The position numbers and the translations under genes were made by a program. DNA of 64,000 bases from an uncultured Acidobacteriota bacterium (lineage in GTDB: Bacteria; Acidobacteriota; Thermoanaerobaculia; UBA5066; DATFVB01). Below are positions 1 through 64,000 of this stretch, piece after piece (position 1 is the first letter of the stretch; each line of letters starts with the position of its first letter). Under the pieces are notes generated by a model. That model was not told where the DNA came from and did no database searches. It saw only the letters and a program-made list of their open reading frames with translations. The stretch is from assembly GCA_963813155.1 (NCBI GenBank), contig CAWEYG010000001.1:832001-896000 (forward strand), written 5' to 3'.

Positions 1-2280
1 TGCCGGCGTGACCGCCAGGCTCGGCGGACTCGACGCGATGGTGAAGAGAACGCCCCCTCCCCATTCGCCCGTGACCGCGGCGGTCCCGATGATCTGTCCC
101 GTCGAATCGATCGCGAGGCCACCGTTCGGAAAAGCTCCATCGAGCGACGCTGAAAAACTTGTCAGAACCGTGAACCCGGACCCGTCCCTCGACACGCGAA
201 ACACAGTGCCTGCCCCAGCGTCGTCATCGCCTCCCTGCGACGTCGCGCCGACGAGCATTCCCGATCCGTCGATCGTGAGCGGAGGAGTGGGAGTGTTCCC
301 ATCCTTCAAGTCGAGCGAAGCGAAGGTGTGAAGTGCGGTGTAGCTGTCGCCGGACCTCGACATTCGAAAGACCGCGCTGGCGGTACACCCGTACAGAGCC
401 CCGGATTCATCGAGAATCAGCGGACCCAACGGGGGGGCGTCGCCAGCGTGATTGAAAACCCGGATGGTCGAGAAGGAGCCGGAGCTCGTGACCTTGAAGA
501 CCGTCGCGAGGTAGGTGCCGAAGAGGTTCCCGCTGGAGTCGCGCACCAGGGGAGCCGCCGAGTCGGCGCCCGGAAGGGACTTCAGCACTTTCAATTCCGA
601 GCTTCCGATGGTGAGCTCATAGATTGTCCCGGTGCGAGTCATGCCGTACAGATGGCCGGCCGAATCCGAAACGACGCCGACCGGGCCGAACCCGTCGGCT
701 CCGCCGGAAAACCGGTACAGGACCGAATAGGTGAATCCCGAAGATCCTTTCGACAGCTCAAAAATCGTCCCGGCATTCCAACGCGGGTCCCCGCCAATCA
801 GGGTCGTGCCATAGAGGTTGCCGGAACTGTCGGCCGACAAACCGCCGGACGGGTTCGCACCGTCGTTCATCGCAACACCCGCGAACGTGTGGAGAATTTC
901 GAGTTGAGGCGGGGACGACCCCGCGGGATGGATGGCGAGGACGGTGCCATTCCCCCAGGCCCCGCCCGCGCTCAGGGTCGTCACGATCGTGCCATCCGGC
1001 AGGGTCGTCAGGAGATCCAAGGGATGGCCCCCTTCGAGGCCTTCTCCCCCCGATAGCAGCGCGTTGAGAACATAGCCGCCGTTTCCGGGCGCCAGCTCAA
1101 AAAGCGTGTTCTTGAGATAGGGCGGTTTTCCCAGAGCGAGGACTGAACCCGCCCCGACCGCCGCCGACCATCCTGCAGGCACGAAGCTGTTCTGGTCGAA
1201 ATGCAGCAGCGTGAAAAATGTCCACGCGCTCCCCCCGGTGCCGGTGATCCTGAAGAACGAGCTCGAGGTCGAAGCCGAGGGATCGACGGCAAAGCCGTAG
1301 ATTGCGCCGTTCGCATCGATCGAGACTCCCGACCGGGCCGTCATCCCGTCGTCACCGCCCGAAAATGTGTGCAGCACATGAAACCCGTAACCGCCCGAGC
1401 CGTCGGGCGAGAGCTGGAACACGACGCCCCCGGCTGGATAGGCCCGGGAAGCGCCGAACACATTACCTTTCGAATCGACGGACAAGTCATCGAATGGGTA
1501 TCCGCCGTCGGGCCCATTCGTGAACGTGTAAATAACGCGGTACACCCAGCTCGTCGACAACTTCTGGAGCTCGAAAATGTCTCCAGCAAACCCGTCTCCG
1601 TAGTATCGCGCACCGAAGAGATTTCCTGACGCGTCAATCGAAAGGGAAAGGATGGAATTTCCATCGTATTGTTCGAATGAGTAGAGAGTCGCAAACGCCC
1701 CGGTCGGGCTCACGGAAAAGATCGTTCCTTCCCCCTTGGGGCCGCCCCGCGTCGTCGCACCATAAACCGTTCCGTCCGCCGCCACGGCGAGGTTCCCCAT
1801 CGAAACCGCGCCGTCGGAATTCTGGTTGTCGACCAGGGCCGAAAATCCGTGCAGCGTCTTGAATGCGTAGCTTCCGTTGGCCTGAGGCGAAAGCTCGAAC
1901 ACCGTACCCGGCCCGCTCGGCCCGTCCGGGTTCGGAACGCCAGCCTCCGTGGTGCCGTACAGGTTTCCGAAGCGATCGATGGCCATCCCCGCTACAGGGC
2001 TCCACCCGTCGAGCGCAGGGTTGAATGAATGGAGGATCGTCAAATTGGATGTTCCACCATCGGATTTCGAAAGCTTGAAGACGGTTCCACTGTCGAATTC
2101 TCCGCCGTCAACGGTGTCGCCGAAGAGGTTTCCGGCGCCATCCGTCGCCACTGGGTTGATCACCGTGCCGATCTTTGAAAACGGGTGCAGGACGCGAACT
2201 GAAGACGGGAGCGCCGTGGCACGCGTCGAAAGAAAACAAAAACCCAGAAGCAGTACTAGGGTCGGGCGCTTTCGAGTCAT
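1..2280 (-). CDS. Secreted tandem-repeat beta-propeller protein (GloVer-repeat-like), C-terminus runs off the window
   Basis: Manual translation from ATG 2280 gives signal peptide MTRKRPTLVLLLGFCFL, then repeated units such as D.FGNLYGTT..G....GTVFEL and DSSGNLYGTTLIGG...AGTIFEL. Absent from the ORF track because there is no stop in the window. Confidence 0.85.
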   Translation of the reverse strand, partial: MTRKRPTLVLLLGFCFLSTRATALPSSVRVLHPFSKIGTVINPVATDGAGNLFGDTVDGGEFDSGTVFKLSKSDGGTSNLTILHSFNPALDGWSPVAGMAIDRFGNLYGTTEAGVPNPDGPSGPGTVFELSPQANGSYAFKTLHGFSALVDNQNSDGAVSMGNLAVAADGTVYGATTRGGPKGEGTIFSVSPTGAFATLYSFEQYDGNSILSLSIDASGNLFGARYYGDGFAGDIFELQKLSTSWVYRVIYTFTNGPDGGYPFDDLSVDSKGNVFGASRAYPAGGVVFQLSPDGSGGYGFHVLHTFSGGDDGMTARSGVSIDANGAIYGFAVDPSASTSSSFFRITGTGGSAWTFFTLLHFDQNSFVPAGWSAAVGAGSVLALGKPPYLKNTLFELAPGNGGYVLNALLSGGEGLEGGHPLDLLTTLPDGTIVTTLSAGGAWGNGTVLAIHPAGSSPPQLEILHTFAGVAMNDGANPSGGLSADSSGNLYGTTLIGGDPRWNAGTIFELSKGSSGFTYSVLYRFSGGADGFGPVGVVSDSAGHLYGMTRTGTIYELTIGSSELKVLKSLPGADSAAPLVRDSSGNLFGTYLATVFKVTSSGSFSTIRVFNHAGDAPPLGPLILDESGALYGCTASAVFRMSRSGDSYTALHTFASLDLKDGNTPTPPLTIDGSGMLVGATSQGGDDDAGAGTVFRVSRDGSGFTVLTSFSASLDGAFPNGGLAIDSTGQIIGTAAVTGEWGGGVLFTIASSPPSLAVTPA

Positions 2281-2415
2281 CAAACCGTTAACAAGCCTAC
2301 TTGTAAAGCGCAGCGATTGACCGGGAATTTCTACTTCCTCGGCCCCTTCGCCGCACTCGACCCCGCGGGGATCCTCCCCATCCCTCCGCCTTCGCCCGCC
2401 ACCTGCGATCGCTCG

Positions 2416-3727
2416 CTACGTCGCGATCTCTCCGCCCTCCCTCCCCGGCGCCGTCGCGGCGAAGAACAGGCACACGAGCGGCGTCAGGAGGAGGCGCGGC
2501 GCGGTCCAGCGGATCCAGAGGGACGGGTCGAGATCTCCCCCGTGCAGGTAGCAAAAGACGATGAAGCCGAGGTAGCCCTCGGCGACGAGCGCCGGGGCGA
2601 GCCACTCTCTGCGGCGGGCGCCGAAGATCGCCATCACCCCGACCACGATCCACGGCGCGTAAGCCGAGTGGTAGTCTGCGTTCACCAGAATCCCCTTGAT
2701 CACCGTCCGCGCGAACCGCAGCGTGAACGGCCCGTTCGGCTGGCCGCCGTACGCCTCCACCATGCCGTGCCCGCGCGCGTACGCGATCCACAGCGCGAGC
2801 GACGCCGCGGGCAGACTGGCGAGGACGAGCGCGGGTCGCAGAGATCGGGTCCGGAGTAACCGCCAGCCGCCGTAGACGAGAACGACGAGTCCGGCGAACG
2901 CGGCCCCCTCGACCTTCGTCAGCGCGGCCCCCGCGAGCCCGAGCGACGCGACGAGGAGGCTGCCCGGCTCCGCCGGGAGAAACGTCAGCGCGCTCAGCGC
3001 GAGGACCTCGAAGAACAGCAGCGGCGGTTCCCCGTTGCCCGCGCACAGCGACGTCGCCAGGGGAAACGCGAGCAGCAGCACGAGGAGCATCGTCCGCTCC
3101 GCCGCCTGCCGATCCGGGATCGCGCGGCGCGCGGCGCTTCCGTAGGCCAGCGCGCTCAAAAGGACGAAGAGCGGAAGCGTGAGCACCGCGGCTCCCCACG
3201 GAAGCCGGCCCGCGAAGAGCGTGCCCCACGCGTACACGAACGGGACGAGCGGCGGGTAGTCCGGACGCAGGACGAACTGCGATCGGCTCGTCAGGTACGC
3301 CGGGTCGAGCCCCGCCGCCTGGGCGAAAGTGCTGCGCCTTGGGCCCCCAGAAGAGCAGAAGGTCGTCGCTCGTGGCCCGTCCGGAACCTGCGACATACGC
3401 GCAAAGGACGAGCCCGAGCCCGGCCATGAGGAGTGGCGGGATCGCGGAACGCGCCAAGGGCACGGAGCGCGCGGGCGTCCGGCGGCTTCGCCGCCAGCGG
3501 GACAGGACTCCCGCGAGGAGAAAGGGAGCGAGCAGCCCGACGATCGTCCAGGGCAGCCCGACCCACGACTCCAGGAGCATCGTCAGCGTGAGGGCGACCA
3601 TCCCGAGCGCCGAGAGCAGCGCGAGACCGCCGCGGCGGTCGCGCCCGCGCCAAAAAAGGAGCGGCGCGACGCACCCTCCCAATACCGGAAGCAGGACGAG
3701 CGCGGCGAGGAATCTCGTGCCGCTCAT
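2416..3727 (-). CDS. Polytopic membrane protein, GT-C-like glycosyltransferase candidate (frameshift ~3325)
   Basis: Joins the N-part of ORF 2297-3727 (DDLLLFWGPKAQHF) to ORF 2416-3396 (RPDYPPL, TKVEG). Many hydrophobic helices. Confidence 0.6.
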
Positions 3728-4170
3728 CGCGCGACGAAGAGCCTTCCTCCGGGGAACCGCTCGAGGAGGTTGTATCCGTCCGAGCGGAGCCCGCCGCGGG
3801 AGTCGTCGACCGCATACGGAGCCAGGACGCGGCCTCGCGTTTCGATCTGTGCGGCCGTGACCGGCACGACGTTCTGGTCGGGGAGCTCCGCCTCGGCGAG
3901 CAGCCAGCGATATTGCAGGATCCAGGGGTCGGCGCCGCCCGGCTGCACGAGAAGGACAGTCGCGCCGCGGGGCAGGTCAGGTCGGATCTGGCCGAGAAAG
4001 AGAATGAAAGGCTCCCATCGACGCTGAGCCGGCGGGCCGTTCGCGTAGACGGTCGAAGGGCGAGCGAGAGTCAGCGGCCCCGCTCGCCGACCCTCCGAAA
4101 CCAGGAAGAAAAGGAGAACGATCGTGCTCACCCACGCGGCGAGTGAGCCGAGGAAACTTCGACCGTTCAT
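3724..4170 (-). CDS. Hypothetical membrane-anchored protein
   Basis: 148 aa ORF with N-terminal TM; 4-bp overlap with the downstream gene. Confidence 0.65.
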   Translation of the reverse strand: MNGRSFLGSLAAWVSTIVLLFFLVSEGRRAGPLTLARPSTVYANGPPAQRRWEPFILFLGQIRPDLPRGATVLLVQPGGADPWILQYRWLLAEAELPDQNVVPVTAAQIETRGRVLAPYAVDDSRGGLRSDGYNLLERFPGGRLFVAR

Positions 4171-4333
4171 CCGCCTTCGCCCTGCGATCTTCGATGGCGA
4201 CGCTTCCGACTACGCCAGCAGGCTTCGTCGCGACGGGTCGGCGCGATCTACTTCGCGGGCGCGGCCCCCTCGATTCCTCGTTCATCATCCGCCTTCGCGC
4301 GACCAGCTGCGCTGGTGGGCTACGGCGCGATCT
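4168..4333. repeat. Two copies of REP-like family B (CATCCGCCTTCGC...GCTACGGCGCGAT)
   Basis: Copies at ~4168-4249 (right end degenerate) and ~4286-4333; further copies at 26626-26679 and, degenerate, ~2385-2429. Confidence 0.6.
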
Positions 4334-4352
4334 TCCCCCTTCGCCGGTCGCA

Positions 4353-6403
4353 TCACTTACTCCTCGTTCCCGTCGACCCTGGCGTTTCGAATTCCTCCCC
4401 CATCCACTTCTTGAACGCGTCCATGTTCTGCGCGCGGCCGAGGAAGTTCTTGACGATGTCATTCGCGGATTCCGTGCCGCCCGGCTCGAGGACCGTCTTG
4501 CGGTAGCGCATCGAGGGACCGTCGGCGAGGAAATTGGATTTGTCGAACTGCGAGGCAAAGTCTTCCGCGATGACCTTGTCCCACAGGTACGTGTAGTACG
4601 CCGACGAGTAGCCTCCCAGATGCCCGAACGCCGCCCAGAAATGCGTGCCGGGGATCGGGACGACCTTCGTATATTTCTTCCACGCGTCGTACGTGATCTT
4701 GTCCGGATCCAGTTTCGACGGGTCGGCGATGTAGATCTCGTGCGAGATCGCCGACAGGGCGTCCTGGCCCGCGGCCCAGCTGCCGCGGCCGAACGCGGAG
4801 GCGCGGTTCATCCGGGCCACGAGCTCCGCCGGAATCGTCTCGCCCGTCTTGTAGTGCTTCGCGAAACCCGCGAGCACCTGCGGGCTGCGCAGGAACTCCT
4901 CGAGCATCTGCGACGGCGCCTCGATGAAATCGGCCTCCAGGTTCAGCGGGTTCGCGCCCGCCCACTGCTGCCGACCGGAGAGGATCCAGTGCACGAGATG
5001 GCCGAACTCGTGGAAGAACGTGACGACGTCGCCGTATTCCATCAGGCCGGGATCCGAATCCGTTTTCTCCGGGAAGTTGCAGACGAGAGCGGCTTCCGGC
5101 ATCTGCTTGCCCTGCGACGCCGTCGAATAGCGGGACCATGTTCGCGTGCGTGAACTTCCCCTTGCGCGGGTGCATGTCGAGGTAGATCCGCCCGATTCGC
5201 TGGTCCCCTTCCCACACCTGGAACGTCTCGACGGCCGGGTCCCAGCCGCCCGCGTCGGTCTCGGGCTCGAACCGGACGTGGAAGAGCTTCGCGGCCGTGT
5301 CGAGGATCCCCTGGCGGACCTGCGGGTACGGAAAGTACGGCCGCACGGACTGCGAGTCGAAGTCGTAGCTCGCGCGCCGGAGCTGCTCGCTCAGGTAGCT
5401 GTTCTCGAAGTCGTACACTTCCGTCGCTTTCGGATCGTGCTTGCGCTTTTCCGAGAGAATCATTCCGTACTCGCGCTCCATGATCGGCTTCGAGGCGGCG
5501 TTCACGTCCCGGATGAACCGGGCGACGCGTTCGCTCGTCACCGCCATCTTCGGCGCGGCGTCGGAGTCCGCCCACGTGCCGAATCCCAGAAGCTTCGCGA
5601 TCTCGGCGCGCGTCGCGGCCATCTTCAGCAGAGTCTCTTTGTTCTTCGGATACGCCCGGCTGTCGAACGCCTCGAACAGGCGGCGGCGGAACGCGGAGCT
5701 CTCCGCGAACTTCAGGGCCGGCAGCGTGTCCGGGTACGCCGACGTGATCTTGACCTTGCCGTCCGCGCCCGGCTTGTGCCGGTCGATGTAGTCCTGCGGC
5801 AGCCCTTTCAGCTCCGCCGGGTCGGCGTCGGTCGTCCGGAGGTCGTCGGCGATCGCGCGCTCGAACCCGGACTGTTCTTCGGTGAGGTCGTCGTTCAGTT
5901 TTTTGAGCTTCGCGCGGGTCGCGTCGTCCTTGTCGACGCCGCCGAGTTTGTACAGGACGAGCTGGCGCTGGACGTAATACTTCGTGGCGGGATCCGACGC
6001 GGCGAGGTCGAGCGCCGCGAGCGCGTCGTAGACGGCGCGGTTCAACGAGAGGTCGGTCTGCACGGCGCTGACCTTCCCCCTCATGGCGGTGGCGGCATCC
6101 CGGTAAGGCGCGTCGGCGGCGACCTGTTCCATGAGGTAGGCGAAGTAGATCGCCGAGTCGAGCTCGCGCGTCGCCTCGTCGTACGGGACGAGCGTGTTGT
6201 CGATCGTCCGCTTGCCTTTGGCCGCGACGATCGCGTCGATCGACTTCTTCGCGGCGTCGAGATGCGCGTCGTCGATCTTCTGGAACGCCGCGATGTCCGG
6301 CTTGTCCGCCCAGAGCGGCGGCGGAGAGCGCGGGATCCGCCGCGAGGGCGAGGGGCGCGGCGGCGAGGACCGCGAAGGAAACGCCGAGAAATCCGATGCG
6401 CAT
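4353..6403 (-). CDS. M3 family Zn metallopeptidase (thimet oligopeptidase-like), secreted; frameshifts ~6310 and ~5110
   Basis: Signal peptide MRIGFLGVSFAVLAAAP; motifs YLDMHPRKGK, FHEFGHLVH (HExxH), DFIEAPSQMLE, YYTYLW; RBS AAAGGAGA. Confidence 0.9.
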
Positions 6404-6458
6404 GGGTGATCTCCTTTTCAAGAAGCTATTTACGACCACCGAGAGCCAGGGTTTCATA

Positions 6459-6519
6459 ACCTCACCCCCGGCCTTCGGCCACCCCCTCTCCATCTGGAGA
6501 GGGGGACGGGGGGTGAGGT
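6459..6519. repeat. REP-like family A hairpin, copy 1
   Basis: ACCTCACCCCCGGCCTTCGGCCACCCCCTCTCC..GGAGAGGGGG..GGGGGTGAGGT; further copies at 9200-9260 and 15214-15278. Confidence 0.8.
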
Positions 6520-6525
6520 CAGTTC

Positions 6526-9181
6526 TCATCGATTCAACAAGCCCTTCCAGTTCAGGACGAGGCTGAACGGAGGGGTGATCTGGTCGCTCAGCGCGAGGGC
6601 CACGAGGAATTTCCGGCCGTCGGGAGAGACGTCGAAAAACGAGTTCGCGCCCGAACGCAGGTCGAAGAGGGTCGACGGCGCGCCGGCGTGAAACGTCGGC
6701 GAAACGCTGATCGGGACGGCCAGGACCTTGAAGTCGAGAGACTCGTAGTAGAGCTCCTTCCCGTCGCGGCTCCAGACGGGGTTCCCGCCGCCGGACGTGG
6801 AGATCTGCCACCGGCCCGGGCCTTCCGGGAAGGGGCGCACGTAGACCTCGAACTTCCCGGATCCGTTCGACGCGAACGCGATCCACCGCCCGTCGGGGGA
6901 AAACCGGCTCGCGCTCTGGGCGTCCGCGTCCACCGAGAAGGGAGCGACCTTGCCGCCTTTCCCGGTTTCCGCGATCCACAACTGGGTATTTCTCTTCCCC
7001 ACCGCCGGAATGGCCGTCAGGGAGAGGAACCGCCCGTCCGGCGACCAGTCTTCCGGCGAGCGGTCGTCGGGCGATTCGAGGAGGGGCTCCTCCGGGCTTC
7101 CGTCGACGCGCTTGACCCAGAGGTCGCGCTTCGCGCCCTTCGTTTTTCGATTCGAGGCGAATACGATTCGGTCGCCCTCCGGCGACCAGACCGGGGTCGT
7201 ATCGGCAAAGTTGGAGGACGCGAATTTGTTGCCGGCCCCGCTCGCCGCGTCGAAGACCCAAACCTCGAGGTTGTTTCTCGCCGTATCGAACACGTCGGCC
7301 GCGATCCGCCGGCCGTCCGGCGAAAGGCGCCCGGTGTTGAAGGCGCGGGACTCCCCGGCCGTTCCCAGAGAACGGCCGTTTCGATCGAGCCACGTCAGCT
7401 GCAACGGAATCGCGAGGGTCGGCAGGTAAACGAGCGCCTGATCGGAGACGGAGAACAGGGCATAACCGAACCAGTTGCTCGAAGAAACGCGCTCGCCGAT
7501 CGCCGCGGGATCGCCGATCATTTCCCACCGGGAGAGATCGATTCTCTGCGCGAGAAGAGCTCCGGAGCGGCTATAGAAAAGATTCCCGCCGGCGTAGTCG
7601 GCGTTCGAGGCACCTGGAACGAGGGTCTTGTCGAGCTTCCCGTCGAGCGAGCCGACACGAATCGAGTTCGCCGAGTCGCCGGCCGGCGCGGAGGGATTCA
7701 TCGACATGTAAAGGAAATGCCGGCCGTCGGGAAGGAACCTCGGGTACCGGTGGGCCGTCACGTGCAGCGACGCATCAAGCTTCGTCACCGCGACGGGAAC
7801 GCCTCCCGAAGCCGCGACGCGGAAAAGCGGTGACGTAAACCCCGGCGCGAAGAGAATCGTCCCGTCGGGGCTCCACGATCCCCCCAGGCCCCGCTCCGCA
7901 TCGCAAATCGTCAGAATCGGACCTCCGGCGGCATCGACGCGCTTCAGCGATCCCTGGCTGAAGAACGCGACGAACCTGCCGTCGGGCGACCAGAACGGGA
8001 AGATTCCATCCTCCGCGCCCGGCACGGGTTTTGCGGCCGGCTCGGAAAGCGCCCGGATCCAGAGCCCCGGCTGCGAGCCCGGCGGGGCGGCGCAAAAGGC
8101 GAGCTTCGAGCCGTCGGGCGACAGGGCAATGTCGGAAATGAGCAGCTTATCGGGCGGAACGAGTGTGGCGAGAATCGGCTTTCCCTCCCGCGGCGATCGG
8201 CGGAAATATCCGGCGGCAAAGAGAAGCGCGGCGAGTCCCGCCACGCCCGCGCAGATCCACGCAATGCGCTCGCGGTTCTTTCGTTTCGACACGACGACGG
8301 CCGGCGCCCCCGCCTGCGAGCCCGCCTCCGCGATCCACGCGAGCTCGCTCTTGACGTCGCGCGCGCTCTGCCAGCGATCTTCGGGGTCTTTCGCGAGGCA
8401 CGTCTTGACGACCCGGTCCAGCGCGGGCGCCGTCATCGGGACGACGGCCGAGATCGGCGGCGGCTCGTCGCGCAGGATCGAGCTGATCAGCGAGACGCGG
8501 CTCGCGCCCTTGAACGCCTTCTGCGCCGTCGCCATCTCGTACAGGACACATCCGAATGAAAAGATGTCGGACCGGGCGTCCGCGTCCTTCCCTTCGAGCT
8601 GCTCCGGAGCCATGTATTGGAACGTTCCGAGGATCGTTCCCTTCTCCGTCACGGCCGGGGCCGCTTCCGTCGGAAGCGACGTGATGTCGGGCTCGCGCGC
8701 CGCGGCGAGCCCCTTCGCGAGTCCGAAGTCGAGCAGCTTGACGCCCGATTTCGTCATCATGATGTTACCGGGCTTGAGGTCGCGGTGGACGATTCCGGCC
8801 CGGTGCGCCTTGTCGAGCGCGTCGGCGATCTCGACGCCGGAGCGAAGGACCTGCTCGGGAGGCAGCGGCCCCCTCTCGAGCCTCTCGGAGAGCGTCTGCC
8901 CCTCGAGCAGCTCCATGACGAGATACTCGACGCCGTCGGCCGAGCCGACGTCGTACAGCGTGCAGATGTGCGGATGTGTCAGCTGCGAGATCGCCCGAGC
9001 CTCCCGCTCGAAGCGCTGCTTGAACTCGGGATTCTGCGACAGATGCTCGGGCAGCACCTTGATCGCGACGTCGCGCCCGAGCCGAGTGTCCTTCGCCTTG
9101 TAAACCTCTCCCATGCCGCCCGGCGCCGAGCGGCGAGAGGATTTCGTACGGGCCGAGACGGGTACCGGTCGCAAGACTCAC
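6526..9181 (-). CDS. STK1: Ser/Thr kinase + TM + PD40/TolB-like beta-propeller (type A); frameshift ~9120
   Basis: GTG start [14 protein letters not shown]; motifs [29 protein letters not shown]; TM; repeated WSPDG motifs. Confidence 0.92.
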
Positions 9182-9199
9182 GCGGCGTTCCTCAATTCA

Positions 9200-9260
9200 A
9201 CCTCACCCCCCATCTCCCTCTCCAGCTGGAGAGGGGGTGGCCGAAGGCCGGGGGTGAGGT
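9200..9260. repeat. REP-like family A hairpin, copy 2 (inverted relative to copy 1)
   Basis: ACCTCACCCCC..CCCTCTCCAGCTGGAGAGGGGGTGGCCGAAGGCCGGGGGTGAGGT. Confidence 0.8.
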
Positions 9261-9303
9261 CGGCAGATTCTAACCTCGCGGCGGGTCGAGGCCGGCCCGG
9301 GAA

Positions 9304-10206
9304 TCAGGAAACGCGTTTCACGAGCTCGCGAGCGTCCCGGGCCGGCGTCCGGAACGCCTGCCGCCGGAGCTCCGACGGAGTGAGCCCGAGAACGCGACGA
9401 AATGCCCACGTGAAGTGGCTGTGGCTGGAAAAACCGAGATCGACGCCGATCTGGGCCAGGTCCGAATCGCCCCCGAGCAGGCGCTCCACCGCGGCGTGAA
9501 GTCGGGCGCGCGTGCGGTACCGGTGCAGCGACGTGCCCGTCGAGTGCCGAAACGCCCGCATCAGGGAATAGGGCGAGCACCGGAGGCGCGCCGCGAGACT
9601 CTCCAGCCCCATCGGCTCGCCGAGGCGGCTCGAGAGAAGCGCCTTCGCGGTCTCCACGGCTTCCGCGCCGGTCGAGGACGTTCTCCGGGCCGGAGCGGGC
9701 TCGCGCGCCGCGGCGGCGAGCACCTCGTCTCCGAGCTCGATCGCGATCTCTTCGACCGAGAGGGCGTCCCGATCTTCGGCTCGCCGGAAGAGAACGTGCT
9801 CCAGGAGCTGGGCGCGGGGCGTCCGGGGGACGATCTCCGCCCGAAACGGCGCCTCGGGCGTGTCCGCGGCTCCCGGGTCGTGGCGGCGAACGATGTCGGC
9901 GAGAACGTCGGCCCGAAGCGTCAGGATGCGCCCCGTGTCCCCGCACCCGAAGGGATGGCTCGTGCGAAACGTCGAATACGCGTTGTGCAGGCTCACTTCA
10001 TTTCGCCCCGCGACGACGGGGCCCCGCTTCCCGTGAAAAAAGAAGGGCTTCCGGTCGGGGAACGCCATCCCATGGGAAGCGAGGTACCGCTCGCCCGTCA
10101 AAGTCGCATCGAGGTTCGAGCACTGCCACCTCGAGAGCCGGACGAACGGGCTCTCGAAGAGCACGGCGCCCCTCAATCCGGGCATGCCCCGCTCGATCTC
10201 GCGCAT
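9304..10206 (-). CDS. AraC family transcriptional regulator
   Basis: C-terminal double HTH (LAQIGVDLGFSSHSHFTWAFRRVLGLTP); divergent from the PLP enzyme. Start is approximate. Confidence 0.88.
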   Translation of the reverse strand: MREIERGMPGLRGAVLFESPFVRLSRWQCSNLDATLTGERYLASHGMAFPDRKPFFFHGKRGPVVAGRNEVSLHNAYSTFRTSHPFGCGDTGRILTLRADVLADIVRRHDPGAADTPEAPFRAEIVPRTPRAQLLEHVLFRRAEDRDALSVEEIAIELGDEVLAAAAREPAPARRTSSTGAEAVETAKALLSSRLGEPMGLESLAARLRCSPYSLMRAFRHSTGTSLHRYRTRARLHAAVERLLGGDSDLAQIGVDLGFSSHSHFTWAFRRVLGLTPSELRRQAFRTPARDARELVKRVS

Positions 10207-10324
10207 TTCCACGAAGGGAATTGTCCGCCCTCGCGGCGGCCGGCTTCTTGAATGTTCCGAACCTGTCCAATTTTTCGTCCGGCGGCCGTTGACCGCCGCC
10301 CGGCGCCGGTCTAGTTTCTGGGGC

Positions 10325-11572
10325 ATGAGCGAAGAAAAGCGTCCCTCCTCGTGGCGAACCGGCACCCGCGTCGTCCACTCCGGTTTCCCGTCCCGCGCCG
10401 ACGGAGAGGCCGGCTACTCCCTCTCCTCGCCGATCTGGCAGACCGCGACGTTCGGCTTCGACAACCCGGAAGACATCGCGCAGGCCGGTCTGGAGCATCA
10501 CCCGGCGACTTACTACACGCGCTACGGCAACCCCAATTTCCTGGAAGCGGAGCGGACGCTCCGCGAGCTGGAGCGCGGAGAAGCGGCGCTCGTGACGGGC
10601 TCCGGAATGGGCGCGATCAGCCTCGTGTTTCTCGGTCTCCTGAAGGCGGGCGACCACGTCGTCGCGCAGAAGACCCACTACGTCGGGACGGTCAAGCTCC
10701 TGACGCGCTGGCTGCCGTCGCTCGGAATCGAAACGACGATGGTCGACCAGACCGACCCGGGGAATTTCGAAGCGGCGATCCGCCCCAACACCCGCCTGCT
10801 CTACGCCGAGACGCCGGTCAACCCGACGCTCTCGCTCACGGACCTCGCCGCGGTCGCCGCGCTCGGCCGCTCCCGCGGGATCCGAACGTGCGTCGACAAC
10901 ACGTTCGCGACCCCGCACAACCAGCGGCCGATCGAGCTCGGAATCGATCTCGTCGTCCACAGCGCGACGAAGTACCTCTCCGGCCACAGCGACGTCACGG
11001 CCGGCGCGGTCGTGGGCGGCCGGGACGCGCTCGATCGCCTGTGGGAAGCGCTGATCGTCTACGGCATGACGCTCCACCCGATGGAGAGCTGGCTGCTTTC
11101 CCGGGGGCTCCAGACGTTTCCGATGCGGATGGATCTTCACAACCGTAACGCCGGGGAAATCGCCCGGTTCCTCGAAAATCATCCGCGCGTCGCGCGCGTT
11201 CACTATCCGGGCCTCGAGTCCCACCCGCAGCACGCGCTCGCGGCCCGACAGATGAGCGGCTTCGGGGGAATGCTCTCCTTCGAGCTCGCGGGCGGCTACG
11301 AGGACGCGCGCGACTTCACGAGCCGGCTGCGGCTGGTCCGCCGCGCCGTGAGCCTCGGGGGAACGAAGACGCTCGCGGCCCACGCCGCGTCGATGGTTTT
11401 TCCCCATCTCGGCCCGGAAGAGCGGGCAGCGGCGGGGATTTCGGAGAATCTCGTGCGCCTTTCCGTCGGGATCGAGGACCCGGAGGACATCCGGGAAGAC
11501 CTGGACGCCGCGCTCTCGGGAGCCCGCCCCGCCGCCGGCGCGGCTACGGGGTCGAAACGGGCTTCGCGCTGA
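10325..11572 (+). CDS. PLP-dependent trans-sulfuration enzyme (methionine gamma-lyase / cystathionine gamma-synthase family)
   Basis: Motifs YTRYGNP, SGMGAI, ETPVNP, VDNTFATP, HSATKYLSGHSDV, RLSVGIED. Confidence 0.92.
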   Translation: MSEEKRPSSWRTGTRVVHSGFPSRADGEAGYSLSSPIWQTATFGFDNPEDIAQAGLEHHPATYYTRYGNPNFLEAERTLRELERGEAALVTGSGMGAISLVFLGLLKAGDHVVAQKTHYVGTVKLLTRWLPSLGIETTMVDQTDPGNFEAAIRPNTRLLYAETPVNPTLSLTDLAAVAALGRSRGIRTCVDNTFATPHNQRPIELGIDLVVHSATKYLSGHSDVTAGAVVGGRDALDRLWEALIVYGMTLHPMESWLLSRGLQTFPMRMDLHNRNAGEIARFLENHPRVARVHYPGLESHPQHALAARQMSGFGGMLSFELAGGYEDARDFTSRLRLVRRAVSLGGTKTLAAHAASMVFPHLGPEERAAAGISENLVRLSVGIEDPEDIREDLDAALSGARPAAGAATGSKRASR

Positions 11573-11690
11573 GAATCAGGACGACCCCGACGACCGCGGC
11601 GCCGACCGATTCCCAGCGCAGGTCGGGCTTGGAAAAAACGAGGGCGCCCGCCGCGCCGAGCAGGACCACGAGGAGGCCGACGATTCGCAT
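11544..11690 (-). CDS. Small 48 aa two-helix membrane protein (not in ORF track)
   Basis: MRIVGLLVVLLGAAGALVFSKPDLRWESVGAAVVGVVLILSAKPVSTP; TATGAT -10 box 6 nt upstream; GC-ending codons. Confidence 0.55.
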   Translation of the reverse strand: MRIVGLLVVLLGAAGALVFSKPDLRWESVGAAVVGVVLILSAKPVSTP

Positions 11691-11720
11691 CCCGGCATCA
11701 TAGCCTCGCGCCGGCGCGGA

Positions 11721-12569
11721 TCAGCGGGCGGCCCCGGGGGGCCAGAGCGACAAACTCTGCGAGGCCCGGCGAAAGCGCGCGGGAGAGCGGCCCGCCTCGC
11801 GGCGGAATTCGCGCGTGAAATGGCTCTGGTCGGAGAAACCGGTCGAGAGGGCGATCTCGGCGAGCGATTCTTTTCCCCGGAGCAGCCGACGGGCGGCGTC
11901 GTCGACGCGGCGCGCCCGCAGGAATCCGGCGATCGAACACCCGAAACTCCGGCGGAAGAGGCGCGCGAGGTAGACCGGATGCACGCCGGCGGCCCGGGCG
12001 ATCTCTTCGACGCGAAGCGGGCGGCGAAAATTCTCGCGAATGTATTCGCACGCAGCCCGGATGCGGCGCGCCGCGGCGGAACGGGCGTCGGGAATTCGAA
12101 GGCGCGCTTCCCGCGAAAACTCGAGGCAGAGCTCTTCCGCGCGGAGCGCCAGCGAGGAGTCTCCCGACCGAAACGCGTCGTAGACACCGAACGCGTACGC
12201 AGACAGCGTTCCGACCGTGACGGAAGTCTCCTCGATCCAGTCCGGGGGAAGCCCGCAGAGCCTGTCCACCCCGAGCTCGAGGATGAAGAACCGGACGTCC
12301 GATCGGCCCATCCGGTCTTCGTGCAGCTTCTCCGCGGGCCGGAACACGACGCTCCGGGGCTCGCACTCCAGCTCGCGGCCCGCCGAGACCTCGAGGAACG
12401 AGCCGCTCAGCGTGAAATAGATCGTCGCGAGCCGGTGCGCGTGGAGGGAAACGTGCGTCGCGGCGGGGTGGGCCGACTCCGTCAGGCGGAAGCCTTCCAC
12501 CGACGCCTGACGCACCGTCGCGCCCAGGGTCGGCGACTCCAGCGAGAAACGATTGCCCACGGCTTTCAT
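11721..12569 (-). CDS. AraC family transcriptional regulator
   Basis: Cupin-like N-terminus (HAH) and HTH motif LAEIALSTGFSDQSHFTREFRR. Confidence 0.9.
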   Translation of the reverse strand: MKAVGNRFSLESPTLGATVRQASVEGFRLTESAHPAATHVSLHAHRLATIYFTLSGSFLEVSAGRELECEPRSVVFRPAEKLHEDRMGRSDVRFFILELGVDRLCGLPPDWIEETSVTVGTLSAYAFGVYDAFRSGDSSLALRAEELCLEFSREARLRIPDARSAAARRIRAACEYIRENFRRPLRVEEIARAAGVHPVYLARLFRRSFGCSIAGFLRARRVDDAARRLLRGKESLAEIALSTGFSDQSHFTREFRREAGRSPARFRRASQSLSLWPPGAAR

Positions 12570-12689
12570 GTCCTTCGCCCTATGGCTTTCATGATCCTTC
12601 GTCTACAAGACGAAAATCCAGCCCCAGGGTTTCATTTCTTCAAGACGCCGGAGACGGCCCCGGCGAGAATCGCGGCCGGCACAGGAGGA

Positions 12690-13802
12690 ATGAACATGAA
12701 AAGGGCTATCGCCAGCGCGGTGCTCGCATCGGCGTTCTCCGTCGGAATCGCGGCGGCTTCGTCGGACGCGCGGGACCCCTATTCGAACAGCTTCGACGTG
12801 CAAAAACTCGCGGAAGGCGTGTACGCGCTCGTCCGCAACTATCCGGCCGGCTTGATGGTCGACGGCAACTGCGTGTTCATCGTCAACGACGACGACGTCG
12901 TCGTCGTCGACGCGCCGGAGGCCTCGCGGGACATGCTCGCGGCGCTGCGGAAGATCACCTCCAAGCCGGTGCGATACGTCGTCAACACCCACTGGCACGA
13001 TGACCACATCACCGGAAACCATATCTACCGCGAGGCGTTCCCCGGGGTTTCGTTCATCGGCCACCGGAGCCTTCGCTACTACCTGCCGACGACGGGGCTC
13101 GTCAACCGGAAACAGATGATCGAAGGAGCTCCCGGCTTCGCCGCGCAGGAGAAGGAAATGCTCGCGAAGAACAAGAGCTTCCTCGGCGGCGAGCTGACCG
13201 ACGAAGAGCGCGCCGGCATGGCAAGCGACCCGAGGCTCGTCGACCGTTACATGGCGGAAGTCCCCGGAGCGGAGATCATTCTCCCCGACATCGCCGTCGA
13301 CGAACGCCTCACCCTGTACCGCGGCAAACGGACGATCGATATCCTGCACCTCCCCGGGCACACGGCGGGGGACCTCGTCGTCCACTTGCCGGCCGAGCAC
13401 ATCGCGATCACGGGAGATCTCGTCGTGTGGCCGATTCCCTTCATCGGGGACCCGCAGTCGCACATTGCCGACTGGGCGGCGAGCCTCAAGGCGATTCGAG
13501 GGCTCCACGCTTCCGCGTACGTGCCCGGCCACGGCCCGGTGATCCGCGACGATTCGTACGTGGCCCTGATGGAAGAGCTGATGACCTTCGTCAGCGCGAA
13601 GGTCCGGGAGTCGGTCTCGCGCGGCGAAACCCTCGAACAGGCGCGAAAGAACACCGACTTGAAGGACCTGCGCCGGCGCTTCGCCGGAGACTCGAAATGG
13701 AAGGGATTCATCTTCGACAACTACGTGACCGGCCCGTCGATCGACGCGGCCTTCCACGAAATGTCGGCGGAAAAAGGAGCGCCCCAACCGGGAAGAACCT
13801 GA
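12690..13802 (+). CDS. Secreted MBL-fold metallo-hydrolase
   Basis: RBS AGGAGG, signal peptide, motifs THWHDDHITGN, GHTAGD, TGDL, VPGHG. Confidence 0.9.
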   Translation: MNMKRAIASAVLASAFSVGIAAASSDARDPYSNSFDVQKLAEGVYALVRNYPAGLMVDGNCVFIVNDDDVVVVDAPEASRDMLAALRKITSKPVRYVVNTHWHDDHITGNHIYREAFPGVSFIGHRSLRYYLPTTGLVNRKQMIEGAPGFAAQEKEMLAKNKSFLGGELTDEERAGMASDPRLVDRYMAEVPGAEIILPDIAVDERLTLYRGKRTIDILHLPGHTAGDLVVHLPAEHIAITGDLVVWPIPFIGDPQSHIADWAASLKAIRGLHASAYVPGHGPVIRDDSYVALMEELMTFVSAKVRESVSRGETLEQARKNTDLKDLRRRFAGDSKWKGFIFDNYVTGPSIDAAFHEMSAEKGAPQPGRT

Positions 13803-13824
13803 CGAATGGCGTAGGATACGCCCA

Positions 13825-15216
13825 ATGTCCCTGGAGCGAACTCTCAAGACGAGGGACCTCGTCCTGTTCAACGTGGCCGCGATCGTCGGCATGCGATGGG
13901 TCGCGCTCGCCGCACACTCCGGCCCCTCTTCGCTGGGTCTCTGGGTGCTCGCCGCCGTCGCGTTCTTCGTCCCCCAGGGTCTCGCCGTGACGGCGCTCTC
14001 CTCGGCGATTCCGGAGGAAGGCGGTCTCTACGTCTGGTCGAGCCGGGCGTTCGGCCCCCGGCAGGGTTTCGTCACCGGCTGGCTGTACTGGACCTCGAAC
14101 ATCCTCTATTTCCCCACGCTGACGCTTTCGACGGTGGTTTTCGCGCTCTACGTCTTCAACCTGCGGTTCGCGGCGCTGGAGAACAACCGCACGTATGCCG
14201 CGGGCGCCTCGCTCATCCTGCTCGCGATCGCGCTCGCGTTCAACATCGTCGGCCTGAAGACGGGCAAGTGGGTGCAGAACATCGGCGGGCTCGCGCAGTG
14301 GCTGCCGTCGGCCGTGCTGCTCGGCGTCGGAATCGTCGCGCTCGCGAGCTCCGGCTCGGCGACCCCGATCCCGGCCGCCGCGCTGCTCCCGTCTCTCGCC
14401 CACCGCGACACGATCATCTTTTTCGCGCAGATCTGTTTCGGGTTCGCGGGCCTCGAGCTCGCGCCGATGATGGCGGGCGAAGTGCAGGACCCGAAGAGGA
14501 CCTTTCCGCGCGCGATCTGGATCTCGGGCCTCACGATCGCCGCGTGCTACATCCTGGGAACGCTTTCGCTGATGTGGGCGCTTCCGTCGTCGAAGGTCTC
14601 GATCATCGCGGGCGTCAACCAGGCGATCGCGCAGGCCGGCGCGGCCCACGGCCTGCCGTGGCTCGGGCCGCCCGTCGCGCTCCTGATGACGATCGCCGGC
14701 CTCGGCGGCCTTGGCGCGTGGCTGATCGGAACGGCTCGGCTGCTCTTCGTGGGCGGCCTCGACCGCTACCTCCCGCCGGTGTTCGGGAAAACGCACCCGA
14801 AGTGGAAGACGCCCTACGTCGCGCTGCTCGTCCAGGCCGGGCTCTCGGCGCTTTTCATCCTCGCCGCGACGCAGGGGTCCACCGTGCACTCGGCGTACCT
14901 CATGCTCGTCGACGCGACGCTCATCGTCTACTTCATTCCGTACCTGTACATGTTCGCCGCCGCGATCCGGCTGCGCCGCTCGATCGCGGAAACGCCCGGC
15001 GCGATCGCAGTGCCCGGCGGGACGGCGGGGAGCTGGCTCGTCAACGGAGTCGGGTTCGCGACGACGCTCCTTGCGATCGTGCTCGCGCTCGTTCCGCCGT
15101 CGGACGAGGCCGGAAAGCTCGGGTTCTTTCTGAAGGTGTTCGGGGGATCGCTCGTGTTCCTCGTCGCGGGTTTCGTGTTCTACGCCTGGGCCGAGAAGCG
15201 CCGCGCGAGAACCTAA
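13825..15216 (+). CDS. APC family amino acid permease
   Basis: About 12 TM segments; motifs PEEGGLYVW and FAGLELAPMMAGE..DPKRTFPRAI. Confidence 0.92.
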   Translation: MSLERTLKTRDLVLFNVAAIVGMRWVALAAHSGPSSLGLWVLAAVAFFVPQGLAVTALSSAIPEEGGLYVWSSRAFGPRQGFVTGWLYWTSNILYFPTLTLSTVVFALYVFNLRFAALENNRTYAAGASLILLAIALAFNIVGLKTGKWVQNIGGLAQWLPSAVLLGVGIVALASSGSATPIPAAALLPSLAHRDTIIFFAQICFGFAGLELAPMMAGEVQDPKRTFPRAIWISGLTIAACYILGTLSLMWALPSSKVSIIAGVNQAIAQAGAAHGLPWLGPPVALLMTIAGLGGLGAWLIGTARLLFVGGLDRYLPPVFGKTHPKWKTPYVALLVQAGLSALFILAATQGSTVHSAYLMLVDATLIVYFIPYLYMFAAAIRLRRSIAETPGAIAVPGGTAGSWLVNGVGFATTLLAIVLALVPPSDEAGKLGFFLKVFGGSLVFLVAGFVFYAWAEKRRART

Positions 15217-15278
15217 CCTCACCTCCGGCCTTCGGCCACCCCCTCTCCAGCTGGAGAGGGGGCCGGGGGGTGAGGTTA
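15214..15278. repeat. REP-like family A hairpin, copy 3; probable bidirectional terminator
   Basis: TAACCTCACC...GGTGAGGTTA fills the gap between convergent genes, and both stop codons are part of the inverted repeat. Confidence 0.8.
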
Positions 15279-16898
15279 CAGGTCCGCGAGCGTCAGCGGC
15301 GCGTCCGCGCCCTTCCACGCCTCTTCGAACCGGCGCTTCACCCACGCCGCGTCGACGTCCTTCTTCTGCGATTCGAGGCTCTTCCACAACCCGAAGAGCG
15401 AGCGGGGATTGCGCGGGTTGCGATCGAGATCGTCGCGAAACGCCTTCTCCGCGTCGGCCGCGCGGCCCGCGCGAAGCAGCGCCGCTCCGAGCGCCTCGCG
15501 GGACGGCGAGATCCAGTCCGGCGGCTCGTCGTACGCGAGCGCGTCCTCCGCTTCGACGGCATTTTTCCAGGCGGCGATCGCGGCGTCGGTCTTGCCCTGC
15601 TTCTCGAGAATCCGCGCGTCCATCGTGGGCCGCATCACGGCGACGAAACGCTGGCCGTCGTTGAGCGTTCCGAGGAGGGCGTCGGGCACGACCTTCGCCG
15701 CCTCCGACTCGAACTCCGCGCGCTCGCGCCCGGCGGCCGCGAGATCGCCCGACATCGCGGCGGCGATTCCGCGGGCGAAGAACGTCTCGGCCCGGGCCAG
15801 GTGAAAGTCCGCGGCGGGCGGCTCCGCCTTTCGCGCCTCGTTCCATTTCGCGAAGCGCAGGTCCACGAGCGCGGGCAACGGCAGGACGTATTCGATGAAC
15901 GGAAGGTCTTTCGCGGCCGGCGTCACGTTGCGGGAGAGCTCTTCGGCCGTCTTGCGGGCCTCCGCGTAGCGGCCGGCCATCGACGCGGCGACGGCCTCGA
16001 AGCCGACGTTGTGGTTGTAGTACATCAGCGGGTACATGCCCGCCGCGCCCGTCGCGGCGATGTACGCGCGATCGACGCCGGCCGCCTTCGCGTTCGTGTC
16101 CGCGGCCGCGGCGTAGTCGCCGGTCCGCATGTACACGTGCGCCGGCATGTGAACGAGGTGGCCGGCTCCCGGCACGAGGGACTCCAGGCGCCGGGCGGAG
16201 ACGAGCGCCCGCTCCGGGTGAGGGGACTGCTCGGTCGCGTGGATGTAGTAGTGGTTCGCGCCGACGTGCTGCGGGTCCCGGCGGAGCACGGACTCGAGCA
16301 TCGAAACGAGCTCTTCCGTTCCGGGCGTCGGGGTCCCGTCGGGGCTCCACAGCTGCCAGGGGTGAAGGTCCATCATCGCCTCCGCGGCGAGCGTCGTCGC
16401 GTCGAGGTCGTCGGGGTACCGGCCCGCGACGTCCTTCATCGCGGCCGCGTAGTCCGCCGCGAGCTTCTTCAGGTCCGCCTTCGGGTCGTCCGAGTAGCGC
16501 TTCGAGAGCGCTTCCACGTACGCCCGCTCGACGGGCGGCGCTTTCGGCGCGAGCGCGAGCGCGCGGGCTTCGGCGGCGAACGCCGCCTTCTCCTTGTCGG
16601 CGTCGACGTCCATGTTGATGTTCGGGCCGAGCGAATAGGCGATTCCCCACAGCGGCATCACCGCCGTGGGATCCAGGCGCGCGGCTTCCTCGAACGAGCG
16701 GATCGCCTCCTCGTGGTTGAACCCGTACACGAGCGTCATGCCCTGGTCGAAAAACTTCTGCGCCTGCTCGCTCGAGGTCGAGATCGGGTGGTGGAGAGAG
16801 CCCAGGCCGGGCAGGAGGCTCGCGGCCGGCGGAGGAGGCTCCCCCGCGGCCAGGCCGGCCCCGGCCAGGACGAGAACGATTCCGAGCGCTCGTTTCAC
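15276..16898 (-). CDS. Secreted TPR-repeat protein
   Basis: Signal peptide; motifs QKFFDQG..YGFNHEEA, GANHYYIH, GHLVHMPAH; helical repeats. Confidence 0.85.
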   Translation of the reverse strand: MKRALGIVLVLAGAGLAAGEPPPPAASLLPGLGSLHHPISTSSEQAQKFFDQGMTLVYGFNHEEAIRSFEEAARLDPTAVMPLWGIAYSLGPNINMDVDADKEKAAFAAEARALALAPKAPPVERAYVEALSKRYSDDPKADLKKLAADYAAAMKDVAGRYPDDLDATTLAAEAMMDLHPWQLWSPDGTPTPGTEELVSMLESVLRRDPQHVGANHYYIHATEQSPHPERALVSARRLESLVPGAGHLVHMPAHVYMRTGDYAAAADTNAKAAGVDRAYIAATGAAGMYPLMYYNHNVGFEAVAASMAGRYAEARKTAEELSRNVTPAAKDLPFIEYVLPLPALVDLRFAKWNEARKAEPPAADFHLARAETFFARGIAAAMSGDLAAAGRERAEFESEAAKVVPDALLGTLNDGQRFVAVMRPTMDARILEKQGKTDAAIAAWKNAVEAEDALAYDEPPDWISPSREALGAALLRAGRAADAEKAFRDDLDRNPRNPRSLFGLWKSLESQKKDVDAAWVKRRFEEAWKGADAPLTLADL

Positions 16899-17004
16899 GG
16901 TTCCTCCTTCGAAAAATCGGGCCGATTATAGGCCCGGCGGGCAGCGAAGATCCTGAGGCCGGGCCGGCCGCGGGGTTTCTGATAAATTCCGTCGGCTGGA
17001 GGTC

Positions 17005-18561
17005 ATGCACTTGAGCTTTCCCGAATTTCGAAACGAGCCCCTGACCGACTTCTCGAAGGACGAAAACCGAAAGGCCTATACCGAAGCGCTCGCGAAGGTT
17101 ACCTCCCGCCTGCCGCTCCGCGGAAAGCTCCGGATCGGCGGAGAGTGGACCGAGAAACCCGAGACTTTTTCGTCGGTCAACCCGTCCCGCAAGAACGAGG
17201 CGATCGGGCATTTCGCGAAGGGCACCCGCGCCGACGCGCTGCGCGCTGTCGACGAGGCGGCCGGCGCGTTCGAAACCTGGAAGAACGCCCCCGCGAAGGA
17301 GCGGTGCGACCTCCTCGTCCGGATCGCGACCATCCTTCGAAACCGCAAGCACGAATTCTCCGCGATGATGACGGTCGAGGCGGGCAAGACGTGGCCCGAG
17401 GCGGACGCCGACACGGCCGAAGCGATCGATTTCTGCGAGTTCTACGCCCGGGAGATGTGGCGCCTCGCGCAGCCCCAGCCCGTCACGCCCGTCCCCGGAG
17501 AGAGGGGCTTCGTCGAGTTCCTTCCGCTCGGCGTCGGCGCCGTGATTCCGCCGTGGAACTTTCCGCTCGCAATCCTCGCCGGAATGACGACGGCGGCGAT
17601 CGTCGCCGGCAACACGGTCGTTCTGAAACCCGCTTCCGACACGGCCGGCATCGCGACGATGTTCGTCGAGGCTGCAGTCGAGGCCGGGACTCCCGCGGGA
17701 GTGCTGAACTTCGTGACCGGGCCGGGGGCCGAAGTCGGCAACGCGCTCGTCGAATCGCCGAAAGTCCGCTTCATCGCGTTCACGGGATCGAAGGCCGTCG
17801 GCCTGGAGATCAACGAGAAGGCCGCGAAGGTCCCGAGCGGGCAGATCTGGATCAAACGCGCGATCCTCGAGATGGGCGGCAAGGACTTCATCCTCGTCGA
17901 CGAGACGGCCGACCTCGAATCCGCCGCGACGGGAGTCGTCGCCGCCGCGTTCGGGTTCCAGGGGCAGAAGTGCTCCGCCTGCTCGCGCCTGATCGCGGTG
18001 GACTCGATCCACGACGAGCTCGTGAAGAAAGTCGTCGAGAAGACGAAAGCGCTGAAACTGGGCGACGCGGCCGACCCCTCTTCCCACGTGGGCCCGGTCA
18101 TCAACGCCGGCGCGCAGAAGAAGATCCTCGAGTACGTCGAGACCGGCAAGAAGGAAGGAAAGCTCCTCGCGGGAGGCGGGCCGGGGCCCGCGGAGGGATT
18201 TTTCGTTCAGCCCACGGTCATCGACGACGTGAAGCCGAACGCGAGGATCGCGAAGGAGGAAATCTTCGGGCCCGTCCTCGCGATCCTCCGCGCGAAGGAC
18301 TTCGACGAGGGCGTGCGCCTCGCGAACGACACCGAGTACGGCCTGACCGGGGCGCTCTACTCGCGCGACGCGAAGCGGATCGAGCGGGGAAAACGCGAGC
18401 TGTTCTGCGGAAACCTCTACATCAATCGCAAGTGCACGGGCGCGCTCGTCGGCGCGCACCCGTTCGGCGGTTTCAACATGTCGGGCACCGACTCGAAGGC
18501 CGGCGGACCGGAGTACCTGTACCTGTTCACGCAGGCCAAAGCGATCGCCGAGAAGATTTAG
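17005..18561 (+). CDS. pruA: L-glutamate gamma-semialdehyde (P5C) dehydrogenase
   Basis: ALDH motifs PWNFP, FTGS, EMGGK, FQGQKCSACSR, EEIFGP, PFGGFNMSGTDSKAGG. Confidence 0.92.
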   Translation: MHLSFPEFRNEPLTDFSKDENRKAYTEALAKVTSRLPLRGKLRIGGEWTEKPETFSSVNPSRKNEAIGHFAKGTRADALRAVDEAAGAFETWKNAPAKERCDLLVRIATILRNRKHEFSAMMTVEAGKTWPEADADTAEAIDFCEFYAREMWRLAQPQPVTPVPGERGFVEFLPLGVGAVIPPWNFPLAILAGMTTAAIVAGNTVVLKPASDTAGIATMFVEAAVEAGTPAGVLNFVTGPGAEVGNALVESPKVRFIAFTGSKAVGLEINEKAAKVPSGQIWIKRAILEMGGKDFILVDETADLESAATGVVAAAFGFQGQKCSACSRLIAVDSIHDELVKKVVEKTKALKLGDAADPSSHVGPVINAGAQKKILEYVETGKKEGKLLAGGGPGPAEGFFVQPTVIDDVKPNARIAKEEIFGPVLAILRAKDFDEGVRLANDTEYGLTGALYSRDAKRIERGKRELFCGNLYINRKCTGALVGAHPFGGFNMSGTDSKAGGPEYLYLFTQAKAIAEKI

Positions 18562-18598
18562 CGCGCAGGGCTCACCGCCGTGAGCCCGCAGCGCTAAA
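18557..18598. terminator. Hairpin after pruA
   Basis: TTTAGCGC..GGGCTCAC-CGCC-GTGAGCCC..GCGCTAAA; lacks a long U-tract. Confidence 0.5.
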
Positions 18599-18662
18599 TC
18601 CCGAGCGGCAGCGAGGGATCTCCCGGGCAGATTCCTTCGTCGCTTCGCTCCTCGGAATGACA
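18599..18662. repeat. REP-like family C element (single copy in the window)
   Basis: ATCCCGAGCGGCAGCGAGGGATCT...GATTCCTTCGTCGCTTCGCTCCTCGGAATGACA resembles widespread GTCATCC..GAGCG..AGCGA..GATCT-type REP elements. Confidence 0.5.
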
Positions 18663-18751
18663 GAGCCTGCGCGGGCGCCGTCTCGCATCGTTCTCGCCGC
18701 GCCTCACCCTCTTCGCCTCGCGTCGGTCTCGACCCGCTTGGTGTTTTTCGC

Positions 18752-19483
18752 CTACTTCGCTTTCTCCGCCATCATCTTCTTGACCATCTCCTCGAACTTC
18801 GCGTACTCGGCGCTGTCGGTGTCGAACGTCATGAACATGTAGTTGCTGTTCGCGAAATCCCACTTCGCGGCGTCGTTGTACGTCTGGCTGGTCGTCACGC
18901 CCTGGCTCCAGGACTTGTGCATCGGATCGGGCAGCGGCGGATTCGAGATCGTCGGGGTGCCGCCGAGGCCGCCCGAGAGCACGTGCGCCGAAAAGCTGCC
19001 GTAGTCGCCGATCTTCACCTTGTGCTCGTTGCCTTCGATCGTGCGGGTGATCGGGACGTACCGGATCTTCATGCGGTCGGCAGGCACGGGCGGGAAGACC
19101 TCCTGCGCGATCTTGACGAGCGCCTCGCGCTGCTTCGGGTCCGCCTTCGAATCGACGTAGAGGTACCCGAAGTTCCAGTTGCCAATCGACTCCATCATGG
19201 TCTTGCCTTCCGGGCTCTGGTCGAATTCCGCCATCGCGAGGCCGTCGAGCCTGACGCCGCCGTAGCTCCCCTTGTCGACGAAGATCGCCTCGGCGCCGCT
19301 GCACGTCATCTTCGTCGGGTGGTTGCCCCACCAGCAGGGACAGGCCCCGTCGCACGAGCACGACTCCTCCACCTGCCCGCTCATCTTCCAGTCAGAAGGA
19401 ACGGCGGGCGAGGAGTCGGCCGCGAGGGCGGGGGTCAGGCCGGCCGCGAGGGCCGCGCACAGGAGCCAGGCAAATCGTTTCAT
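18752..19483 (-). CDS. Secreted DUF1326-like Cys-motif protein
   Basis: Signal peptide MKRFAWLL; motif WKMSGQVEESCSCDGACPCW..PT..TC. Confidence 0.75.
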   Translation of the reverse strand: MKRFAWLLCAALAAGLTPALAADSSPAVPSDWKMSGQVEESCSCDGACPCWWGNHPTKMTCSGAEAIFVDKGSYGGVRLDGLAMAEFDQSPEGKTMMESIGNWNFGYLYVDSKADPKQREALVKIAQEVFPPVPADRMKIRYVPITRTIEGNEHKVKIGDYGSFSAHVLSGGLGGTPTISNPPLPDPMHKSWSQGVTTSQTYNDAAKWDFANSNYMFMTFDTDSAEYAKFEEMVKKMMAEKAK

Positions 19484-19564
19484 CACAGACCTCCTTTTTC
19501 CCAATGATAATTCCCGCGCGAAGGTTTCGCGCCCCTTTCCCCATTTCCCGTAATATTCACGCGT

Positions 19565-19641
19565 CTGCCCGTAGCTCAGTTGGATAGAGCAACGGCCTTC
19601 TAAGCCGTAGGTCGCGCGTTCGAATCGCGCCGGGCAGGCCA
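19565..19641 (+). tRNA. tRNA-Arg(TCT)
   Basis: Acceptor CTGCCCG/CGGGCAG, D-arm TAGCTCAGTTGGATAGAGC, anticodon arm ACGGC-CTTCTAA-GCCGT, T-loop GTTCGAATC, encoded CCA. Confidence 0.97.
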
Positions 19642-19822
19642 ATTTCCCCTTTCTGATCAGCGGAATGCGATCGAGGGGAAATTCTCGGTCCGAATCCGGG
19701 TCAAATCCGGGCTACAGCGAGCCGGGCTCAGCCCGGTCCAGCCCGGTTCCCGACGGGCGAAATGTGAAGGCTCCCGGGGAACCGATTCAAATTCAGAATT
19801 CAAGATCGGTGCGAAGGGAACC

Positions 19823-22233
19823 CTACTTCGGCAGCGTGACGTTGAAATCGATCTTCGCCAGCTGCTCCGGCGCCTTGCCGAGCTTGCGCAGGAACGGCAG
19901 CCAGCGCGGGTCGGCGTGGATCTTGTCGAACAGGTTCTCCGTCACGATGTCGCTGATGCCGGGGTCGCCGTACGCGACCGCCTTGTCGAGCCACGCGAAC
20001 GCCTTGTCCGCCTCGCCGCGGAACGCGTAGACGTAGGCGATGTTGTAGGGCGCATCCTTCTCGTACTTCGCGATCAGCGCGGCGAGCGCAGCGTCGGAGT
20101 CGGCCTTGCGCCCGAGCGCGTGGTACGCCATCGGCAGACCGATCATCTTCCACAGGTCGACCGTCTCCTGCTCGAACTCCGCCAGCGCGCCCTGCGGATC
20201 GCTCTTCAGCAGCAGCGCATTGCCGAGTTGGGCGTGCGCGCCGCCCCGGCCCGGGGCGAGGCTCAGCACGGTACGGCACGACGCGATCGCCGCGTCGAAC
20301 CGGCCGGCCAGCCGCTGGTAGCAACCCAGGTTGAAGAGCGCCTGCACGTTCACCGGATCGCGGCGGACGACGATCTCTTCGAGCGCCAGCGCCTCACCCA
20401 GGCGGCCCAGAGACTGGAGCAGCGAGGCGCTGTTGGTCAGCACGTCCAGATCCGTGGGATCGATCGCCAGTGCACGCTTGAAGTGCTCCGCCGCTCCGGC
20501 GAGGTCGTTGTCGCTGTCTGCGATCCAGCCGAGGTGGGCGTGGGCCGGTGCGTAGTCCGGATCGATCGCGAGTGCCTTCATCGCCGCCTCACGCGCCTGG
20601 GCGAACCCTTCCTTGTTGGGCAGCAGGCCTTGGCCTGTCTCGTTGGCGAGGTTGCGGGCCAGCCCGTCCCACGCCGGGGCGTAGCGTGGATCGATCGCTA
20701 GCACCTTGCGGAACAGCGCGTCGGACTGCTGGAATGCCTCGGCGGTCTTCTGTCGTTCGAGCTGGACGGCCTGCAGGTACAGCGCGTAAGCCTCGGGATC
20801 GGTCGTGCGCGCCTTCGGTGCCGCGCCGAGCAGCGTGACCTTGAGCTGCTTCACCACGTCGGCCGCGATCTCGTCCTGGATCGCAAAGATGTCGGTAAGC
20901 TTTCGGTCGTAGGTCTGCGACCAGAGGTGCGTGTCCGTTCCAGCCTTGATCAACTGCGCCGTGATCCGAACCTCGTTTCCGGCCTTCCTCACCGAGCCTT
21001 CGAGCACGTGCGCCACGTGCAGCGTGCGCGCGATCTCCGGAATCGCGACCTCTTTCCCCTTGAACGAGAACGACGACGTCCGCGCCGTGACCTGGAGCTC
21101 CGGGATCTTCGCGAGCAGGTTCAGAAGTTCTTCGGAGATGCCGTCGGAGAAGGACTCATTCGCTTTGTCGTCGCTCATGTTCACGAACGGCAGCACGGCG
21201 ATCGACTGCTCGGATATGTCGGCCTGGGCTCCCATTCGCCAACCGCCGCGTTTCAAGAGCAAGAGACCGGCGACCACGGCAACGAGAACGCCCGCAGCCG
21301 CAAAGATGGCGATTCGACGGCTGGCCGGAGCCTGAGCAGCCGCCTGCACGCCACTCGCGCTTGAGCTCGCGCTCGTCGAGCCGGAAGCTTCCGAAAGCGC
21401 GAAGACAATGTCCCGGGCGGCCTGAAAGCGATCCTCGGGTTTCTTCTCAAGACAGTGGCGGACGACGTGATCGAGCGCGATCGGGATGTTTCGACCCGAT
21501 TCGGTCAGGTCGGGCGGGTCGTCCCGCATGATCGCCGCCATCGTGTCGCTCGGCGTGTCCCTCTTGAAGGCCCGATGGCCGGAAAGCATCTCGTAGAGGA
21601 CCGCTCCGAAGGAAAAGATGTCGGAGCGGTGATCGACTTCGCGCCCCCGCACCTGCTCGGGCGACATGTATCCCATCGTTCCCATCACGGTGCCGGGCTC
21701 GGTCCCCTTCGACTCTGTCGGCGCGCTCGTCTCGTCCTCGCTCTTGGTCATCTCGGTCCTTTTCGCCAGGCCGAAGTCGAGGATCTTCGACGTGCCCGTC
21801 TTTCGAGACGAAGAGGTTCTCGGGCTTCAGGTCCCGGTGGACGATCCCCTTCTCGTGCGCGGCCGAGAGCCCCTGCGCGACCTGCATCGCAAAATCGACG
21901 AGCCTGCTTCTGCGGGAGCGCTCCGGAGTCGAGCCGGTCGCGAAGTGTCTGGCCCGAGAGCAGCTCCATGACGGCGTAGGCAACGCCGTGATCGGTCCCG
22001 AAATCGAAGATCGAGAGGATGTTCGGGTGCGAGAGCGCGGCGACGGCCTTCGCTTCGCGTTCAAACCGGGCGAGCATGTCCGGGTTCGACGCGACCGCCT
22101 CGGGAAGCACCTTGATCGCGACGTCCCGATCGAGCTTCGAGTCCTTCGCCCGGTACACCTCGCCCATCCCTCCGGCGCCGATCGGCGCAAGAATCTCGTA
22201 GGGACCGAGGCGGGTGCCGGAAGCTAGGCTCAA
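19823..22233 (-). CDS. STK2: Ser/Thr kinase + TM + TolB-N-like domain + TPR; frameshifts ~21905, ~21790, ~21755
   Basis: Joins ORFs 21748-22233, 21447-22190 (HRDLKPEN) and 19823-21751 ([11 protein letters not shown], TPRs). Confidence 0.88.
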
Positions 22234-22392
22234 GATTTCTCCTGTGGTGGTGATTCTATCCTTCCCGCCAGAAGGGCGGTTCTCGGCCGCGACTCGGATC
22301 GAGAAGGCCTCTCAAAACGCCGAGACCGGGGTTTAAAGACGCGATCGGTGGTGAGGGGTTGCGGGTTCGCCCGCGAACGTTGGCTGGGTAGG

Positions 22393-25074
22393 TTACGGCG
22401 CCTTCGCTTCCCGGAGTTTTCGTTTCACTTCTGAAAACCAGTTGATGGTCATGTTGAGTCTTGTCTGCGCTCCGGGGTTTGGGTCCTCCGCGACGATGAA
22501 TCGTTTTCCATCATGGGCGACATCGAAGGCGAAGATCTCGTGGTTCTCGAACAGGGTACGGGGAGCTCCGGCCGCGAATTCGTCCTTTGCCGAGCTGACG
22601 GGAGCCGCGAGAAATTTCGTGCCGCACAGATAGAAGATCTCGTTTCCGGTCGGCGACCAGACAGGGACCGCCCCTCCATCGGTTGAGACCCGCCATTTCC
22701 TGTCCTCACCTGAAGAGGGCCGCACGTAGATCTCCGCCCGGCCGGATTCCTCCGACTGGTAGACAACCCATCGGCCGTCAGGCGAAAAGGATGCGGTGAA
22801 GGGGTCCAGAAACATCGACTTGAAGAGGACCTTTCTTTCCTCTTGAGAGGATGCGCCGCTCAGGCGGCGAACACAAAGCTCGTTGAGACCGTCGGAGAGG
22901 GTTCGGACATAGAGCACTTTCGAGCCATCCGAGGAGATTCTCATGGGGTCTTCCTCGGAATCCGACGGAAAGAGAAGTTGTGCGCTGCCGCTGTCGTCGG
23001 CGGCCTTCGAGAAGATCTGGTAGAACTTGTCCTTCTCGAGACCGAAATAGATCCGGCGTCCGTCGGACGACCAGGCGGGATCCTCCGCTCGTGCCGGGAG
23101 CGAGAGCGTCGTCAGAGAGAGTCTCGCCAGGTCAAGGATCGCCATGGAATTGCCAATGTTGATCGCGACCCGGCTCCCGTCGGGCGATAGAGCCAGCAAC
23201 AAGTATTCGTGATGGGGCACTTTGATCGGCTCGGCGTGTCCCTCGCGATCGATCCAAGAGAGCATCGATTCGCCGACGGCGGCGTTGGCGGGAGCAGTCA
23301 CCAGGATGCCGTCCCTGGAGAAATCCATCTGGGAAAAGCCGGCGGTATTGAGCAGGACGTTGCGAGCGACCTCCACAGGAGATCCTTCGACTTTCAATGA
23401 CCGAGTGTCGAAGGAGACGGCATAGAGCGCCCCGGCCCGGGCGTAGACGAGAAAACCGCCCGGCAGATAACGCGGGTAGGTTCCGCCCTTGATCAAGACC
23501 TTGCGCTCGCCGTTGTCGAGCCGCTCGGCAACGATTGTCGCCTCGTCCCAATCCGCGCCTTTGCCGATCGCATAGAGGAGGACCTTCCCGCCGGGTAAAA
23601 GCTCGGGCCAGCGATGCAGCTGTTCCCCCTCCTTGGTCCGAATCCGCGTCACCGGGGCAGCCGCGCCGCCATCCGCCGAGACTCGATAGATCGGCACGTA
23701 CATGTTCGGGACGAAATAGATCGATCCGTCTTCGCCCCAGGTGGCGCCGCGAAAGATCGGAGCGTCGCAGAGCGTGACCGGCGTGCCGCCGGCGAGCGCC
23801 ACTTTCTTGAGCTTCGGGCCTGCGACGAAGCCGATCCATTTTCCGTCGGGGGAGAAGAAGGGAAAGCTCCCGCCTTCGGTTCCGGGGATCGCTGCCGATT
23901 CCTCGGAATCCAGCGATCGCAGCCGAAGCTCTGAAGTCACGCCCTTCACAACGCTGTAGACGAGCCGGGAGCCATCCGGCGAGATCGCGAGGGTCCTCCA
24001 TTGGTTCAAAGCAAGACGCTCGCCTCCGCTCGGGAGAAACTGGGCCCGTAGGACTCTCTGCTCCCGCTCTGTCGCCCGTCGCATCGAGCCGAACAGAAAA
24101 AGACCGAGCAGAAGCGCCAGGAGCGTCGAGCCGGAGGCGATCCCCCAGCCAATCCTCTCCCGGCTCTTTCTCCGCGAGACAACGGTCGCGGGTGCTCCTG
24201 CCTGCGACCCCGCCTCGGCGATCCACGCGAGCTCGCTCTTGACATCGCGTGCGCTCTGCCAGCGGTCCTCCGGATCCTTGGCGAGGCAGGTCTTGACGAC
24301 GCGGTCGAGCGCCGGGGGCGTCATCGGGGCAACCGCCGAGATCGGACGCGGATCGTCCCTCAGGATGGACGGAAATCAGCGACACCCGGCTTGCCCCTGT
24401 GAACGCTTTTCTTCCGGTCGCCATTTCGTAGAGCACGCAGCCGAACGCGAAGATGTCGGACCGCGGGTCGGCCTCCTTGCCCTCCAGCTGTTCCGGCGAC
24501 ATGTATTGGAACGTCCCGAGAATCGTTCCTCTGCTCAGTCAGAGGGCGCTCGGCCTCCGTTGGCAGCGACGAAAGATCCGAAAGTTCGGTTCGTGAACCC
24601 ACGGCTTTGGCAAGGCCGAAGTCGAGGAGCTTCACGCCCGACTTCGTGATCATCACGTTGCCGGGCTTCAAGTCCCGGTGGACGATACCGGCCCGGTGGG
24701 CCTTGTCGAGCGCGTCGGCGATCTCGACACCGAACTTCAGGACCTGCTCGGTCGGGAGTGCCCCCTTCTCGAGCCTCTCGGACAGCGTCTGGCCCTCGAG
24801 TAGCTCCATGACGAGATACTCGACGCCCGTCGTGATTCCCCACGTCGTGGAGCGTGCAGATGTGAGGATGGGTGAGTTGCGAGATCGCCTTTGCCTCGCG
24901 CTCGAAGCGTGCTTTCAGGTCCGCGTCGGCCGAGAGGTGGGAAGGAAGCACCTTGATGGCGACGCTTCGGTCGAGCCGTGTGTCCCGCGCCTTGTACACC
25001 TCCCCCATGCCACCCGCGCCGAGCGGCGAGAGGATCTCGTAGGGGCCGAGGCGAGTACCGGCAGCGAGGCTCAA
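22393..25074 (-). CDS. STK3: Ser/Thr kinase + TM + PD40 propeller (type A); frameshifts ~24830, ~24535, ~24370
   Basis: Joins ORFs 24535-25074, 24360-24809, the N-part of 23132-24502 and 22393-24324. Confidence 0.88.
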
Positions 25075-25110
25075 GGATTCTCCTGTGGCGGGGATTCTAT
25101 CCTCTCAACC

Positions 25111-25213
25111 CGAACACCGCCGGGCAGGCCAACTTCCCCTCTTCGGATCAGCGGGATGCGATCGCGACGAAATTCTCTAGGCTCGAATCCGGGTCAAAGT
25201 CGGGCTACGGCGG
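25111..25213 (+). repeat. Degenerate copy of the tRNA-Arg 3' end plus its downstream flank (att-like)
   Basis: CGCCGGGCAGGCCAA.TTCCCCT..GATCAGCGG.ATGCGATCG..GAAATTCTC..CGAATCCGGGTCAAA..CGGGCTAC aligns by eye with 19628-19718. Confidence 0.8.
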
Positions 25214-25278
25214 GAAGAAAGCGGTTTTGGTTTCGCGCGATGAGCTTCTCGATCGTGGCCGAACACTTCGTGATTGAT

Positions 25279-26448
25279 CTAACGCCGCGGTTTTCTGAAG
25301 AAGTCGGCAAACGCCACTGCGTGCTTCCAGCCACCAGCCTTTCCCCATGAATTCGTCGCGATAGCGGCGACAAGATCCTCCTGCGGAAAATTCACAAGGC
25401 AGGCATTGAACCCATCCACACTCCCACACTCGTAGACCATGGTGCGGCCAGCCGAGTCGTTGACGACCCGCCACATCAGCGCCTGTTTGTAGGCCTCGTG
25501 ACCGGGCGGACCGTTTTCGCGGAACCAGAGTTTGGGGCTTGTCTGCGGAGAGAACATGGCTTTGACCGTCTCGGGTTTCATCAGCCGTCCGTGGTTGAGG
25601 GCGGCGCCAAGCCGGACGAGATCCTCCGACGTCGAGAGCATTCCGCCGCTGGCAAATTTGTAGGTTCGGTCGTAAACCGGGATCGGAACGGGCGGTACCT
25701 TGTCGATGTGATAGCTCCGCGCTCGATTGTCGTCCACCCGACCTGGCACGTCAAAGGACGTCCGCGTCATCCCGGAAGGTTCCCAGACGTTCTCTTTCAT
25801 GTAGGTCTCGAACGGAGCGTGAGTCGCCTCCTCGATTACGCCTTGCAGGAGATTGACCGCGTAAGAGGAGTAGAAGAAATACTTTCCCGGCGTGAAGAGC
25901 AGCGGGTCGTCCTTGAAGAGCGCGATGGCCTGTTCAAATGTGGGGTATGCCATCGTGTTGCCCTGCACCGGCATGTCGGGAACATCCGTATCGCGATAAT
26001 GACGGATGCCGGAGGTATGGCTCATCAATTCCCGGATCGTGATCGGGACTCCCTTGTCCGGGAACGACGGCACGTAGCGACGGACATTGTCATCCAACCG
26101 GATCGTCCCTCTCTCGACAAGCTGCATCACGGCAACGGCGGTATTGGCCTTCGAGAGCGATCCGATGTTGAAGACGGTGTCGCTGCGCGCCGCGACGTGA
26201 TTCTCCAGGTCCGCGACGCCGGCGCCCTTCGAGAAGACGATCTTTCCCTTCGAGGCAACCGCGGCTGTCAGAGCCGGCGTACCGCTCGTTTTCTGGACAT
26301 TCTCGAGGTAGGCCGTTGCTTTGGCTTCAGCGGCGGGCGTGGCTAAGGTAGCGGCTTTCGGCGCCGTGGCTAGACCGACGACAGGCGTGGCTAGACCGAT
26401 GACAAGGATGACTCCTTGCCGGAGCAGACGAGTCGAAATGGTTTTCAT
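25279..26448 (-). CDS. Secreted serine hydrolase (class C beta-lactamase/PBP-like family)
   Basis: Signal peptide; SxxK (GSLSK), LMSHTSGI, LLFTPGKYFFYSS. Confidence 0.88.
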   Translation of the reverse strand: MKTISTRLLRQGVILVIGLATPVVGLATAPKAATLATPAAEAKATAYLENVQKTSGTPALTAAVASKGKIVFSKGAGVADLENHVAARSDTVFNIGSLSKANTAVAVMQLVERGTIRLDDNVRRYVPSFPDKGVPITIRELMSHTSGIRHYRDTDVPDMPVQGNTMAYPTFEQAIALFKDDPLLFTPGKYFFYSSYAVNLLQGVIEEATHAPFETYMKENVWEPSGMTRTSFDVPGRVDDNRARSYHIDKVPPVPIPVYDRTYKFASGGMLSTSEDLVRLGAALNHGRLMKPETVKAMFSPQTSPKLWFRENGPPGHEAYKQALMWRVVNDSAGRTMVYECGSVDGFNACLVNFPQEDLVAAIATNSWGKAGGWKHAVAFADFFRKPRR

Positions 26449-26599
26449 GCAACCCAGTATACGGAGCTGGCAACGGAGCTGGCAGTGGCAGCGTCGATTC
26501 CTGTATTGCATTCGATCGAGAGCCCGGGAAATGCCTTCATTCACTGAGTTGAGGCTTCGTCAGCCGCCACTAACGTTCGCCTCGGTCGTTGAAGGTTTG

Positions 26600-26627
26600 G
26601 CGCGTTCGAATCGCGCCGGGCAGGCCA
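26600..26627 (+). repeat. Exact 28-bp duplicate of the tRNA-Arg 3' end (attR-like)
   Basis: Identical to 19614-19641. Confidence 0.9.
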
Positions 26628-26688
26628 TCCGCCTTCGCCCTGTCAAGCGCTGCTGCGCTTGACGAAGCTACGGCGCGATTCGCCCCGC

Positions 26689-29103
26689 CTACTTCGGCAG
26701 CGTCACCTTGAACTCGATCTTCGCCAGCTGCTCCGGCGCCTTGCCGATCTTGCGCAGGAACGGCAGCCAGCGCGGGTCTTTGTGGATCTTGTCGAACAGG
26801 TTCTCGGTCACGATGTCGCCGAGGCCGGGGTCGCCGTAGTCGACCGCCTTGTCGAGCCACGCGAACGCCTTGTCGGCCTCGCCGCGGTAGGCGTAGTTGT
26901 AGGCGATGTTGTAGGGCGCGTCCTTGTCGTACTTACTGATCAATGCGGCCAGAGCGGCGTCGGAGTCGGCCTTGCGCCCCAGCGCGTGGTACGCCATCGG
27001 CAGGACGATCATCTTGAAGTCGTCGCTCGTCTCCTGCTCGATCTCCGTTAGCGCGCCGGAGGCATCCCCCTTGAACAGCAGCGCTATGCTGAAGGGGGTG
27101 TGTGTGCCGCCATAGCCCGGACTCAGGCTCCGCACGGTGCGGTAGGAGGCGATCGCCGCGTCGAATTGGCCGGCCATGCGTTGGTAAAGAGCTAGATTGA
27201 AAAGTGCGTTCACGTTCAGCGGGTCGCGGCGGACGAGGGCCTCGTCGAGCGCCAGCGCCTCGCCCAGGCGGCCGAGATATCTGAGCAGTGTGGCGCTGTT
27301 GCGCAGAACATCCGTATCCGCCGGATCGAGCGCCATCGATCGATCGAAGTCCCGCGCCGCGCGGGGAAGGTCGTTTTCGGCAATCATCGCGATCCAGCCG
27401 AGACTTGCTTGGGCCGGCGCGTAGGTCGGATCGATCGTGAGCGCCTTCGTGGCTGCCTCGCGGGCTTGCGCGAATCTCTCCTTCGTGAACTGCGGGTCCA
27501 GGCCCGCCTCGTTGCAGAAGTTTGTGGATAACCCGTCCCACGCCGGGGCGTAGCGCGGATCGATCGCCAGCGCCTTGCGGAAGAGTGCGTCCGATTGCTT
27601 GAAGGCGTCTGCAGTGAACTGCTGTCCGAGTTGTTTGGCCTGAAGGTATAGCGCGTACGCCTCGGGGTTGGTCTCCCGTGCCTTCGGAGCCGCGCCGAGC
27701 AGCGTGACTTTCAACTGTTTGACCACGTCGGCGGCGATCTCGTCCTGGATCGCGAAGATGTCGTCGAGCTTGCGGTCGTAGCTCTGCGACCAGAGCTGCG
27801 TGTCGGTCTCGGCGTCGATCAACTGCGCAGTGACTCGCACCTGATTGCCGGCCTTTCTCACCGAGCCTTCCAGAACGTGCGCCACGTGAAGCTGCTTCGC
27901 GATCTCCGGGATCGCGATCTCCTTGCCCTTGAAGGAGAACGACGACGTTCGCGCCGTCACCTGCAGTTGCGTGACTTTCGTCAGCAGGTTCAGCAGATCC
28001 TCGGAGATGCCGTCGGCAAAATATTCCTGTTGCTTGTCATCCGAAATGTTCGTAAAGGGCAGCACGGCGATTGAGTGAGCCGAGACACCGGGTGCCGAAG
28101 CGGTCCCATTCGTCCCGGAAAAGCGCTGCTTGAGGTAGACGCCGGCGACGATCAAGGCGGCGACGATGGCCGCCGCGGCGACCACGACGACGGTGCGCCG
28201 CCGGGAACCGGTTGCAGCCGTCTGCACACCGCTCATGCTCGTGCTCATCGAGCCCGACGCCTCCGACAGCGCGAATACGATGTCCTTGGCCGTCTGAAAG
28301 CGATTGCCCGGATCTTTCTCCAGGCAGTGGCGGACGACGTGATCGAGCGCGACCGGGATGTTTTTCCCCGACTGGGAAAGCTCCGGCGGCTCCTCCTTCA
28401 GGATCGCCACGATCGTGTCGCTCGGCGTGTCCCTCTTGAAGGCCCTGTGGCCGGAAAGCATCTCGTAGAGGACCGCTCCGAAGGAAAAGATGTCCGAGCG
28501 GTGATCGACTTCGCGCCCCCGCACCTGCTCGGGCGACATGTAGCCCATCGTGCCCATGACGGTCCCCGGTTCGGTGCCTCTCGATTGCGTCGGGGCGCTC
28601 GTCTGTTCCTTCTCCTCGCTGTCCTCCGCTCTCTTGGCCAGGCCGAAGTCGAGGATCTTGACGTGCCCGTCCTTCGTGACGAAGAGGTTCTCGGGCTTCA
28701 AATCCCGGTGGACGATCCCCCGCTCGTGGGCGGCCGAGAGACCCCGGGCGATCTGCATCGCAAAATCGACAACCTGTTTCTGCGAGAGCGCTCCCGAGTC
28801 CAGGCGGTCCCGAAGCGTCTGGCCGGAGAGCAGCTCCATGACCGCGTAGGCCACGCCGTCCTGGTGGCCGTAGTCGAAAATCGCGAGGATGTTGGGATGC
28901 GAAAGAGCCGCGACGGCTTTAGCCTCGCGCTCGAAGCGGGCGAGCATGTCCGGGTTCGACGCCACCGCCTCGGGAAGCACCTTGATCGCGACGTCCCGAT
29001 CGAGCTTCGAGTCCTTCGCCCGGTACACCTCGCCCATCCCTCCGGCGCCGATCGGCGCAAGAATCTCGTAGGGCCCGAGGCGGGTGCCGGAAACTAGGCT
29101 CAA
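26689..29103 (-). CDS. STK4: Ser/Thr kinase + TM + TolB-N-like + TPR
   Basis: Intact 804 aa ORF; close paralog of STK2. Confidence 0.93.
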   Translation of the reverse strand: MSLVSGTRLGPYEILAPIGAGGMGEVYRAKDSKLDRDVAIKVLPEAVASNPDMLARFEREAKAVAALSHPNILAIFDYGHQDGVAYAVMELLSGQTLRDRLDSGALSQKQVVDFAMQIARGLSAAHERGIVHRDLKPENLFVTKDGHVKILDFGLAKRAEDSEEKEQTSAPTQSRGTEPGTVMGTMGYMSPEQVRGREVDHRSDIFSFGAVLYEMLSGHRAFKRDTPSDTIVAILKEEPPELSQSGKNIPVALDHVVRHCLEKDPGNRFQTAKDIVFALSEASGSMSTSMSGVQTAATGSRRRTVVVVAAAAIVAALIVAGVYLKQRFSGTNGTASAPGVSAHSIAVLPFTNISDDKQQEYFADGISEDLLNLLTKVTQLQVTARTSSFSFKGKEIAIPEIAKQLHVAHVLEGSVRKAGNQVRVTAQLIDAETDTQLWSQSYDRKLDDIFAIQDEIAADVVKQLKVTLLGAAPKARETNPEAYALYLQAKQLGQQFTADAFKQSDALFRKALAIDPRYAPAWDGLSTNFCNEAGLDPQFTKERFAQAREAATKALTIDPTYAPAQASLGWIAMIAENDLPRAARDFDRSMALDPADTDVLRNSATLLRYLGRLGEALALDEALVRRDPLNVNALFNLALYQRMAGQFDAAIASYRTVRSLSPGYGGTHTPFSIALLFKGDASGALTEIEQETSDDFKMIVLPMAYHALGRKADSDAALAALISKYDKDAPYNIAYNYAYRGEADKAFAWLDKAVDYGDPGLGDIVTENLFDKIHKDPRWLPFLRKIGKAPEQLAKIEFKVTLPK

Positions 29104-29125
29104 ACTTTCTCCTGTGGTGGTGATT

Positions 29126-31777
29126 CTATCCGACGAGTCTCTTGAACCTCGGATTCCCGCGCAGCGGATCGAAATCCGGGTCGATCTTGAGCCACCCCGG
29201 CGAGAGGTAGTACGGAATCTTCAGAAGCGGCTCGAGCGTGTCGATCGCCTTCTCGTGTTCGCCCGTCAGGATGTAGATGCGCACGAGGGAGTGCTGGAAC
29301 GTCGCGCCATCGATGGCGTCCACGGAGATCGGCCTCGAGAGGACGCCCTCGATTCCCTCGTGGATCGCTTCCTCCTTCCTTCCCGCCAGGGCGAGCGCGA
29401 CGCCGAGCGTCGAGTGCCGGCCCGTCATCGGCCCGGCCGCGGGCTGTTGCCTCAGCAAATCGACAGCCTCGGCCGCGAGCTCGCGCGACCTCGCCGCATC
29501 GCCGTCGAGCGCGCGAATTTCCGCGAGGCAGAAAGCCCAGAGCGCCCGATCGCCGCCAAATGCCGCAGGACTCGACCGCACAAGCAGATCGCGGTCCTCG
29601 CGATCGGGAACCCAGAAGAGGTCCCAGAAGTTCGCAAAGAGCGCCGCGATCGCGGTCCGATCGGCCTGCGGGCGCGCGTTCCGGATGACCGCCCGCGCTG
29701 CCTCGAGGTCGCCGGCCGAAAGCTCCGCCATCGCCCGGTACTCGAGGACCGGGATGTTGCCCGGGTCGAGTGCCAGCGCGCGGTCGAGCGGCGCCCGCGC
29801 CTCTGACGGGCGGCGCAGCCAGATGTACGTGAACCCGAGCCTCCGGTGGCTCAGGACGGACAGCGGATCGGCGCGAAGGGCGTCCTGGAGATCCCGGATC
29901 GAAGCATCCCACCGGCCGAGGGCCTGTTTTTCGACCGCGACCGACTCGATCGCGTCGGCGTTCGAGGGCGCGAGGCGGCGCGCCCGCTCGAAGAGCTCGA
30001 GGCCTCGGACGTTGTCGCCGCGCACGAGCCGCTCAACGTTCGCAAGCGCGAGATAGCTCTCCGCTCGATCGGGCGCGAGCGCGACGGCGCTGTCGGCGGC
30101 ATGATTGGCCGCAACACCCGATCCGACCGTCGGCGTCATGTTGACGTACCCCAGACTTCGGGACATGGCGAGGTGCGCCCAGGCGAGCGCGAAGGAAGGG
30201 TCGAGCGCGACGGCGCGCTCATAGTGTCCGATCGCCGTTCGGACGCTCTCTGCGTCGGTCCGTGCGATGAGCTCCTGCCCCTTCAGAAACTCGTCGTACG
30301 CGGTGAGGTTCGCGGTCGGCTTCTCCGCGAGCCTCTTCGCGTCCGCGCCGCCGAGTGCCACGCCCAGTTCGCTGGCGACCCGCGCGGCAATGTCCGACTG
30401 AACTTTGAACACGTCGGTCTGCGGAGCATCGAAGCGTTCCTGCCAGCGCGAAACGGGAGCGCGATCCTCCTTGACCTCCACGAGCTCCGGCGCAACCTCG
30501 AGGTTCCCGCCGCCGCCCGATTTCTCCGAACGGACCGTACCCGTGAGGAGGTACGCGACGTCGAGCTCGCGCGCGATCTGCTGCGGGGTTTTCGTGGTTT
30601 TCCTGTAGGGCGTCGAGCTCGCGCGCGCGATGACGGCGAGCGACGGAAGCGACGTGAGCTTCCCGCGCACTTCGTCGGCCACGCCGTCGGCGAAGTAGTC
30701 CTGATCCGCGGGGCCGAGGTTCTCGAAGGGAAGCACCGCGATCCGCGTCGGGCCGACAGGCGCGGAAGACGTCCGGTGCCGGGCGAGGAAAATGGCGGCG
30801 GCCGCAAGCGCCACCGCGAGCCCGAACACTCCGAAGAGCAGGAACCGTTGTCGTGGCGGTCGGGCAGCCGACTGCCCCGAGGCGCCAGCCGATGTTCCAA
30901 GTGCCGCCTGCGAAAGGCCGAATGCGATGTCCCGCGCGGACTGAAAGCGGTCCTCCGGTCTCTTTTCGAGGCAGTGCTGGACGAGCGCATCGAGGACAGG
31001 CCCCGAAGTCGCGGTCCCGGCAGGCTCAGCGGGCGTGGTTGGATCGTCGCGCAGGATCGCCGACATCGTCTCGGCCGCCGTGTTCCGGTGGAACGCCTGC
31101 CTGCCCGTCAGCATCTCGTGGAGAACCACGCCGAATGAGAAAATGTCGGAACGGTGATCGACGCGCAGGCCCTTGACCTGCTCGGGCGACATGTAGTCGA
31201 GCGTTCCCATGACGGTGCCCGGTTCCGTAGCCCCGGCGGGACGCCCCGGCAAGACGGAAGCCGTCGGCGCGCTCGTCTCCTCTCTCGTTGGCGGAGGCTC
31301 CTGCTGCTTGGCGAGGCCGAAGTCGAGGATCTTGAGATGACCCTCTCGGGAGATGAAGAGATTTTCGGGCTTCAAGTCGCGGTGGACGATCCCCTTCTCG
31401 TGGGCCGCCGCCAGGCCATTCACGATCTGGGTCGCATAGTCGATCGCGATTTTCTGCGGCAGCGCTCCGGAGTCGAGCCTGTCGCGCAACGTCTGGCCCG
31501 ACAGCAGCTCCATGACCGCGTAGGAAACGCCCTCGTGAGTCCCGAAATCGAAGATTGCGAGGATGTTGGGATGCGAAAGAGCGGCGACGGCCTTCGCCTC
31601 GCGCTCGAAGCGGGCGAGGGCGTCGGGGTGACGGGCGATCGACTCCGGCAGCACCTTGATCGCGACGTCGCGATCGAGCTTTTTGTCGCGCGCCCTGTAC
31701 ACCTCGCCCATCCCCCCCGCGCCGATCGGCGCGAGGATCTCATACGGGCCGAGGCGGGTGCCGGGCGAAAGGCTCAG
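29126..31777 (-). CDS. STK5: Ser/Thr kinase + TM + TolB-N-like + TPR
   Basis: Start placed at CTG (LSLSPGTRLGPY) by paralog alignment and RBS AGGAGA; motif RIAVLPFENLG; TPRs. Confidence 0.9.
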   Translation of the reverse strand: MSLSPGTRLGPYEILAPIGAGGMGEVYRARDKKLDRDVAIKVLPESIARHPDALARFEREAKAVAALSHPNILAIFDFGTHEGVSYAVMELLSGQTLRDRLDSGALPQKIAIDYATQIVNGLAAAHEKGIVHRDLKPENLFISREGHLKILDFGLAKQQEPPPTREETSAPTASVLPGRPAGATEPGTVMGTLDYMSPEQVKGLRVDHRSDIFSFGVVLHEMLTGRQAFHRNTAAETMSAILRDDPTTPAEPAGTATSGPVLDALVQHCLEKRPEDRFQSARDIAFGLSQAALGTSAGASGQSAARPPRQRFLLFGVFGLAVALAAAAIFLARHRTSSAPVGPTRIAVLPFENLGPADQDYFADGVADEVRGKLTSLPSLAVIARASSTPYRKTTKTPQQIARELDVAYLLTGTVRSEKSGGGGNLEVAPELVEVKEDRAPVSRWQERFDAPQTDVFKVQSDIAARVASELGVALGGADAKRLAEKPTANLTAYDEFLKGQELIARTDAESVRTAIGHYERAVALDPSFALAWAHLAMSRSLGYVNMTPTVGSGVAANHAADSAVALAPDRAESYLALANVERLVRGDNVRGLELFERARRLAPSNADAIESVAVEKQALGRWDASIRDLQDALRADPLSVLSHRRLGFTYIWLRRPSEARAPLDRALALDPGNIPVLEYRAMAELSAGDLEAARAVIRNARPQADRTAIAALFANFWDLFWVPDREDRDLLVRSSPAAFGGDRALWAFCLAEIRALDGDAARSRELAAEAVDLLRQQPAAGPMTGRHSTLGVALALAGRKEEAIHEGIEGVLSRPISVDAIDGATFQHSLVRIYILTGEHEKAIDTLEPLLKIPYYLSPGWLKIDPDFDPLRGNPRFKRLVG

Positions 31778-31842
31778 TAGGCATTCTCCTGTGGAAGGGA
31801 TTCTATCGTTCCAGCGGGAACGGCGCGGTGGCGGTCGTCCTC

Positions 31843-32832
31843 CTACCGGCCCGACGTCCACGTCCCGCGGTGGAGCGGAGACGCCGACGGGTCCTTCGAA
31901 TTGTTGTCGTTGATCGAAGCGAGCCCGGAGATCCCGGAATCGCCGCTCGTGATCTCGGCGAAAACAACGAGCGTGTCTTCCTGCGCCGGGTTGGCGCCCA
32001 GAAGGGAGAAGAGGTTGACGACCGTTGCCGTCTCCCCGACGCCGAGAGCCGCCGGCAGAGTGTACGTGCCCGTGACGGCACCCGCGGAGTCGTAGCCGGT
32101 CAGTTTGAGCGTCACCGGGTTCGCGACGAACGCGTGCGTCGAGGGATTCACGTAGCCCTCGTTGGTGATGAAAAAGTTCGTGTAGAGCTGCGGCGTACCC
32201 GCCTCGCCGCGCGTGTCTCGTGCGATGCCGACGAGGCCCTTCGGTTCGGTCGTCGTGAGCTCGTGGCCCGACGCCGACACGCCGATCGTGCCGTTGCATC
32301 CGTTGCTGTAGAAGCGCGCCTGGGCGCTGCCCTGCCCGATCTGGTCGAAGAGGCCCGCGTGCGGCGAGTTGAAGATCACGAGCATTCCGCCGATGACGCC
32401 GGCGCTCTCTTCCGAGCTCGTCAGGTCGCCCGGGATCGCGGGCCCGGCGGCCCGCAGGTCGTCGACGAAGTCGTCGGAGTGGAAGACGGCCCGCGGTCCG
32501 AGCGTGCCGGTCCCCTGCGCGACGATTCCGGATGCGGTGAGGCTGCCGACGAGCTCGACCGGAACGCCGCCGACGAGGACGTCGTAGTAGAAGTCCACCT
32601 GCGTGGCCGCGTTCGTGTCGTTGGCGACGTCCACGGCCGTTCGGAAAAGCGTGTTGCCGCTGCCGGTCACGCGGCCGACGACGTCGACTTCGACCCCGAT
32701 GCCGACGGCCGGCGCCGGCCCCGACGAGAAGGCCGCGCGGATGCGCGAAGAATCGGGGCCGCGCCGGACCACCGCCGCGGAGGCGGCGGAGGCGACGAGC
32801 AGGAGGGCAAGCTGGGCGAGCGGATTCTTCAT
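31843..32832 (-). CDS. Secreted beta-rich hypothetical protein (gene B)
   Basis: Signal peptide; VVGRVTGSGNTLFRTAVDVAN and YTNFFITN; paralogous to the C-terminal part of 37161-38264. Confidence 0.8.
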   Translation of the reverse strand: MKNPLAQLALLLVASAASAAVVRRGPDSSRIRAAFSSGPAPAVGIGVEVDVVGRVTGSGNTLFRTAVDVANDTNAATQVDFYYDVLVGGVPVELVGSLTASGIVAQGTGTLGPRAVFHSDDFVDDLRAAGPAIPGDLTSSEESAGVIGGMLVIFNSPHAGLFDQIGQGSAQARFYSNGCNGTIGVSASGHELTTTEPKGLVGIARDTRGEAGTPQLYTNFFITNEGYVNPSTHAFVANPVTLKLTGYDSAGAVTGTYTLPAALGVGETATVVNLFSLLGANPAQEDTLVVFAEITSGDSGISGLASINDNNSKDPSASPLHRGTWTSGR

Positions 32833-34342
32833 TTCTTCTCCTCCTCGGAATGCGGCTTTCGGGAGACCGGAGGCGCGACGGGCGCGGCCGGGGGGAGCAC
32901 CTTGCCCACCTCCAGACCTAGCGCGCTCGCGGCCACGAAATGGTTTCGGGGAGTAGGGTCCGGTGTTTCGGAATACACGTCGCCGTAAGCGAAGATGCCC
33001 TCGATGCCCTTCGCCATCGTCACGTCGAATTCCAGGAGGTCCGCGCGTCCGGCAGGCATCGCTTCCACTCGATTGCAGATGGAAGCCTCACCCCCGGATT
33101 GCAGGCAGCTCCAGCCGGAAGCACGGGAGTTGACCTGCGACGCGCCATAGATCACCAGCGGCATTCGGACGTCCTCGGCAGGGTCCGGGCCGAAGTTCGC
33201 TACCGAAAGCGCGAGCAGGATTTCCGCAGGGTTGTCCGCCTCCGGCCGCATCTCGAGAACGGCGACCTCGACTTCCGCGCATTTCGGGTCCGGGGAAGCG
33301 ACGAACATTCTCTGCAGGTTGGATCCGGACGAGAGGTTCTGCTCGACGACGAACTTTGCGTTCGGGCACGCATCGGCGAGAACGGCGGAGCGCCGCACGG
33401 AAAAGGCATCCGGACCGGGCGGCAGCGGCTCGGCCGCGACGGCGAGAATGCCGATCGGCTCGCTGATGCCGGGCGACGCGTTGATCGTCGCATGACCGTC
33501 GTCGGTCGCCGTCGAAACGACGAGTTGCGACACGACGCCCGCTCCCGCAAACGAATCCGCGAACCACACGTTGCCGTCGCCGCCCGCCGTGATGCCGCTC
33601 GCGTCCGCGTTCGCGTACGGAATCGGATATTCCGCGACCGTCTTGTCGGTCAGCCGCAGGCGACCGACGTTCGTCGCGTGCGTGAACCAGATGTTGCCGT
33701 CCGGGCCGGTCGTGATCCCGGGAAACCACGTGAACGACTCGGGGGGATTCGCGGCCGGGACCGCAAACGACTGGACGGCTCCATCCGGTCCGACGCGCAC
33801 GATCCGGTGGTGCGCGCGCAGATCGGTGAAGTACGCCGCTCCGTCCCACCCGACCGTCAGGTTCTCGACGACGGCGCCCGCGGGCAGCGTGAACTGCTGG
33901 TAGAAGCCGCCGTCGGCGGAAAGATGGCCGAGAATCGTCGGCTTCTGCAGGAAGTTGAAATAGACGCCGCTGTCGGCGCCGCCCGCGATGAAGTACGGGT
34001 TCGACGGCACGGCGTAGCGGAAAAACGCGCCGTTGGCCGATCGTCGCCCAACCACGGGGTTGCCGTAGTCCGCGTACCAGACCGAGCCGTCCGGCGTCGT
34101 CGCGAGGTTGAAGAGCAGCGCGTGCTCATCGGCGGGAACGGGAACGGGCGTGTAGGCGCCCGAATCGAAGTCGATCTTCCCGAGCGCGTTCGCGGCGGGA
34201 TCCACCATCCAGACCGCGCCAAACGCGTCGACCGCCTGCTGGCTCGACGTCGGCGTCGTCAGGTCCGTGCTCTGTGAAAATTCGAGATCTGGGCCGACGC
34301 GCTGCCCGCGGCGAGAAAAACGGCAAGAGCGACCCGTCTCAT
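32829..34342 (-). CDS. Secreted Vgb-like (virginiamycin B lyase-type) propeller + DUF11-like domain (gene A); frameshift ~34278
   Basis: Signal MRRVALAVFLAAGSASAQ; repeats GITTGPDGNIWFT and GITAGGDGNVWF; C-terminal VANFGPDPA..DPTPRNH. Confidence 0.8.
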
Positions 34343-34469
34343 GATGGACTTTCAGCCTTGAGTTGCGCCGAGTTTAGCATGCCCGGTACCTTTCGGGACA
34401 AGGCTCCGGTCGTCCCCGTGACTGACTGGCAGCTCTCTTGCATTTCCGGCCAGGGGGCAGCGTGGATAC

Positions 34470-36278
34470 GTGAAAACCATCTTGATCGCGGACGATCAGC
34501 CCGAGATCCTGGAGATCCTCGAGGTTTCGCTCTCGGATTTCGGGGACGATATCCGTCTGCGGACGGCGCGCAACGGGCGGGAGGCGATCGACCGGCTCGC
34601 GGAGGAGCCGATCGATCTCGTCGTCACTGACCTGGCGATGCCTGTCGTGGACGGGTTCCAGGTACTGGCCCACATGATGCGCAACTATCCGTCGATTCCC
34701 GTCTTCGTGATGACGGCCTACGGCACGCCGATGACGCGCCGCCGGCTGAACGAGCTCGGACCGCAAATCTTCGTCGAAAAACCGTTCGATCCGGCCCAGC
34801 TCGTCGACCGAATTCGGAACGTGCTGCGTGAGACGGCCAGAGGCCAGGTCGAAGGCATCACGCTGGCTTCTTTTCTTCAGCTCCTCCACCTCGAAGCCAA
34901 GACCTGCCTGCTGCGCGTCGGCTCGAACGGGCGGAGCGGCCTGTTGACACTCGCTTCGGGCGAGCTCGTCGATGCGCAGTACGGAGACCGAAGGGGCAGA
35001 GCCGCCGTTTTCGAGATCCTGGGGTGGGAAAGCGTGGAAATCCGGATGGACCCGAATGTTCGAGCCAGCGAGAAGACGATCGAGAAATCTCTCGAACACA
35101 TTCTCCTGGGAGCCGCAGCGCATCGAGACGAGACCTGCCGGAAGGAAGGATCTGTCCCAGTCGACGAGGAGACTTCGCCGCCCCCGGAACCCGTGGAGCT
35201 CGTCCTCTCACACCTCGTCATGGATCTCGCTGGTGGAACGGCCGGCATCGAGAGCTTCCTTCAGGCCGTCGGGAAGACGCTGAAGTGGGATTCTGCTGTG
35301 CTCTGGACGAAAGTGAGCGGCCGGGACCTGTTGCGCCGCGAGAGCCTCTGGAGCCCCGACCCGGTTGTGAGGGAAGCTCTCGAGCTCCGCAGCGAGATCG
35401 ACCTGACGAACCCAACGGAAGCGCCGGCCCAGGCGTGGGTAAGAGGGCGGGCGTCCGGTGCGGCCGATCCCGAGGATGCGGCCGCCCGATGCGGTTTTCA
35501 CTCGGCAGCGGCCTTTCCCGTTCTGGCGGACGAGCAAGACATCGGCGTGATCGAGCTCCTGGGGATGTCCAGGCGCGAGCTCGACAGTCCGACGCTCGAC
35601 TGGCTCACCGCGCTGGGTTCCCGGCTGCCGGCATTTCTCGGCCGCGCTCGATCGGACCAGCGGCGAGCGGATCTGATCGAGCGGGAGCAAGAAGCGCTCA
35701 ACCGGATTCACGCGCACGAGGCTCGACTGTCTTTTCTCGCGGAGACGAGCGCGGTGCTGGCCTGCGCGCTGGAGGAATCCGTTCTGTGGCAGACCTTCGC
35801 TCGCCTCCTCGTTCCGCGCATCGCGGATTGGTGTGTTTTCGAGGTGATCGAGCCCACCGAGGAGCATCTCCTCACGGTCTTTCACCGGGACCCCGCCATG
35901 CTCGAATGGACCGAGGAGCTCCGCCTTCGCGGATCGCGGGCGTCCGAGCCCTGGTCGCCGGTTGCGCGAGTCCTTCGAACAGGAGTTGCGGAGATCTACG
36001 TCGGATCGGCGCTCGATCGAGATGCGGGGATTTGTTCACGCCTCGGCTTCCAGTGCGCCATGATCGTGCCGATCGCCGCACGTGCCCGAGTCTTTGGAAT
36101 CGTGACTCTGGTTTCCGCCCCTCCGGCCGTGCCGTTTGGCCCGGAAGAACTGGCAATGGCCCAGGACCTGGGACACCGAATGGCGCTGGCGGTAGGCAAC
36201 GCCCGGCGGGCCCGATCGCGGGCGGCCGCGCCGGGGATCGAGACCCCGATCGAGTCCTACCCGAGCCTCACGGGGTAA
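34470..36278 (+). CDS. Response regulator: REC + DUF4388/PATAN-like + two GAF domains
   Basis: ILIADD, VVTDLAMP..DG, KPF; LASFLQLLHLEAKTCLL; GAF ending DLGHRMALAVGNAR. Confidence 0.85.
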   Translation: MKTILIADDQPEILEILEVSLSDFGDDIRLRTARNGREAIDRLAEEPIDLVVTDLAMPVVDGFQVLAHMMRNYPSIPVFVMTAYGTPMTRRRLNELGPQIFVEKPFDPAQLVDRIRNVLRETARGQVEGITLASFLQLLHLEAKTCLLRVGSNGRSGLLTLASGELVDAQYGDRRGRAAVFEILGWESVEIRMDPNVRASEKTIEKSLEHILLGAAAHRDETCRKEGSVPVDEETSPPPEPVELVLSHLVMDLAGGTAGIESFLQAVGKTLKWDSAVLWTKVSGRDLLRRESLWSPDPVVREALELRSEIDLTNPTEAPAQAWVRGRASGAADPEDAAARCGFHSAAAFPVLADEQDIGVIELLGMSRRELDSPTLDWLTALGSRLPAFLGRARSDQRRADLIEREQEALNRIHAHEARLSFLAETSAVLACALEESVLWQTFARLLVPRIADWCVFEVIEPTEEHLLTVFHRDPAMLEWTEELRLRGSRASEPWSPVARVLRTGVAEIYVGSALDRDAGICSRLGFQCAMIVPIAARARVFGIVTLVSAPPAVPFGPEELAMAQDLGHRMALAVGNARRARSRAAAPGIETPIESYPSLTG

Positions 36279-37026
36279 TCGGCTTCGAACGGCTCCCCCC
36301 GGCGCCTTCCAGCGAGCCGGCGATGGCCCAGGCGGCGCCGGCGCACGTCGCCGTGATGAAGAACTCCAACCAGGGCTCGCGGATCGCCGGGCTGGCAACG
36401 ACGCCCGGGACGGAGACCAGAAGCAGGAAGATGGTGATCATCGCCGCCTCGGCCGTCGCCGCCAGGCGAGGCAGGATTCCGAAAAGAATTCCGAGCCCGG
36501 CAGCGATGTGACCGGCGCCCGCCAGATAGGCAAAGCCCGTTCGGTAGGGAAGCCACGCCGGCACGGCCGCGACCGCGGCCTTGACATAAACGAAGTGCGA
36601 GAGCCCGACCATGGGAAGCGCGATCGCGTAAAGAGCGCGCGCCAGACGCATGCCCCCGGCTTCGGCGTCCGATTTCGCCAACAGGATCCAGCCGCCGGTC
36701 ACGACCATCAGGTTCTGGCCGAAGTTCAGCCACAGGACCTCGACCGCGGGGTGCGCCGCGACGCGGGGAACGCCGAGCAGCAGGAGCTGCAGCGAGACGT
36801 TGACCGTGACGACGAGCGTCGCGACTCTGGCCGTGCGCGGCACCAGCATTCCCAGGCCGCCCGCGAGCAGCGTGAGGCCCGAGGCGTACGCGACGGCCTT
36901 TCCGCACGGGGCCCATGCCGGATAGAGTTTCCAGAGCAGCTCGAAATCCCCGGAGACGAGGCACAGCACCCCGAACCCCGCGAAGCTGACAGCGAAGATC
37001 ACCTGTCCCAGGCGCGTCACGCGCAT
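36268..37026 (-). CDS. DoxX-like membrane protein (internal duplication)
   Basis: Two repeats of PAW.P..AY..G..L.AGLG; hydrophobic helices. Confidence 0.75.
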   Translation of the reverse strand: MRVTRLGQVIFAVSFAGFGVLCLVSGDFELLWKLYPAWAPCGKAVAYASGLTLLAGGLGMLVPRTARVATLVVTVNVSLQLLLLGVPRVAAHPAVEVLWLNFGQNLMVVTGGWILLAKSDAEAGGMRLARALYAIALPMVGLSHFVYVKAAVAAVPAWLPYRTGFAYLAGAGHIAAGLGILFGILPRLAATAEAAMITIFLLLVSVPGVVASPAIREPWLEFFITATCAGAAWAIAGSLEGAGGSRSKPITP

Positions 37027-37082
37027 CGATGGACCTCCTGCTTTTTCCAGGGCGACTCTGCAACCGCGCGAGGTCGGTAGCT

Positions 37083-37123
37083 ATATCCACTTCTCTTCGA
37101 AGCGACATAGCCACTCTCTCTTC
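37083..37123. promoter_or_regulatory. Direct-repeat operator candidate upstream of the DoxX gene
   Basis: ATATCCACTTCTCTTC and ATAGCCACTCTCTCTTC, 24 bp apart. Confidence 0.4.
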
Positions 37124-37160
37124 CGGCAAGGAGCGCGGGTTGCGGTTTTCGGGGCGGGCG

Positions 37161-38264
37161 CTAGAAGTCCGCTCGCCTCAGCTCGGTCGAGCTGCTGTCG
37201 TGGGTTCCGTTGTCGATTTCAACGGAGAGCGCCTCGATCGTGGCTACCCCGGACGTGACGCTGACATAGACGAGGATCGTGTCCTCCGCAGCAGGCACGC
37301 CGAGCGCAGTGAGCACGTTGCCGAGGACGGCGGTCTGGCCGGGAGCGATGTTGGAAATCGTCACCGGGGTTCCGGCCGGCGCGCCGGTCGAGTTCGAGTA
37401 CGCCGAGACCTGGACGTTGACGGCTGTGACCGTCCCGGTGCCCGTGGGCGTCAGTCCCACATTGTTGATGAAAAGATTCGAATAGACCTGCGGACCCGGT
37501 TTTCCGAGCGTGGTGCGGAACGTTCCCACGAGCTTCGTCGGTTCGGAGGTCGTGATCTCGTGCCCCGTCGCCGAGACGCCGATCGTTCCCGAGACGTCTC
37601 CGGCGGAAAGCGTCCGGTAGAAATTGGCCGAGGCGCTGCCCTGGCCGACCTTCGTGAACCCGTTGAAGACGAGCAGAACCGAGCCGAGAAATCCGTCGGC
37701 CTCGGTGCCCGAGGTCAGCATTCCGGCCTTCACGAGCGAGTCGACGAAGTCGTCGCTGTGATAGTTCGAGTGGCCACGCGCATTCCCGCCGGTCCCCTTC
37801 AAAACGAGCGCTCCCGCCGACGAGATGCTTCCCGATACGGAGATCGGCGCCTGTGTCGCGCTGTCGTTTCCGTCGAGGTAGAAGTCGATCTCCGTCGCGG
37901 TCCCGGTGTTGTTGGAAACGTCCAGGGCCGTCTTGAAGAGGATTCCGCCGGAGCCGGCCAGGCGCCCGATGATGGGATTGTTGTAGTCGGTGTACCAGAC
38001 GGCGCCGTCCTGCGTGATCGCGATGCTGTACGGCTTCGCGTTCGTCTCCGAAGCCGGGACGGGATAGGCCGTGTAGTTTTGCGACGGAAGCTCGATTTTT
38101 CCGATCGCGCCGTTCGTCGGGTCGGTGATCCAGATGTTGCCGGAGGGATCGACGGCCTGCGAGCTCGCGTTGCCCGCGAAATTGATCGGTGTCGAAGTGA
38201 AACCGGGGATCTGCGCCGAAGCCGAGCCGGCGACGAAACACGCGATCAGCGCCATCCGCTTCAT
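37161..38264 (-). CDS. Secreted chimeric protein (gene C): Vgb-like N-terminus fused to a gene-B-like domain
   Basis: About the first 100 aa align with gene A; the remainder aligns with gene B. Confidence 0.8.
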   Translation of the reverse strand: MKRMALIACFVAGSASAQIPGFTSTPINFAGNASSQAVDPSGNIWITDPTNGAIGKIELPSQNYTAYPVPASETNAKPYSIAITQDGAVWYTDYNNPIIGRLAGSGGILFKTALDVSNNTGTATEIDFYLDGNDSATQAPISVSGSISSAGALVLKGTGGNARGHSNYHSDDFVDSLVKAGMLTSGTEADGFLGSVLLVFNGFTKVGQGSASANFYRTLSAGDVSGTIGVSATGHEITTSEPTKLVGTFRTTLGKPGPQVYSNLFINNVGLTPTGTGTVTAVNVQVSAYSNSTGAPAGTPVTISNIAPGQTAVLGNVLTALGVPAAEDTILVYVSVTSGVATIEALSVEIDNGTHDSSSTELRRADF

Positions 38265-38320
38265 GGGCCCTCCTCAGACTCGGGAAATTGTCCGAAGTTT
38301 AGCACGCCCGTTCGACAGGC

Positions 38321-40900
38321 TCACTTCAGTCCGCAGATCAAGTACAGGTCCGAGAGCTCGCGCGTGAAGTTGTAGGCGTACGATTTTCCATCCGCCGACA
38401 TCGCGATCGTCCAAATTCGGGTGACGCCGGCGGGGTCGGCTGGCATCAGCTCCAGCCAGGGCGTGCGTTTTCCGGTGACGATGTCGAGGCGAAACACCCG
38501 CGCCGGAACCTCGTTCCGCTTGAAGACGAACAGGGAATGTCCGTCGTCGGCCCAGCGGATGATGACGTCGTCCTCTTCGAACCCGGGAACCGCCCGCGGT
38601 TCTCCACCCTCGGTTGGAAAGACCTGCGTCGTGCTGCCCTTCGGGCTGCGATGGTTCAGCGCGACCAGCCTGCCGTCCGGCGAAATCGGTATTTCGCCGA
38701 TGTAAGCGTCGAACCCGTCCGGCGAGATTTGCCGGTAGCTCTTCCCTTCGAGGTCGATCGAAAAAACGCGGGTTTGACCGTTCGAAAGGATTCCGCTCTC
38801 GAGAATTCGGCGGCCGTCGGGAAACAGCCATCCCCCCCCGATGTCGATGGGAGCCGGAATCCGCTTGGTCTCTCCCGCGCCGGTCGGAACGAGAAGGAAT
38901 GTGTTCTTGGATCCCAGCGCCTGCGCGAGGACCCATTTTCCGTCTGACGAGAAATCGCTCGCGACTCCCGCTCCGAGGCGGATCGCGGGCGAGCCGTCGG
39001 TCGCCCGGAAGTAGAAGACGTCGCCCGGCCCGATGCCGAGATTGCCTTCCGAGAGGAGAAGCGCGCGGCCGTCGGCCGAGATATCGGCGACGCGGCTGCT
39101 GTCGTGCCAGGCGAGATCGCTTTCGCGCGAGGCCGCCCCCCGATACATCACGCTCGACTGGCGGCGGACGAGGCTGACGAGGAGATCGCCGTTCCGGGAG
39201 ATGTCCTGGAGCGTCATCGCTCCGGCCGCGCGGTAAACGAGCCGCCGCCCGCCGGTGGGAGTGACGGCCCAGAGATTCGTCGCGCCTCCGGGCTCGCCCG
39301 ACGTGAACCAGACTTCCTTGCCGCCGGCGCCCCAGGCCAGACCCGAGGCATCGTCTTCACCCAGGACTTTTTTCGCGCCCGCACGGTCCGCGAGGAAGAC
39401 GGAGGAGCCGGACCACGGAGGCAGGCCCGCGGCGACGGCCATCCGCCTGCCGTCCGGAGAGATCCGCAGGAAGCGCACGCTGACGTGCTCCTCGAGGAGC
39501 GGCTTCCCTTGCGGAAACTCGATCACGAACTTCACTCCCGAATCCAGACGAACGATCGCGAGCGCGCTCCCGTCGGGACTCCAGTCGGCATCCAGGACGT
39601 TCTCGAGGAGCTCGCGGGGCGAGCCGCCGGCGAGCGGAACGCGCGCGAGCGTGCCGTGCATCTGGCCGGTCCAGAGGCGGGGATGGAGCTTCAAGGCGAG
39701 CTCGTCTCCGGAAGAGATCGACAGGAGCATCGCGTCGCCGATTCCGAGCGGCCGCGACTCCTGCCCGGCCAATCCGACGGAATAGATCTCCGAAGGCTTT
39801 CCCTCCCACTGGGCGGAATACACGACCGTCTTGCCGTCGGCCGCGAATCGGGCGGTCGTCGCGGCGCCGCGCCGGAACGTCAGCCGCTGAAAAGACGGCG
39901 AAGCCGCCGGCGGGCGGAGGCCGCGATCGAGGAGGACTCCGGCCGCGAGCACGGCAACCGCGGCCGCAGCGAGCATGGCCGTCCGAACCGCGGGGCGTTG
40001 CCATCGGGACGCCGGGGCCGCCGCGGCCCGACCGCTCGCGGTTCCGACGGCGCTCTCCGAGATCGTTTCCAGGGCGAACGCCACATCGCCGGCGGAGTGG
40101 AATCGCGCTTCCGGCGATTTCTCCAGGCAGTGGCGCACGATCCGGTCGAGCGCCGGCGAGACGTTGCGTCCCGACTCGAGGAGCTCCGGCGGCTCGTCCT
40201 TCAGGATGGAGTTCATCGTCTCGACCTGGGAGTCGCCCTTGAACGCGCGCCGGCCCGACAGCATCTCGTAGAGGATCGCGCCGAAGGAAAAGATGTCGGT
40301 CCGCGCGTCGAGCTCCCGCGCCCGAACCTGCTCCGGAGACATGTAGCCGATCGTCCCCATCACGGTTCCCGGCTCCGTGCCGGCGGGAGTCGTCGGCGCG
40401 CTCGTCTGCGCGGTCTCGCGGCTGACGACCTTCGCGAGACCGAAGTCGAGGATCTTCACGCGGCCGTCGGAAGTGAGGAAGACGTTTTCCGGTTTCAAAT
40501 CCCGGTGGATGATTCCCTTCTCGTGCGCGGCGGCGAGGCCCCGGGCGATCTGAATACCGATCTCGACGGCCTTTCGCTGCGGTAGAGCGCCCCCGTCGAG
40601 GCGGCCGCGCAGGTCTCCTCCCTCGAGCAGCTCCATGACCGCGAAGGAAACGCCGTTCGAATTGCCGAAATCGTGGATCGCGAGGATGTTCGGGTGGTTC
40701 AGCGCCGCGACGGCTTTGGCTTCCCTCTCGAAACGGGCGAGCATGTCGCGATCGGCGGAGAGGGATTCGGGCAGCACTTTGATCGCGACGTCGCGGTCGA
40801 GCTTCGTATCGCGCGCTCGGTACACTTCTCCCATACCGCCGGCACCGATCGGAGACAGGATTTCGTACGGCCCCAGCCGTGTGCCGGATGCCAGGCTCAA
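38321..40900 (-). CDS. STK6: Ser/Thr kinase + TM + propeller (type B)
   Basis: Intact 859 aa ORF; FQRLTFRRG..ARFAADGKTVVYSA; C-terminus SYAY..LYLI.GL. Confidence 0.93.
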   Translation of the reverse strand: MSLASGTRLGPYEILSPIGAGGMGEVYRARDTKLDRDVAIKVLPESLSADRDMLARFEREAKAVAALNHPNILAIHDFGNSNGVSFAVMELLEGGDLRGRLDGGALPQRKAVEIGIQIARGLAAAHEKGIIHRDLKPENVFLTSDGRVKILDFGLAKVVSRETAQTSAPTTPAGTEPGTVMGTIGYMSPEQVRARELDARTDIFSFGAILYEMLSGRRAFKGDSQVETMNSILKDEPPELLESGRNVSPALDRIVRHCLEKSPEARFHSAGDVAFALETISESAVGTASGRAAAAPASRWQRPAVRTAMLAAAAVAVLAAGVLLDRGLRPPAASPSFQRLTFRRGAATTARFAADGKTVVYSAQWEGKPSEIYSVGLAGQESRPLGIGDAMLLSISSGDELALKLHPRLWTGQMHGTLARVPLAGGSPRELLENVLDADWSPDGSALAIVRLDSGVKFVIEFPQGKPLLEEHVSVRFLRISPDGRRMAVAAGLPPWSGSSVFLADRAGAKKVLGEDDASGLAWGAGGKEVWFTSGEPGGATNLWAVTPTGGRRLVYRAAGAMTLQDISRNGDLLVSLVRRQSSVMYRGAASRESDLAWHDSSRVADISADGRALLLSEGNLGIGPGDVFYFRATDGSPAIRLGAGVASDFSSDGKWVLAQALGSKNTFLLVPTGAGETKRIPAPIDIGGGWLFPDGRRILESGILSNGQTRVFSIDLEGKSYRQISPDGFDAYIGEIPISPDGRLVALNHRSPKGSTTQVFPTEGGEPRAVPGFEEDDVIIRWADDGHSLFVFKRNEVPARVFRLDIVTGKRTPWLELMPADPAGVTRIWTIAMSADGKSYAYNFTRELSDLYLICGLK

Positions 40901-41014
40901 GCGGTGCCCCTCAATTCAAAATTCGTCATTCAGAATTCAATTCTTTGTCCAGTGGACGCGATTCTATCGCCGCGCGTTATCTTCCTCGGGAACAATGCGG
41001 CTGCAGCCGCCCGG

Positions 41015-43708
41015 CTAGGGGTTCGTCATCTGCCAGATGTCGCCCTGGCTGTCGTCCCTCACGAAGTAGAGGGTCCGGTCGTCCCGCGAAAGGGCGAATG
41101 CGCCGCCCGCCCCGAATCGAAAATCCAGCGGCGCGAGACCCGCCGACTGGCCGACCGGCGTCGTTCGACCGTCCTTCGTGTCCAGCAACGTGAGGCGCCC
41201 TTCGTTCAAGTAGAGCAGCCTGCGGCCGTCGGACAGCCAGAGCGGCGAGACCCCGGCGCGGGTCATCGGAAGGAACTCGCGAGTGCCGAGCGCGTAGGTG
41301 ACGATCCCTGGAACCGCGACCCCATTTGCGTGCCAGATCTCGCCGACGAGCCGCTCGCCGTCGGGAGACCAGTCGTTGGCGAAAAACGTGTCGCCCGCGG
41401 CGTTGACCTTCGGCAGAGGAACGCACGCGGGGGAGCTGGAGTGTTTCGTCATTTCCAGGATGCACGTGTCGGTCGCCGAGAGCACGAGCAGCCGCGAGCC
41501 GTCCGGCGACCAGCGGCCTTCGACGGCGCCGCCGGGCAGCGAGGTCGCGCGCGTCAACTGGCTGCCGTCCGAACGAATCTTCCAGATCTGATAGCCGCCG
41601 CCGTCCCGATTGGAGTGGAACGAGACCCACCGCCCGTCGGGCGACCATCGGGCGCCGCGCCGCCGGTCGCGGTCCGACGTCAGCTGCTGAAGTCCCGACC
41701 CGTCGAGCCCCACGAGAAACAGGTTCTCCGTGGGCTGCGCCGACGTGAACGCGACGGACCGGCCGTCCGGCGACAGGCTCAGGCTCTCGATGCCCTGCGA
41801 CCCCTCGTAAACCCGGTCCGGAGACCCCGTCAGCGCGGCGGCGGCCGGGTCGAACCTCGCTTTTTCCACGGCCATCCGCCGCTCCAGCGCCGCATAGAGG
41901 AGCCGGCGGCCGTCCTTCGACACCGACATTTGCCCGCTCCAGAGCGCGGGAACCGTCAGAGGCTGCGCAGGACCGGTGATCCTCCCCGTCCGCTCCGAGA
42001 TCGGAACGCGCCAGAGCGACGTGGCCCCGGCCCGGTCGCTCGCGAAGTACAGGCTTCGCCCGTCCGGCGCCCAGACCGGGTCCCAGTTGAGGGCGTTGTC
42101 GGAAGTGACTGCCACCGGAGCGGCTCCGCCGGCCGCGATCGTCCAGATCGTGCGGCGGGCCGTGCCCTTCGGCAGGCCCCAGTACGCGATCCGATCCCCG
42201 TGGGGCGACCAGCTCGGCTGGACGGCGTCGTCCGCCGGAAGCCGGTTTCGCTCCCCCGTCGCGACGTTCAGGATCCACAGATCGCTCGACCTCTCCCGGA
42301 TCGACGCGTCGAACACCCCCTCGCTCGCGAAGGCGATCTTCGAACCGTCGGGCGACCACGACGGATTGAAACCGAAGTCCGTGAGGCGCCGAACCGACTC
42401 GCCCGTGGCCCCCATCACGAACAGGCCTCCGCCCTGCCGCTCGGATCGGAACACGATCTGCTCGCCGTCCGGCGAGAACGCGGGTTGATCGTCGTCGAAC
42501 TTGCAGTCCGCGGTCAGGTCGATCGCGTTGCGGCCCCCGATGCGCTGGAGAAAGACGTCCCTGTTTCCGGCCGCCGTGCTCACGAACGCGAATGTCCGCC
42601 CGTCGGGCGACAGGCTCGGAAAGGTCTCGAGCCCCGGCTGGAACGTCAGCTGAGAGAACTCCGTCGAAGGAGGTCCGCCCCGCGCGCCGATCCACCGAAA
42701 GCCGCCGGCGAGCCACGCCATTCCCGCGCCCAGGAGCAGCGCCGCGGCGATCGCGAGCCACGCGGGAAACTTGCGGCTCGCGCCCGCCTCCGCCGGCGCA
42801 GCGAGGGAAGCCGCCGGGGACGCCGAATGTTCGGGAGGCATCGCCTCCGCCAGGTGGTCCCGCAGCATGGCGATGTCCCGGGCAAGGTCGTCGGTCGAGA
42901 CGTAGCGCCCGTCCGGCAGCTTGCTCAAGCATCGCGCGACGATCCACCGGAGGGCCGTCGGCACGGACGCGTCGTCCGGCGAAATCGGCTGGGGCCCGTC
43001 GTGAAGGATCGAGGCGAGCGTGTCGACCGCCGTCTCCTTTTGAAACGCGCGCCGGCCGGTTGCCATCTCGTAGAGGATCGCGCCGAAAGAGAACTGATCG
43101 GAGCGGTGGTCGGCCGACTCCATCTTGGCCTGTTCGGGCGACATGTAGCCGACCGTGCCGACGATCATTCCCGGCTCGGTCGGAAAGACGACCCGCACGG
43201 TGGGGGACCGGGCCGCGAGCGGTTTCTCCGGCGCGAGCTTCGCGATTCCAAAATCGAGGATCTTCACCTGGTCGTCGCGCGCGACCATGACGTTCTCCGG
43301 CTTCAGGTCGCGGTGAAAAATGCCCGCGTCGTGCGCGCACGCCATCCCCTGAGCGATCCCCGAGGCGATCTTCAGGAGGCGGCGAATCGGCAGCGGACCG
43401 GCGCCGAGAATCTCGCGCAGGCTCTTGCCGTCGATCAGCTCCATGGCGAAAAAAAACGAACCCTCGTCGCGCCCGATGTCGTAGATGGTGACGATGTTCG
43501 GGTGGTTCAGGGCCGAGGCGGACCGCGCCTCCTGCTCGAAGCGGGCGAGGACCCAGCCGTCCTGCGAGAACGTCGCGCGAAGGACCTTGAGCGCGACGCG
43601 CCGCCCGAGCCGGCGGTCCTCGGCGCGGTACACCTGCCCCATCGCGCCCTCGCCGACCGGGTCGAGGACTTCGTAGTGCCCAAGGCGCGTTCCCGAAGGG
43701 AGGCTCAC
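41015..43708 (-). CDS. STK7: Ser/Thr kinase + TM + PD40 propeller (type C)
   Basis: Intact 897 aa ORF; [11 protein letters not shown]; QLTFQPGLETFPSLSPDG. Confidence 0.93.
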   Translation of the reverse strand: MSLPSGTRLGHYEVLDPVGEGAMGQVYRAEDRRLGRRVALKVLRATFSQDGWVLARFEQEARSASALNHPNIVTIYDIGRDEGSFFFAMELIDGKSLREILGAGPLPIRRLLKIASGIAQGMACAHDAGIFHRDLKPENVMVARDDQVKILDFGIAKLAPEKPLAARSPTVRVVFPTEPGMIVGTVGYMSPEQAKMESADHRSDQFSFGAILYEMATGRRAFQKETAVDTLASILHDGPQPISPDDASVPTALRWIVARCLSKLPDGRYVSTDDLARDIAMLRDHLAEAMPPEHSASPAASLAAPAEAGASRKFPAWLAIAAALLLGAGMAWLAGGFRWIGARGGPPSTEFSQLTFQPGLETFPSLSPDGRTFAFVSTAAGNRDVFLQRIGGRNAIDLTADCKFDDDQPAFSPDGEQIVFRSERQGGGLFVMGATGESVRRLTDFGFNPSWSPDGSKIAFASEGVFDASIRERSSDLWILNVATGERNRLPADDAVQPSWSPHGDRIAYWGLPKGTARRTIWTIAAGGAAPVAVTSDNALNWDPVWAPDGRSLYFASDRAGATSLWRVPISERTGRITGPAQPLTVPALWSGQMSVSKDGRRLLYAALERRMAVEKARFDPAAAALTGSPDRVYEGSQGIESLSLSPDGRSVAFTSAQPTENLFLVGLDGSGLQQLTSDRDRRRGARWSPDGRWVSFHSNRDGGGYQIWKIRSDGSQLTRATSLPGGAVEGRWSPDGSRLLVLSATDTCILEMTKHSSSPACVPLPKVNAAGDTFFANDWSPDGERLVGEIWHANGVAVPGIVTYALGTREFLPMTRAGVSPLWLSDGRRLLYLNEGRLTLLDTKDGRTTPVGQSAGLAPLDFRFGAGGAFALSRDDRTLYFVRDDSQGDIWQMTNP

Positions 43709-43739
43709 CGATTTCTCCAGTGGGGCGATTCTACGCTTC

Positions 43740-45059
43740 TCAGTCTCCCCCGCGGGCGCTCTCGTAGGCGACGCCGTCCTCGGTCAGGCCGATGAGCCTC
43801 GTCGCCCGGCCGCTCGAACCGATCTCGAAGCGAAGCCGGAACGTCTCCTCTCCCTCGAGTCCGAACGTGGAACCGAAGAGAGGAACGAGGCGGGTCGGCG
43901 CGAGGTCCCGGTAGCGGATCGAGAGCGTGTTGCCCTCGCGGCGCACGGTCCTCGGGCCATAGCTCCCGACGTATCGATCGGCCTGCTCGGCCGACAGTGT
44001 CGCGGGTTGCAGGCGCGCCTCGACCGAGGTCCTCGCCCAGTCGAGCTGCGCCTTCTGCCGAGGATCCGAGGCAGAGGAAGAAAGGGCGGCCAGCGCCCGG
44101 CCGTACGCGACGTCGCGCGCGGACGCTTCCGGAGAGGCGACGTCGGGCGCGACGCCCGAGCCTTCCCAGTTCGTCTTCGTGACGGGATTCACCGACCGGG
44201 CCGTCGGAACGAACACCTGGAACGGACCTCCGAGCGGAAAGAAATCACCCGGATTCGCTCCTCCCCCCGTGCGCTCGCCGACGATCGTCGCCCTTTTCAG
44301 GGCTTGCAGGTCGTAGGCGAACTCCTCCGCGGCGGAGAACGTGCGACGGCTCGTCAGCACGAAAACCGGGATACGGGTCAGCTTCTTTCCGCGGACGACC
44401 TCGTTCGTCCAGAACTGCTCGATGTTCGCCGAACCGCTTTGGCCGCGGGACTCCCTGTCGTTCAGGTGCGTCCGGGTTTCGAAGAGGTACGACGCGAGGA
44501 AGCCGATCATCGCGCCGTCTCCCCCTCCGTTGTTCCGCAGGTCGAAGATCAGCGCGTCGCAGTTCGCGATCAGGTTCATCGCGGCGACCGCCGTGTCGCC
44601 GCCCATGCCCGGGTCGTCGAAGGAGCGCAGGTCGATGTACCCGACGTTTCCTTCGAGCCGAGCGGCCGTCTCGAAACCGAAGTTGTTCCGGCGTTGATTT
44701 TCGCGGTCGCGCCGCTCCCGGTCTCCGTCGTCCGCCGGAGGCTTCGCCGAGATCCATTGAACGACGAGGTGGCGGTCCCCCGCGACGCCCTGCATGTCGC
44801 GCGTGATGGCCTGTGCGAAATCCGAATCGCTCCGCTCGCGGGAATACGCGCCCGATTCCTTTTTCGCGAGAATCGTCTCCGCCGCTTTCGCTCCCTTCTC
44901 CGCGAAGACGTACTTCTCGCGGAGCAGGCTCGCGAGCCTGTCGACGGCGGCTTCCCGCACCGAAGCGGACGCGCCCTCCGGCGCCTGCGCCCGCGCGGCC
45001 GAAGCCGTTGAGAACAGGAGCGCGCATCCCAGGGCAAACCGGTTTCGCCTTCGACTCAT
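43740..45059 (-). CDS. S41 family peptidase, secreted
   Basis: NVGYIDLRSF, DLRNNGGG, TFSAAEEFAY, IVGERTGGGA, NWEGSGVAPD. Confidence 0.9.
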   Translation of the reverse strand: MSRRRNRFALGCALLFSTASAARAQAPEGASASVREAAVDRLASLLREKYVFAEKGAKAAETILAKKESGAYSRERSDSDFAQAITRDMQGVAGDRHLVVQWISAKPPADDGDRERRDRENQRRNNFGFETAARLEGNVGYIDLRSFDDPGMGGDTAVAAMNLIANCDALIFDLRNNGGGDGAMIGFLASYLFETRTHLNDRESRGQSGSANIEQFWTNEVVRGKKLTRIPVFVLTSRRTFSAAEEFAYDLQALKRATIVGERTGGGANPGDFFPLGGPFQVFVPTARSVNPVTKTNWEGSGVAPDVASPEASARDVAYGRALAALSSSASDPRQKAQLDWARTSVEARLQPATLSAEQADRYVGSYGPRTVRREGNTLSIRYRDLAPTRLVPLFGSTFGLEGEETFRLRFEIGSSGRATRLIGLTEDGVAYESARGGD

Positions 45060-45170
45060 GGGGCCTCCCCAGGCGACGGTACGAGAGGGCGGGAGGATTC
45101 GCTATCGAATTGTTGCAGCCCGCGGGAACAATTCCGCCTCCCCTGCGTAGGGTGTGCTGGAGGTACTTCG

Positions 45171-45743
45171 ATGCGCAGAGCCTTTCTCTTCCTCGGCGCG
45201 TTCCTGCTCGCGGCGGCGGCCCTCGCCCAACCGAGCCCCTTTTCCGCCGACTTCGCCTCTGGCGGCAAGCTGCGAATCCACGCCCGCTCCGGCGAGGTTC
45301 ACATCGTCGGCACCGACCAGAACAAGATCTCCGTCGAGGTGAGCGGCAAGAAAGCGAACCAGGCGGGCGACCTCCAGGTTCGGATGAAGGAGAAGGGCGG
45401 CGCGACGGAGCTCCGCGTCTCCGGCGGCCCCAAAAATGAAATCACCCTGACGATCCGAATCCCGCGCGACACCGACCTCTACGCGCGCATCCCGTTCGGG
45501 GAGGTTCACGTCGAAAACGTCCTCGGCAACAAGGACATCGAAATGCACGCCGGCGACCTCACGGTCGCCGTGGGAGCCGCGGCCGCGTACGCGCGCGTCG
45601 ACGCGTCGGTCTACACCGGAGAACTGGACGGCGCGGCCTTCGGCGAGGAGCACGGCGGCCTGTTCCGCTCGTTCAAGAAGAGCGGAAGCGGCAAGTACCG
45701 CCTGCACGCGCACGTGGGGGCGGGGCAGCTGACCCTGGAGTAG
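45171..45743 (+). CDS. Secreted beta-strand repeat protein (DUF4097/adhesin-like)
   Basis: Signal peptide, RBS GGAGG, short beta repeats (G.V.I). Confidence 0.7.
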   Translation: MRRAFLFLGAFLLAAAALAQPSPFSADFASGGKLRIHARSGEVHIVGTDQNKISVEVSGKKANQAGDLQVRMKEKGGATELRVSGGPKNEITLTIRIPRDTDLYARIPFGEVHVENVLGNKDIEMHAGDLTVAVGAAAAYARVDASVYTGELDGAAFGEEHGGLFRSFKKSGSGKYRLHAHVGAGQLTLE

Positions 45744-45772
45744 AGTTCGATTCGATCTGGTATGATCCTGGT

Positions 45773-46036
45773 ATGAGATCGCATACCAAATCCAGCATTA
45801 CGCTGCCGCCGGCGGAATTGAAGCTCGTCGTCTCTCTCCAGGCGAAGCTCAAGGCGAAGACGAAAGTCGAGGTCGTGAGGCGGGGACTGCAGATGCTGCA
45901 GGACGAGACGGACCGCGAAAGCCTGCGGGACGCTTACCGGAAGGCCTCGCTCGCGACGCGCGCTTCGCTCGCCGACGAGTTGCCCGAGCTCGACCATCTC
46001 GCCTCTGAAGGGCTCGAAGGGCTCGACGAGTCGTGA
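45773..46036 (+). CDS. Putative type II antitoxin (ribbon-helix-helix-like)
   Basis: KSSITLP..EVVRRGL with acidic tail; 4-bp overlap with the toxin; upstream CTGGTATGA direct repeat containing a TATGAT -10. Confidence 0.75.
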   Translation: MRSHTKSSITLPPAELKLVVSLQAKLKAKTKVEVVRRGLQMLQDETDRESLRDAYRKASLATRASLADELPELDHLASEGLEGLDES

Positions 46037-46374
46037 AGGTCGAGCGCGGAACGCTCTACCTGGCAGACCTGAGCCCCCGCCTCGGTACAGAGGCCGGCAA
46101 AATCCGCCCGGTCCTCGTCATCCAAACCGACCTTCTCAACGTCGTCGGCCATCCCTCGACCTGGGTTCTGCCGTGCACGACGCGGCTCGCCGGCGACAAC
46201 ATCCTCCGTGTCTCGCTGCCCCGCCGGATCGCCGGTAACCGAGAGGACTGCGAAATCATGATCGACCAGAGCCGCGCGATCGACAACCGACGCTTCGTCC
46301 GCCACTTGAAGCCGCTGCCCGCCCTGATCCTTCGCGAAGTGGAAGAAAAGCTCCGCCATCTCGCGGAGATCTGA
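46033..46374 (+). CDS. PemK/MazF family toxin
   Basis: RG..Y.ADL.P..G.E.GKIRPVLVIQ and DQ.RAID..R motifs. Confidence 0.9.
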   Translation: MKVERGTLYLADLSPRLGTEAGKIRPVLVIQTDLLNVVGHPSTWVLPCTTRLAGDNILRVSLPRRIAGNREDCEIMIDQSRAIDNRRFVRHLKPLPALILREVEEKLRHLAEI

Positions 46375-46388
46375 GGAAGCCGGATCGA

Positions 46389-46419
46389 CAAAGAAAAGGG
46401 CCGGCCCCGCGGCCGGCCC
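46389..46419 (-). terminator. Intrinsic terminator
   Basis: GGGCCGGCC-4nt-GGCCGGCCC followed by a T-tract on the minus strand. Confidence 0.7.
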
Positions 46420-46442
46420 GAGATCTCCACCGGCGGGCGGGT

Positions 46443-46784
46443 TTACATCTTTTTCTTGTCCGACATCACGGTGACGGATTTCGCCATCATCTTGCCGTCC
46501 TTCATGTCGCACTTGACGCTGGCCATGGCGCCTTCCTTCATCTCGCCGGTGACTTTCGTGGAGTCGTCCCAGTAGCAGGTGGATTCCTTGCCCTTGGCAT
46601 CCTTCATCATCATCATCTTGCCGGCCTTGTCCATCTTCGTGATGGTTCCCTTGCAGGCGACCATGTTCGAAGCCGCCATCTTGTCGTCCTTTTTCATCGA
46701 GCCGGACTTCATGGCGTCGTCGGCAAGGGCGACCGCGCCGGTACACAGGAGAGCCGAGAGGGCGAGTGTTGCGAGTCGTTTCAA
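46443..46784 (-). CDS. Small secreted Met/Lys-rich protein, possible metal-binding OB-fold
   Basis: TTG start after GGAGGA; signal LKRLATLALSALLCTGAVALA; MKKDDKM, KMMMMKD, DMKDGKMMAK. Confidence 0.75.
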   Translation of the reverse strand: MKRLATLALSALLCTGAVALADDAMKSGSMKKDDKMAASNMVACKGTITKMDKAGKMMMMKDAKGKESTCYWDDSTKVTGEMKEGAMASVKCDMKDGKMMAKSVTVMSDKKKM

Positions 46785-46882
46785 GGGAGTCCTCCTTCGG
46801 TTGTCGCCGCGCGGGATGCGCGGAGACTCGTATCGAAGGATTCTACGGCGGATCGGGAAAAACGGATGGGCCGACCCGGCGG

Positions 46883-48172
46883 TCAGCCGGCCGGAACCGA
46901 GTAGATCGCCGGCTCTTCGAGCTTCTCGGCGTCCGGGGCGCCGGACTTTTCGTCGAACCGGCTCCACTGGGCGTTGCCAATGAAATAGAAGCGGCCCTTC
47001 GCGACGACGCCGAGCGTCGGCTCGGAAATGCGCGGGTCGTTCCACTCGAGCGTCTCGGAGCCGACGATCTTCTCGGCCCCCCGCGTCGAGCTTCAGGCGC
47101 ACGACGCGGTTCGGCCGGGCGAGGTTCTGGGTCACGAAAAGCGAATCGCCCGAGCGGTCCAGACCGTCGAGGCCGGTGAGAAAAATCGAATCCGGCGCGT
47201 CGACGTCCTCGACCTTTTTCGTCGCGATGTCGACCCGCGAAATCCCGCTCCCGTAATCCGCGACGAGCAGCGCTTTCCCGTCCCGCGTCAACGCCATCCC
47301 CTGCGGAGACCGGAACGTCCCCGGCGGCACGAAGACTTCCGCAGCGTCGGCCCCGGAAGAAATCCGGTAGATCGCGGAATCGACGCTGTCCGAGACGAAG
47401 ACTCCTCCCGCGCCGTCGAGCGCGAGGTCGTTGCGCGACGTGCGGGCCCGGCCCCCGGGAGGTCGACGCGGCGCAGGAGCTTGCCGGTCTTCAGGTCATA
47501 CACGTCGACACGCGACTTTCCTTCGAGTGCGCTCTCGAACCCCTGCATCTGGGGAATGGCCGCGGTCGCAGCCCAGAGAACGCGGCGTTCCGGGTCGACC
47601 CGCAGGGCGAGGACGCCCCATGCGCCCGCGCTCGCGTCGACGAAATCCGAAACCGATCCGTCGGGCCGGCGGCGTAGGATCTTTCGGCGGTGGACGCTGC
47701 TGACGAAGAAATCGCCGGCGGCCGGATCGAAGGCGATCCCCTCCGTCAGCAGGTCCTTCTCGCGCAGCTTGAACTCGAGGCGGGCGCGGGCGACGGCAGG
47801 TCTCGCGGACATCTTCGCGAGCGCGGCTTTCACGGCGGCGTACTCCGGCGAGGACCGGAGCGCCGCGAGCTCTCCGCTCTCCTCGACGCCGAAGTCGATG
47901 CCGCGATCGAGCAGGTGGACGAGCGCCGCGGCCGACTCGCGGAACCGTCCCGTCCGCGACGCGGCGAACGCGACGTTGAGCTCGAACGAAGCGCGGCCGG
48001 GACGAAGGACGAGCGCCTCGCTCGATTTTCGGTATGCGGTTTCGTAGTCCTTCGCGCGGTACGCCGCCCGCGCCTCGTCGGCCAGCGACCGGGCCGAGGA
48101 CCCGGGAGCCGCGGCAGCCAGGACGGCAAGGAGCGTGGAAAGAAGAATCGACGCGGGAAGGAAAGTCTTCAT
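46883..48172 (-). CDS. Secreted TPR + SMP-30/gluconolactonase-like propeller; frameshifts ~47435 and ~47075
   Basis: Signal peptide; EGIAFDP..FFVSSV, SPQGMAL..LLVADY, GLDGL, EPTLGVV; stop at 46883 after frame repair. Confidence 0.75.
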
Positions 48173-48260
48173 CGGGAGATTCTAGCCGCGGGGCGCTCGA
48201 CCGGCTGTCGGCTTCCTGCTCCGAGCGGATCGCCGGCCGAGCCCCCTTTACCGAGCCGCT

Positions 48261-48773
48261 TCAGGCGGCCTTCTGCTCCCGCGTCGGGGCGGCGGCCCGG
48301 CGAAGCACGAGCGGGCCCGCGCCCAGGAGCAGCCCGGTCGCGAGCGAGGCGAATCCCCATCCCGCGCCCGACCCGAAGATCCCGAGAGCGCTGTCGAGCG
48401 AGAGCGCGCCGGGGCCCGCGAACGCAACCGCCACAGCGGACGCGGCGAGAACCAGCGGGTATTCGTAGCCGCCGCTCGGGTTGAAGAAGCCCTTTGCGAG
48501 GTGCACGCTGACGACCGCGACGAGCATCACCGCGACGATCGCCGCCGCCGCGAGCGGAGTCCCGAACCCGGCGGCGAGCAGCAGTCCGCCTCCCGCCTCG
48601 GCGAGACCCGAGAGAACCGCCTGCACGCGCCCCGGCCGGAATCCGAGCTGTTCCAGAAACGAGCCCGTCCCGGCGAGGCCGTACCCGCCGAACCACCCGA
48701 AGAGCTTCTGGCTTCCGTGGGCGGCCAGCGTCAGGCCGACGACCGTGCGCAAAACCAAAATTCCGAGATCCAT
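48261..48773 (-). CDS. DoxX family membrane protein
   Basis: AHGSQKLFGWFGG, EAGGGLLL, GGYEYPLVL. Confidence 0.9.
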   Translation of the reverse strand: MDLGILVLRTVVGLTLAAHGSQKLFGWFGGYGLAGTGSFLEQLGFRPGRVQAVLSGLAEAGGGLLLAAGFGTPLAAAAIVAVMLVAVVSVHLAKGFFNPSGGYEYPLVLAASAVAVAFAGPGALSLDSALGIFGSGAGWGFASLATGLLLGAGPLVLRRAAAPTREQKAA

Positions 48774-48895
48774 GTTTACCTCCTGCAGCTATCTATTGGA
48801 TATCTGCTGTCATTTCGATAGTGATATTGCCAAACTCGCTTCCCTTTGTCAAGCACCTTCCCAACGGGAAGCATAAGTGATAGGATGCCAAGGAG

Positions 48896-49276
48896 ATGGG
48901 AAAACGGATCGACCCCCAGTGCCGCGCGTTCCAGAGCGCAATCCAGGTCCTCAGCCGCCCGTGGAACGGGCTCATCCTCGGCCTGCTGCAGGGAGGGTCG
49001 CTGCGTTTCAGCGAGCTCGAGGAGCTCTCGCACGGCCTCGGACCCAAGACCCTCTCCGGCCGCCTGAAGGCGCTCGAAGTGCGCGGGCTGATCGCGCGGT
49101 CGATCGAGCCGGGCCCCCCCGTCCGCGTGTCCTACACCCTGACCGCAAAAGGCCAGGCTTTCGAGAAAGTCACCGAGGCGATCGAACGATGGGGACGGGA
49201 CCTCGTCGCCGACGAGGTCGCCGCGGCTCCCGTCCTCAGTGCTCCAGCTGCGCGGTCCAATTCAAGACGACGGTGA
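48896..49276 (+). CDS. HxlR family winged-helix regulator
   Basis: C..FQSAIQVLSRPW, LRFSEL, LSGRLKALE, PPVRVSYTLT; divergent from DoxX. Confidence 0.9.
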   Translation: MGKRIDPQCRAFQSAIQVLSRPWNGLILGLLQGGSLRFSELEELSHGLGPKTLSGRLKALEVRGLIARSIEPGPPVRVSYTLTAKGQAFEKVTEAIERWGRDLVADEVAAAPVLSAPAARSNSRRR

Positions 49277-51953
49277 GCGATGACCGATCCGTCTCGGAGA
49301 CGGGGAGGAGCAGCAGGAATCTCTTTCCGTCCGGCATGACGTCCCAATCACGCGCCTGGGAGCCCGGGTACGCTTCCTCCAGCTGAGCTCGCGACATCGA
49401 GAACAGCGGCGAAGGAATCGAGAGCCGGGGCGTTCCGCCGTTCGCCTCGAACGACACCGACATGAGCTTCGCTTCGGGCGAGACGAAGAAAATTTCCTTT
49501 CCGTTCGGATTCCAGCGGCTCGCGGCGCCACCGTTGACGGAGACTTGCTGCCGCCCCGAGCCGTCTGGAAATCTCTGAACGTAGACCTCGCGGCGGCCCG
49601 ACTCGGCCGACGTCGAGAGCAGCCACCCGCCGTCCGGAGAGAGCGCGAATTCACGCGACTGCTCGGAGCCTCTCAGGTGCTGCGGAGCGGCGGACGACCC
49701 GACGGTGAGCACGTCGAGGCCGGAGTGGTTCGGGTCGTGGTTCTGGAAGAGGATGAACCGCCCGTCGCGGGACCAGTCCTCGCTTTCCTTGTCGTACGGC
49801 GTGCGGGCGACGACCTCGTCGGGCTTCGAGCCGTCGGCGGTTCGAATCGCCAGATCGTAGGGGCCCTCCCGGTCCCAGCCATGAACGAATCGAGAGCCGT
49901 CGGGCGACCAGACGGGACTCCCCTCCTCCTCGACGCCCGAGCCGCTGCGCGCCGCCGTCCCGCGTTCGAGGTCGAGCATCCAGATGTCGTCGTCGCCCCG
50001 CTCCGGGCTTCGCCTCATCAAGAGCGCCCGGCGGCCGTCCGGCGAGATCGAAAGTCGTCGGTCGTATTCCTGCGGCGGCCCCACCTGAGAGAGCTCGCGC
50101 CCGCCGCGGTCGACGAAGACCAGCCGCCGCAGCTTCGGCGGGTCGGACCGGAAAGCCAGGGTCTCGCCCTCGACATGGGTGTTCGGATTCACGATGCTCC
50201 CTTCGATGTACGGGCGCCCCAGAATCGCCGTCGGCTCCCCTCGAAGAGACAAGCTCGCCGCGTCGAACGGCTGCGCGTAGATCGCGCCCGCGATCGTGTA
50301 CAGGAGATACCCCTGCGAGACTCCGACCAGGCCATCCGCGGCGACGATGCGCCTGGCCTTCTTCCCGTCGGGCTTCCCATCGATCGAGGCCGAAGCGATC
50401 CACCCCTGATGGCTTTCCTTGCCGGCCTTCGTTCGAATGAAGAACAGGAAACGCCGGCCGTCGGGGAGGAACATCGGCCAGAGATGGGCGACCTCGCCCG
50501 CGCCCCGGTCGAGCGAGGTGACGGCCGAGGGCGTGCCGCCCGATGCGGGCACCTGAAAGATGTCGCTTCCGTAAAACGACGTGAAAACGAGAACGCCGGA
50601 CGAGCCCCAGGAAAGACCGAACGAATTCTGCGTGGGGCAGACGGGCGCCGCTGTCCCTCCTGCAAGGGCGATCCGCGTCAGTGCGCGGCCGACCGGCAGG
50701 ACGAGGGAGCGCCCGTCGGGTGACCATGCGAGGCTGAGCGCGGCGGTCACGTCGCCGACGCCTTCGAGCTGGCGCGGCTCCACGGAATCGATCGGACGGA
50801 TCCAGAGTCTGTCGATTCCCGAGGCGTCGGCTCCCGCGAACGCCAGGGAACGGCCGTCCGGCGAAAGAGCGGCCGCGCCGATCGCGGTACCCGGCGAGGG
50901 AATTTCGAATCGGATCGAGCCCGACTCGGCGCCCGGGCGTGAGAGAAAGCGGCGCGAAACAAAGGCCGACCCGACCGCCGCAGCGACGATCGCCGCGACC
51001 CAACCGAGCCGCTCGCGGCTTTTGCGCCGCGAGACGACGCGGCTGGCCGCCGCCGGTGAGGCGGCCGAGAATGCCGCCTGCGAGCCCGCCTGCCCGATCC
51101 ACTCGAGCTCGCGTTGAATGTCGCGCGCGCTCTGCCATCGGTCTTCCGGGTCCTTCGCGAGACACGTCCGGATGACCCGCTCCAGCGCCGGAGGCGTCAG
51201 CGGAACGACGGCGGAGATGGGATCCGGCTCCTTCGACATGATCGCGGTGACGAGGGAAGCGCGGCTCTCGCCCGAAAAAGCCTTCTTTCCTGTCGCCATT
51301 TCGTACAGCACGCAGCCGAACGCAAAGATGTCGGTGCGCGAGTCGGCCTCTTTGCCTTCGAGCTGCTCGGGCGCCATGTACTGGAAAGTCCCCATGACGG
51401 TCCCCTTCTCCGTCAGCGGCCGGGAGGGAGCTGCCTGCGTCGGAAGCGAGGACACATCGGCAAGCGGCTCGGTGGCCGCCGCGATTTTCGCGAGGCCGAA
51501 ATCGAGCAACTTGACGCCTGACTTCGTCAGCATGACGTTGCCGGGCTTCAGATCCCGGTGGACGATTCCCGCTCGGTGCGCGCGGTCGAGCGCTCCGGCG
51601 ATCTCGATGCCGAACTTGACGACCTGGTCGGGCGGGAGGGGGCCTCTGTCCAGCCGGTCGGCGAGAGACTGCCCTTCGAGCAATTCCATGACGAGAAAAT
51701 CGACGCCGCCCTCCGAGCCGACGTCGTGGAGCGTGCAGATGTGCGGATGCGTCAACTGCGAGATCGCTTTCGCTTCGCGCTCGAAGCGGTGGCGCAGCTC
51801 CGGGCTCGCCGAGAGGTGCGAAGGAAGCACCTTGATCGCGACGTCGCGCCCGAGCCGCGTGTCCTTCGCCCGGTAGACTTCTCCCATTCCCCCCGCGCCG
51901 AGCGGCGAAAGGACTTCATAGGGCCCCAGCCGCGTTCCCGCCTCCAGCGTCAT
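49236..51953 (-). CDS. STK8: Ser/Thr kinase + TM + PD40 propeller (type A)
   Basis: ATG start [12 protein letters not shown] overlapping the STK9 stop (ATGA); second half of the 1777 aa ORF. Confidence 0.9.
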   Translation of the reverse strand: MTLEAGTRLGPYEVLSPLGAGGMGEVYRAKDTRLGRDVAIKVLPSHLSASPELRHRFEREAKAISQLTHPHICTLHDVGSEGGVDFLVMELLEGQSLADRLDRGPLPPDQVVKFGIEIAGALDRAHRAGIVHRDLKPGNVMLTKSGVKLLDFGLAKIAAATEPLADVSSLPTQAAPSRPLTEKGTVMGTFQYMAPEQLEGKEADSRTDIFAFGCVLYEMATGKKAFSGESRASLVTAIMSKEPDPISAVVPLTPPALERVIRTCLAKDPEDRWQSARDIQRELEWIGQAGSQAAFSAASPAAASRVVSRRKSRERLGWVAAIVAAAVGSAFVSRRFLSRPGAESGSIRFEIPSPGTAIGAAALSPDGRSLAFAGADASGIDRLWIRPIDSVEPRQLEGVGDVTAALSLAWSPDGRSLVLPVGRALTRIALAGGTAAPVCPTQNSFGLSWGSSGVLVFTSFYGSDIFQVPASGGTPSAVTSLDRGAGEVAHLWPMFLPDGRRFLFFIRTKAGKESHQGWIASASIDGKPDGKKARRIVAADGLVGVSQGYLLYTIAGAIYAQPFDAASLSLRGEPTAILGRPYIEGSIVNPNTHVEGETLAFRSDPPKLRRLVFVDRGGRELSQVGPPQEYDRRLSISPDGRRALLMRRSPERGDDDIWMLDLERGTAARSGSGVEEEGSPVWSPDGSRFVHGWDREGPYDLAIRTADGSKPDEVVARTPYDKESEDWSRDGRFILFQNHDPNHSGLDVLTVGSSAAPQHLRGSEQSREFALSPDGGWLLSTSAESGRREVYVQRFPDGSGRQQVSVNGGAASRWNPNGKEIFFVSPEAKLMSVSFEANGGTPRLSIPSPLFSMSRAQLEEAYPGSQARDWDVMPDGKRFLLLLPVSETDRSSLTVVLNWTAQLEH

Positions 51954-54566
51954 CGCACTCCCTTGACGAGATAGAGCGTCGAGAGCGCGCGGTCGAAGTC
52001 GTACGCGTAGGAACGGCCGTCGCGCGCGACCACGACCCCGTAGCCACCCTCGACGCCGGCGGGATCGGACAGGGGAAAGCTCCTTCCAGAGCTCGCGGCG
52101 GCCCGACTCGACGTCGATGCGGTACACGGGAATCGGGAGCTGGTTTCGGCGGTAGACGAAAATGGAACGCCCGTCTCCGCTCCAGCCGGAGATCACATCG
52201 TGCTGCTCGGCCCCCGCCAGGTCCTTCGGCGGACCGCCGTCGATGGGAAAGATCTGGAACGACATGCTGCCCGGGTCGCCGTGAATCGCGAAGAAGCGAG
52301 AGCCGTCCGGCGAGATCGGCCGGTTGCCAAAGAACCCGTCGTAGCCCGGCGGCGTCACGGGCCGGAGCTTCGGCGCGTCGATCTCGGCGACGAAGAATCG
52401 CGGCAGCTCGCCGGCGCGCTTGCCGAGAATCAGCATGCGCTTGCCGTCCGGGAGCAGCCAGGCGCTCCGGAGCATCTCGAGCTCCGGAATCTCGATCATC
52501 CGCGGGCTTCCCGCGCCCGTCGGCGTGAGCACGATCCGGTTCCGCCGGACGGTTGCCGCGCGGATGGACTCCCCCGAGGGGCTGCCAATGACGAAACGGC
52601 CGTCGGAAGAAAACATCGTCGCGAAGCCTTCGCCGAGTTTCACGGCGGGCGAGCCATCGGTCGGGCGAACGTAGATCGACCCCGCCGCAGCGGCGCCCCC
52701 GCCGAACTGGTCGAGGAGGATCGTCCGGCCGTCCGGCGAAAGGTCGGAGGCGTAAGAGGCCGAGAGCCAGCCGATCGGGCGCTCTGCGGCGTCTTTTTCT
52801 CCCCGGAAGAGGACGTTGCTCGTGAATTCGACCGCTTCGAGCAGAAGCGTGCCGTCTGCCGACCGGTCGTGGATCCGGAATGTTCCGGCGAGCCGAAGCA
52901 CAGCCCGGTCCCGCCCCCTCGTCGAGACTGCATGGATCGTCGAGCTCTGGTCGCCGTCGACTTCGGAATACCAGATCTCATCTCCCCTTTTCGACCACGC
53001 GATCCCCGAGTCGCTCGCGAGGGGCGCGAGGACCTTCTTCCCGGCATGGAGATCGACGACGCAAAGCGCGTTGCTCACGATGCTCGCTCCGGAGCTCGAA
53101 GCCTCGATGAACGCGAGACGTCGGCCGTCCGGCGAGACGCGCAGCCGCCAGATGTGCGTGTTTCCCTTGTAGACGACGTTTCCCTGGGGAAGCTCGATCT
53201 GCGAGCCGAGGTCCGGCGTGTCGCGGACGACGGCGAGGCGCCCGTCGGCCGTCCAGTCCGCGTCGATGACGTTGTCCGCGATCTCCCTCGGGGCGCCTCC
53301 GGAAATTGGCGACCGGGCGAGCGTGCCCGAGAGACTTCCGTTCCACATCCGCGGGCGCAGCTGCAGCGCGAGCTCGCCGCCGTTCGAAACCGAGACGAGC
53401 GACGCGCCCTTCTGGCCCAGGCTCGTCGATTCCGACTGTCCGGGTTCCGACGAGTACACGTCTGCCGGCTCCCCTTCCCAGAGGGCGCCGTAGTACACCG
53501 CGCGCCCGTCCGCCGAGAACCGAGCTGTTCGCACCGTTCCGCGGCGCCAGGTCAACCGCTCGAAGCGCGGAAGGTCTGCTTTTCCGCCGCGGCCCGCAAG
53601 GAACGCGACAGTCGCAACGACGGCGGCGCCGGCAACAGCGACAGCAGCCGCGATCGTCCTTCGACGTCTCCCCGCAGCCGGGCTCGCTCCAGCCGGCGCG
53701 ACTCCGGACGTCTGAGAGAGACCGGAAACCGCCTGAAGCGCGAACGCGAGGTCGCGGGCCGACTCGAAGCGCTCTCCCGGGCTCTTCTCGAGGCAGTGCG
53801 CGACGACGCTTTGGAGAGCAGACGGAAGCTCCGGCCGGGAGGTCGTGAGATCCGGGGGGTCCGCCTTCAGGATCGCGCTCATCGTCTCGACGGCCGAGTC
53901 TCCGGAGAACGCCCTCTTTCCGGAGAGCATCTCGTAGAGAATCGCGCCGAAGGAAAAAATGTCGGACCGCGGATCGACCGCTGCTCCCCGGACCTGCTCC
54001 GGCGACATGTAGCCGACGGTCCCCATCACCGCGCCCGGCTCGGTCTGGGCCGCCATCGTGGGAGCGGAAGTCTCCGCCTTCTCCGGCCGTTCGACCTTCG
54101 CCAGCCCGAAGTCGAGGATCTTCACGTGCCCATCCGCGAGGACGAAGACGTTCTCGGGCTTGAGATCCCGGTGAACGATGCCTTTCGCGTGGGCGGCGGC
54201 GAGGCCTCGAGCGATCTGCAGCGCGACTTCGATCGCCTTCCGGGGAGCGAACGCTCCATTTTCCAACCGCTGCCGAAGCGTCGCGCCCTCGAGCAGCTCC
54301 ATCGCGGCGTACACGACCCCGTTCTCGCTTCCGAAATCATGAATCGCCAGGATGTTCGGATGCGACAGCGCGGCGACCGCCTTTGCTTCGCGCTCGAAAC
54401 GCGCGAGCGCTTCGGAGTTGCCGGCGAGCGATTCGGGAAGGACCTTGACCGCGACGTCCCTCCCGAGCCGCGTGTCGCGCGCTTTGTACACCTCGCCCAT
54501 TCCGCCCGCGCCGAGAGGCGAAAGGATCTCGTACGGCCCGAGGCGGGCGCCGGAAGCCAGACTCAA
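51950..54566 (-). CDS. STK9: Ser/Thr kinase + TM + propeller (type B); frameshift ~52072
   Basis: Removing one base restores SDPAGVEGG..SYAYDFDRALSTLYLVKGVR*, which matches the ends of STK6 and STK11. Confidence 0.88.
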
Positions 54567-54612
54567 CAACTCTCCTTGATGATTCGGGGATTCTAACGCG
54601 CCGGGTGCCGGG

Positions 54613-57051
54613 TCAGTAGTCGAAGTGCAGCTGCTTCAAGAGCGCCACGAAACGCGGTTCGGAGCGAAGCGGATCGAAGATCCTGTCTTGCTTGAGGTAG
54701 ATCATCCACTGCGAATCCGCCGCATGGGCGCTTTCGAGGTACTCCAGGGCTCGCGCTCGATCGCCGAGCCCGAGATAGACGATCGCGAGGTTGAACGGAG
54801 GGACGTAACCGTGCAACGACTTCTTCTTCAGCTCCTCGATCGCCGCCATCGCGTGCGCCCGGTCACCCGAAGCCCCGTACGCATACCCGAGCCACGCGGT
54901 CACGAAGGGGGGCGACTCCATCGCCCGGGCTTTCTCGAATTCCGGAATGGCGTCGGCGACCTTCCCCTCCTGGATGTCGACCCATCCGAGAGACCATTGA
55001 GTGAAGAAGAAGGTCGGGTCGAGAGCCCCGGCCCTCCGGGCCTCATCCCTTGCCACCTGGAACTTGCGCTGGCCGGCCAGGGCGATGACCGCGTCGTTGG
55101 GAATTTGCGGGGAAAGGGGGTCGAGCTCCGCCGCCCGCCGGGACTCGGCGACCGCCTCCCCGAGCCGCCGCCCCTGGAAACCCAGACTCAGACCGAACTG
55201 ATCGTGAGCAAACGCATAACTCGGATTGAGCGCGAACGCGCGCCGGAACTCGCTCTCGGAGCCCGTCCAGTCGAAGTCATACCAGACCTTGTACACCGCG
55301 AGAGAGGTGTGGGCTTCGGCGGAATCCGGGTCGAGCTGGATTGCTCTCTCGGCCGCGGCCTTTGCCTTCGGCTTCGTCTCCGAGGAGGTCAGCACTCCTT
55401 CGTTGAAAGCGGCCCAGAGGTAGGCGTCCGACAGGCCCGAGTATGCGGGCGCGAGGTCCGGGCTCAGTCGGACCGCCTCCTCGAACAGCGCGATCGCCTT
55501 CGACAGGTTTTCGTCGCTCGGCCGGTTGAAGAAGTAGCGGCCCTTCAAATAGGCGTCGTGCGCCTCGGGGTTGACCGTCGGGGCCGCGGCCAGCCGGGAG
55601 CGCTCGTTCGGCGTGAGCTGCACGTGGATCTCGCCGGCGATCGCGGAAGCCAGCTCGTCCTGGAGCGCGAGCACATCGCGGGAGTTGCGCTCGAAGCTCT
55701 TGGCCCAGAGCTGCCTGTCGGCCCGGGCATCGACGAGCTCGGCCGTGATCCGCACCCTGTCGCCCGCCCGCAGCACCGACCCCTCCACCACCGCGTCGAC
55801 GTCGAGTCTCTTCGCGATCTCCGGCGCCGGCGGCCGCTGCCGCCCCTTGAACTGCATCGCCGATCCGCGTGAGATGACCCGAAGCTGGCTGATCGTCGCG
55901 AGGTCGGCCGTCAACTCGTCGGTCATCCCTTCGGCGAAGTAGTCCTGGCTGGGATCGCCCGAATAATTATCGAGAGGAAGCACGGCAATCGATCGAATGG
56001 AGACGGAGCGGGAGCCGAGGCCGGAGCGCCGGGCGAGATACCACACCAGCGACACGGCAAGAGCGGCGGCGAGTCCCATGCCGGCGATTCGCAAAGCCTT
56101 GCGCCGCGGCTCGAGAGCAGTCGAGCTCTTCGCCGAAACCGGGACGGCCATCGGCCGGCTCCCGATCCCGCCGGAGCTCGCCTGCGCCAAATTGAAGGCC
56201 AGGTCCCGGGCGGTCTGGAATCGGTCTTCGGGCATTTTCTCCAGGCAGTGCCGAACGAGCTCCTCGAGCGCTTGCGGGACGTTCGTCCCGACGGAAAGCT
56301 CCGGCGGCTCGTCCCGCATAATCGCCGCCATCGTGTCGCTCGCGGTGTCCCTCTTGAACGCCCGGGTGCCCGAGAGCATTTCGTAGAGAATCGTTCCGAA
56401 CGAAAAGATGTCCGAGCGGTGATCGACTTCGCGCCCCCTCACCTGCTCGGGCGACATGTAGCCGACGGTTCCCATCACCGTGCCGGGCTTCGTGTCGAGC
56501 GCGCGATCCGCGCGAGCAAATCGATCGACCGACTGGGTCGGCGCGCTCGTTTCTTCGCCGACCCGACTCTTCTCCGTCCTCTTGGCCAGGCCGAAGTCGA
56601 GGATCTTCACGTGCCCGCCACTCGAAATGAAGAGGTTCTCGGGCTTCAAGTCCCGGTGGACGATCCCCTTCTCGTGAGCCGCCGAAAGGCCGCGGGCGAC
56701 TTGCATTCCGAAATCGGCGACCTGCTTCGCAGGGATCGGACCGCGGTCGAGCCTGTCGCGGAGCGTCTCCCCCTCGAGAAGTTCCATGACCGCGTAGGCC
56801 ACGCCTTCGTGGTATCCGTAGTCGTGAATGGCCAGGATGTTCGGGTGAGAAAGCGCCGCGACGGCCTTGGCCTCGCGCTCGAACCGGGAGAGCATGTCGG
56901 GGTTGGCGGCAACGGATTCGGGCAGCACCTTGATGGCGACGTCGCGGTCGAGCTTCGTGTCGCGAGCCCGGTACACCTCCCCCATTCCGCCCGCTCCAAG
57001 CGGCGACAGGATTTCATACGGTCCCAGCTTCGTACCCGCCGCGAGGGTCAA
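54613..57051 (-). CDS. STK10: Ser/Thr kinase + TM + TolB-N-like + TPR
   Basis: TTG start (LTLAAGTKLGPY); SIAVLPLDNYSGD..YFAEGMTDE; TPRs. Confidence 0.92.
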   Translation of the reverse strand: MTLAAGTKLGPYEILSPLGAGGMGEVYRARDTKLDRDVAIKVLPESVAANPDMLSRFEREAKAVAALSHPNILAIHDYGYHEGVAYAVMELLEGETLRDRLDRGPIPAKQVADFGMQVARGLSAAHEKGIVHRDLKPENLFISSGGHVKILDFGLAKRTEKSRVGEETSAPTQSVDRFARADRALDTKPGTVMGTVGYMSPEQVRGREVDHRSDIFSFGTILYEMLSGTRAFKRDTASDTMAAIMRDEPPELSVGTNVPQALEELVRHCLEKMPEDRFQTARDLAFNLAQASSGGIGSRPMAVPVSAKSSTALEPRRKALRIAGMGLAAALAVSLVWYLARRSGLGSRSVSIRSIAVLPLDNYSGDPSQDYFAEGMTDELTADLATISQLRVISRGSAMQFKGRQRPPAPEIAKRLDVDAVVEGSVLRAGDRVRITAELVDARADRQLWAKSFERNSRDVLALQDELASAIAGEIHVQLTPNERSRLAAAPTVNPEAHDAYLKGRYFFNRPSDENLSKAIALFEEAVRLSPDLAPAYSGLSDAYLWAAFNEGVLTSSETKPKAKAAAERAIQLDPDSAEAHTSLAVYKVWYDFDWTGSESEFRRAFALNPSYAFAHDQFGLSLGFQGRRLGEAVAESRRAAELDPLSPQIPNDAVIALAGQRKFQVARDEARRAGALDPTFFFTQWSLGWVDIQEGKVADAIPEFEKARAMESPPFVTAWLGYAYGASGDRAHAMAAIEELKKKSLHGYVPPFNLAIVYLGLGDRARALEYLESAHAADSQWMIYLKQDRIFDPLRSEPRFVALLKQLHFDY

Positions 57052-57074
57052 AGGAGAGTCCTCAGGCTCATCGG

Positions 57075-59638
57075 CTAGCGCAAGCCGTCGACGGTGAACA
57101 GGTAGGCGCCCTGATGCAGCGCCGTGTAGGCGTACGATTTTTCGTCCGCGGAGAGCAGGACGTTCGACACGACAGCCACTCCCGCGGCGTCCGCCGGCCC
57201 CACTTCCCGAAGGAGCGTGCGCTTTCCGGTCGCGATGTCCACCCGCTCGACGCGCGTCGGGACGAGCGTCGTGCGGCTGACGATCAGAGATCTTCCGTCG
57301 GCCGACCATCCGGAGACGTTGTCGTCCGGGGTCAGGCCCGGCACAGCCCGGACCGGGCCTCCGCCGACCGGATAGATCCGGTGGTTGCCGGAACCAAACG
57401 CGACGACGGAGCGCTCGTCGGGCGAGATCTTGCCGTCCCACGTTCCCTCGGGCGTGACCGGCCCCGGATTACCGCCTTTCGTCTCCGCGACGTAACAGCG
57501 CCGGCCTTCCCCGGATCGCACACCGCAGAGGAGGATCCGCTCGTCGCCGTGAAAGAACTGGCCCGTCTCGTACGATTCAAAGCCCTTGAACGAGATGTTC
57601 CGGGCCTCGCCCGCGCCCGTCGGATAGATCATGAGACGCGGCGGGTTGGTGAAAACGGCGGCGAGAACCGACTTTCCGTCGGAAGACAAATCCAGGGGGT
57701 TGCCTTCCCCGAGGCGAACCGACGTCGAGGCGTCCATCTTGCGAAGATAAGTCGAGTAATAAGGACCGGCGGCCGCCGTATCGTCGGACAAGAGAACGGT
57801 CTTGCCGTCGCGCGAGACCCCGCCGACGGTCGAATAGTCGTAGACAGGGAGAAATCGCGCTCGGGGCTTCCGACGACGCCGGCGATCGCGGAGGCGCGCG
57901 TCGTGCCCGCGGAGACGAGGATCCGGCCGTCCGGCGCGGCATCGAAGATCGTGAGGCTCTCCGAGTTCACGAGAACGGTCCGCAGGCGGCCCCCGCGGCT
58001 CGAGCGCGCGAACCTTGAGGTCCGTGCCCTCGTTGCCGGCCGAGGAGAACAGCACCTGCTTTCCGTCCGGCGACCAGGCGAGGCCTTCTTCGCCGGAGTA
58101 GTCGGGCGATTTCGCGACGAGGCGACCCGAGCGGTCGATGATCTCCACGTCCCCGCGATCGTCGGCGTCCACCGGATGGCGCATGAAGGCCAGGCGGCTT
58201 CCGTCGGGCGAGACGCGCACGTCGCTGAAGTATCCGCTGCTCGTGGCGAGGATCTTCGACGCGGGATACTCGAGCCGGTCCTTCCCGTCGACACGGCGGA
58301 CGATCGCGAGCTCCGATCCGTCCGGCGACCAGTCGGCGTCATGAACGTCCTTCAGGAGCTCCCGCGGCGAGGCCTCCCCGATCGGCATTCGGGAAAGTGT
58401 TCCGAGATAGATGCGCTGGTAGAGAAATTGCGCCTGCGTTAGAACCGCCAGCTCTCCCTTCGAAGACACGGCGAGGAGCCGGGTGTCGGGAAGTGAGAGC
58501 GACCGTGCCTGTGCGGACTGGGCATCCTTGATGAACAACTCGTTTCGGTTCCCCGTCGGTGCGGCGGAAAAAATAACGGTCTTGCCGTCCGGGGCGAAGC
58601 GGGCGTTCGTCACGAACTGGGGACGAAACGTCAGGCGGGTGAACGACAGGACCGCCGGCGCCGACCCTTTCCGTCCCGCGAAGTAGGCGGCGGCGAGTAG
58701 GAGTGCGACGGCGACGACGGCGGCGGCAAGCGATCGCGCCCGGCCGGACGACCCGCCGTCGAGAGTTTGCCGACGGAGCTGCCGCTCGTCGAGCCGGAGA
58801 GCGCCTCGAGGTCGAACGCGACGTCTCCGGCCGAGTGGAACCGGGACTCCGGGTTCTTCTCGAGACAGTGCCGGACGATCCGGTCGAGCGCCGGCGAAAT
58901 TTTCCGGGCCGTTTCTTCGGTCTCCGGCGGCTCGTCTTTGAGGATGGAATTCATCGTCTCGACGGCGGAATCCTTCTTGAATGCGCGCGTGCCGGTCAGC
59001 ATTTCGAAGAGGATCGCGCCAAAGGAAAAGATGTCCGTTCGCTGGTCGGCGTTTCGCCCGCGCACCTGCTCCGGCGACATGTACCCGACCGTCCCCATGA
59101 CCGTTCCCGGCTCCGTGCCGGCGGGCGTCGTTGGCGCGTTCGTCGCGGCCGATTCGGAGGAGAAGACCTTTGCGAGGCCGAAGTCGAGGATCTTGACGCG
59201 GCCGTCGAGCGTCAGGAAGAGATTCTCCGGCTTCAAGTCCCGGTGAATCACGCCCTTCTCATGGGCCGCTGCCAGTCCTTTCGCGATCTGGATCGCGATC
59301 TCGACGGCCTTGCGCTGGGGCAGCGCGCCGTTTTCGAGCCGGGCGCGGAGATCTTCCCCTTCGAGCAGCTCCATGACGGCGTACGCGACGCCGCCCTCCT
59401 TCCCAAAGTCGTAGATGCCGAGGATGTTCGGGTGGTTCAGGGCCGCGACCGCCCGCGCTTCTCTCTCGAATCGCGCGAGCACTTCCGGGTGCTGCGCGAC
59501 GGCCTCGGGGAGGACCTTGACGGCCACATCGCGGCCCAGCTTCGTGTCGCGCGCCCGGTACACTTCTCCCATTCCGCCCGCACCGAGAGGCGAGAGGATT
59601 TCGTAGGGACCGAGGCGGGTGCCCGCCGACAGGCTCAA
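57075..59638 (-). CDS. STK11: Ser/Thr kinase + TM + propeller (type B); frameshifts ~58760, ~57995, ~57850
   Basis: Joins ORFs 58631-59638, 57075-58613 and part of 57629-58342. Confidence 0.88.
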
Positions 59639-59730
59639 AGTTTCTCCAGTGGGCGCGATTCTATCTCTGTCGAACGCGAGCGGCTCCTCTCCGGCAGTAT
59701 GATCGGCCCCAGATTCCGCAAGGAGAAGCC

Positions 59731-60984
59731 ATGAAGACGACGCGCCGCCAGTTCATGAAAACTACGGGAGCCGTGGCCGTCGGCGCGACGCTCGCGCCGG
59801 CGCTGGCCGGCGGAGAAGCCCCGGCCGTCGCGACCGGCGACGTTTACGACGTCGCCATCGTCGGATCCGGCGTGTTCGGCGCGTGGATCGCCTACTCGCT
59901 GCGTCAAAAGGGACGCCGTGTCGCGCTGCTCGACGCGTACGGTCCCGCGACGGCGCGCGCAAGCTCCGGCGGCCAGACGCGCGTCATCCGCATGGGGTAC
60001 GGCGACAAGGAGGTCTACACGCGCTGGTCGATGCATTCCCTGGATCTCTGGAAAGCCGTCTTCGAAAAGATCGGCCAGCCCGAGCTGTTTCAAAAGGCCG
60101 GCGTGCTGTGGATGGCGCGCGGAGAGGACCCCCTGACGACGACGACGCTCGCGACCCTGAAGAAGGTCGGCACCGTGCATGAAAGGGTCGACCGCGCGGA
60201 GCTCGAGCGCCGCTGGCCGCAGATCGACTTCGGCCCGGTGACCTGGGCGATCCACGAGCCCGACAGCGGCTTCCTTCTCGCCTTTCGCGCCGTGGAGGCG
60301 CTCGTCGACGCGGCCCGGTCGGCGGGAGTCGAATACTTGCAGGAGGCCGTCGTCCCGCCGGAGGGGAAGGGTCGGCTCGCCTCGGTCGCGACGCGCTCGG
60401 GCAGGAAGATCTCGGCCGGCACGTTCGTGTTCGCGTGCGGCCCGTGGCTGCCGAAGGTTTTTCCCGACCTGCTCGGCGAGAGGATCTTTCCGACCCGCCA
60501 GGAAGTGTTCTACTTCGGGCCGGCTTCCGGCGACGCGCGCTTCCGACCCCCTCAGATGCCTGTGTGGGTCGATTTCTCGGAAGAAATCTACGGCCTTCCC
60601 GATCACGAGGGGCGCGGTTTCAAAGCGTCGCTCGACCGCCACGGCCCCCCGATCGATCCCGACACGGGCACGCGGATCGTCACGCCCGAGACCCTGGCCG
60701 AGGTCCGGAATTTCGTCGGGCGCCGCTTTCCCGGCCTCAAAGACGCCCCGATCGTGGGAAGCGAAGTGTGCCAGTACGAAAACACGTCCAACGGCGATTT
60801 CCTCATCGACCGCCATCCCGAGCGGGACAACGTCTGGCTCGTCGGGGGCGGCTCGGGCCACGGCTACAAGCACGGCCCCGCGATGGGCGAGTACGTCACG
60901 GCTCGCCTGCTGGAGGGCGGCGCCGTGGAGCCGCGGTTCAGCCTCGCGACGAAGGAAAAAGTCCAGAAACGCGCGGTTTACTAG
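59731..60984 (+). CDS. FAD-dependent oxidoreductase (monomeric sarcosine oxidase-like) with Tat signal
   Basis: TTRRQFMK; [37 protein letters not shown]. Confidence 0.88.
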
Positions 60985-61018
60985 GATCCGGCCCCCGGGG
61001 TGGAGGCCTGAAACTCGC

Positions 61019-61055
61019 TTGACACCCACGATTACATATCTATAATTGTCGATGT
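61019..61055 (+). promoter_or_regulatory. Sigma70 promoter and probable ArsR operator
   Basis: TTGACA (61019) and TATAAT (61041); ATTGTCGATGTAT resembles ATTGTTTTCGATGTAT at ~61387. Confidence 0.7.
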
Positions 61056-61361
61056 ATGGATGAATCGAAAGTCGCCGAAGCCTTCAAGGCACTCGCGGAT
61101 CCGACCCGGGTGAAGATCCTGTCGCTGCTGAAGGCGAGGGGTCGCTCGTGCTGCGAGCTGATCACGCGAGGCGAGCCCGGTCTCTGCGCCTGCGACATCG
61201 AGGAAGCCGTCAAGCTCTCCCAGGCCGCCGTCTCGCACCACATGGGATTGCTGCGCCGGGCGGGCTGGTCGAAGCGGAGAAGCGGGGCCGGTGGGTCTAC
61301 TACCGGCGAAACGAGGCGGCGATCGCCCGCCTCGCGGACGTGGTTGCCAAAGGCCGTCTGA
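61056..61361 (+). CDS. arsR: ArsR/SmtB family repressor (internal frameshifts ~61263 and ~61350)
   Basis: FKALADPTRVKIL, LCACDI, LSQAAVSHHM; alternative frame gives LVEAEKRGRWVYY. Confidence 0.85.
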   Translation: MDESKVAEAFKALADPTRVKILSLLKARGRSCCELITRGEPGLCACDIEEAVKLSQAAVSHHMGLLRRAGWSKRRSGAGGSTTGETRRRSPASRTWLPKAV

Positions 61362-61421
61362 AGGGTTTTTTTGGGATGAGAGTTCTATTGTTTTCGATGT
61401 ATAGATAGAAGGAGGTTCCCC

Positions 61422-61868
61422 ATGTCGTCCGTGCACATCTCGTTGAACGTCTCGAACCTGGACCGGTCGGTCGATTTCTACAGCCGCCTCTTCGGCGAGC
61501 CGGCGAAGCGGAAGACCGACTACGCGAAGTTCGTGACCGAAGACCCGGCCATTCACCTCGCGATGCAGCCGGCCCCGGCCCCGCCCGTTCCCGCGGGCTC
61601 GCTTTCTCACCTCGGAATCCGCGTCGAGACCGACGCGGAAGTCCGCCGCTGGCGCGACCGCGTGCAGACGAGCGGCCTCTCGTACGAGGACGAAATCAAC
61701 ACCACCTGCTGCTATGCGCGCCAGGACAAATTCTGGGTGACCGACCCCGATGGAAACCGCTGGGAGGTGTACAACGTCCTCGAAGACGTGGACTCCCTTC
61801 CGGTCGCCGGCGGCAAGTCGGCCTGCTGCTCGCCGACGACGGCGTCCGGCGAGACCCCCGCGCGATGA
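61422..61868 (+). CDS. ArsI/CadI family VOC metalloenzyme (C-As lyase-like)
   Basis: [36 protein letters not shown]. Confidence 0.85.
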
Positions 61869-62299
61869 TGCCCGAGCCGGCGCGGGTCCTTTTTCTCTGC
61901 ACGGGGAACTCGGCCCGCTCACAGATGGCGGAGGCGATCCTGCGCCATCTCTCGAAGGGATCCGTCGCGGTCGAGAGCGCCGGGAGCGATCCCCGCGCTC
62001 AGATCCATCCGGGGGCCCGGGAAGCCGTGCGCAGGATGTTCGGTCTCGAGATGACCGGCCAGCGCCCGAAGTCGATGAACGACTTTCTGTCGCAGAAGTT
62101 CGACTTCGTGATCACCGTCTGCGATCGCGCGGCGGAGGCGTGCCCGAATTTCCCCGGAGCGCCCGAAGTGATCCGATGGAGCCTGCCCGATCCCGCCGAG
62201 GCGGCCGGGACCGAGGAAGAGAAACGTCGGGCGTTCGAGAACAGCGCGAGAGACCTCCTTCAGCGCATCCGGCTCTGGCTCGCGATGCATCGCCCATGA
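61865..62299 (+). CDS. arsC: Arsenate reductase (LMW-PTP fold)
   Basis: [32 protein letters not shown]. Confidence 0.9.
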
Positions 62300-63339
62300 C
62301 GGCTCTCCCGCGGCTTTCCTTCGTCAACCGCTTTCTGACCCTCTGGATTTTCCTGGCCATGGGACTGGGCGTCCTGCTCGGCTACGCGATCCCCGGCCTT
62401 CCCCGCGCCCTCAACGCCTGGAACGCCGGCACTACGAGCGTGCCTCTGGCGATCGGCCTGATCCTGATGATGTATCCGCCCCTCGCTCGGGTGAAATACG
62501 AGGAGCTTTATCGGGTCTTCCGCAACAAGCGGGTTCTGGGCCTGTCCCTCCTGCAGAACTGGATCGTCGGTCCTCTTCTCATGTTCGGACTCGCCGTGCT
62601 CTTCCTGCGGGACAAGCCGGAATACATGCTGGGCCTGATTCTCATCGGGCTGGCCCGCTGCATCGCGATGGTCGTCGTGTGGAACGACCTGGCGGGGGGA
62701 GACCCCGAGTATTGCGCGGGCCTGGTCGCCTTCAACGCGATCTTTCAGGTGCTTTTCTTCAGCGCTTACGCGTGGTTCTTCGCGACCGTGCTTCCCGCTC
62801 GCCTGGGACTCCCGGGCGCGGTCGTGAACGTCACGATCGGCCAGATCGCCCGGAGCGTCTTCCTCTATCTGGGCATCCCTTTCCTCGCCGGATTCCTGAC
62901 GCGCCTCGTCCTCGGCAAGATCAAGGGGCTGGAGTGGTACCACCGGGTCTTCGTGCCCGCGATCGCTCCGCTCACGCTCCTCGCGCTGCTGTTCACGATC
63001 GTCGTCCTGTTCAGCCTGAAGGGCGAGGCGATCGTGAAGCTCCCGCTCGACGTCCTGCGCATCGCGATTCCGCTGTTGATCTATTTCGCGCTGATGTTCG
63101 CGCTGAGCTTCTGGATGAGCCGGAGGGCCGGCGCGACGTACCCGCAGACGGCGACGCTTTCTTTCACGGCGGCCTCCAACAACTTCGAGCTGGCCATCGC
63201 CGTCGCGGTCGCCACGTTCGGGATCGGCTCGGGCGAAGCGTTCGCCGCGGTGATCGGTCCCCTCGTCGAGGTGCCCGTCCTCCTCGGGCTCGTCCACGTC
63301 TCGGTGCGGCTCGGAAAGCGCTTTTCCGCGATCCGGTAG
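62296..63339 (+). CDS. acr3: ACR3 family arsenite efflux transporter
   Basis: [48 protein letters not shown]. Confidence 0.93.
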
Positions 63340-63352
63340 ACTTCCCTCTCTC

Positions 63353-64000
63353 TTGAGATTCTGGCGCATCTACTTTCTGTTCGTCGTGATTCCCGCGCTG
63401 GGGGTCGCGGCCGTCCTTCGCTTCCATCCGGGAACTCCGCCGTTCGCCGCGCCGGCCACCTCCGTCGTCGCGGCCGCGCCGGGCGCGAGAGCCGACCTGC
63501 CGAACATCGCGACCCTGCTCGCGCAGATCGGCGTGATCCTCCTCGCGACGAGGCTCGCGGGTGCGCTGTTTCGGAAGATGGGTCAGCCGCAGGTCGTCGG
63601 AGAGATGGCGGCCGGAATCCTTCTCGGGCCGTCGCTTCTCGGATGGATCGCGCCGCATTTTGCTTCCGCCCTGTTTCCCGCGCCGAGCCTCGGCTTTCTG
63701 AACGCGCTCTCCCAGGTCGGCCTCGTCCTGTACATGTTCCTCGTGGGGCTGGAGCTCGATCTCGGGTCGCTGAAGGAGCGCGGGCACGTGGCCGTCCTGA
63801 CGAGCCACGCGAGTATCCTCGCGCCGTTCTTTCTCGGAACGCTGCTCGCCGTGCGTCTCTATGGCTCCTTCGCGGGACCGGGCGTGGGGTTCGCGCCGTT
63901 CGCCCTGTTCCTGGGCGCGGCGATGAGCGTGACGGCCTTCCCCGTTCTCGCGCGAATCCTCACCGACCGGAACCTGCAGCGGACTTCCCTCGGCAGCCTG
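63353..64000 (+). CDS. Cation:proton antiporter (CPA2), runs off the window
   Basis: Manual translation gives GQPQVVGEMAAGILLGPSLLG, YMFLVGLELD, MSVTAFPVLARIL. Start uncertain. Confidence 0.85.
   Translation, partial: MRFWRIYFLFVVIPALGVAAVLRFHPGTPPFAAPATSVVAAAPGARADLPNIATLLAQIGVILLATRLAGALFRKMGQPQVVGEMAAGILLGPSLLGWIAPHFASALFPAPSLGFLNALSQVGLVLYMFLVGLELDLGSLKERGHVAVLTSHASILAPFFLGTLLAVRLYGSFAGPGVGFAPFALFLGAAMSVTAFPVLARILTDRNLQRTSLGSL

What the first reader, a model, noticed from the sequence alone, without database searches (positions are those of the whole stretch)
19823..59638. Co-oriented array of receptor-like Ser/Thr kinases with a constant kinase and variable sensors
Seen: ten kinase genes (~26 of ~40 kb), plus STK1 at 6.5-9.2 kb, all on the minus strand. 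All begin M(S/T)LxxG(T/A)(R/K)LG(P/H)YE and keep the VAxK, HRDLKPxN and DFG motifs and one TM helix. Their external domains fall into four classes: propeller A (STK1, 3, 8), propeller B (STK6, 9, 11), propeller C (STK7) and TolB-N/TPR (STK2, 4, 5, 10). No phosphatase, FHA protein or ECF sigma factor is visible in the window. Known: kinase expansions occur in Acidobacteriota, Planctomycetota and Myxococcota. Inference: this is a receptor repertoire, analogous to plant RLK clusters, growing by duplication and sensor exchange and possibly feeding a shared target encoded elsewhere.
Basis: partly seen in the sequence, partly recalled or inferred. Interest (0 to 1): 0.85.

Follow-up and report, generated by a model that had tools for sequence, protein, structure and literature searches.

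The report
Receptor kinase gene array in acidobacterium
A soil acidobacterium carries ten neighbouring genes for membrane receptor kinases, one of several such clusters in a kinase-rich lineage, so the array is real but of a known kind, with signs that some of these genes arrive on small mobile islands next to tRNA genes.

Summary
Ten Hanks-type Ser/Thr kinase genes lie on the minus strand at 19823-59638 (25,772 of 39,816 nt), plus STK1. All have the catalytic motifs, one membrane helix and a large outer domain. Seven outer domains are tandem TolB/PD40-like beta-propellers. Four are a TolB_N/FlgO-like domain plus TPR.

Five of the 11 genes are broken by eight single-base frame breaks. At five of these sites, ~99% identical contigs from a soil metagenome lack the extra base. 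An essential synthetase is also split, so most breaks are probably assembly errors.

The array is not special in this genome: 56 kinases in 3.8 Mb, and 37 have another within 10 kb. All 40 sampled relatives in the order are also kinase-rich. The paralogs are old (dS about 1), except STK2/STK4.

Inside the window, kinase clades match sensor classes, so recent sensor exchange is not supported. Older swaps are. A congener has 3 kinases at this locus against 10 here.

New points:
- STK2-STK3-beta-lactamase form a 7 kb islet bounded by tRNA-Arg 3' end repeats.
- STK2/4-type kinases sit beside tRNA ends in three genomes, and one copy is 96% identical across genera.
- Six array genes share a 21 nt leader motif.

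Verdict: a known kind, of moderate interest.

The parts
6526..9181 (-). STK1: kinase, TM helix and PD40/TolB-like tandem propeller (class A). One frame break near 9118-9121.
   Evidence: Pfam Pkinase and PD40. Frames. Contigs of runs X1 and X2 leave out 1 base at 9118.
19565..19641 (+). tRNA-Arg(TCT), convergent with STK2. It marks the left end of the islet.
   Evidence: ARAGORN. Rfam tRNA, 70.1 bits.
19642..26597 (.). 6.96 kb islet holding STK2, STK3 and a beta-lactamase-family gene. It is bounded by direct repeats of the tRNA-Arg 3' end. GC is 0.628.
   Evidence: The 2 kb composition windows at 22001-28000 read 0.617-0.628.
19823..22233 (-). STK2: kinase, TM helix, FlgO/TolB_N-like domain and TPR. 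Two frame breaks near 21903 and 21788.
   Evidence: An X1 contig leaves out 1 base at 21789.
22393..25074 (-). STK3: kinase, TM helix and PD40 propeller (class A). Three frame breaks near 24830, 24533 and 24370.
   Evidence: X1 contigs leave out 1 base at 24829, 24533 and 24370. No sensor match above 44% identity in five relatives.
25279..26544 (-). Beta-lactamase family (PF00144) gene inside the islet. GC is 0.593.
26598..26627 (+). Displaced copy of the tRNA-Arg 3' end, matching 29 of 30 nt. It lies 61 nt beyond the STK4 stop codon.
   Evidence: There are only two copies in the genome. None was expected by chance in 100 shuffles.
26689..29103 (-). STK4: intact. Kinase, TM helix, FlgO/TolB_N-like domain and TPR. 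Closest paralog of STK2.
29126..31777 (-). STK5: intact. Kinase, TM helix, TolB_N-like domain and TPR. The likely start is the CTG at 31777, not the upstream ATG of the 1057 aa ORF.
   Evidence: The G001 ortholog is 85-91% identical.
32829..34373 (-). Vgb_lyase-like beta-propeller protein. It has no kinase domain.
34470..36278 (+). Response-regulator receiver, DUF4388 and GAF protein on the opposite strand, inside the array.
37161..38273 (-). Second Vgb_lyase-like protein. The match is weak, 42 bits against a cut-off of 50.
38321..40900 (-). STK6: intact. Kinase, TM helix and tandem beta-propeller (class B).
   Evidence: AlphaFold2 model with pLDDT 90.9. Foldseek matches to two-propeller proteins. 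4355 homologues at E <= 1e-10.
41015..43708 (-). STK7: intact. Kinase, TM helix and PD40 propellers (class C).
   Evidence: The G001 ortholog has 92% kinase and 85% sensor identity.
43740..45059 (-). S41 peptidase.
45012..49273 (.). Non-kinase block: DUF4097 (45012-45740, +), MazF/PemK-like (46009-46371, +), unassigned ORFs, DoxX (48264-48788, -) and HxlR (48884-49273, +).
49236..51953 (-). STK8: intact. Kinase, TM helix and PD40 propeller (class A). Its ATG overlaps the STK9 stop codon (ATGA).
51950..54566 (-). STK9: kinase, TM helix and tandem propeller (class B). One frame break near 52067-52070 creates the false 1777 aa fusion ORF with STK8.
   Evidence: The G001 ortholog sensor is 82-94% identical.
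54613..57051 (-). STK10: intact. Kinase, TM helix, TolB_N domain and TPR. It starts at the TTG at 57051.
57075..59638 (-). STK11: kinase in frame -1, TM helix and propeller in frame -3 (class B). One frame break near 58743.
22238..22258 (-). Leader motif TAGAATC-N(4-9)-CAC(A/T)GGAGA just upstream of the STK2 start. The same motif lies at 25079-25099 (STK3), 29108-29128 (STK4), 31785-31805 (STK5), 43714-43733 (STK7) and 59643-59663 (STK11).
   Evidence: The genome holds 7 occurrences and all 7 lie before kinase starts. The motif is conserved before orthologs in G001, G004 and G005.

Best explanation
This is a real, largely intact cluster of ten co-oriented genes, eleven with STK1, for single-pass receptor Ser/Thr kinases. 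The genome is an uncultured soil member of Acidobacteriota, and its closest named relatives are Thermoanaerobaculia.

Gene plan. Each gene encodes a cytoplasmic Hanks-type kinase, one membrane helix and a 470-570 residue periplasmic sensor. The sensor is either a tandem TolB/PD40-like beta-propeller or a TolB_N/FlgO-like domain followed by TPR.

Context. The cluster is one of about eight in a genome with 56 such kinases, and the whole order is kinase-rich. Most members are old paralogs kept under purifying selection. The kinase half is strongly constrained and the sensors more loosely.

How the locus came to look like this. Its composition is shaped by gain and loss of whole genes rather than by recent in-place duplication or sensor swapping. 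At least the part nearest the tRNA (STK2, STK3 and a beta-lactamase-family gene) was added as an islet without an integrase, bounded by tRNA-Arg 3' end repeats. The single-base frame breaks in five genes are most likely consensus errors of the assembly.

Inferred mechanism, not shown here. A periplasmic ligand binds the propeller or the TPR domain. This promotes dimerisation and autophosphorylation of the kinase, as described for M. tuberculosis PknD and PknB. The kinase then phosphorylates cytoplasmic targets. FHA-domain proteins and PP2C-type phosphatases that could take part are encoded elsewhere in the genome. The STK11-10-9-8 and STK5-4 blocks are probably co-transcribed. Several genes carry their own conserved -10-like box and Shine-Dalgarno leader.
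For: Domains and motifs.
- Searches give the kinase domains and motifs.
- Searches give weak TolB hits for the STK6 sensor (E 0.0058) and stronger ones for the STK8 sensor (2e-8).
- Searches give a confident two-propeller model for the STK6 sensor.
- One search gives TolB_N above cut-off in STK10 and FlgO above cut-off in STK4. STK2 is just under the cut-off and STK5 is weak.

Genome and lineage context.
- 56 kinase genes; 37 of 56 lie within 10 kb of another, against a random mean of 13.7. 26 of 27 adjacent pairs share a strand.
- 41 of 41 genomes searched in the order (G000 plus 40 relatives) match, with 28-136 first-look candidates.

Age and selection.
- Kinase dS is 0.78-1.41 for 54 of 55 pairs. 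STK2/STK4 has 0.40.
- Omega is below 1 throughout.

Orthology and turnover.
- G001 keeps STK5, STK7 and STK9 orthologs in the same order between tRNA-Arg and the DAO oxidoreductase gene (window 59731-60984). It lacks the other seven.

Islet.
- A 29/30 nt repeat of the tRNA 3' end, present only twice in the genome, with GC 0.628.

Frame breaks.
- All 11 genes read through without stops after 8 single-base skips.
- X1 contigs, with about 1% mismatches, leave out one base at 5 break sites.
- An Ile/Val/Leu-tRNA synthetase-family gene and the M3 peptidase are also split between frames.

Operon hints.
- The gaps are 23, 46, -4 and 22 nt.

Leader motif.
-.

Mechanism.
- Taken from passages of PMC3601408.
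Against: Frame breaks may be real.
- X1 differs from the window by about 1% in substitutions, so it is another strain. Its intact frames do not prove that this strain's genes are intact.
- The breaks at 21903, about 52068 and about 58743 were not checked. The first may be among 23 rows not shown. The other two lie outside the laid stretch.
- The breaks in STK2 are not in homopolymers.
- Frame breaks look denser in kinases than elsewhere in the window: 8 in 28 kb against 1 found in about 20 kb. That difference is not significant, and detection outside the kinases is weaker.

The comparison with G001 has limits.
- G001 is 78% complete and itself full of frame breaks. Its shorter locus could be an assembly collapse.

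The islet is incomplete as a mobile element.
- No integrase lies in or near it.

Nothing here tests function.
- No ligand, substrate or expression data exist.
Confidence: 0.7

Rival explanations
1. The array is a repertoire like a plant RLK cluster. It grows in place by tandem duplication and by swapping sensors between neighbours. Its sensors diversify, and all members feed one shared target.
For: - The kinase half is constant and the sensors vary.
- The genes are co-oriented and clustered.
- STK2 and STK4 are duplicates with mosaic near-identical tracts that suggest gene conversion.
- Sensor class maps to several kinase lineages genome-wide.
- Six genes share a leader motif, which would fit common regulation.
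Against: - dS is about 1 for 54 of 55 pairs.
- For 8 of the 11 sensors, the best paralog lies outside the window.
- Inside the window, kinase clades and sensor classes agree.
- Orthologous sensors are 85-91% identical between congeners.
- Omega is below 1.
- No common target was identified. The response-regulator/GAF gene inside the array was not among the window genes found in G001's locus with tblastn.
Confidence: 0.2
2. The array is decaying. The five genes with frame breaks are true recent pseudogenes, and the cluster is being lost.
For: - There are eight frame breaks in 5 of 11 genes.
- Genome-wide, 11 of 56 kinase domains are split.
- The STK2 breaks are not homopolymer errors.
- X1 is a different strain, with about 1% substitutions.
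- G001 has only 3 kinases at the locus.
Against: - No in-frame stop codon appears once single bases are skipped, and all motifs are kept.
- Near-identical contigs lack the extra base at 5 sites.
- A synthetase gene and a peptidase gene in the same assembly are also split.
Confidence: 0.12
3. The array is a set of anti-phage or conflict sensors, PD-T4-6-like defence kinases held in a defence island.
For: - PADLOC PD-T4-6 models match 6 of 6 tested kinases at E down to 1e-96.
- A MazF-like gene lies in the array.
- Part of the array is an islet next to a tRNA.
Against: - The matches cover only the generic kinase domain, residues about 5-310.
- The sensors are periplasmic, so they cannot meet phage proteins inside the cell.
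- The other 8 proteins scanned gave no defence-family hit. The one exception was a weak receiver-domain match.
- The same gene family makes up 56 genes of a small genome.
Confidence: 0.05
4. The array is an assembly artefact that joins dispersed paralogs.
For: - Short-read contigs jump between kinase domains. Joints skip 3021, 4103 and 6994 nt, with 23-37 nt on the shorter side.
- The assembly is reported as 3.76% contaminated.
Against: - The tool itself warns that joints of this kind come from repeats or other organisms.
- An independent contig bridges the STK2 start and the STK3 end, at 22205-23539.
- The sensors are unique sequences.
- G001 keeps STK5, STK7 and STK9 in the same order and with the same flanks.
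- The contig is 924 kb long.
Confidence: 0.03

Closest known systems
M. tuberculosis PknD, and the PknB/PrkC class of receptor Ser/Thr kinases
   Same: - N-terminal Hanks-type kinase, one membrane helix and an extracytoplasmic sensor.
- PknD's sensor is a beta-propeller.
- Activation by N-lobe dimerisation is the model I borrow (passages of PMC3601408).
   Different: - PknD has a single six-bladed propeller. That it is of the NHL type is recalled, not taken from a call.
- Here the propellers are TolB/PD40-like and tandem, about 520 residues long.
- The other sensor type here is TolB_N/FlgO plus TPR.
- No ligand or substrate is known for any member.
Ser/Thr kinase expansions in Myxobacteria and Planctomycetota (for example 'Ca. 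Uabimicrobium amorphum')
   Same: - Dozens to hundreds of membrane kinases with periplasmic WD40 or TPR arrays.
- Some duplicates lie side by side (abstract and passages of PMC11032199).
   Different: - A different phylum and a much smaller genome: 56 kinases in 3.8 Mb.
- The sensors are PD40/TolB-type rather than WD40.
- The paralogs here are old rather than species-specific bursts.
Ser/Thr kinase paralog family of 'Ca. Solibacter usitatus' Ellin6076 (Acidobacteria)
   Same: - The same phylum.
- Many kinase paralogs, mostly under 50% identical over their full length.
- No positive selection found (passages of PMC3174227).
   Different: - That genome is 9.9 Mb.
- In the passages I read I saw no statement on clustering, islets or sensors.
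tRNA-integrated genomic islands and cis-mobilizable elements (CIMEs)
   Same: - A regenerated tRNA and a displaced 3' fragment mark the island ends (abstract of PMC4383910, as shown in the listing).
- A CIME keeps attL and attR but has lost its integrase (passage of PMC5704250).
- Tandem accretion at the same att site is described there.
   Different: - The cargo here is receptor kinase genes.
- No integrase-bearing parent element was found.
- Excision or transfer was not tested.
Plant receptor-like kinase clusters
   Same: - Clustered genes that pair a conserved kinase with diverse ectodomains.
   Different: - This is an analogy only, recalled from general knowledge.
- The kinase lineages, ectodomains and mode of evolution are unrelated.
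- Diversifying selection is not seen here.

Membership tests
Hanks-type Ser/Thr protein kinase (Pfam PF00069) | Match to the Pkinase profile above the curated cut-off | tested here: met
   All 11 genes match. In the five broken genes the matches fall in two to four frame pieces.
Hanks-type Ser/Thr protein kinase (Pfam PF00069) | Catalytic residues: G-loop, VAIK Lys, alpha-C Glu, HRD...N, DFG and APE/SPE | tested here: met
   Present in 11 of 11 aligned sequences.
Hanks-type Ser/Thr protein kinase (Pfam PF00069) | Phosphotransfer activity | not testable with these tools
   Needs an assay of purified protein.
Receptor-type bacterial kinase (PknD/PknB-like) | N-terminal kinase, a single membrane helix and a C-terminal extracytoplasmic domain | tested here: met
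   One hydrophobic segment at residues 304-340 passes the threshold in 10 of 11. The STK8 helix is under the threshold but visible in the sequence. Sidedness is inferred, not computed.
Receptor-type bacterial kinase (PknD/PknB-like) | Six-bladed NHL beta-propeller sensor as in PknD | tested here: not met
   No NHL family was among the Pfam hits. The hits were PD40, TolB_N, FlgO and TPR. The STK6 model matches two-propeller proteins.
tRNA-integrated genomic island / CIME | Intact tRNA plus a displaced 3' fragment as direct repeats at the two ends | tested here: met
   19612-19641 and 26598-26627 match at 29 of 30 nt. These are the only two copies in the genome.
tRNA-integrated genomic island / CIME | Tyrosine integrase inside the element | tested here: not met
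   The islet holds only STK2, STK3 and the beta-lactamase-family gene. The PF00589 matches lie on C6, C2 and C3, and none is near. The absence fits a CIME, not an autonomous island.
tRNA-integrated genomic island / CIME | Deviant base composition, and absence from the same site in a relative | tested here: met
   GC is 0.628, and 0.593 for the beta-lactamase-family gene, against about 0.66 for the genome. In G001 the tRNA-Arg abuts the STK5 ortholog. G001 is 78% complete and error-rich.
tRNA-integrated genomic island / CIME | Excision, a circular form or an empty site in the population | not tested
   The one read-laying run showed no such joint among the 15 listed. A further 188 were not shown.
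PD-T4-6 antiphage kinase (PADLOC) | Match to the PD-T4-6 models over the whole protein | tested here: inconclusive
   6 of 6 kinases match strongly, but only over the kinase domain. The sensors are unmatched.

The most novel reading that the evidence does not exclude
STK2/4-type receptor kinase genes are the conserved end module of a family of islets that lack an integrase, resemble CIMEs and insert into tRNA 3' ends (Arg-TCT, Ala-CGC, Ala-GGC). These islets move between genera. They seed or extend kinase arrays by accretion at the same att site. Part of the bacterial receptor repertoire would then be horizontally exchangeable cargo rather than a product of in-place duplication.
Probability: 0.4. 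Interest if true: 0.6.

Novelty: new member of a known kind. Interest (0 to 1): 0.4.

Why it matters
The array itself is another example of a known pattern. Bacteria with complex soil lifestyles hold large families of membrane Ser/Thr kinases with periplasmic repeat domains. Its value is descriptive. It shows that a small, 3.8 Mb acidobacterial genome devotes 56 genes to such receptors, mostly in co-oriented clusters, and that the paralogs are old and conserved.

Two side results could matter more if they hold:
- Receptor kinase genes sit at the ends of tRNA-bounded islets in three genomes. One copy is 96% identical between genera whose core genes are 81% identical. That would make sensory receptors mobile cargo.
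- A 21 nt leader is shared by kinases of different classes. It offers a handle for asking whether the clusters are regulated together.

The work also warns that five "broken" genes and a 1777 aa "double kinase" are probably products of assembly errors.

Tried and rejected
- PADLOC scan. The PD-T4-6, mad6, MkoA and Stk2 models hit only the generic kinase domain, so this is not evidence of defence.
- Promoter and terminator consensus scan of 48500-60500. It found 0 promoter-like sites against 0.5 expected and 13 terminator-like sites against 8.5 +/- 3.1. This is uninformative.
- Rfam over the window. Only the tRNA matched.
- Integrase search. None lies near the islets.
- Positive selection. Pairwise omega is below 1 everywhere. 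At dS about 1 the estimates are near saturation, so this is weak evidence.
- General gene conversion as the reason for the constant kinase. I rejected it because kinase dS is as high as sensor dS. The exception is STK2/STK4.
- A search at 93% identity or more for repeated DNA between the window and the genome. It gave only a 62 nt palindromic element and no long kinase repeats.
- Runs X2-X4 hold only small shares of the stretch. I use them for nothing except the row at 9118.
- Depth and the paralog-jumping joints were not used.
- The distal ends of the Arg islets are not alike, in contrast to the Ala islets.
- No complex prediction was run.
- No supplementary files of papers were opened.

Full report
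**What is there**

The window is G000:C1:832001-896000, part of a 3.81 Mb assembly in 23 contigs. The assembly has 66% G+C and is rated 90.8% complete.

Pfam scans covered 46 minus-strand ORFs, 44 plus-strand ORFs and 19 further ORFs. A whole-genome Pkinase search was also run. Together they place kinase domains on the minus strand for eleven genes.

| Gene | Coordinates |
|---|---|
| STK1 | 6526-9181 |
| STK2 | 19823-22233 |
| STK3 | 22393-25074 |
| STK4 | 26689-29103 |
| STK5 | 29126-31777 |
| STK6 | 38321-40900 |
| STK7 | 41015-43708 |
| STK8 | 49236-51953 |
| STK9 | 51950-54566 |
| STK10 | 54613-57051 |
| STK11 | 57075-59638 |

STK2-STK11 sum to 25,772 of the 39,816 nt of the finding.

All eleven start with x-S/T-L-x-x-G-T/A-R/K-L-G-P/H-Y-E. 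All eleven keep the G-loop, the VAIK lysine, the alpha-C glutamate, HRDLKPxN, DFG and S/APE. A hydrophobic helix at residues 304-340 passes my threshold in 10 of 11. The STK8 helix falls just under it.

**The sensors**

An all-against-all comparison covered the regions after the kinase domain of 55 of the genome's 56 kinases. It gives two large groups:
- 26 propeller-type sensors, including STK1, 3, 6, 7, 8, 9 and 11.
- 11 TPR-type sensors, including STK2, 4, 5 and 10.

The other 18 fall in two pairs and 14 singletons. Many of those are cut short by frame breaks.

Pfam finds PD40 repeats in STK1, 3, 7, 8 and 11. The sensors of STK6 and STK8 have weak to moderate sequence matches to TolB.

The STK6 sensor had no Pfam hit in the local library. 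Its AlphaFold2 model is confident: 51-row alignment, pLDDT 90.9, pTM 0.87. The best Foldseek matches are proteins with two propellers:
- 2ymu;
- 1nr0, described as two seven-bladed propellers;
- 1k32, the tricorn protease.

This sensor family is very large. Of 8000 candidates scored, 4355 proteins had E <= 1e-10. Sources name them kinase / Tol biopolymer transport component, and the named ones come from Thermoanaerobaculia and other Acidobacteriota.

In the TPR class, the results for the domain between the helix and the TPR repeats are:
- STK10: TolB_N above the cut-off.
- STK4: FlgO above the cut-off.
- STK2: just under the cut-off.
- STK5: weak.

Its fourth class is correct.

**Frame breaks**

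Five of the eleven genes are not continuous ORFs in this assembly:

| Gene | Frame breaks |
|---|---|
| STK1 | one |
| STK2 | two |
| STK3 | three |
| STK9 | one |
| STK11 | one |

The STK9 break makes it run on into STK8, giving a 1777 aa ORF with two kinase domains.

Each break is a single base. When eight bases are skipped, with X at the break, all eleven genes read through without a stop codon.

I laid Logan contigs of four soil-metagenome runs on 9001-29000. Run X1 holds 58% of the sampled words. Its contigs differ from the window by about 1% in substitutions. They leave out exactly one base at 9118, 21789, 24370, 24533 and 24829. These are five of the six break sites in the laid stretch. 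The sixth, near 21903, was not among the 12 rows shown; 23 further rows were not shown. STK9 and STK11 lie outside the laid stretch.

The same assembly also splits other genes between frames:
- a tRNA-synt_1 family synthetase gene at C3:193970-195929;
- the M3 peptidase of the window, near 5120-5138.

Two DnaK genes, a GyrA-type gene and RpoB are unbroken.

I conclude, at about 75%, that the breaks are consensus errors. Because X1 is another strain, real recent inactivation is not excluded.

**Context in the genome and the lineage**

A profile built from the window's kinase domains finds 56 kinase genes in the genome.
- 37 of 56 have another kinase within 10 kb. Random placement gave a mean of 13.7 and a maximum of 28 in 2000 trials.
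- 26 of 27 adjacent pairs share a strand.
- Other clusters include seven genes at C2:753-772 kb and five at C2:102-118 kb.

All 41 genomes searched in the order (G000 plus 40 relatives) match. Their first-look candidates range from 28 to 136 per genome. Only 47 per genome were scored, so these are rough counts.

In 80 sampled genomes of the phylum, candidates range from 0 to 197. This genome has 68.

The genome also holds 9 FHA matches, one PP2C_2 match, about ten SpoIIE-type phosphatase genes and 14 Sigma70_r2 matches. None lies in the window.

Kinase expansions are already described in several groups:
- Ser/Thr kinase paralog expansion in 'Ca. Solibacter usitatus' (passages of PMC3174227);
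- membrane kinases with periplasmic WD40 or TPR arrays in Planctomycetota;
- tandem duplicates in Myxobacteria (abstract and passages of PMC11032199).

**Age of the paralogs and the question of sensor exchange**

Pairwise Nei-Gojobori estimates were made for all 55 pairs.
- Kinase dS is 0.78-1.41 for 54 pairs. For STK2/STK4 it is 0.40.
- Within a class, kinase dN is 0.12-0.16 and sensor dN is 0.67-0.83.
- For STK2/STK4, dN is 0.08 in the kinase and 0.16 in the sensor.

The constant kinase therefore reflects stronger purifying selection, not homogenisation.

STK2/STK4 is the exception. It is a mosaic:

| Codons | Nucleotide identity |
|---|---|
| 1-45 | 98-100% |
| 183-228 | 96-97% |
| 725-804 | 91-93% |
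| Elsewhere | 52-89% |

This pattern fits conversion tracts.

The kinase tree has 55 rows and was built with the careful method. It places the window's genes as follows:
- STK1/3/8 in one starred clade.
- STK2/4/5/10 in another.
- STK6/11 in a third group (support 84/84, not starred); STK9 is unresolved within the starred 19-row clade that holds that group.
- STK7 apart.

These groups are the sensor classes.

Genome-wide the picture is different.
- The 11 TPR-type kinases need 4 changes on the kinase tree. Holding them as one clade is rejected (delta lnL 145, p-AU 1.5e-83).
- In the sensor tree, the STK7 sensor is sister to that of C2_117465m with support 100. Their kinases lie in different starred clades. 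The AU p value is 0.008, but I chose this pair after seeing the trees.

Exchange has therefore happened, but not recently among these neighbours.

**Turnover of the locus**

In G001, which is in the same genus, 78% complete and itself full of frame breaks, the order is: aldehyde dehydrogenase, tRNA-Arg(TCT), STK5 ortholog, STK7 ortholog, a fragment of an unassigned gene, STK9 ortholog, DAO oxidoreductase. That is three kinases where the window has ten.

The orthologous sensors are 82-94% identical. This is much like the flanking enzymes, at 87-96%. The sensors are therefore conserved between orthologs.

In G004, a complete genome of a sister genus, the 48 kb between the two flanking markers holds one kinase and no tRNA.

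Matches to the other sensors in five relatives:

| Sensor | Result |
|---|---|
| STK3 | No match above 44% in five relatives |
| STK4 | Four copies at 74-79% in G004 |
| STK6 | 60% in G004, 70% in G002 |

G002 is flagged unpublished.

**An islet next to the tRNA**

The last 30 nt of tRNA-Arg (19612-19641) recur at 26598-26627 with one mismatch. These are the only two copies in the genome. No match was expected in shuffled sequence.

The 6.96 kb between them holds exactly STK2, STK3 and a beta-lactamase-family gene. Its G+C is 0.628, and 0.593 for the beta-lactamase-family gene, against 0.66 for the genome. STK4 follows the displaced fragment after 61 nt.

A regenerated tRNA plus a displaced 3' fragment is the mark of site-specific island insertion (abstract of PMC4383910, seen in the listing). 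An element that keeps both att sites but has no integrase is called a CIME (passage of PMC5704250). There is no integrase in the islet or near it.

The same layout recurs elsewhere:
- In G004, the tRNA-Arg has a 44 nt repeat enclosing 2.35 kb. Two STK2/4-type kinases follow it.
- In G004, the tRNA-Ala(CGC) has a 44-45 nt repeat enclosing 3.08 kb. That stretch holds one STK2/4-type kinase, and another such kinase follows it.
- In this genome, tRNA-Ala(CGC) at C2:355757 has a repeat 15.5 kb away. An STK2/4-type kinase sits next to the tRNA, followed by HlyD, ChrB and hydrolase genes.
- In G001, a fragment of such a kinase lies 423 nt from a tRNA-Ala(GGC).
- On the 6.5 kb contig of G005 that holds a fifth locus, no tRNA was found.

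The kinase at this genome's tRNA-Ala is 96.1% identical over 2400 nt to the G004 islet copy. The aldehyde dehydrogenase, the permease and the DAO genes of the two genomes are 81.4%, 81.6% and 73.9% identical. The far ends of the two Ala islets are also homologous, 87% over 227 nt, while the flanks outside are not.

This points to recent transfer between genera of an islet with a kinase at one end. In G004 the two Ala units share about 480 identical bases, not only the att core. Tandem duplication followed by conversion therefore remains an alternative to repeated integration.

**Expression signals**

The gaps between genes are as follows:

| Pair | Gap |
|---|---|
| STK11 to STK10 | 23 nt |
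| STK10 to STK9 | 46 nt |
| STK9 to STK8 | -4 nt (ATGA overlap) |
| STK5 to STK4 | 22 nt |

These distances fit co-transcription.

The motif TAGAATC-N(4-9)-CAC(A/T)GGAGA occurs 7 times in the genome. All 7 lie 5-8 nt before a kinase domain start: STK2, 3, 4, 5, 7 and 11, and the tRNA-Ala kinase. The hexamer TAGAAT occurs 254 times in the genome, and 19 of those are within 120 nt upstream of a kinase.

The same leader precedes the three G001 orthologs and STK2/4-type genes of G004 and G005. I read it as a -10-like box plus a Shine-Dalgarno site with a short leader. This is an inference.

Ten of the eleven genes use TTG, GTG or CTG as the likely start codon.

**How it most likely works**

The following are shown here:
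- the domain plan;
- intact catalytic motifs;
- a single membrane helix;
- propeller or TPR sensors;
- purifying selection.

The following are inferred from the family:
- The sensor lies in the periplasm and binds an unknown ligand.
- Binding promotes kinase dimerisation and autophosphorylation. This was demonstrated for PknD, which also has a propeller sensor (passages of PMC3601408).
- Signals pass to cytoplasmic targets.

Both sensor types are built from parts related to TolB. Envelope-derived ligands are therefore a reasonable first guess, but nothing here tests it. A response-regulator/DUF4388/GAF gene lies inside the array on the other strand, but it was not among the window genes found in G001's locus.

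**Verdict**

The array is a member of a known kind of expansion and not a singular locus. The frame breaks and the double-kinase ORF are probably artefacts. The tRNA-bounded islets with kinase cargo and the shared leader are the parts worth following.

I saw the same FHA match at C1:81309-81500.

Noticed in passing
window 6459-6519, 9200-9260 (inverted) and 15214-15276; also C4:3715-3787, C1:778929-778989, C3:460410-460474 and C6:215258-215320: A palindromic element of about 62 nt (CCTCACCCCC...GGGGGTGAGG around an inner inverted repeat) occurs at least seven times in the genome. Two inverted copies bracket STK1 directly after its stop codon and before its start. It looks like a REP-type intergenic repeat.
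   Followed up: partly
window 49236-54569: The 1777 aa ORF with two kinase domains is not a fusion protein. A single-base break near 52068 hides the normal end of STK9 (…LYLVKGVR, then the stop). That stop overlaps the STK8 ATG as ATGA.
   Followed up: yes
window 4356-6132; G000:C3:193970-195929: An M3 peptidase gene and a tRNA-synt_1 family synthetase gene are each split between two reading frames. This shows that the assembly carries indel errors outside the kinases too.
   Followed up: partly
G000:C2:355757-371342 (L092): A second islet. tRNA-Ala(CGC) and a 44-45 nt copy of its 3' end enclose 15.5 kb with GC 0.632. The contents are an STK2/4-type kinase next to the tRNA, then HlyD, DUF1259, ChrB, enoyl-CoA hydratase and hydrolase genes. 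There is no integrase.
   Followed up: partly
G000:C3:181847-187493; G000:C1:605212-610285: tRNA-Gly(CCC) has a displaced 3' end copy of 52 nt about 5.5 kb away. tRNA-Glu(CTC) has one of about 29 nt about 5 kb away. I did not look at what lies between them.
   Followed up: no
G000:C2:356229-358443 against L089:10572-12969 (G004): A receptor kinase gene is 96.1% identical in DNA between two genera whose flanking core genes are 74-82% identical. This suggests recent horizontal transfer.
   Followed up: partly
window 34470-36278 (+): A response-regulator receiver, DUF4388 and GAF protein is encoded on the opposite strand in the middle of the array, between two Vgb_lyase-like propeller genes.
   Followed up: no
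window 46009-46371 (+): A MazF/PemK-like toxin ORF (E 2.4e-20). I did not look for its antitoxin partner.
   Followed up: no
G000:C1:248572-250146: An FHA domain and a SpoIIE-type phosphatase domain lie in one 661 aa open frame. Such a protein could read out kinase signals.
   Followed up: no
starts of the 11 window kinases and about 30 others in the genome: Non-ATG starts dominate. In the window they are TTG in 7, GTG in 2, CTG in 1 and ATG in 1. Among the roughly 40 kinases whose start could be aligned, about two thirds begin with TTG, GTG or CTG. I did not compare this with other genes of the genome.
   Followed up: no
G000:C2:753533 and G000:C20:6594: Two kinases on different contigs are almost identical in the kinase domain, with branch lengths of 0.015 and 0.012. 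Their upstream regions are also nearly identical. Contig C20 may be a strain variant or a duplicate of the C2 array.
   Followed up: no
L089:4497-5243 (G004): A dual-specificity (DSP-PTPase) phosphatase gene lies 2 kb upstream of the tRNA-Ala kinase pair in the sister genus.
   Followed up: no
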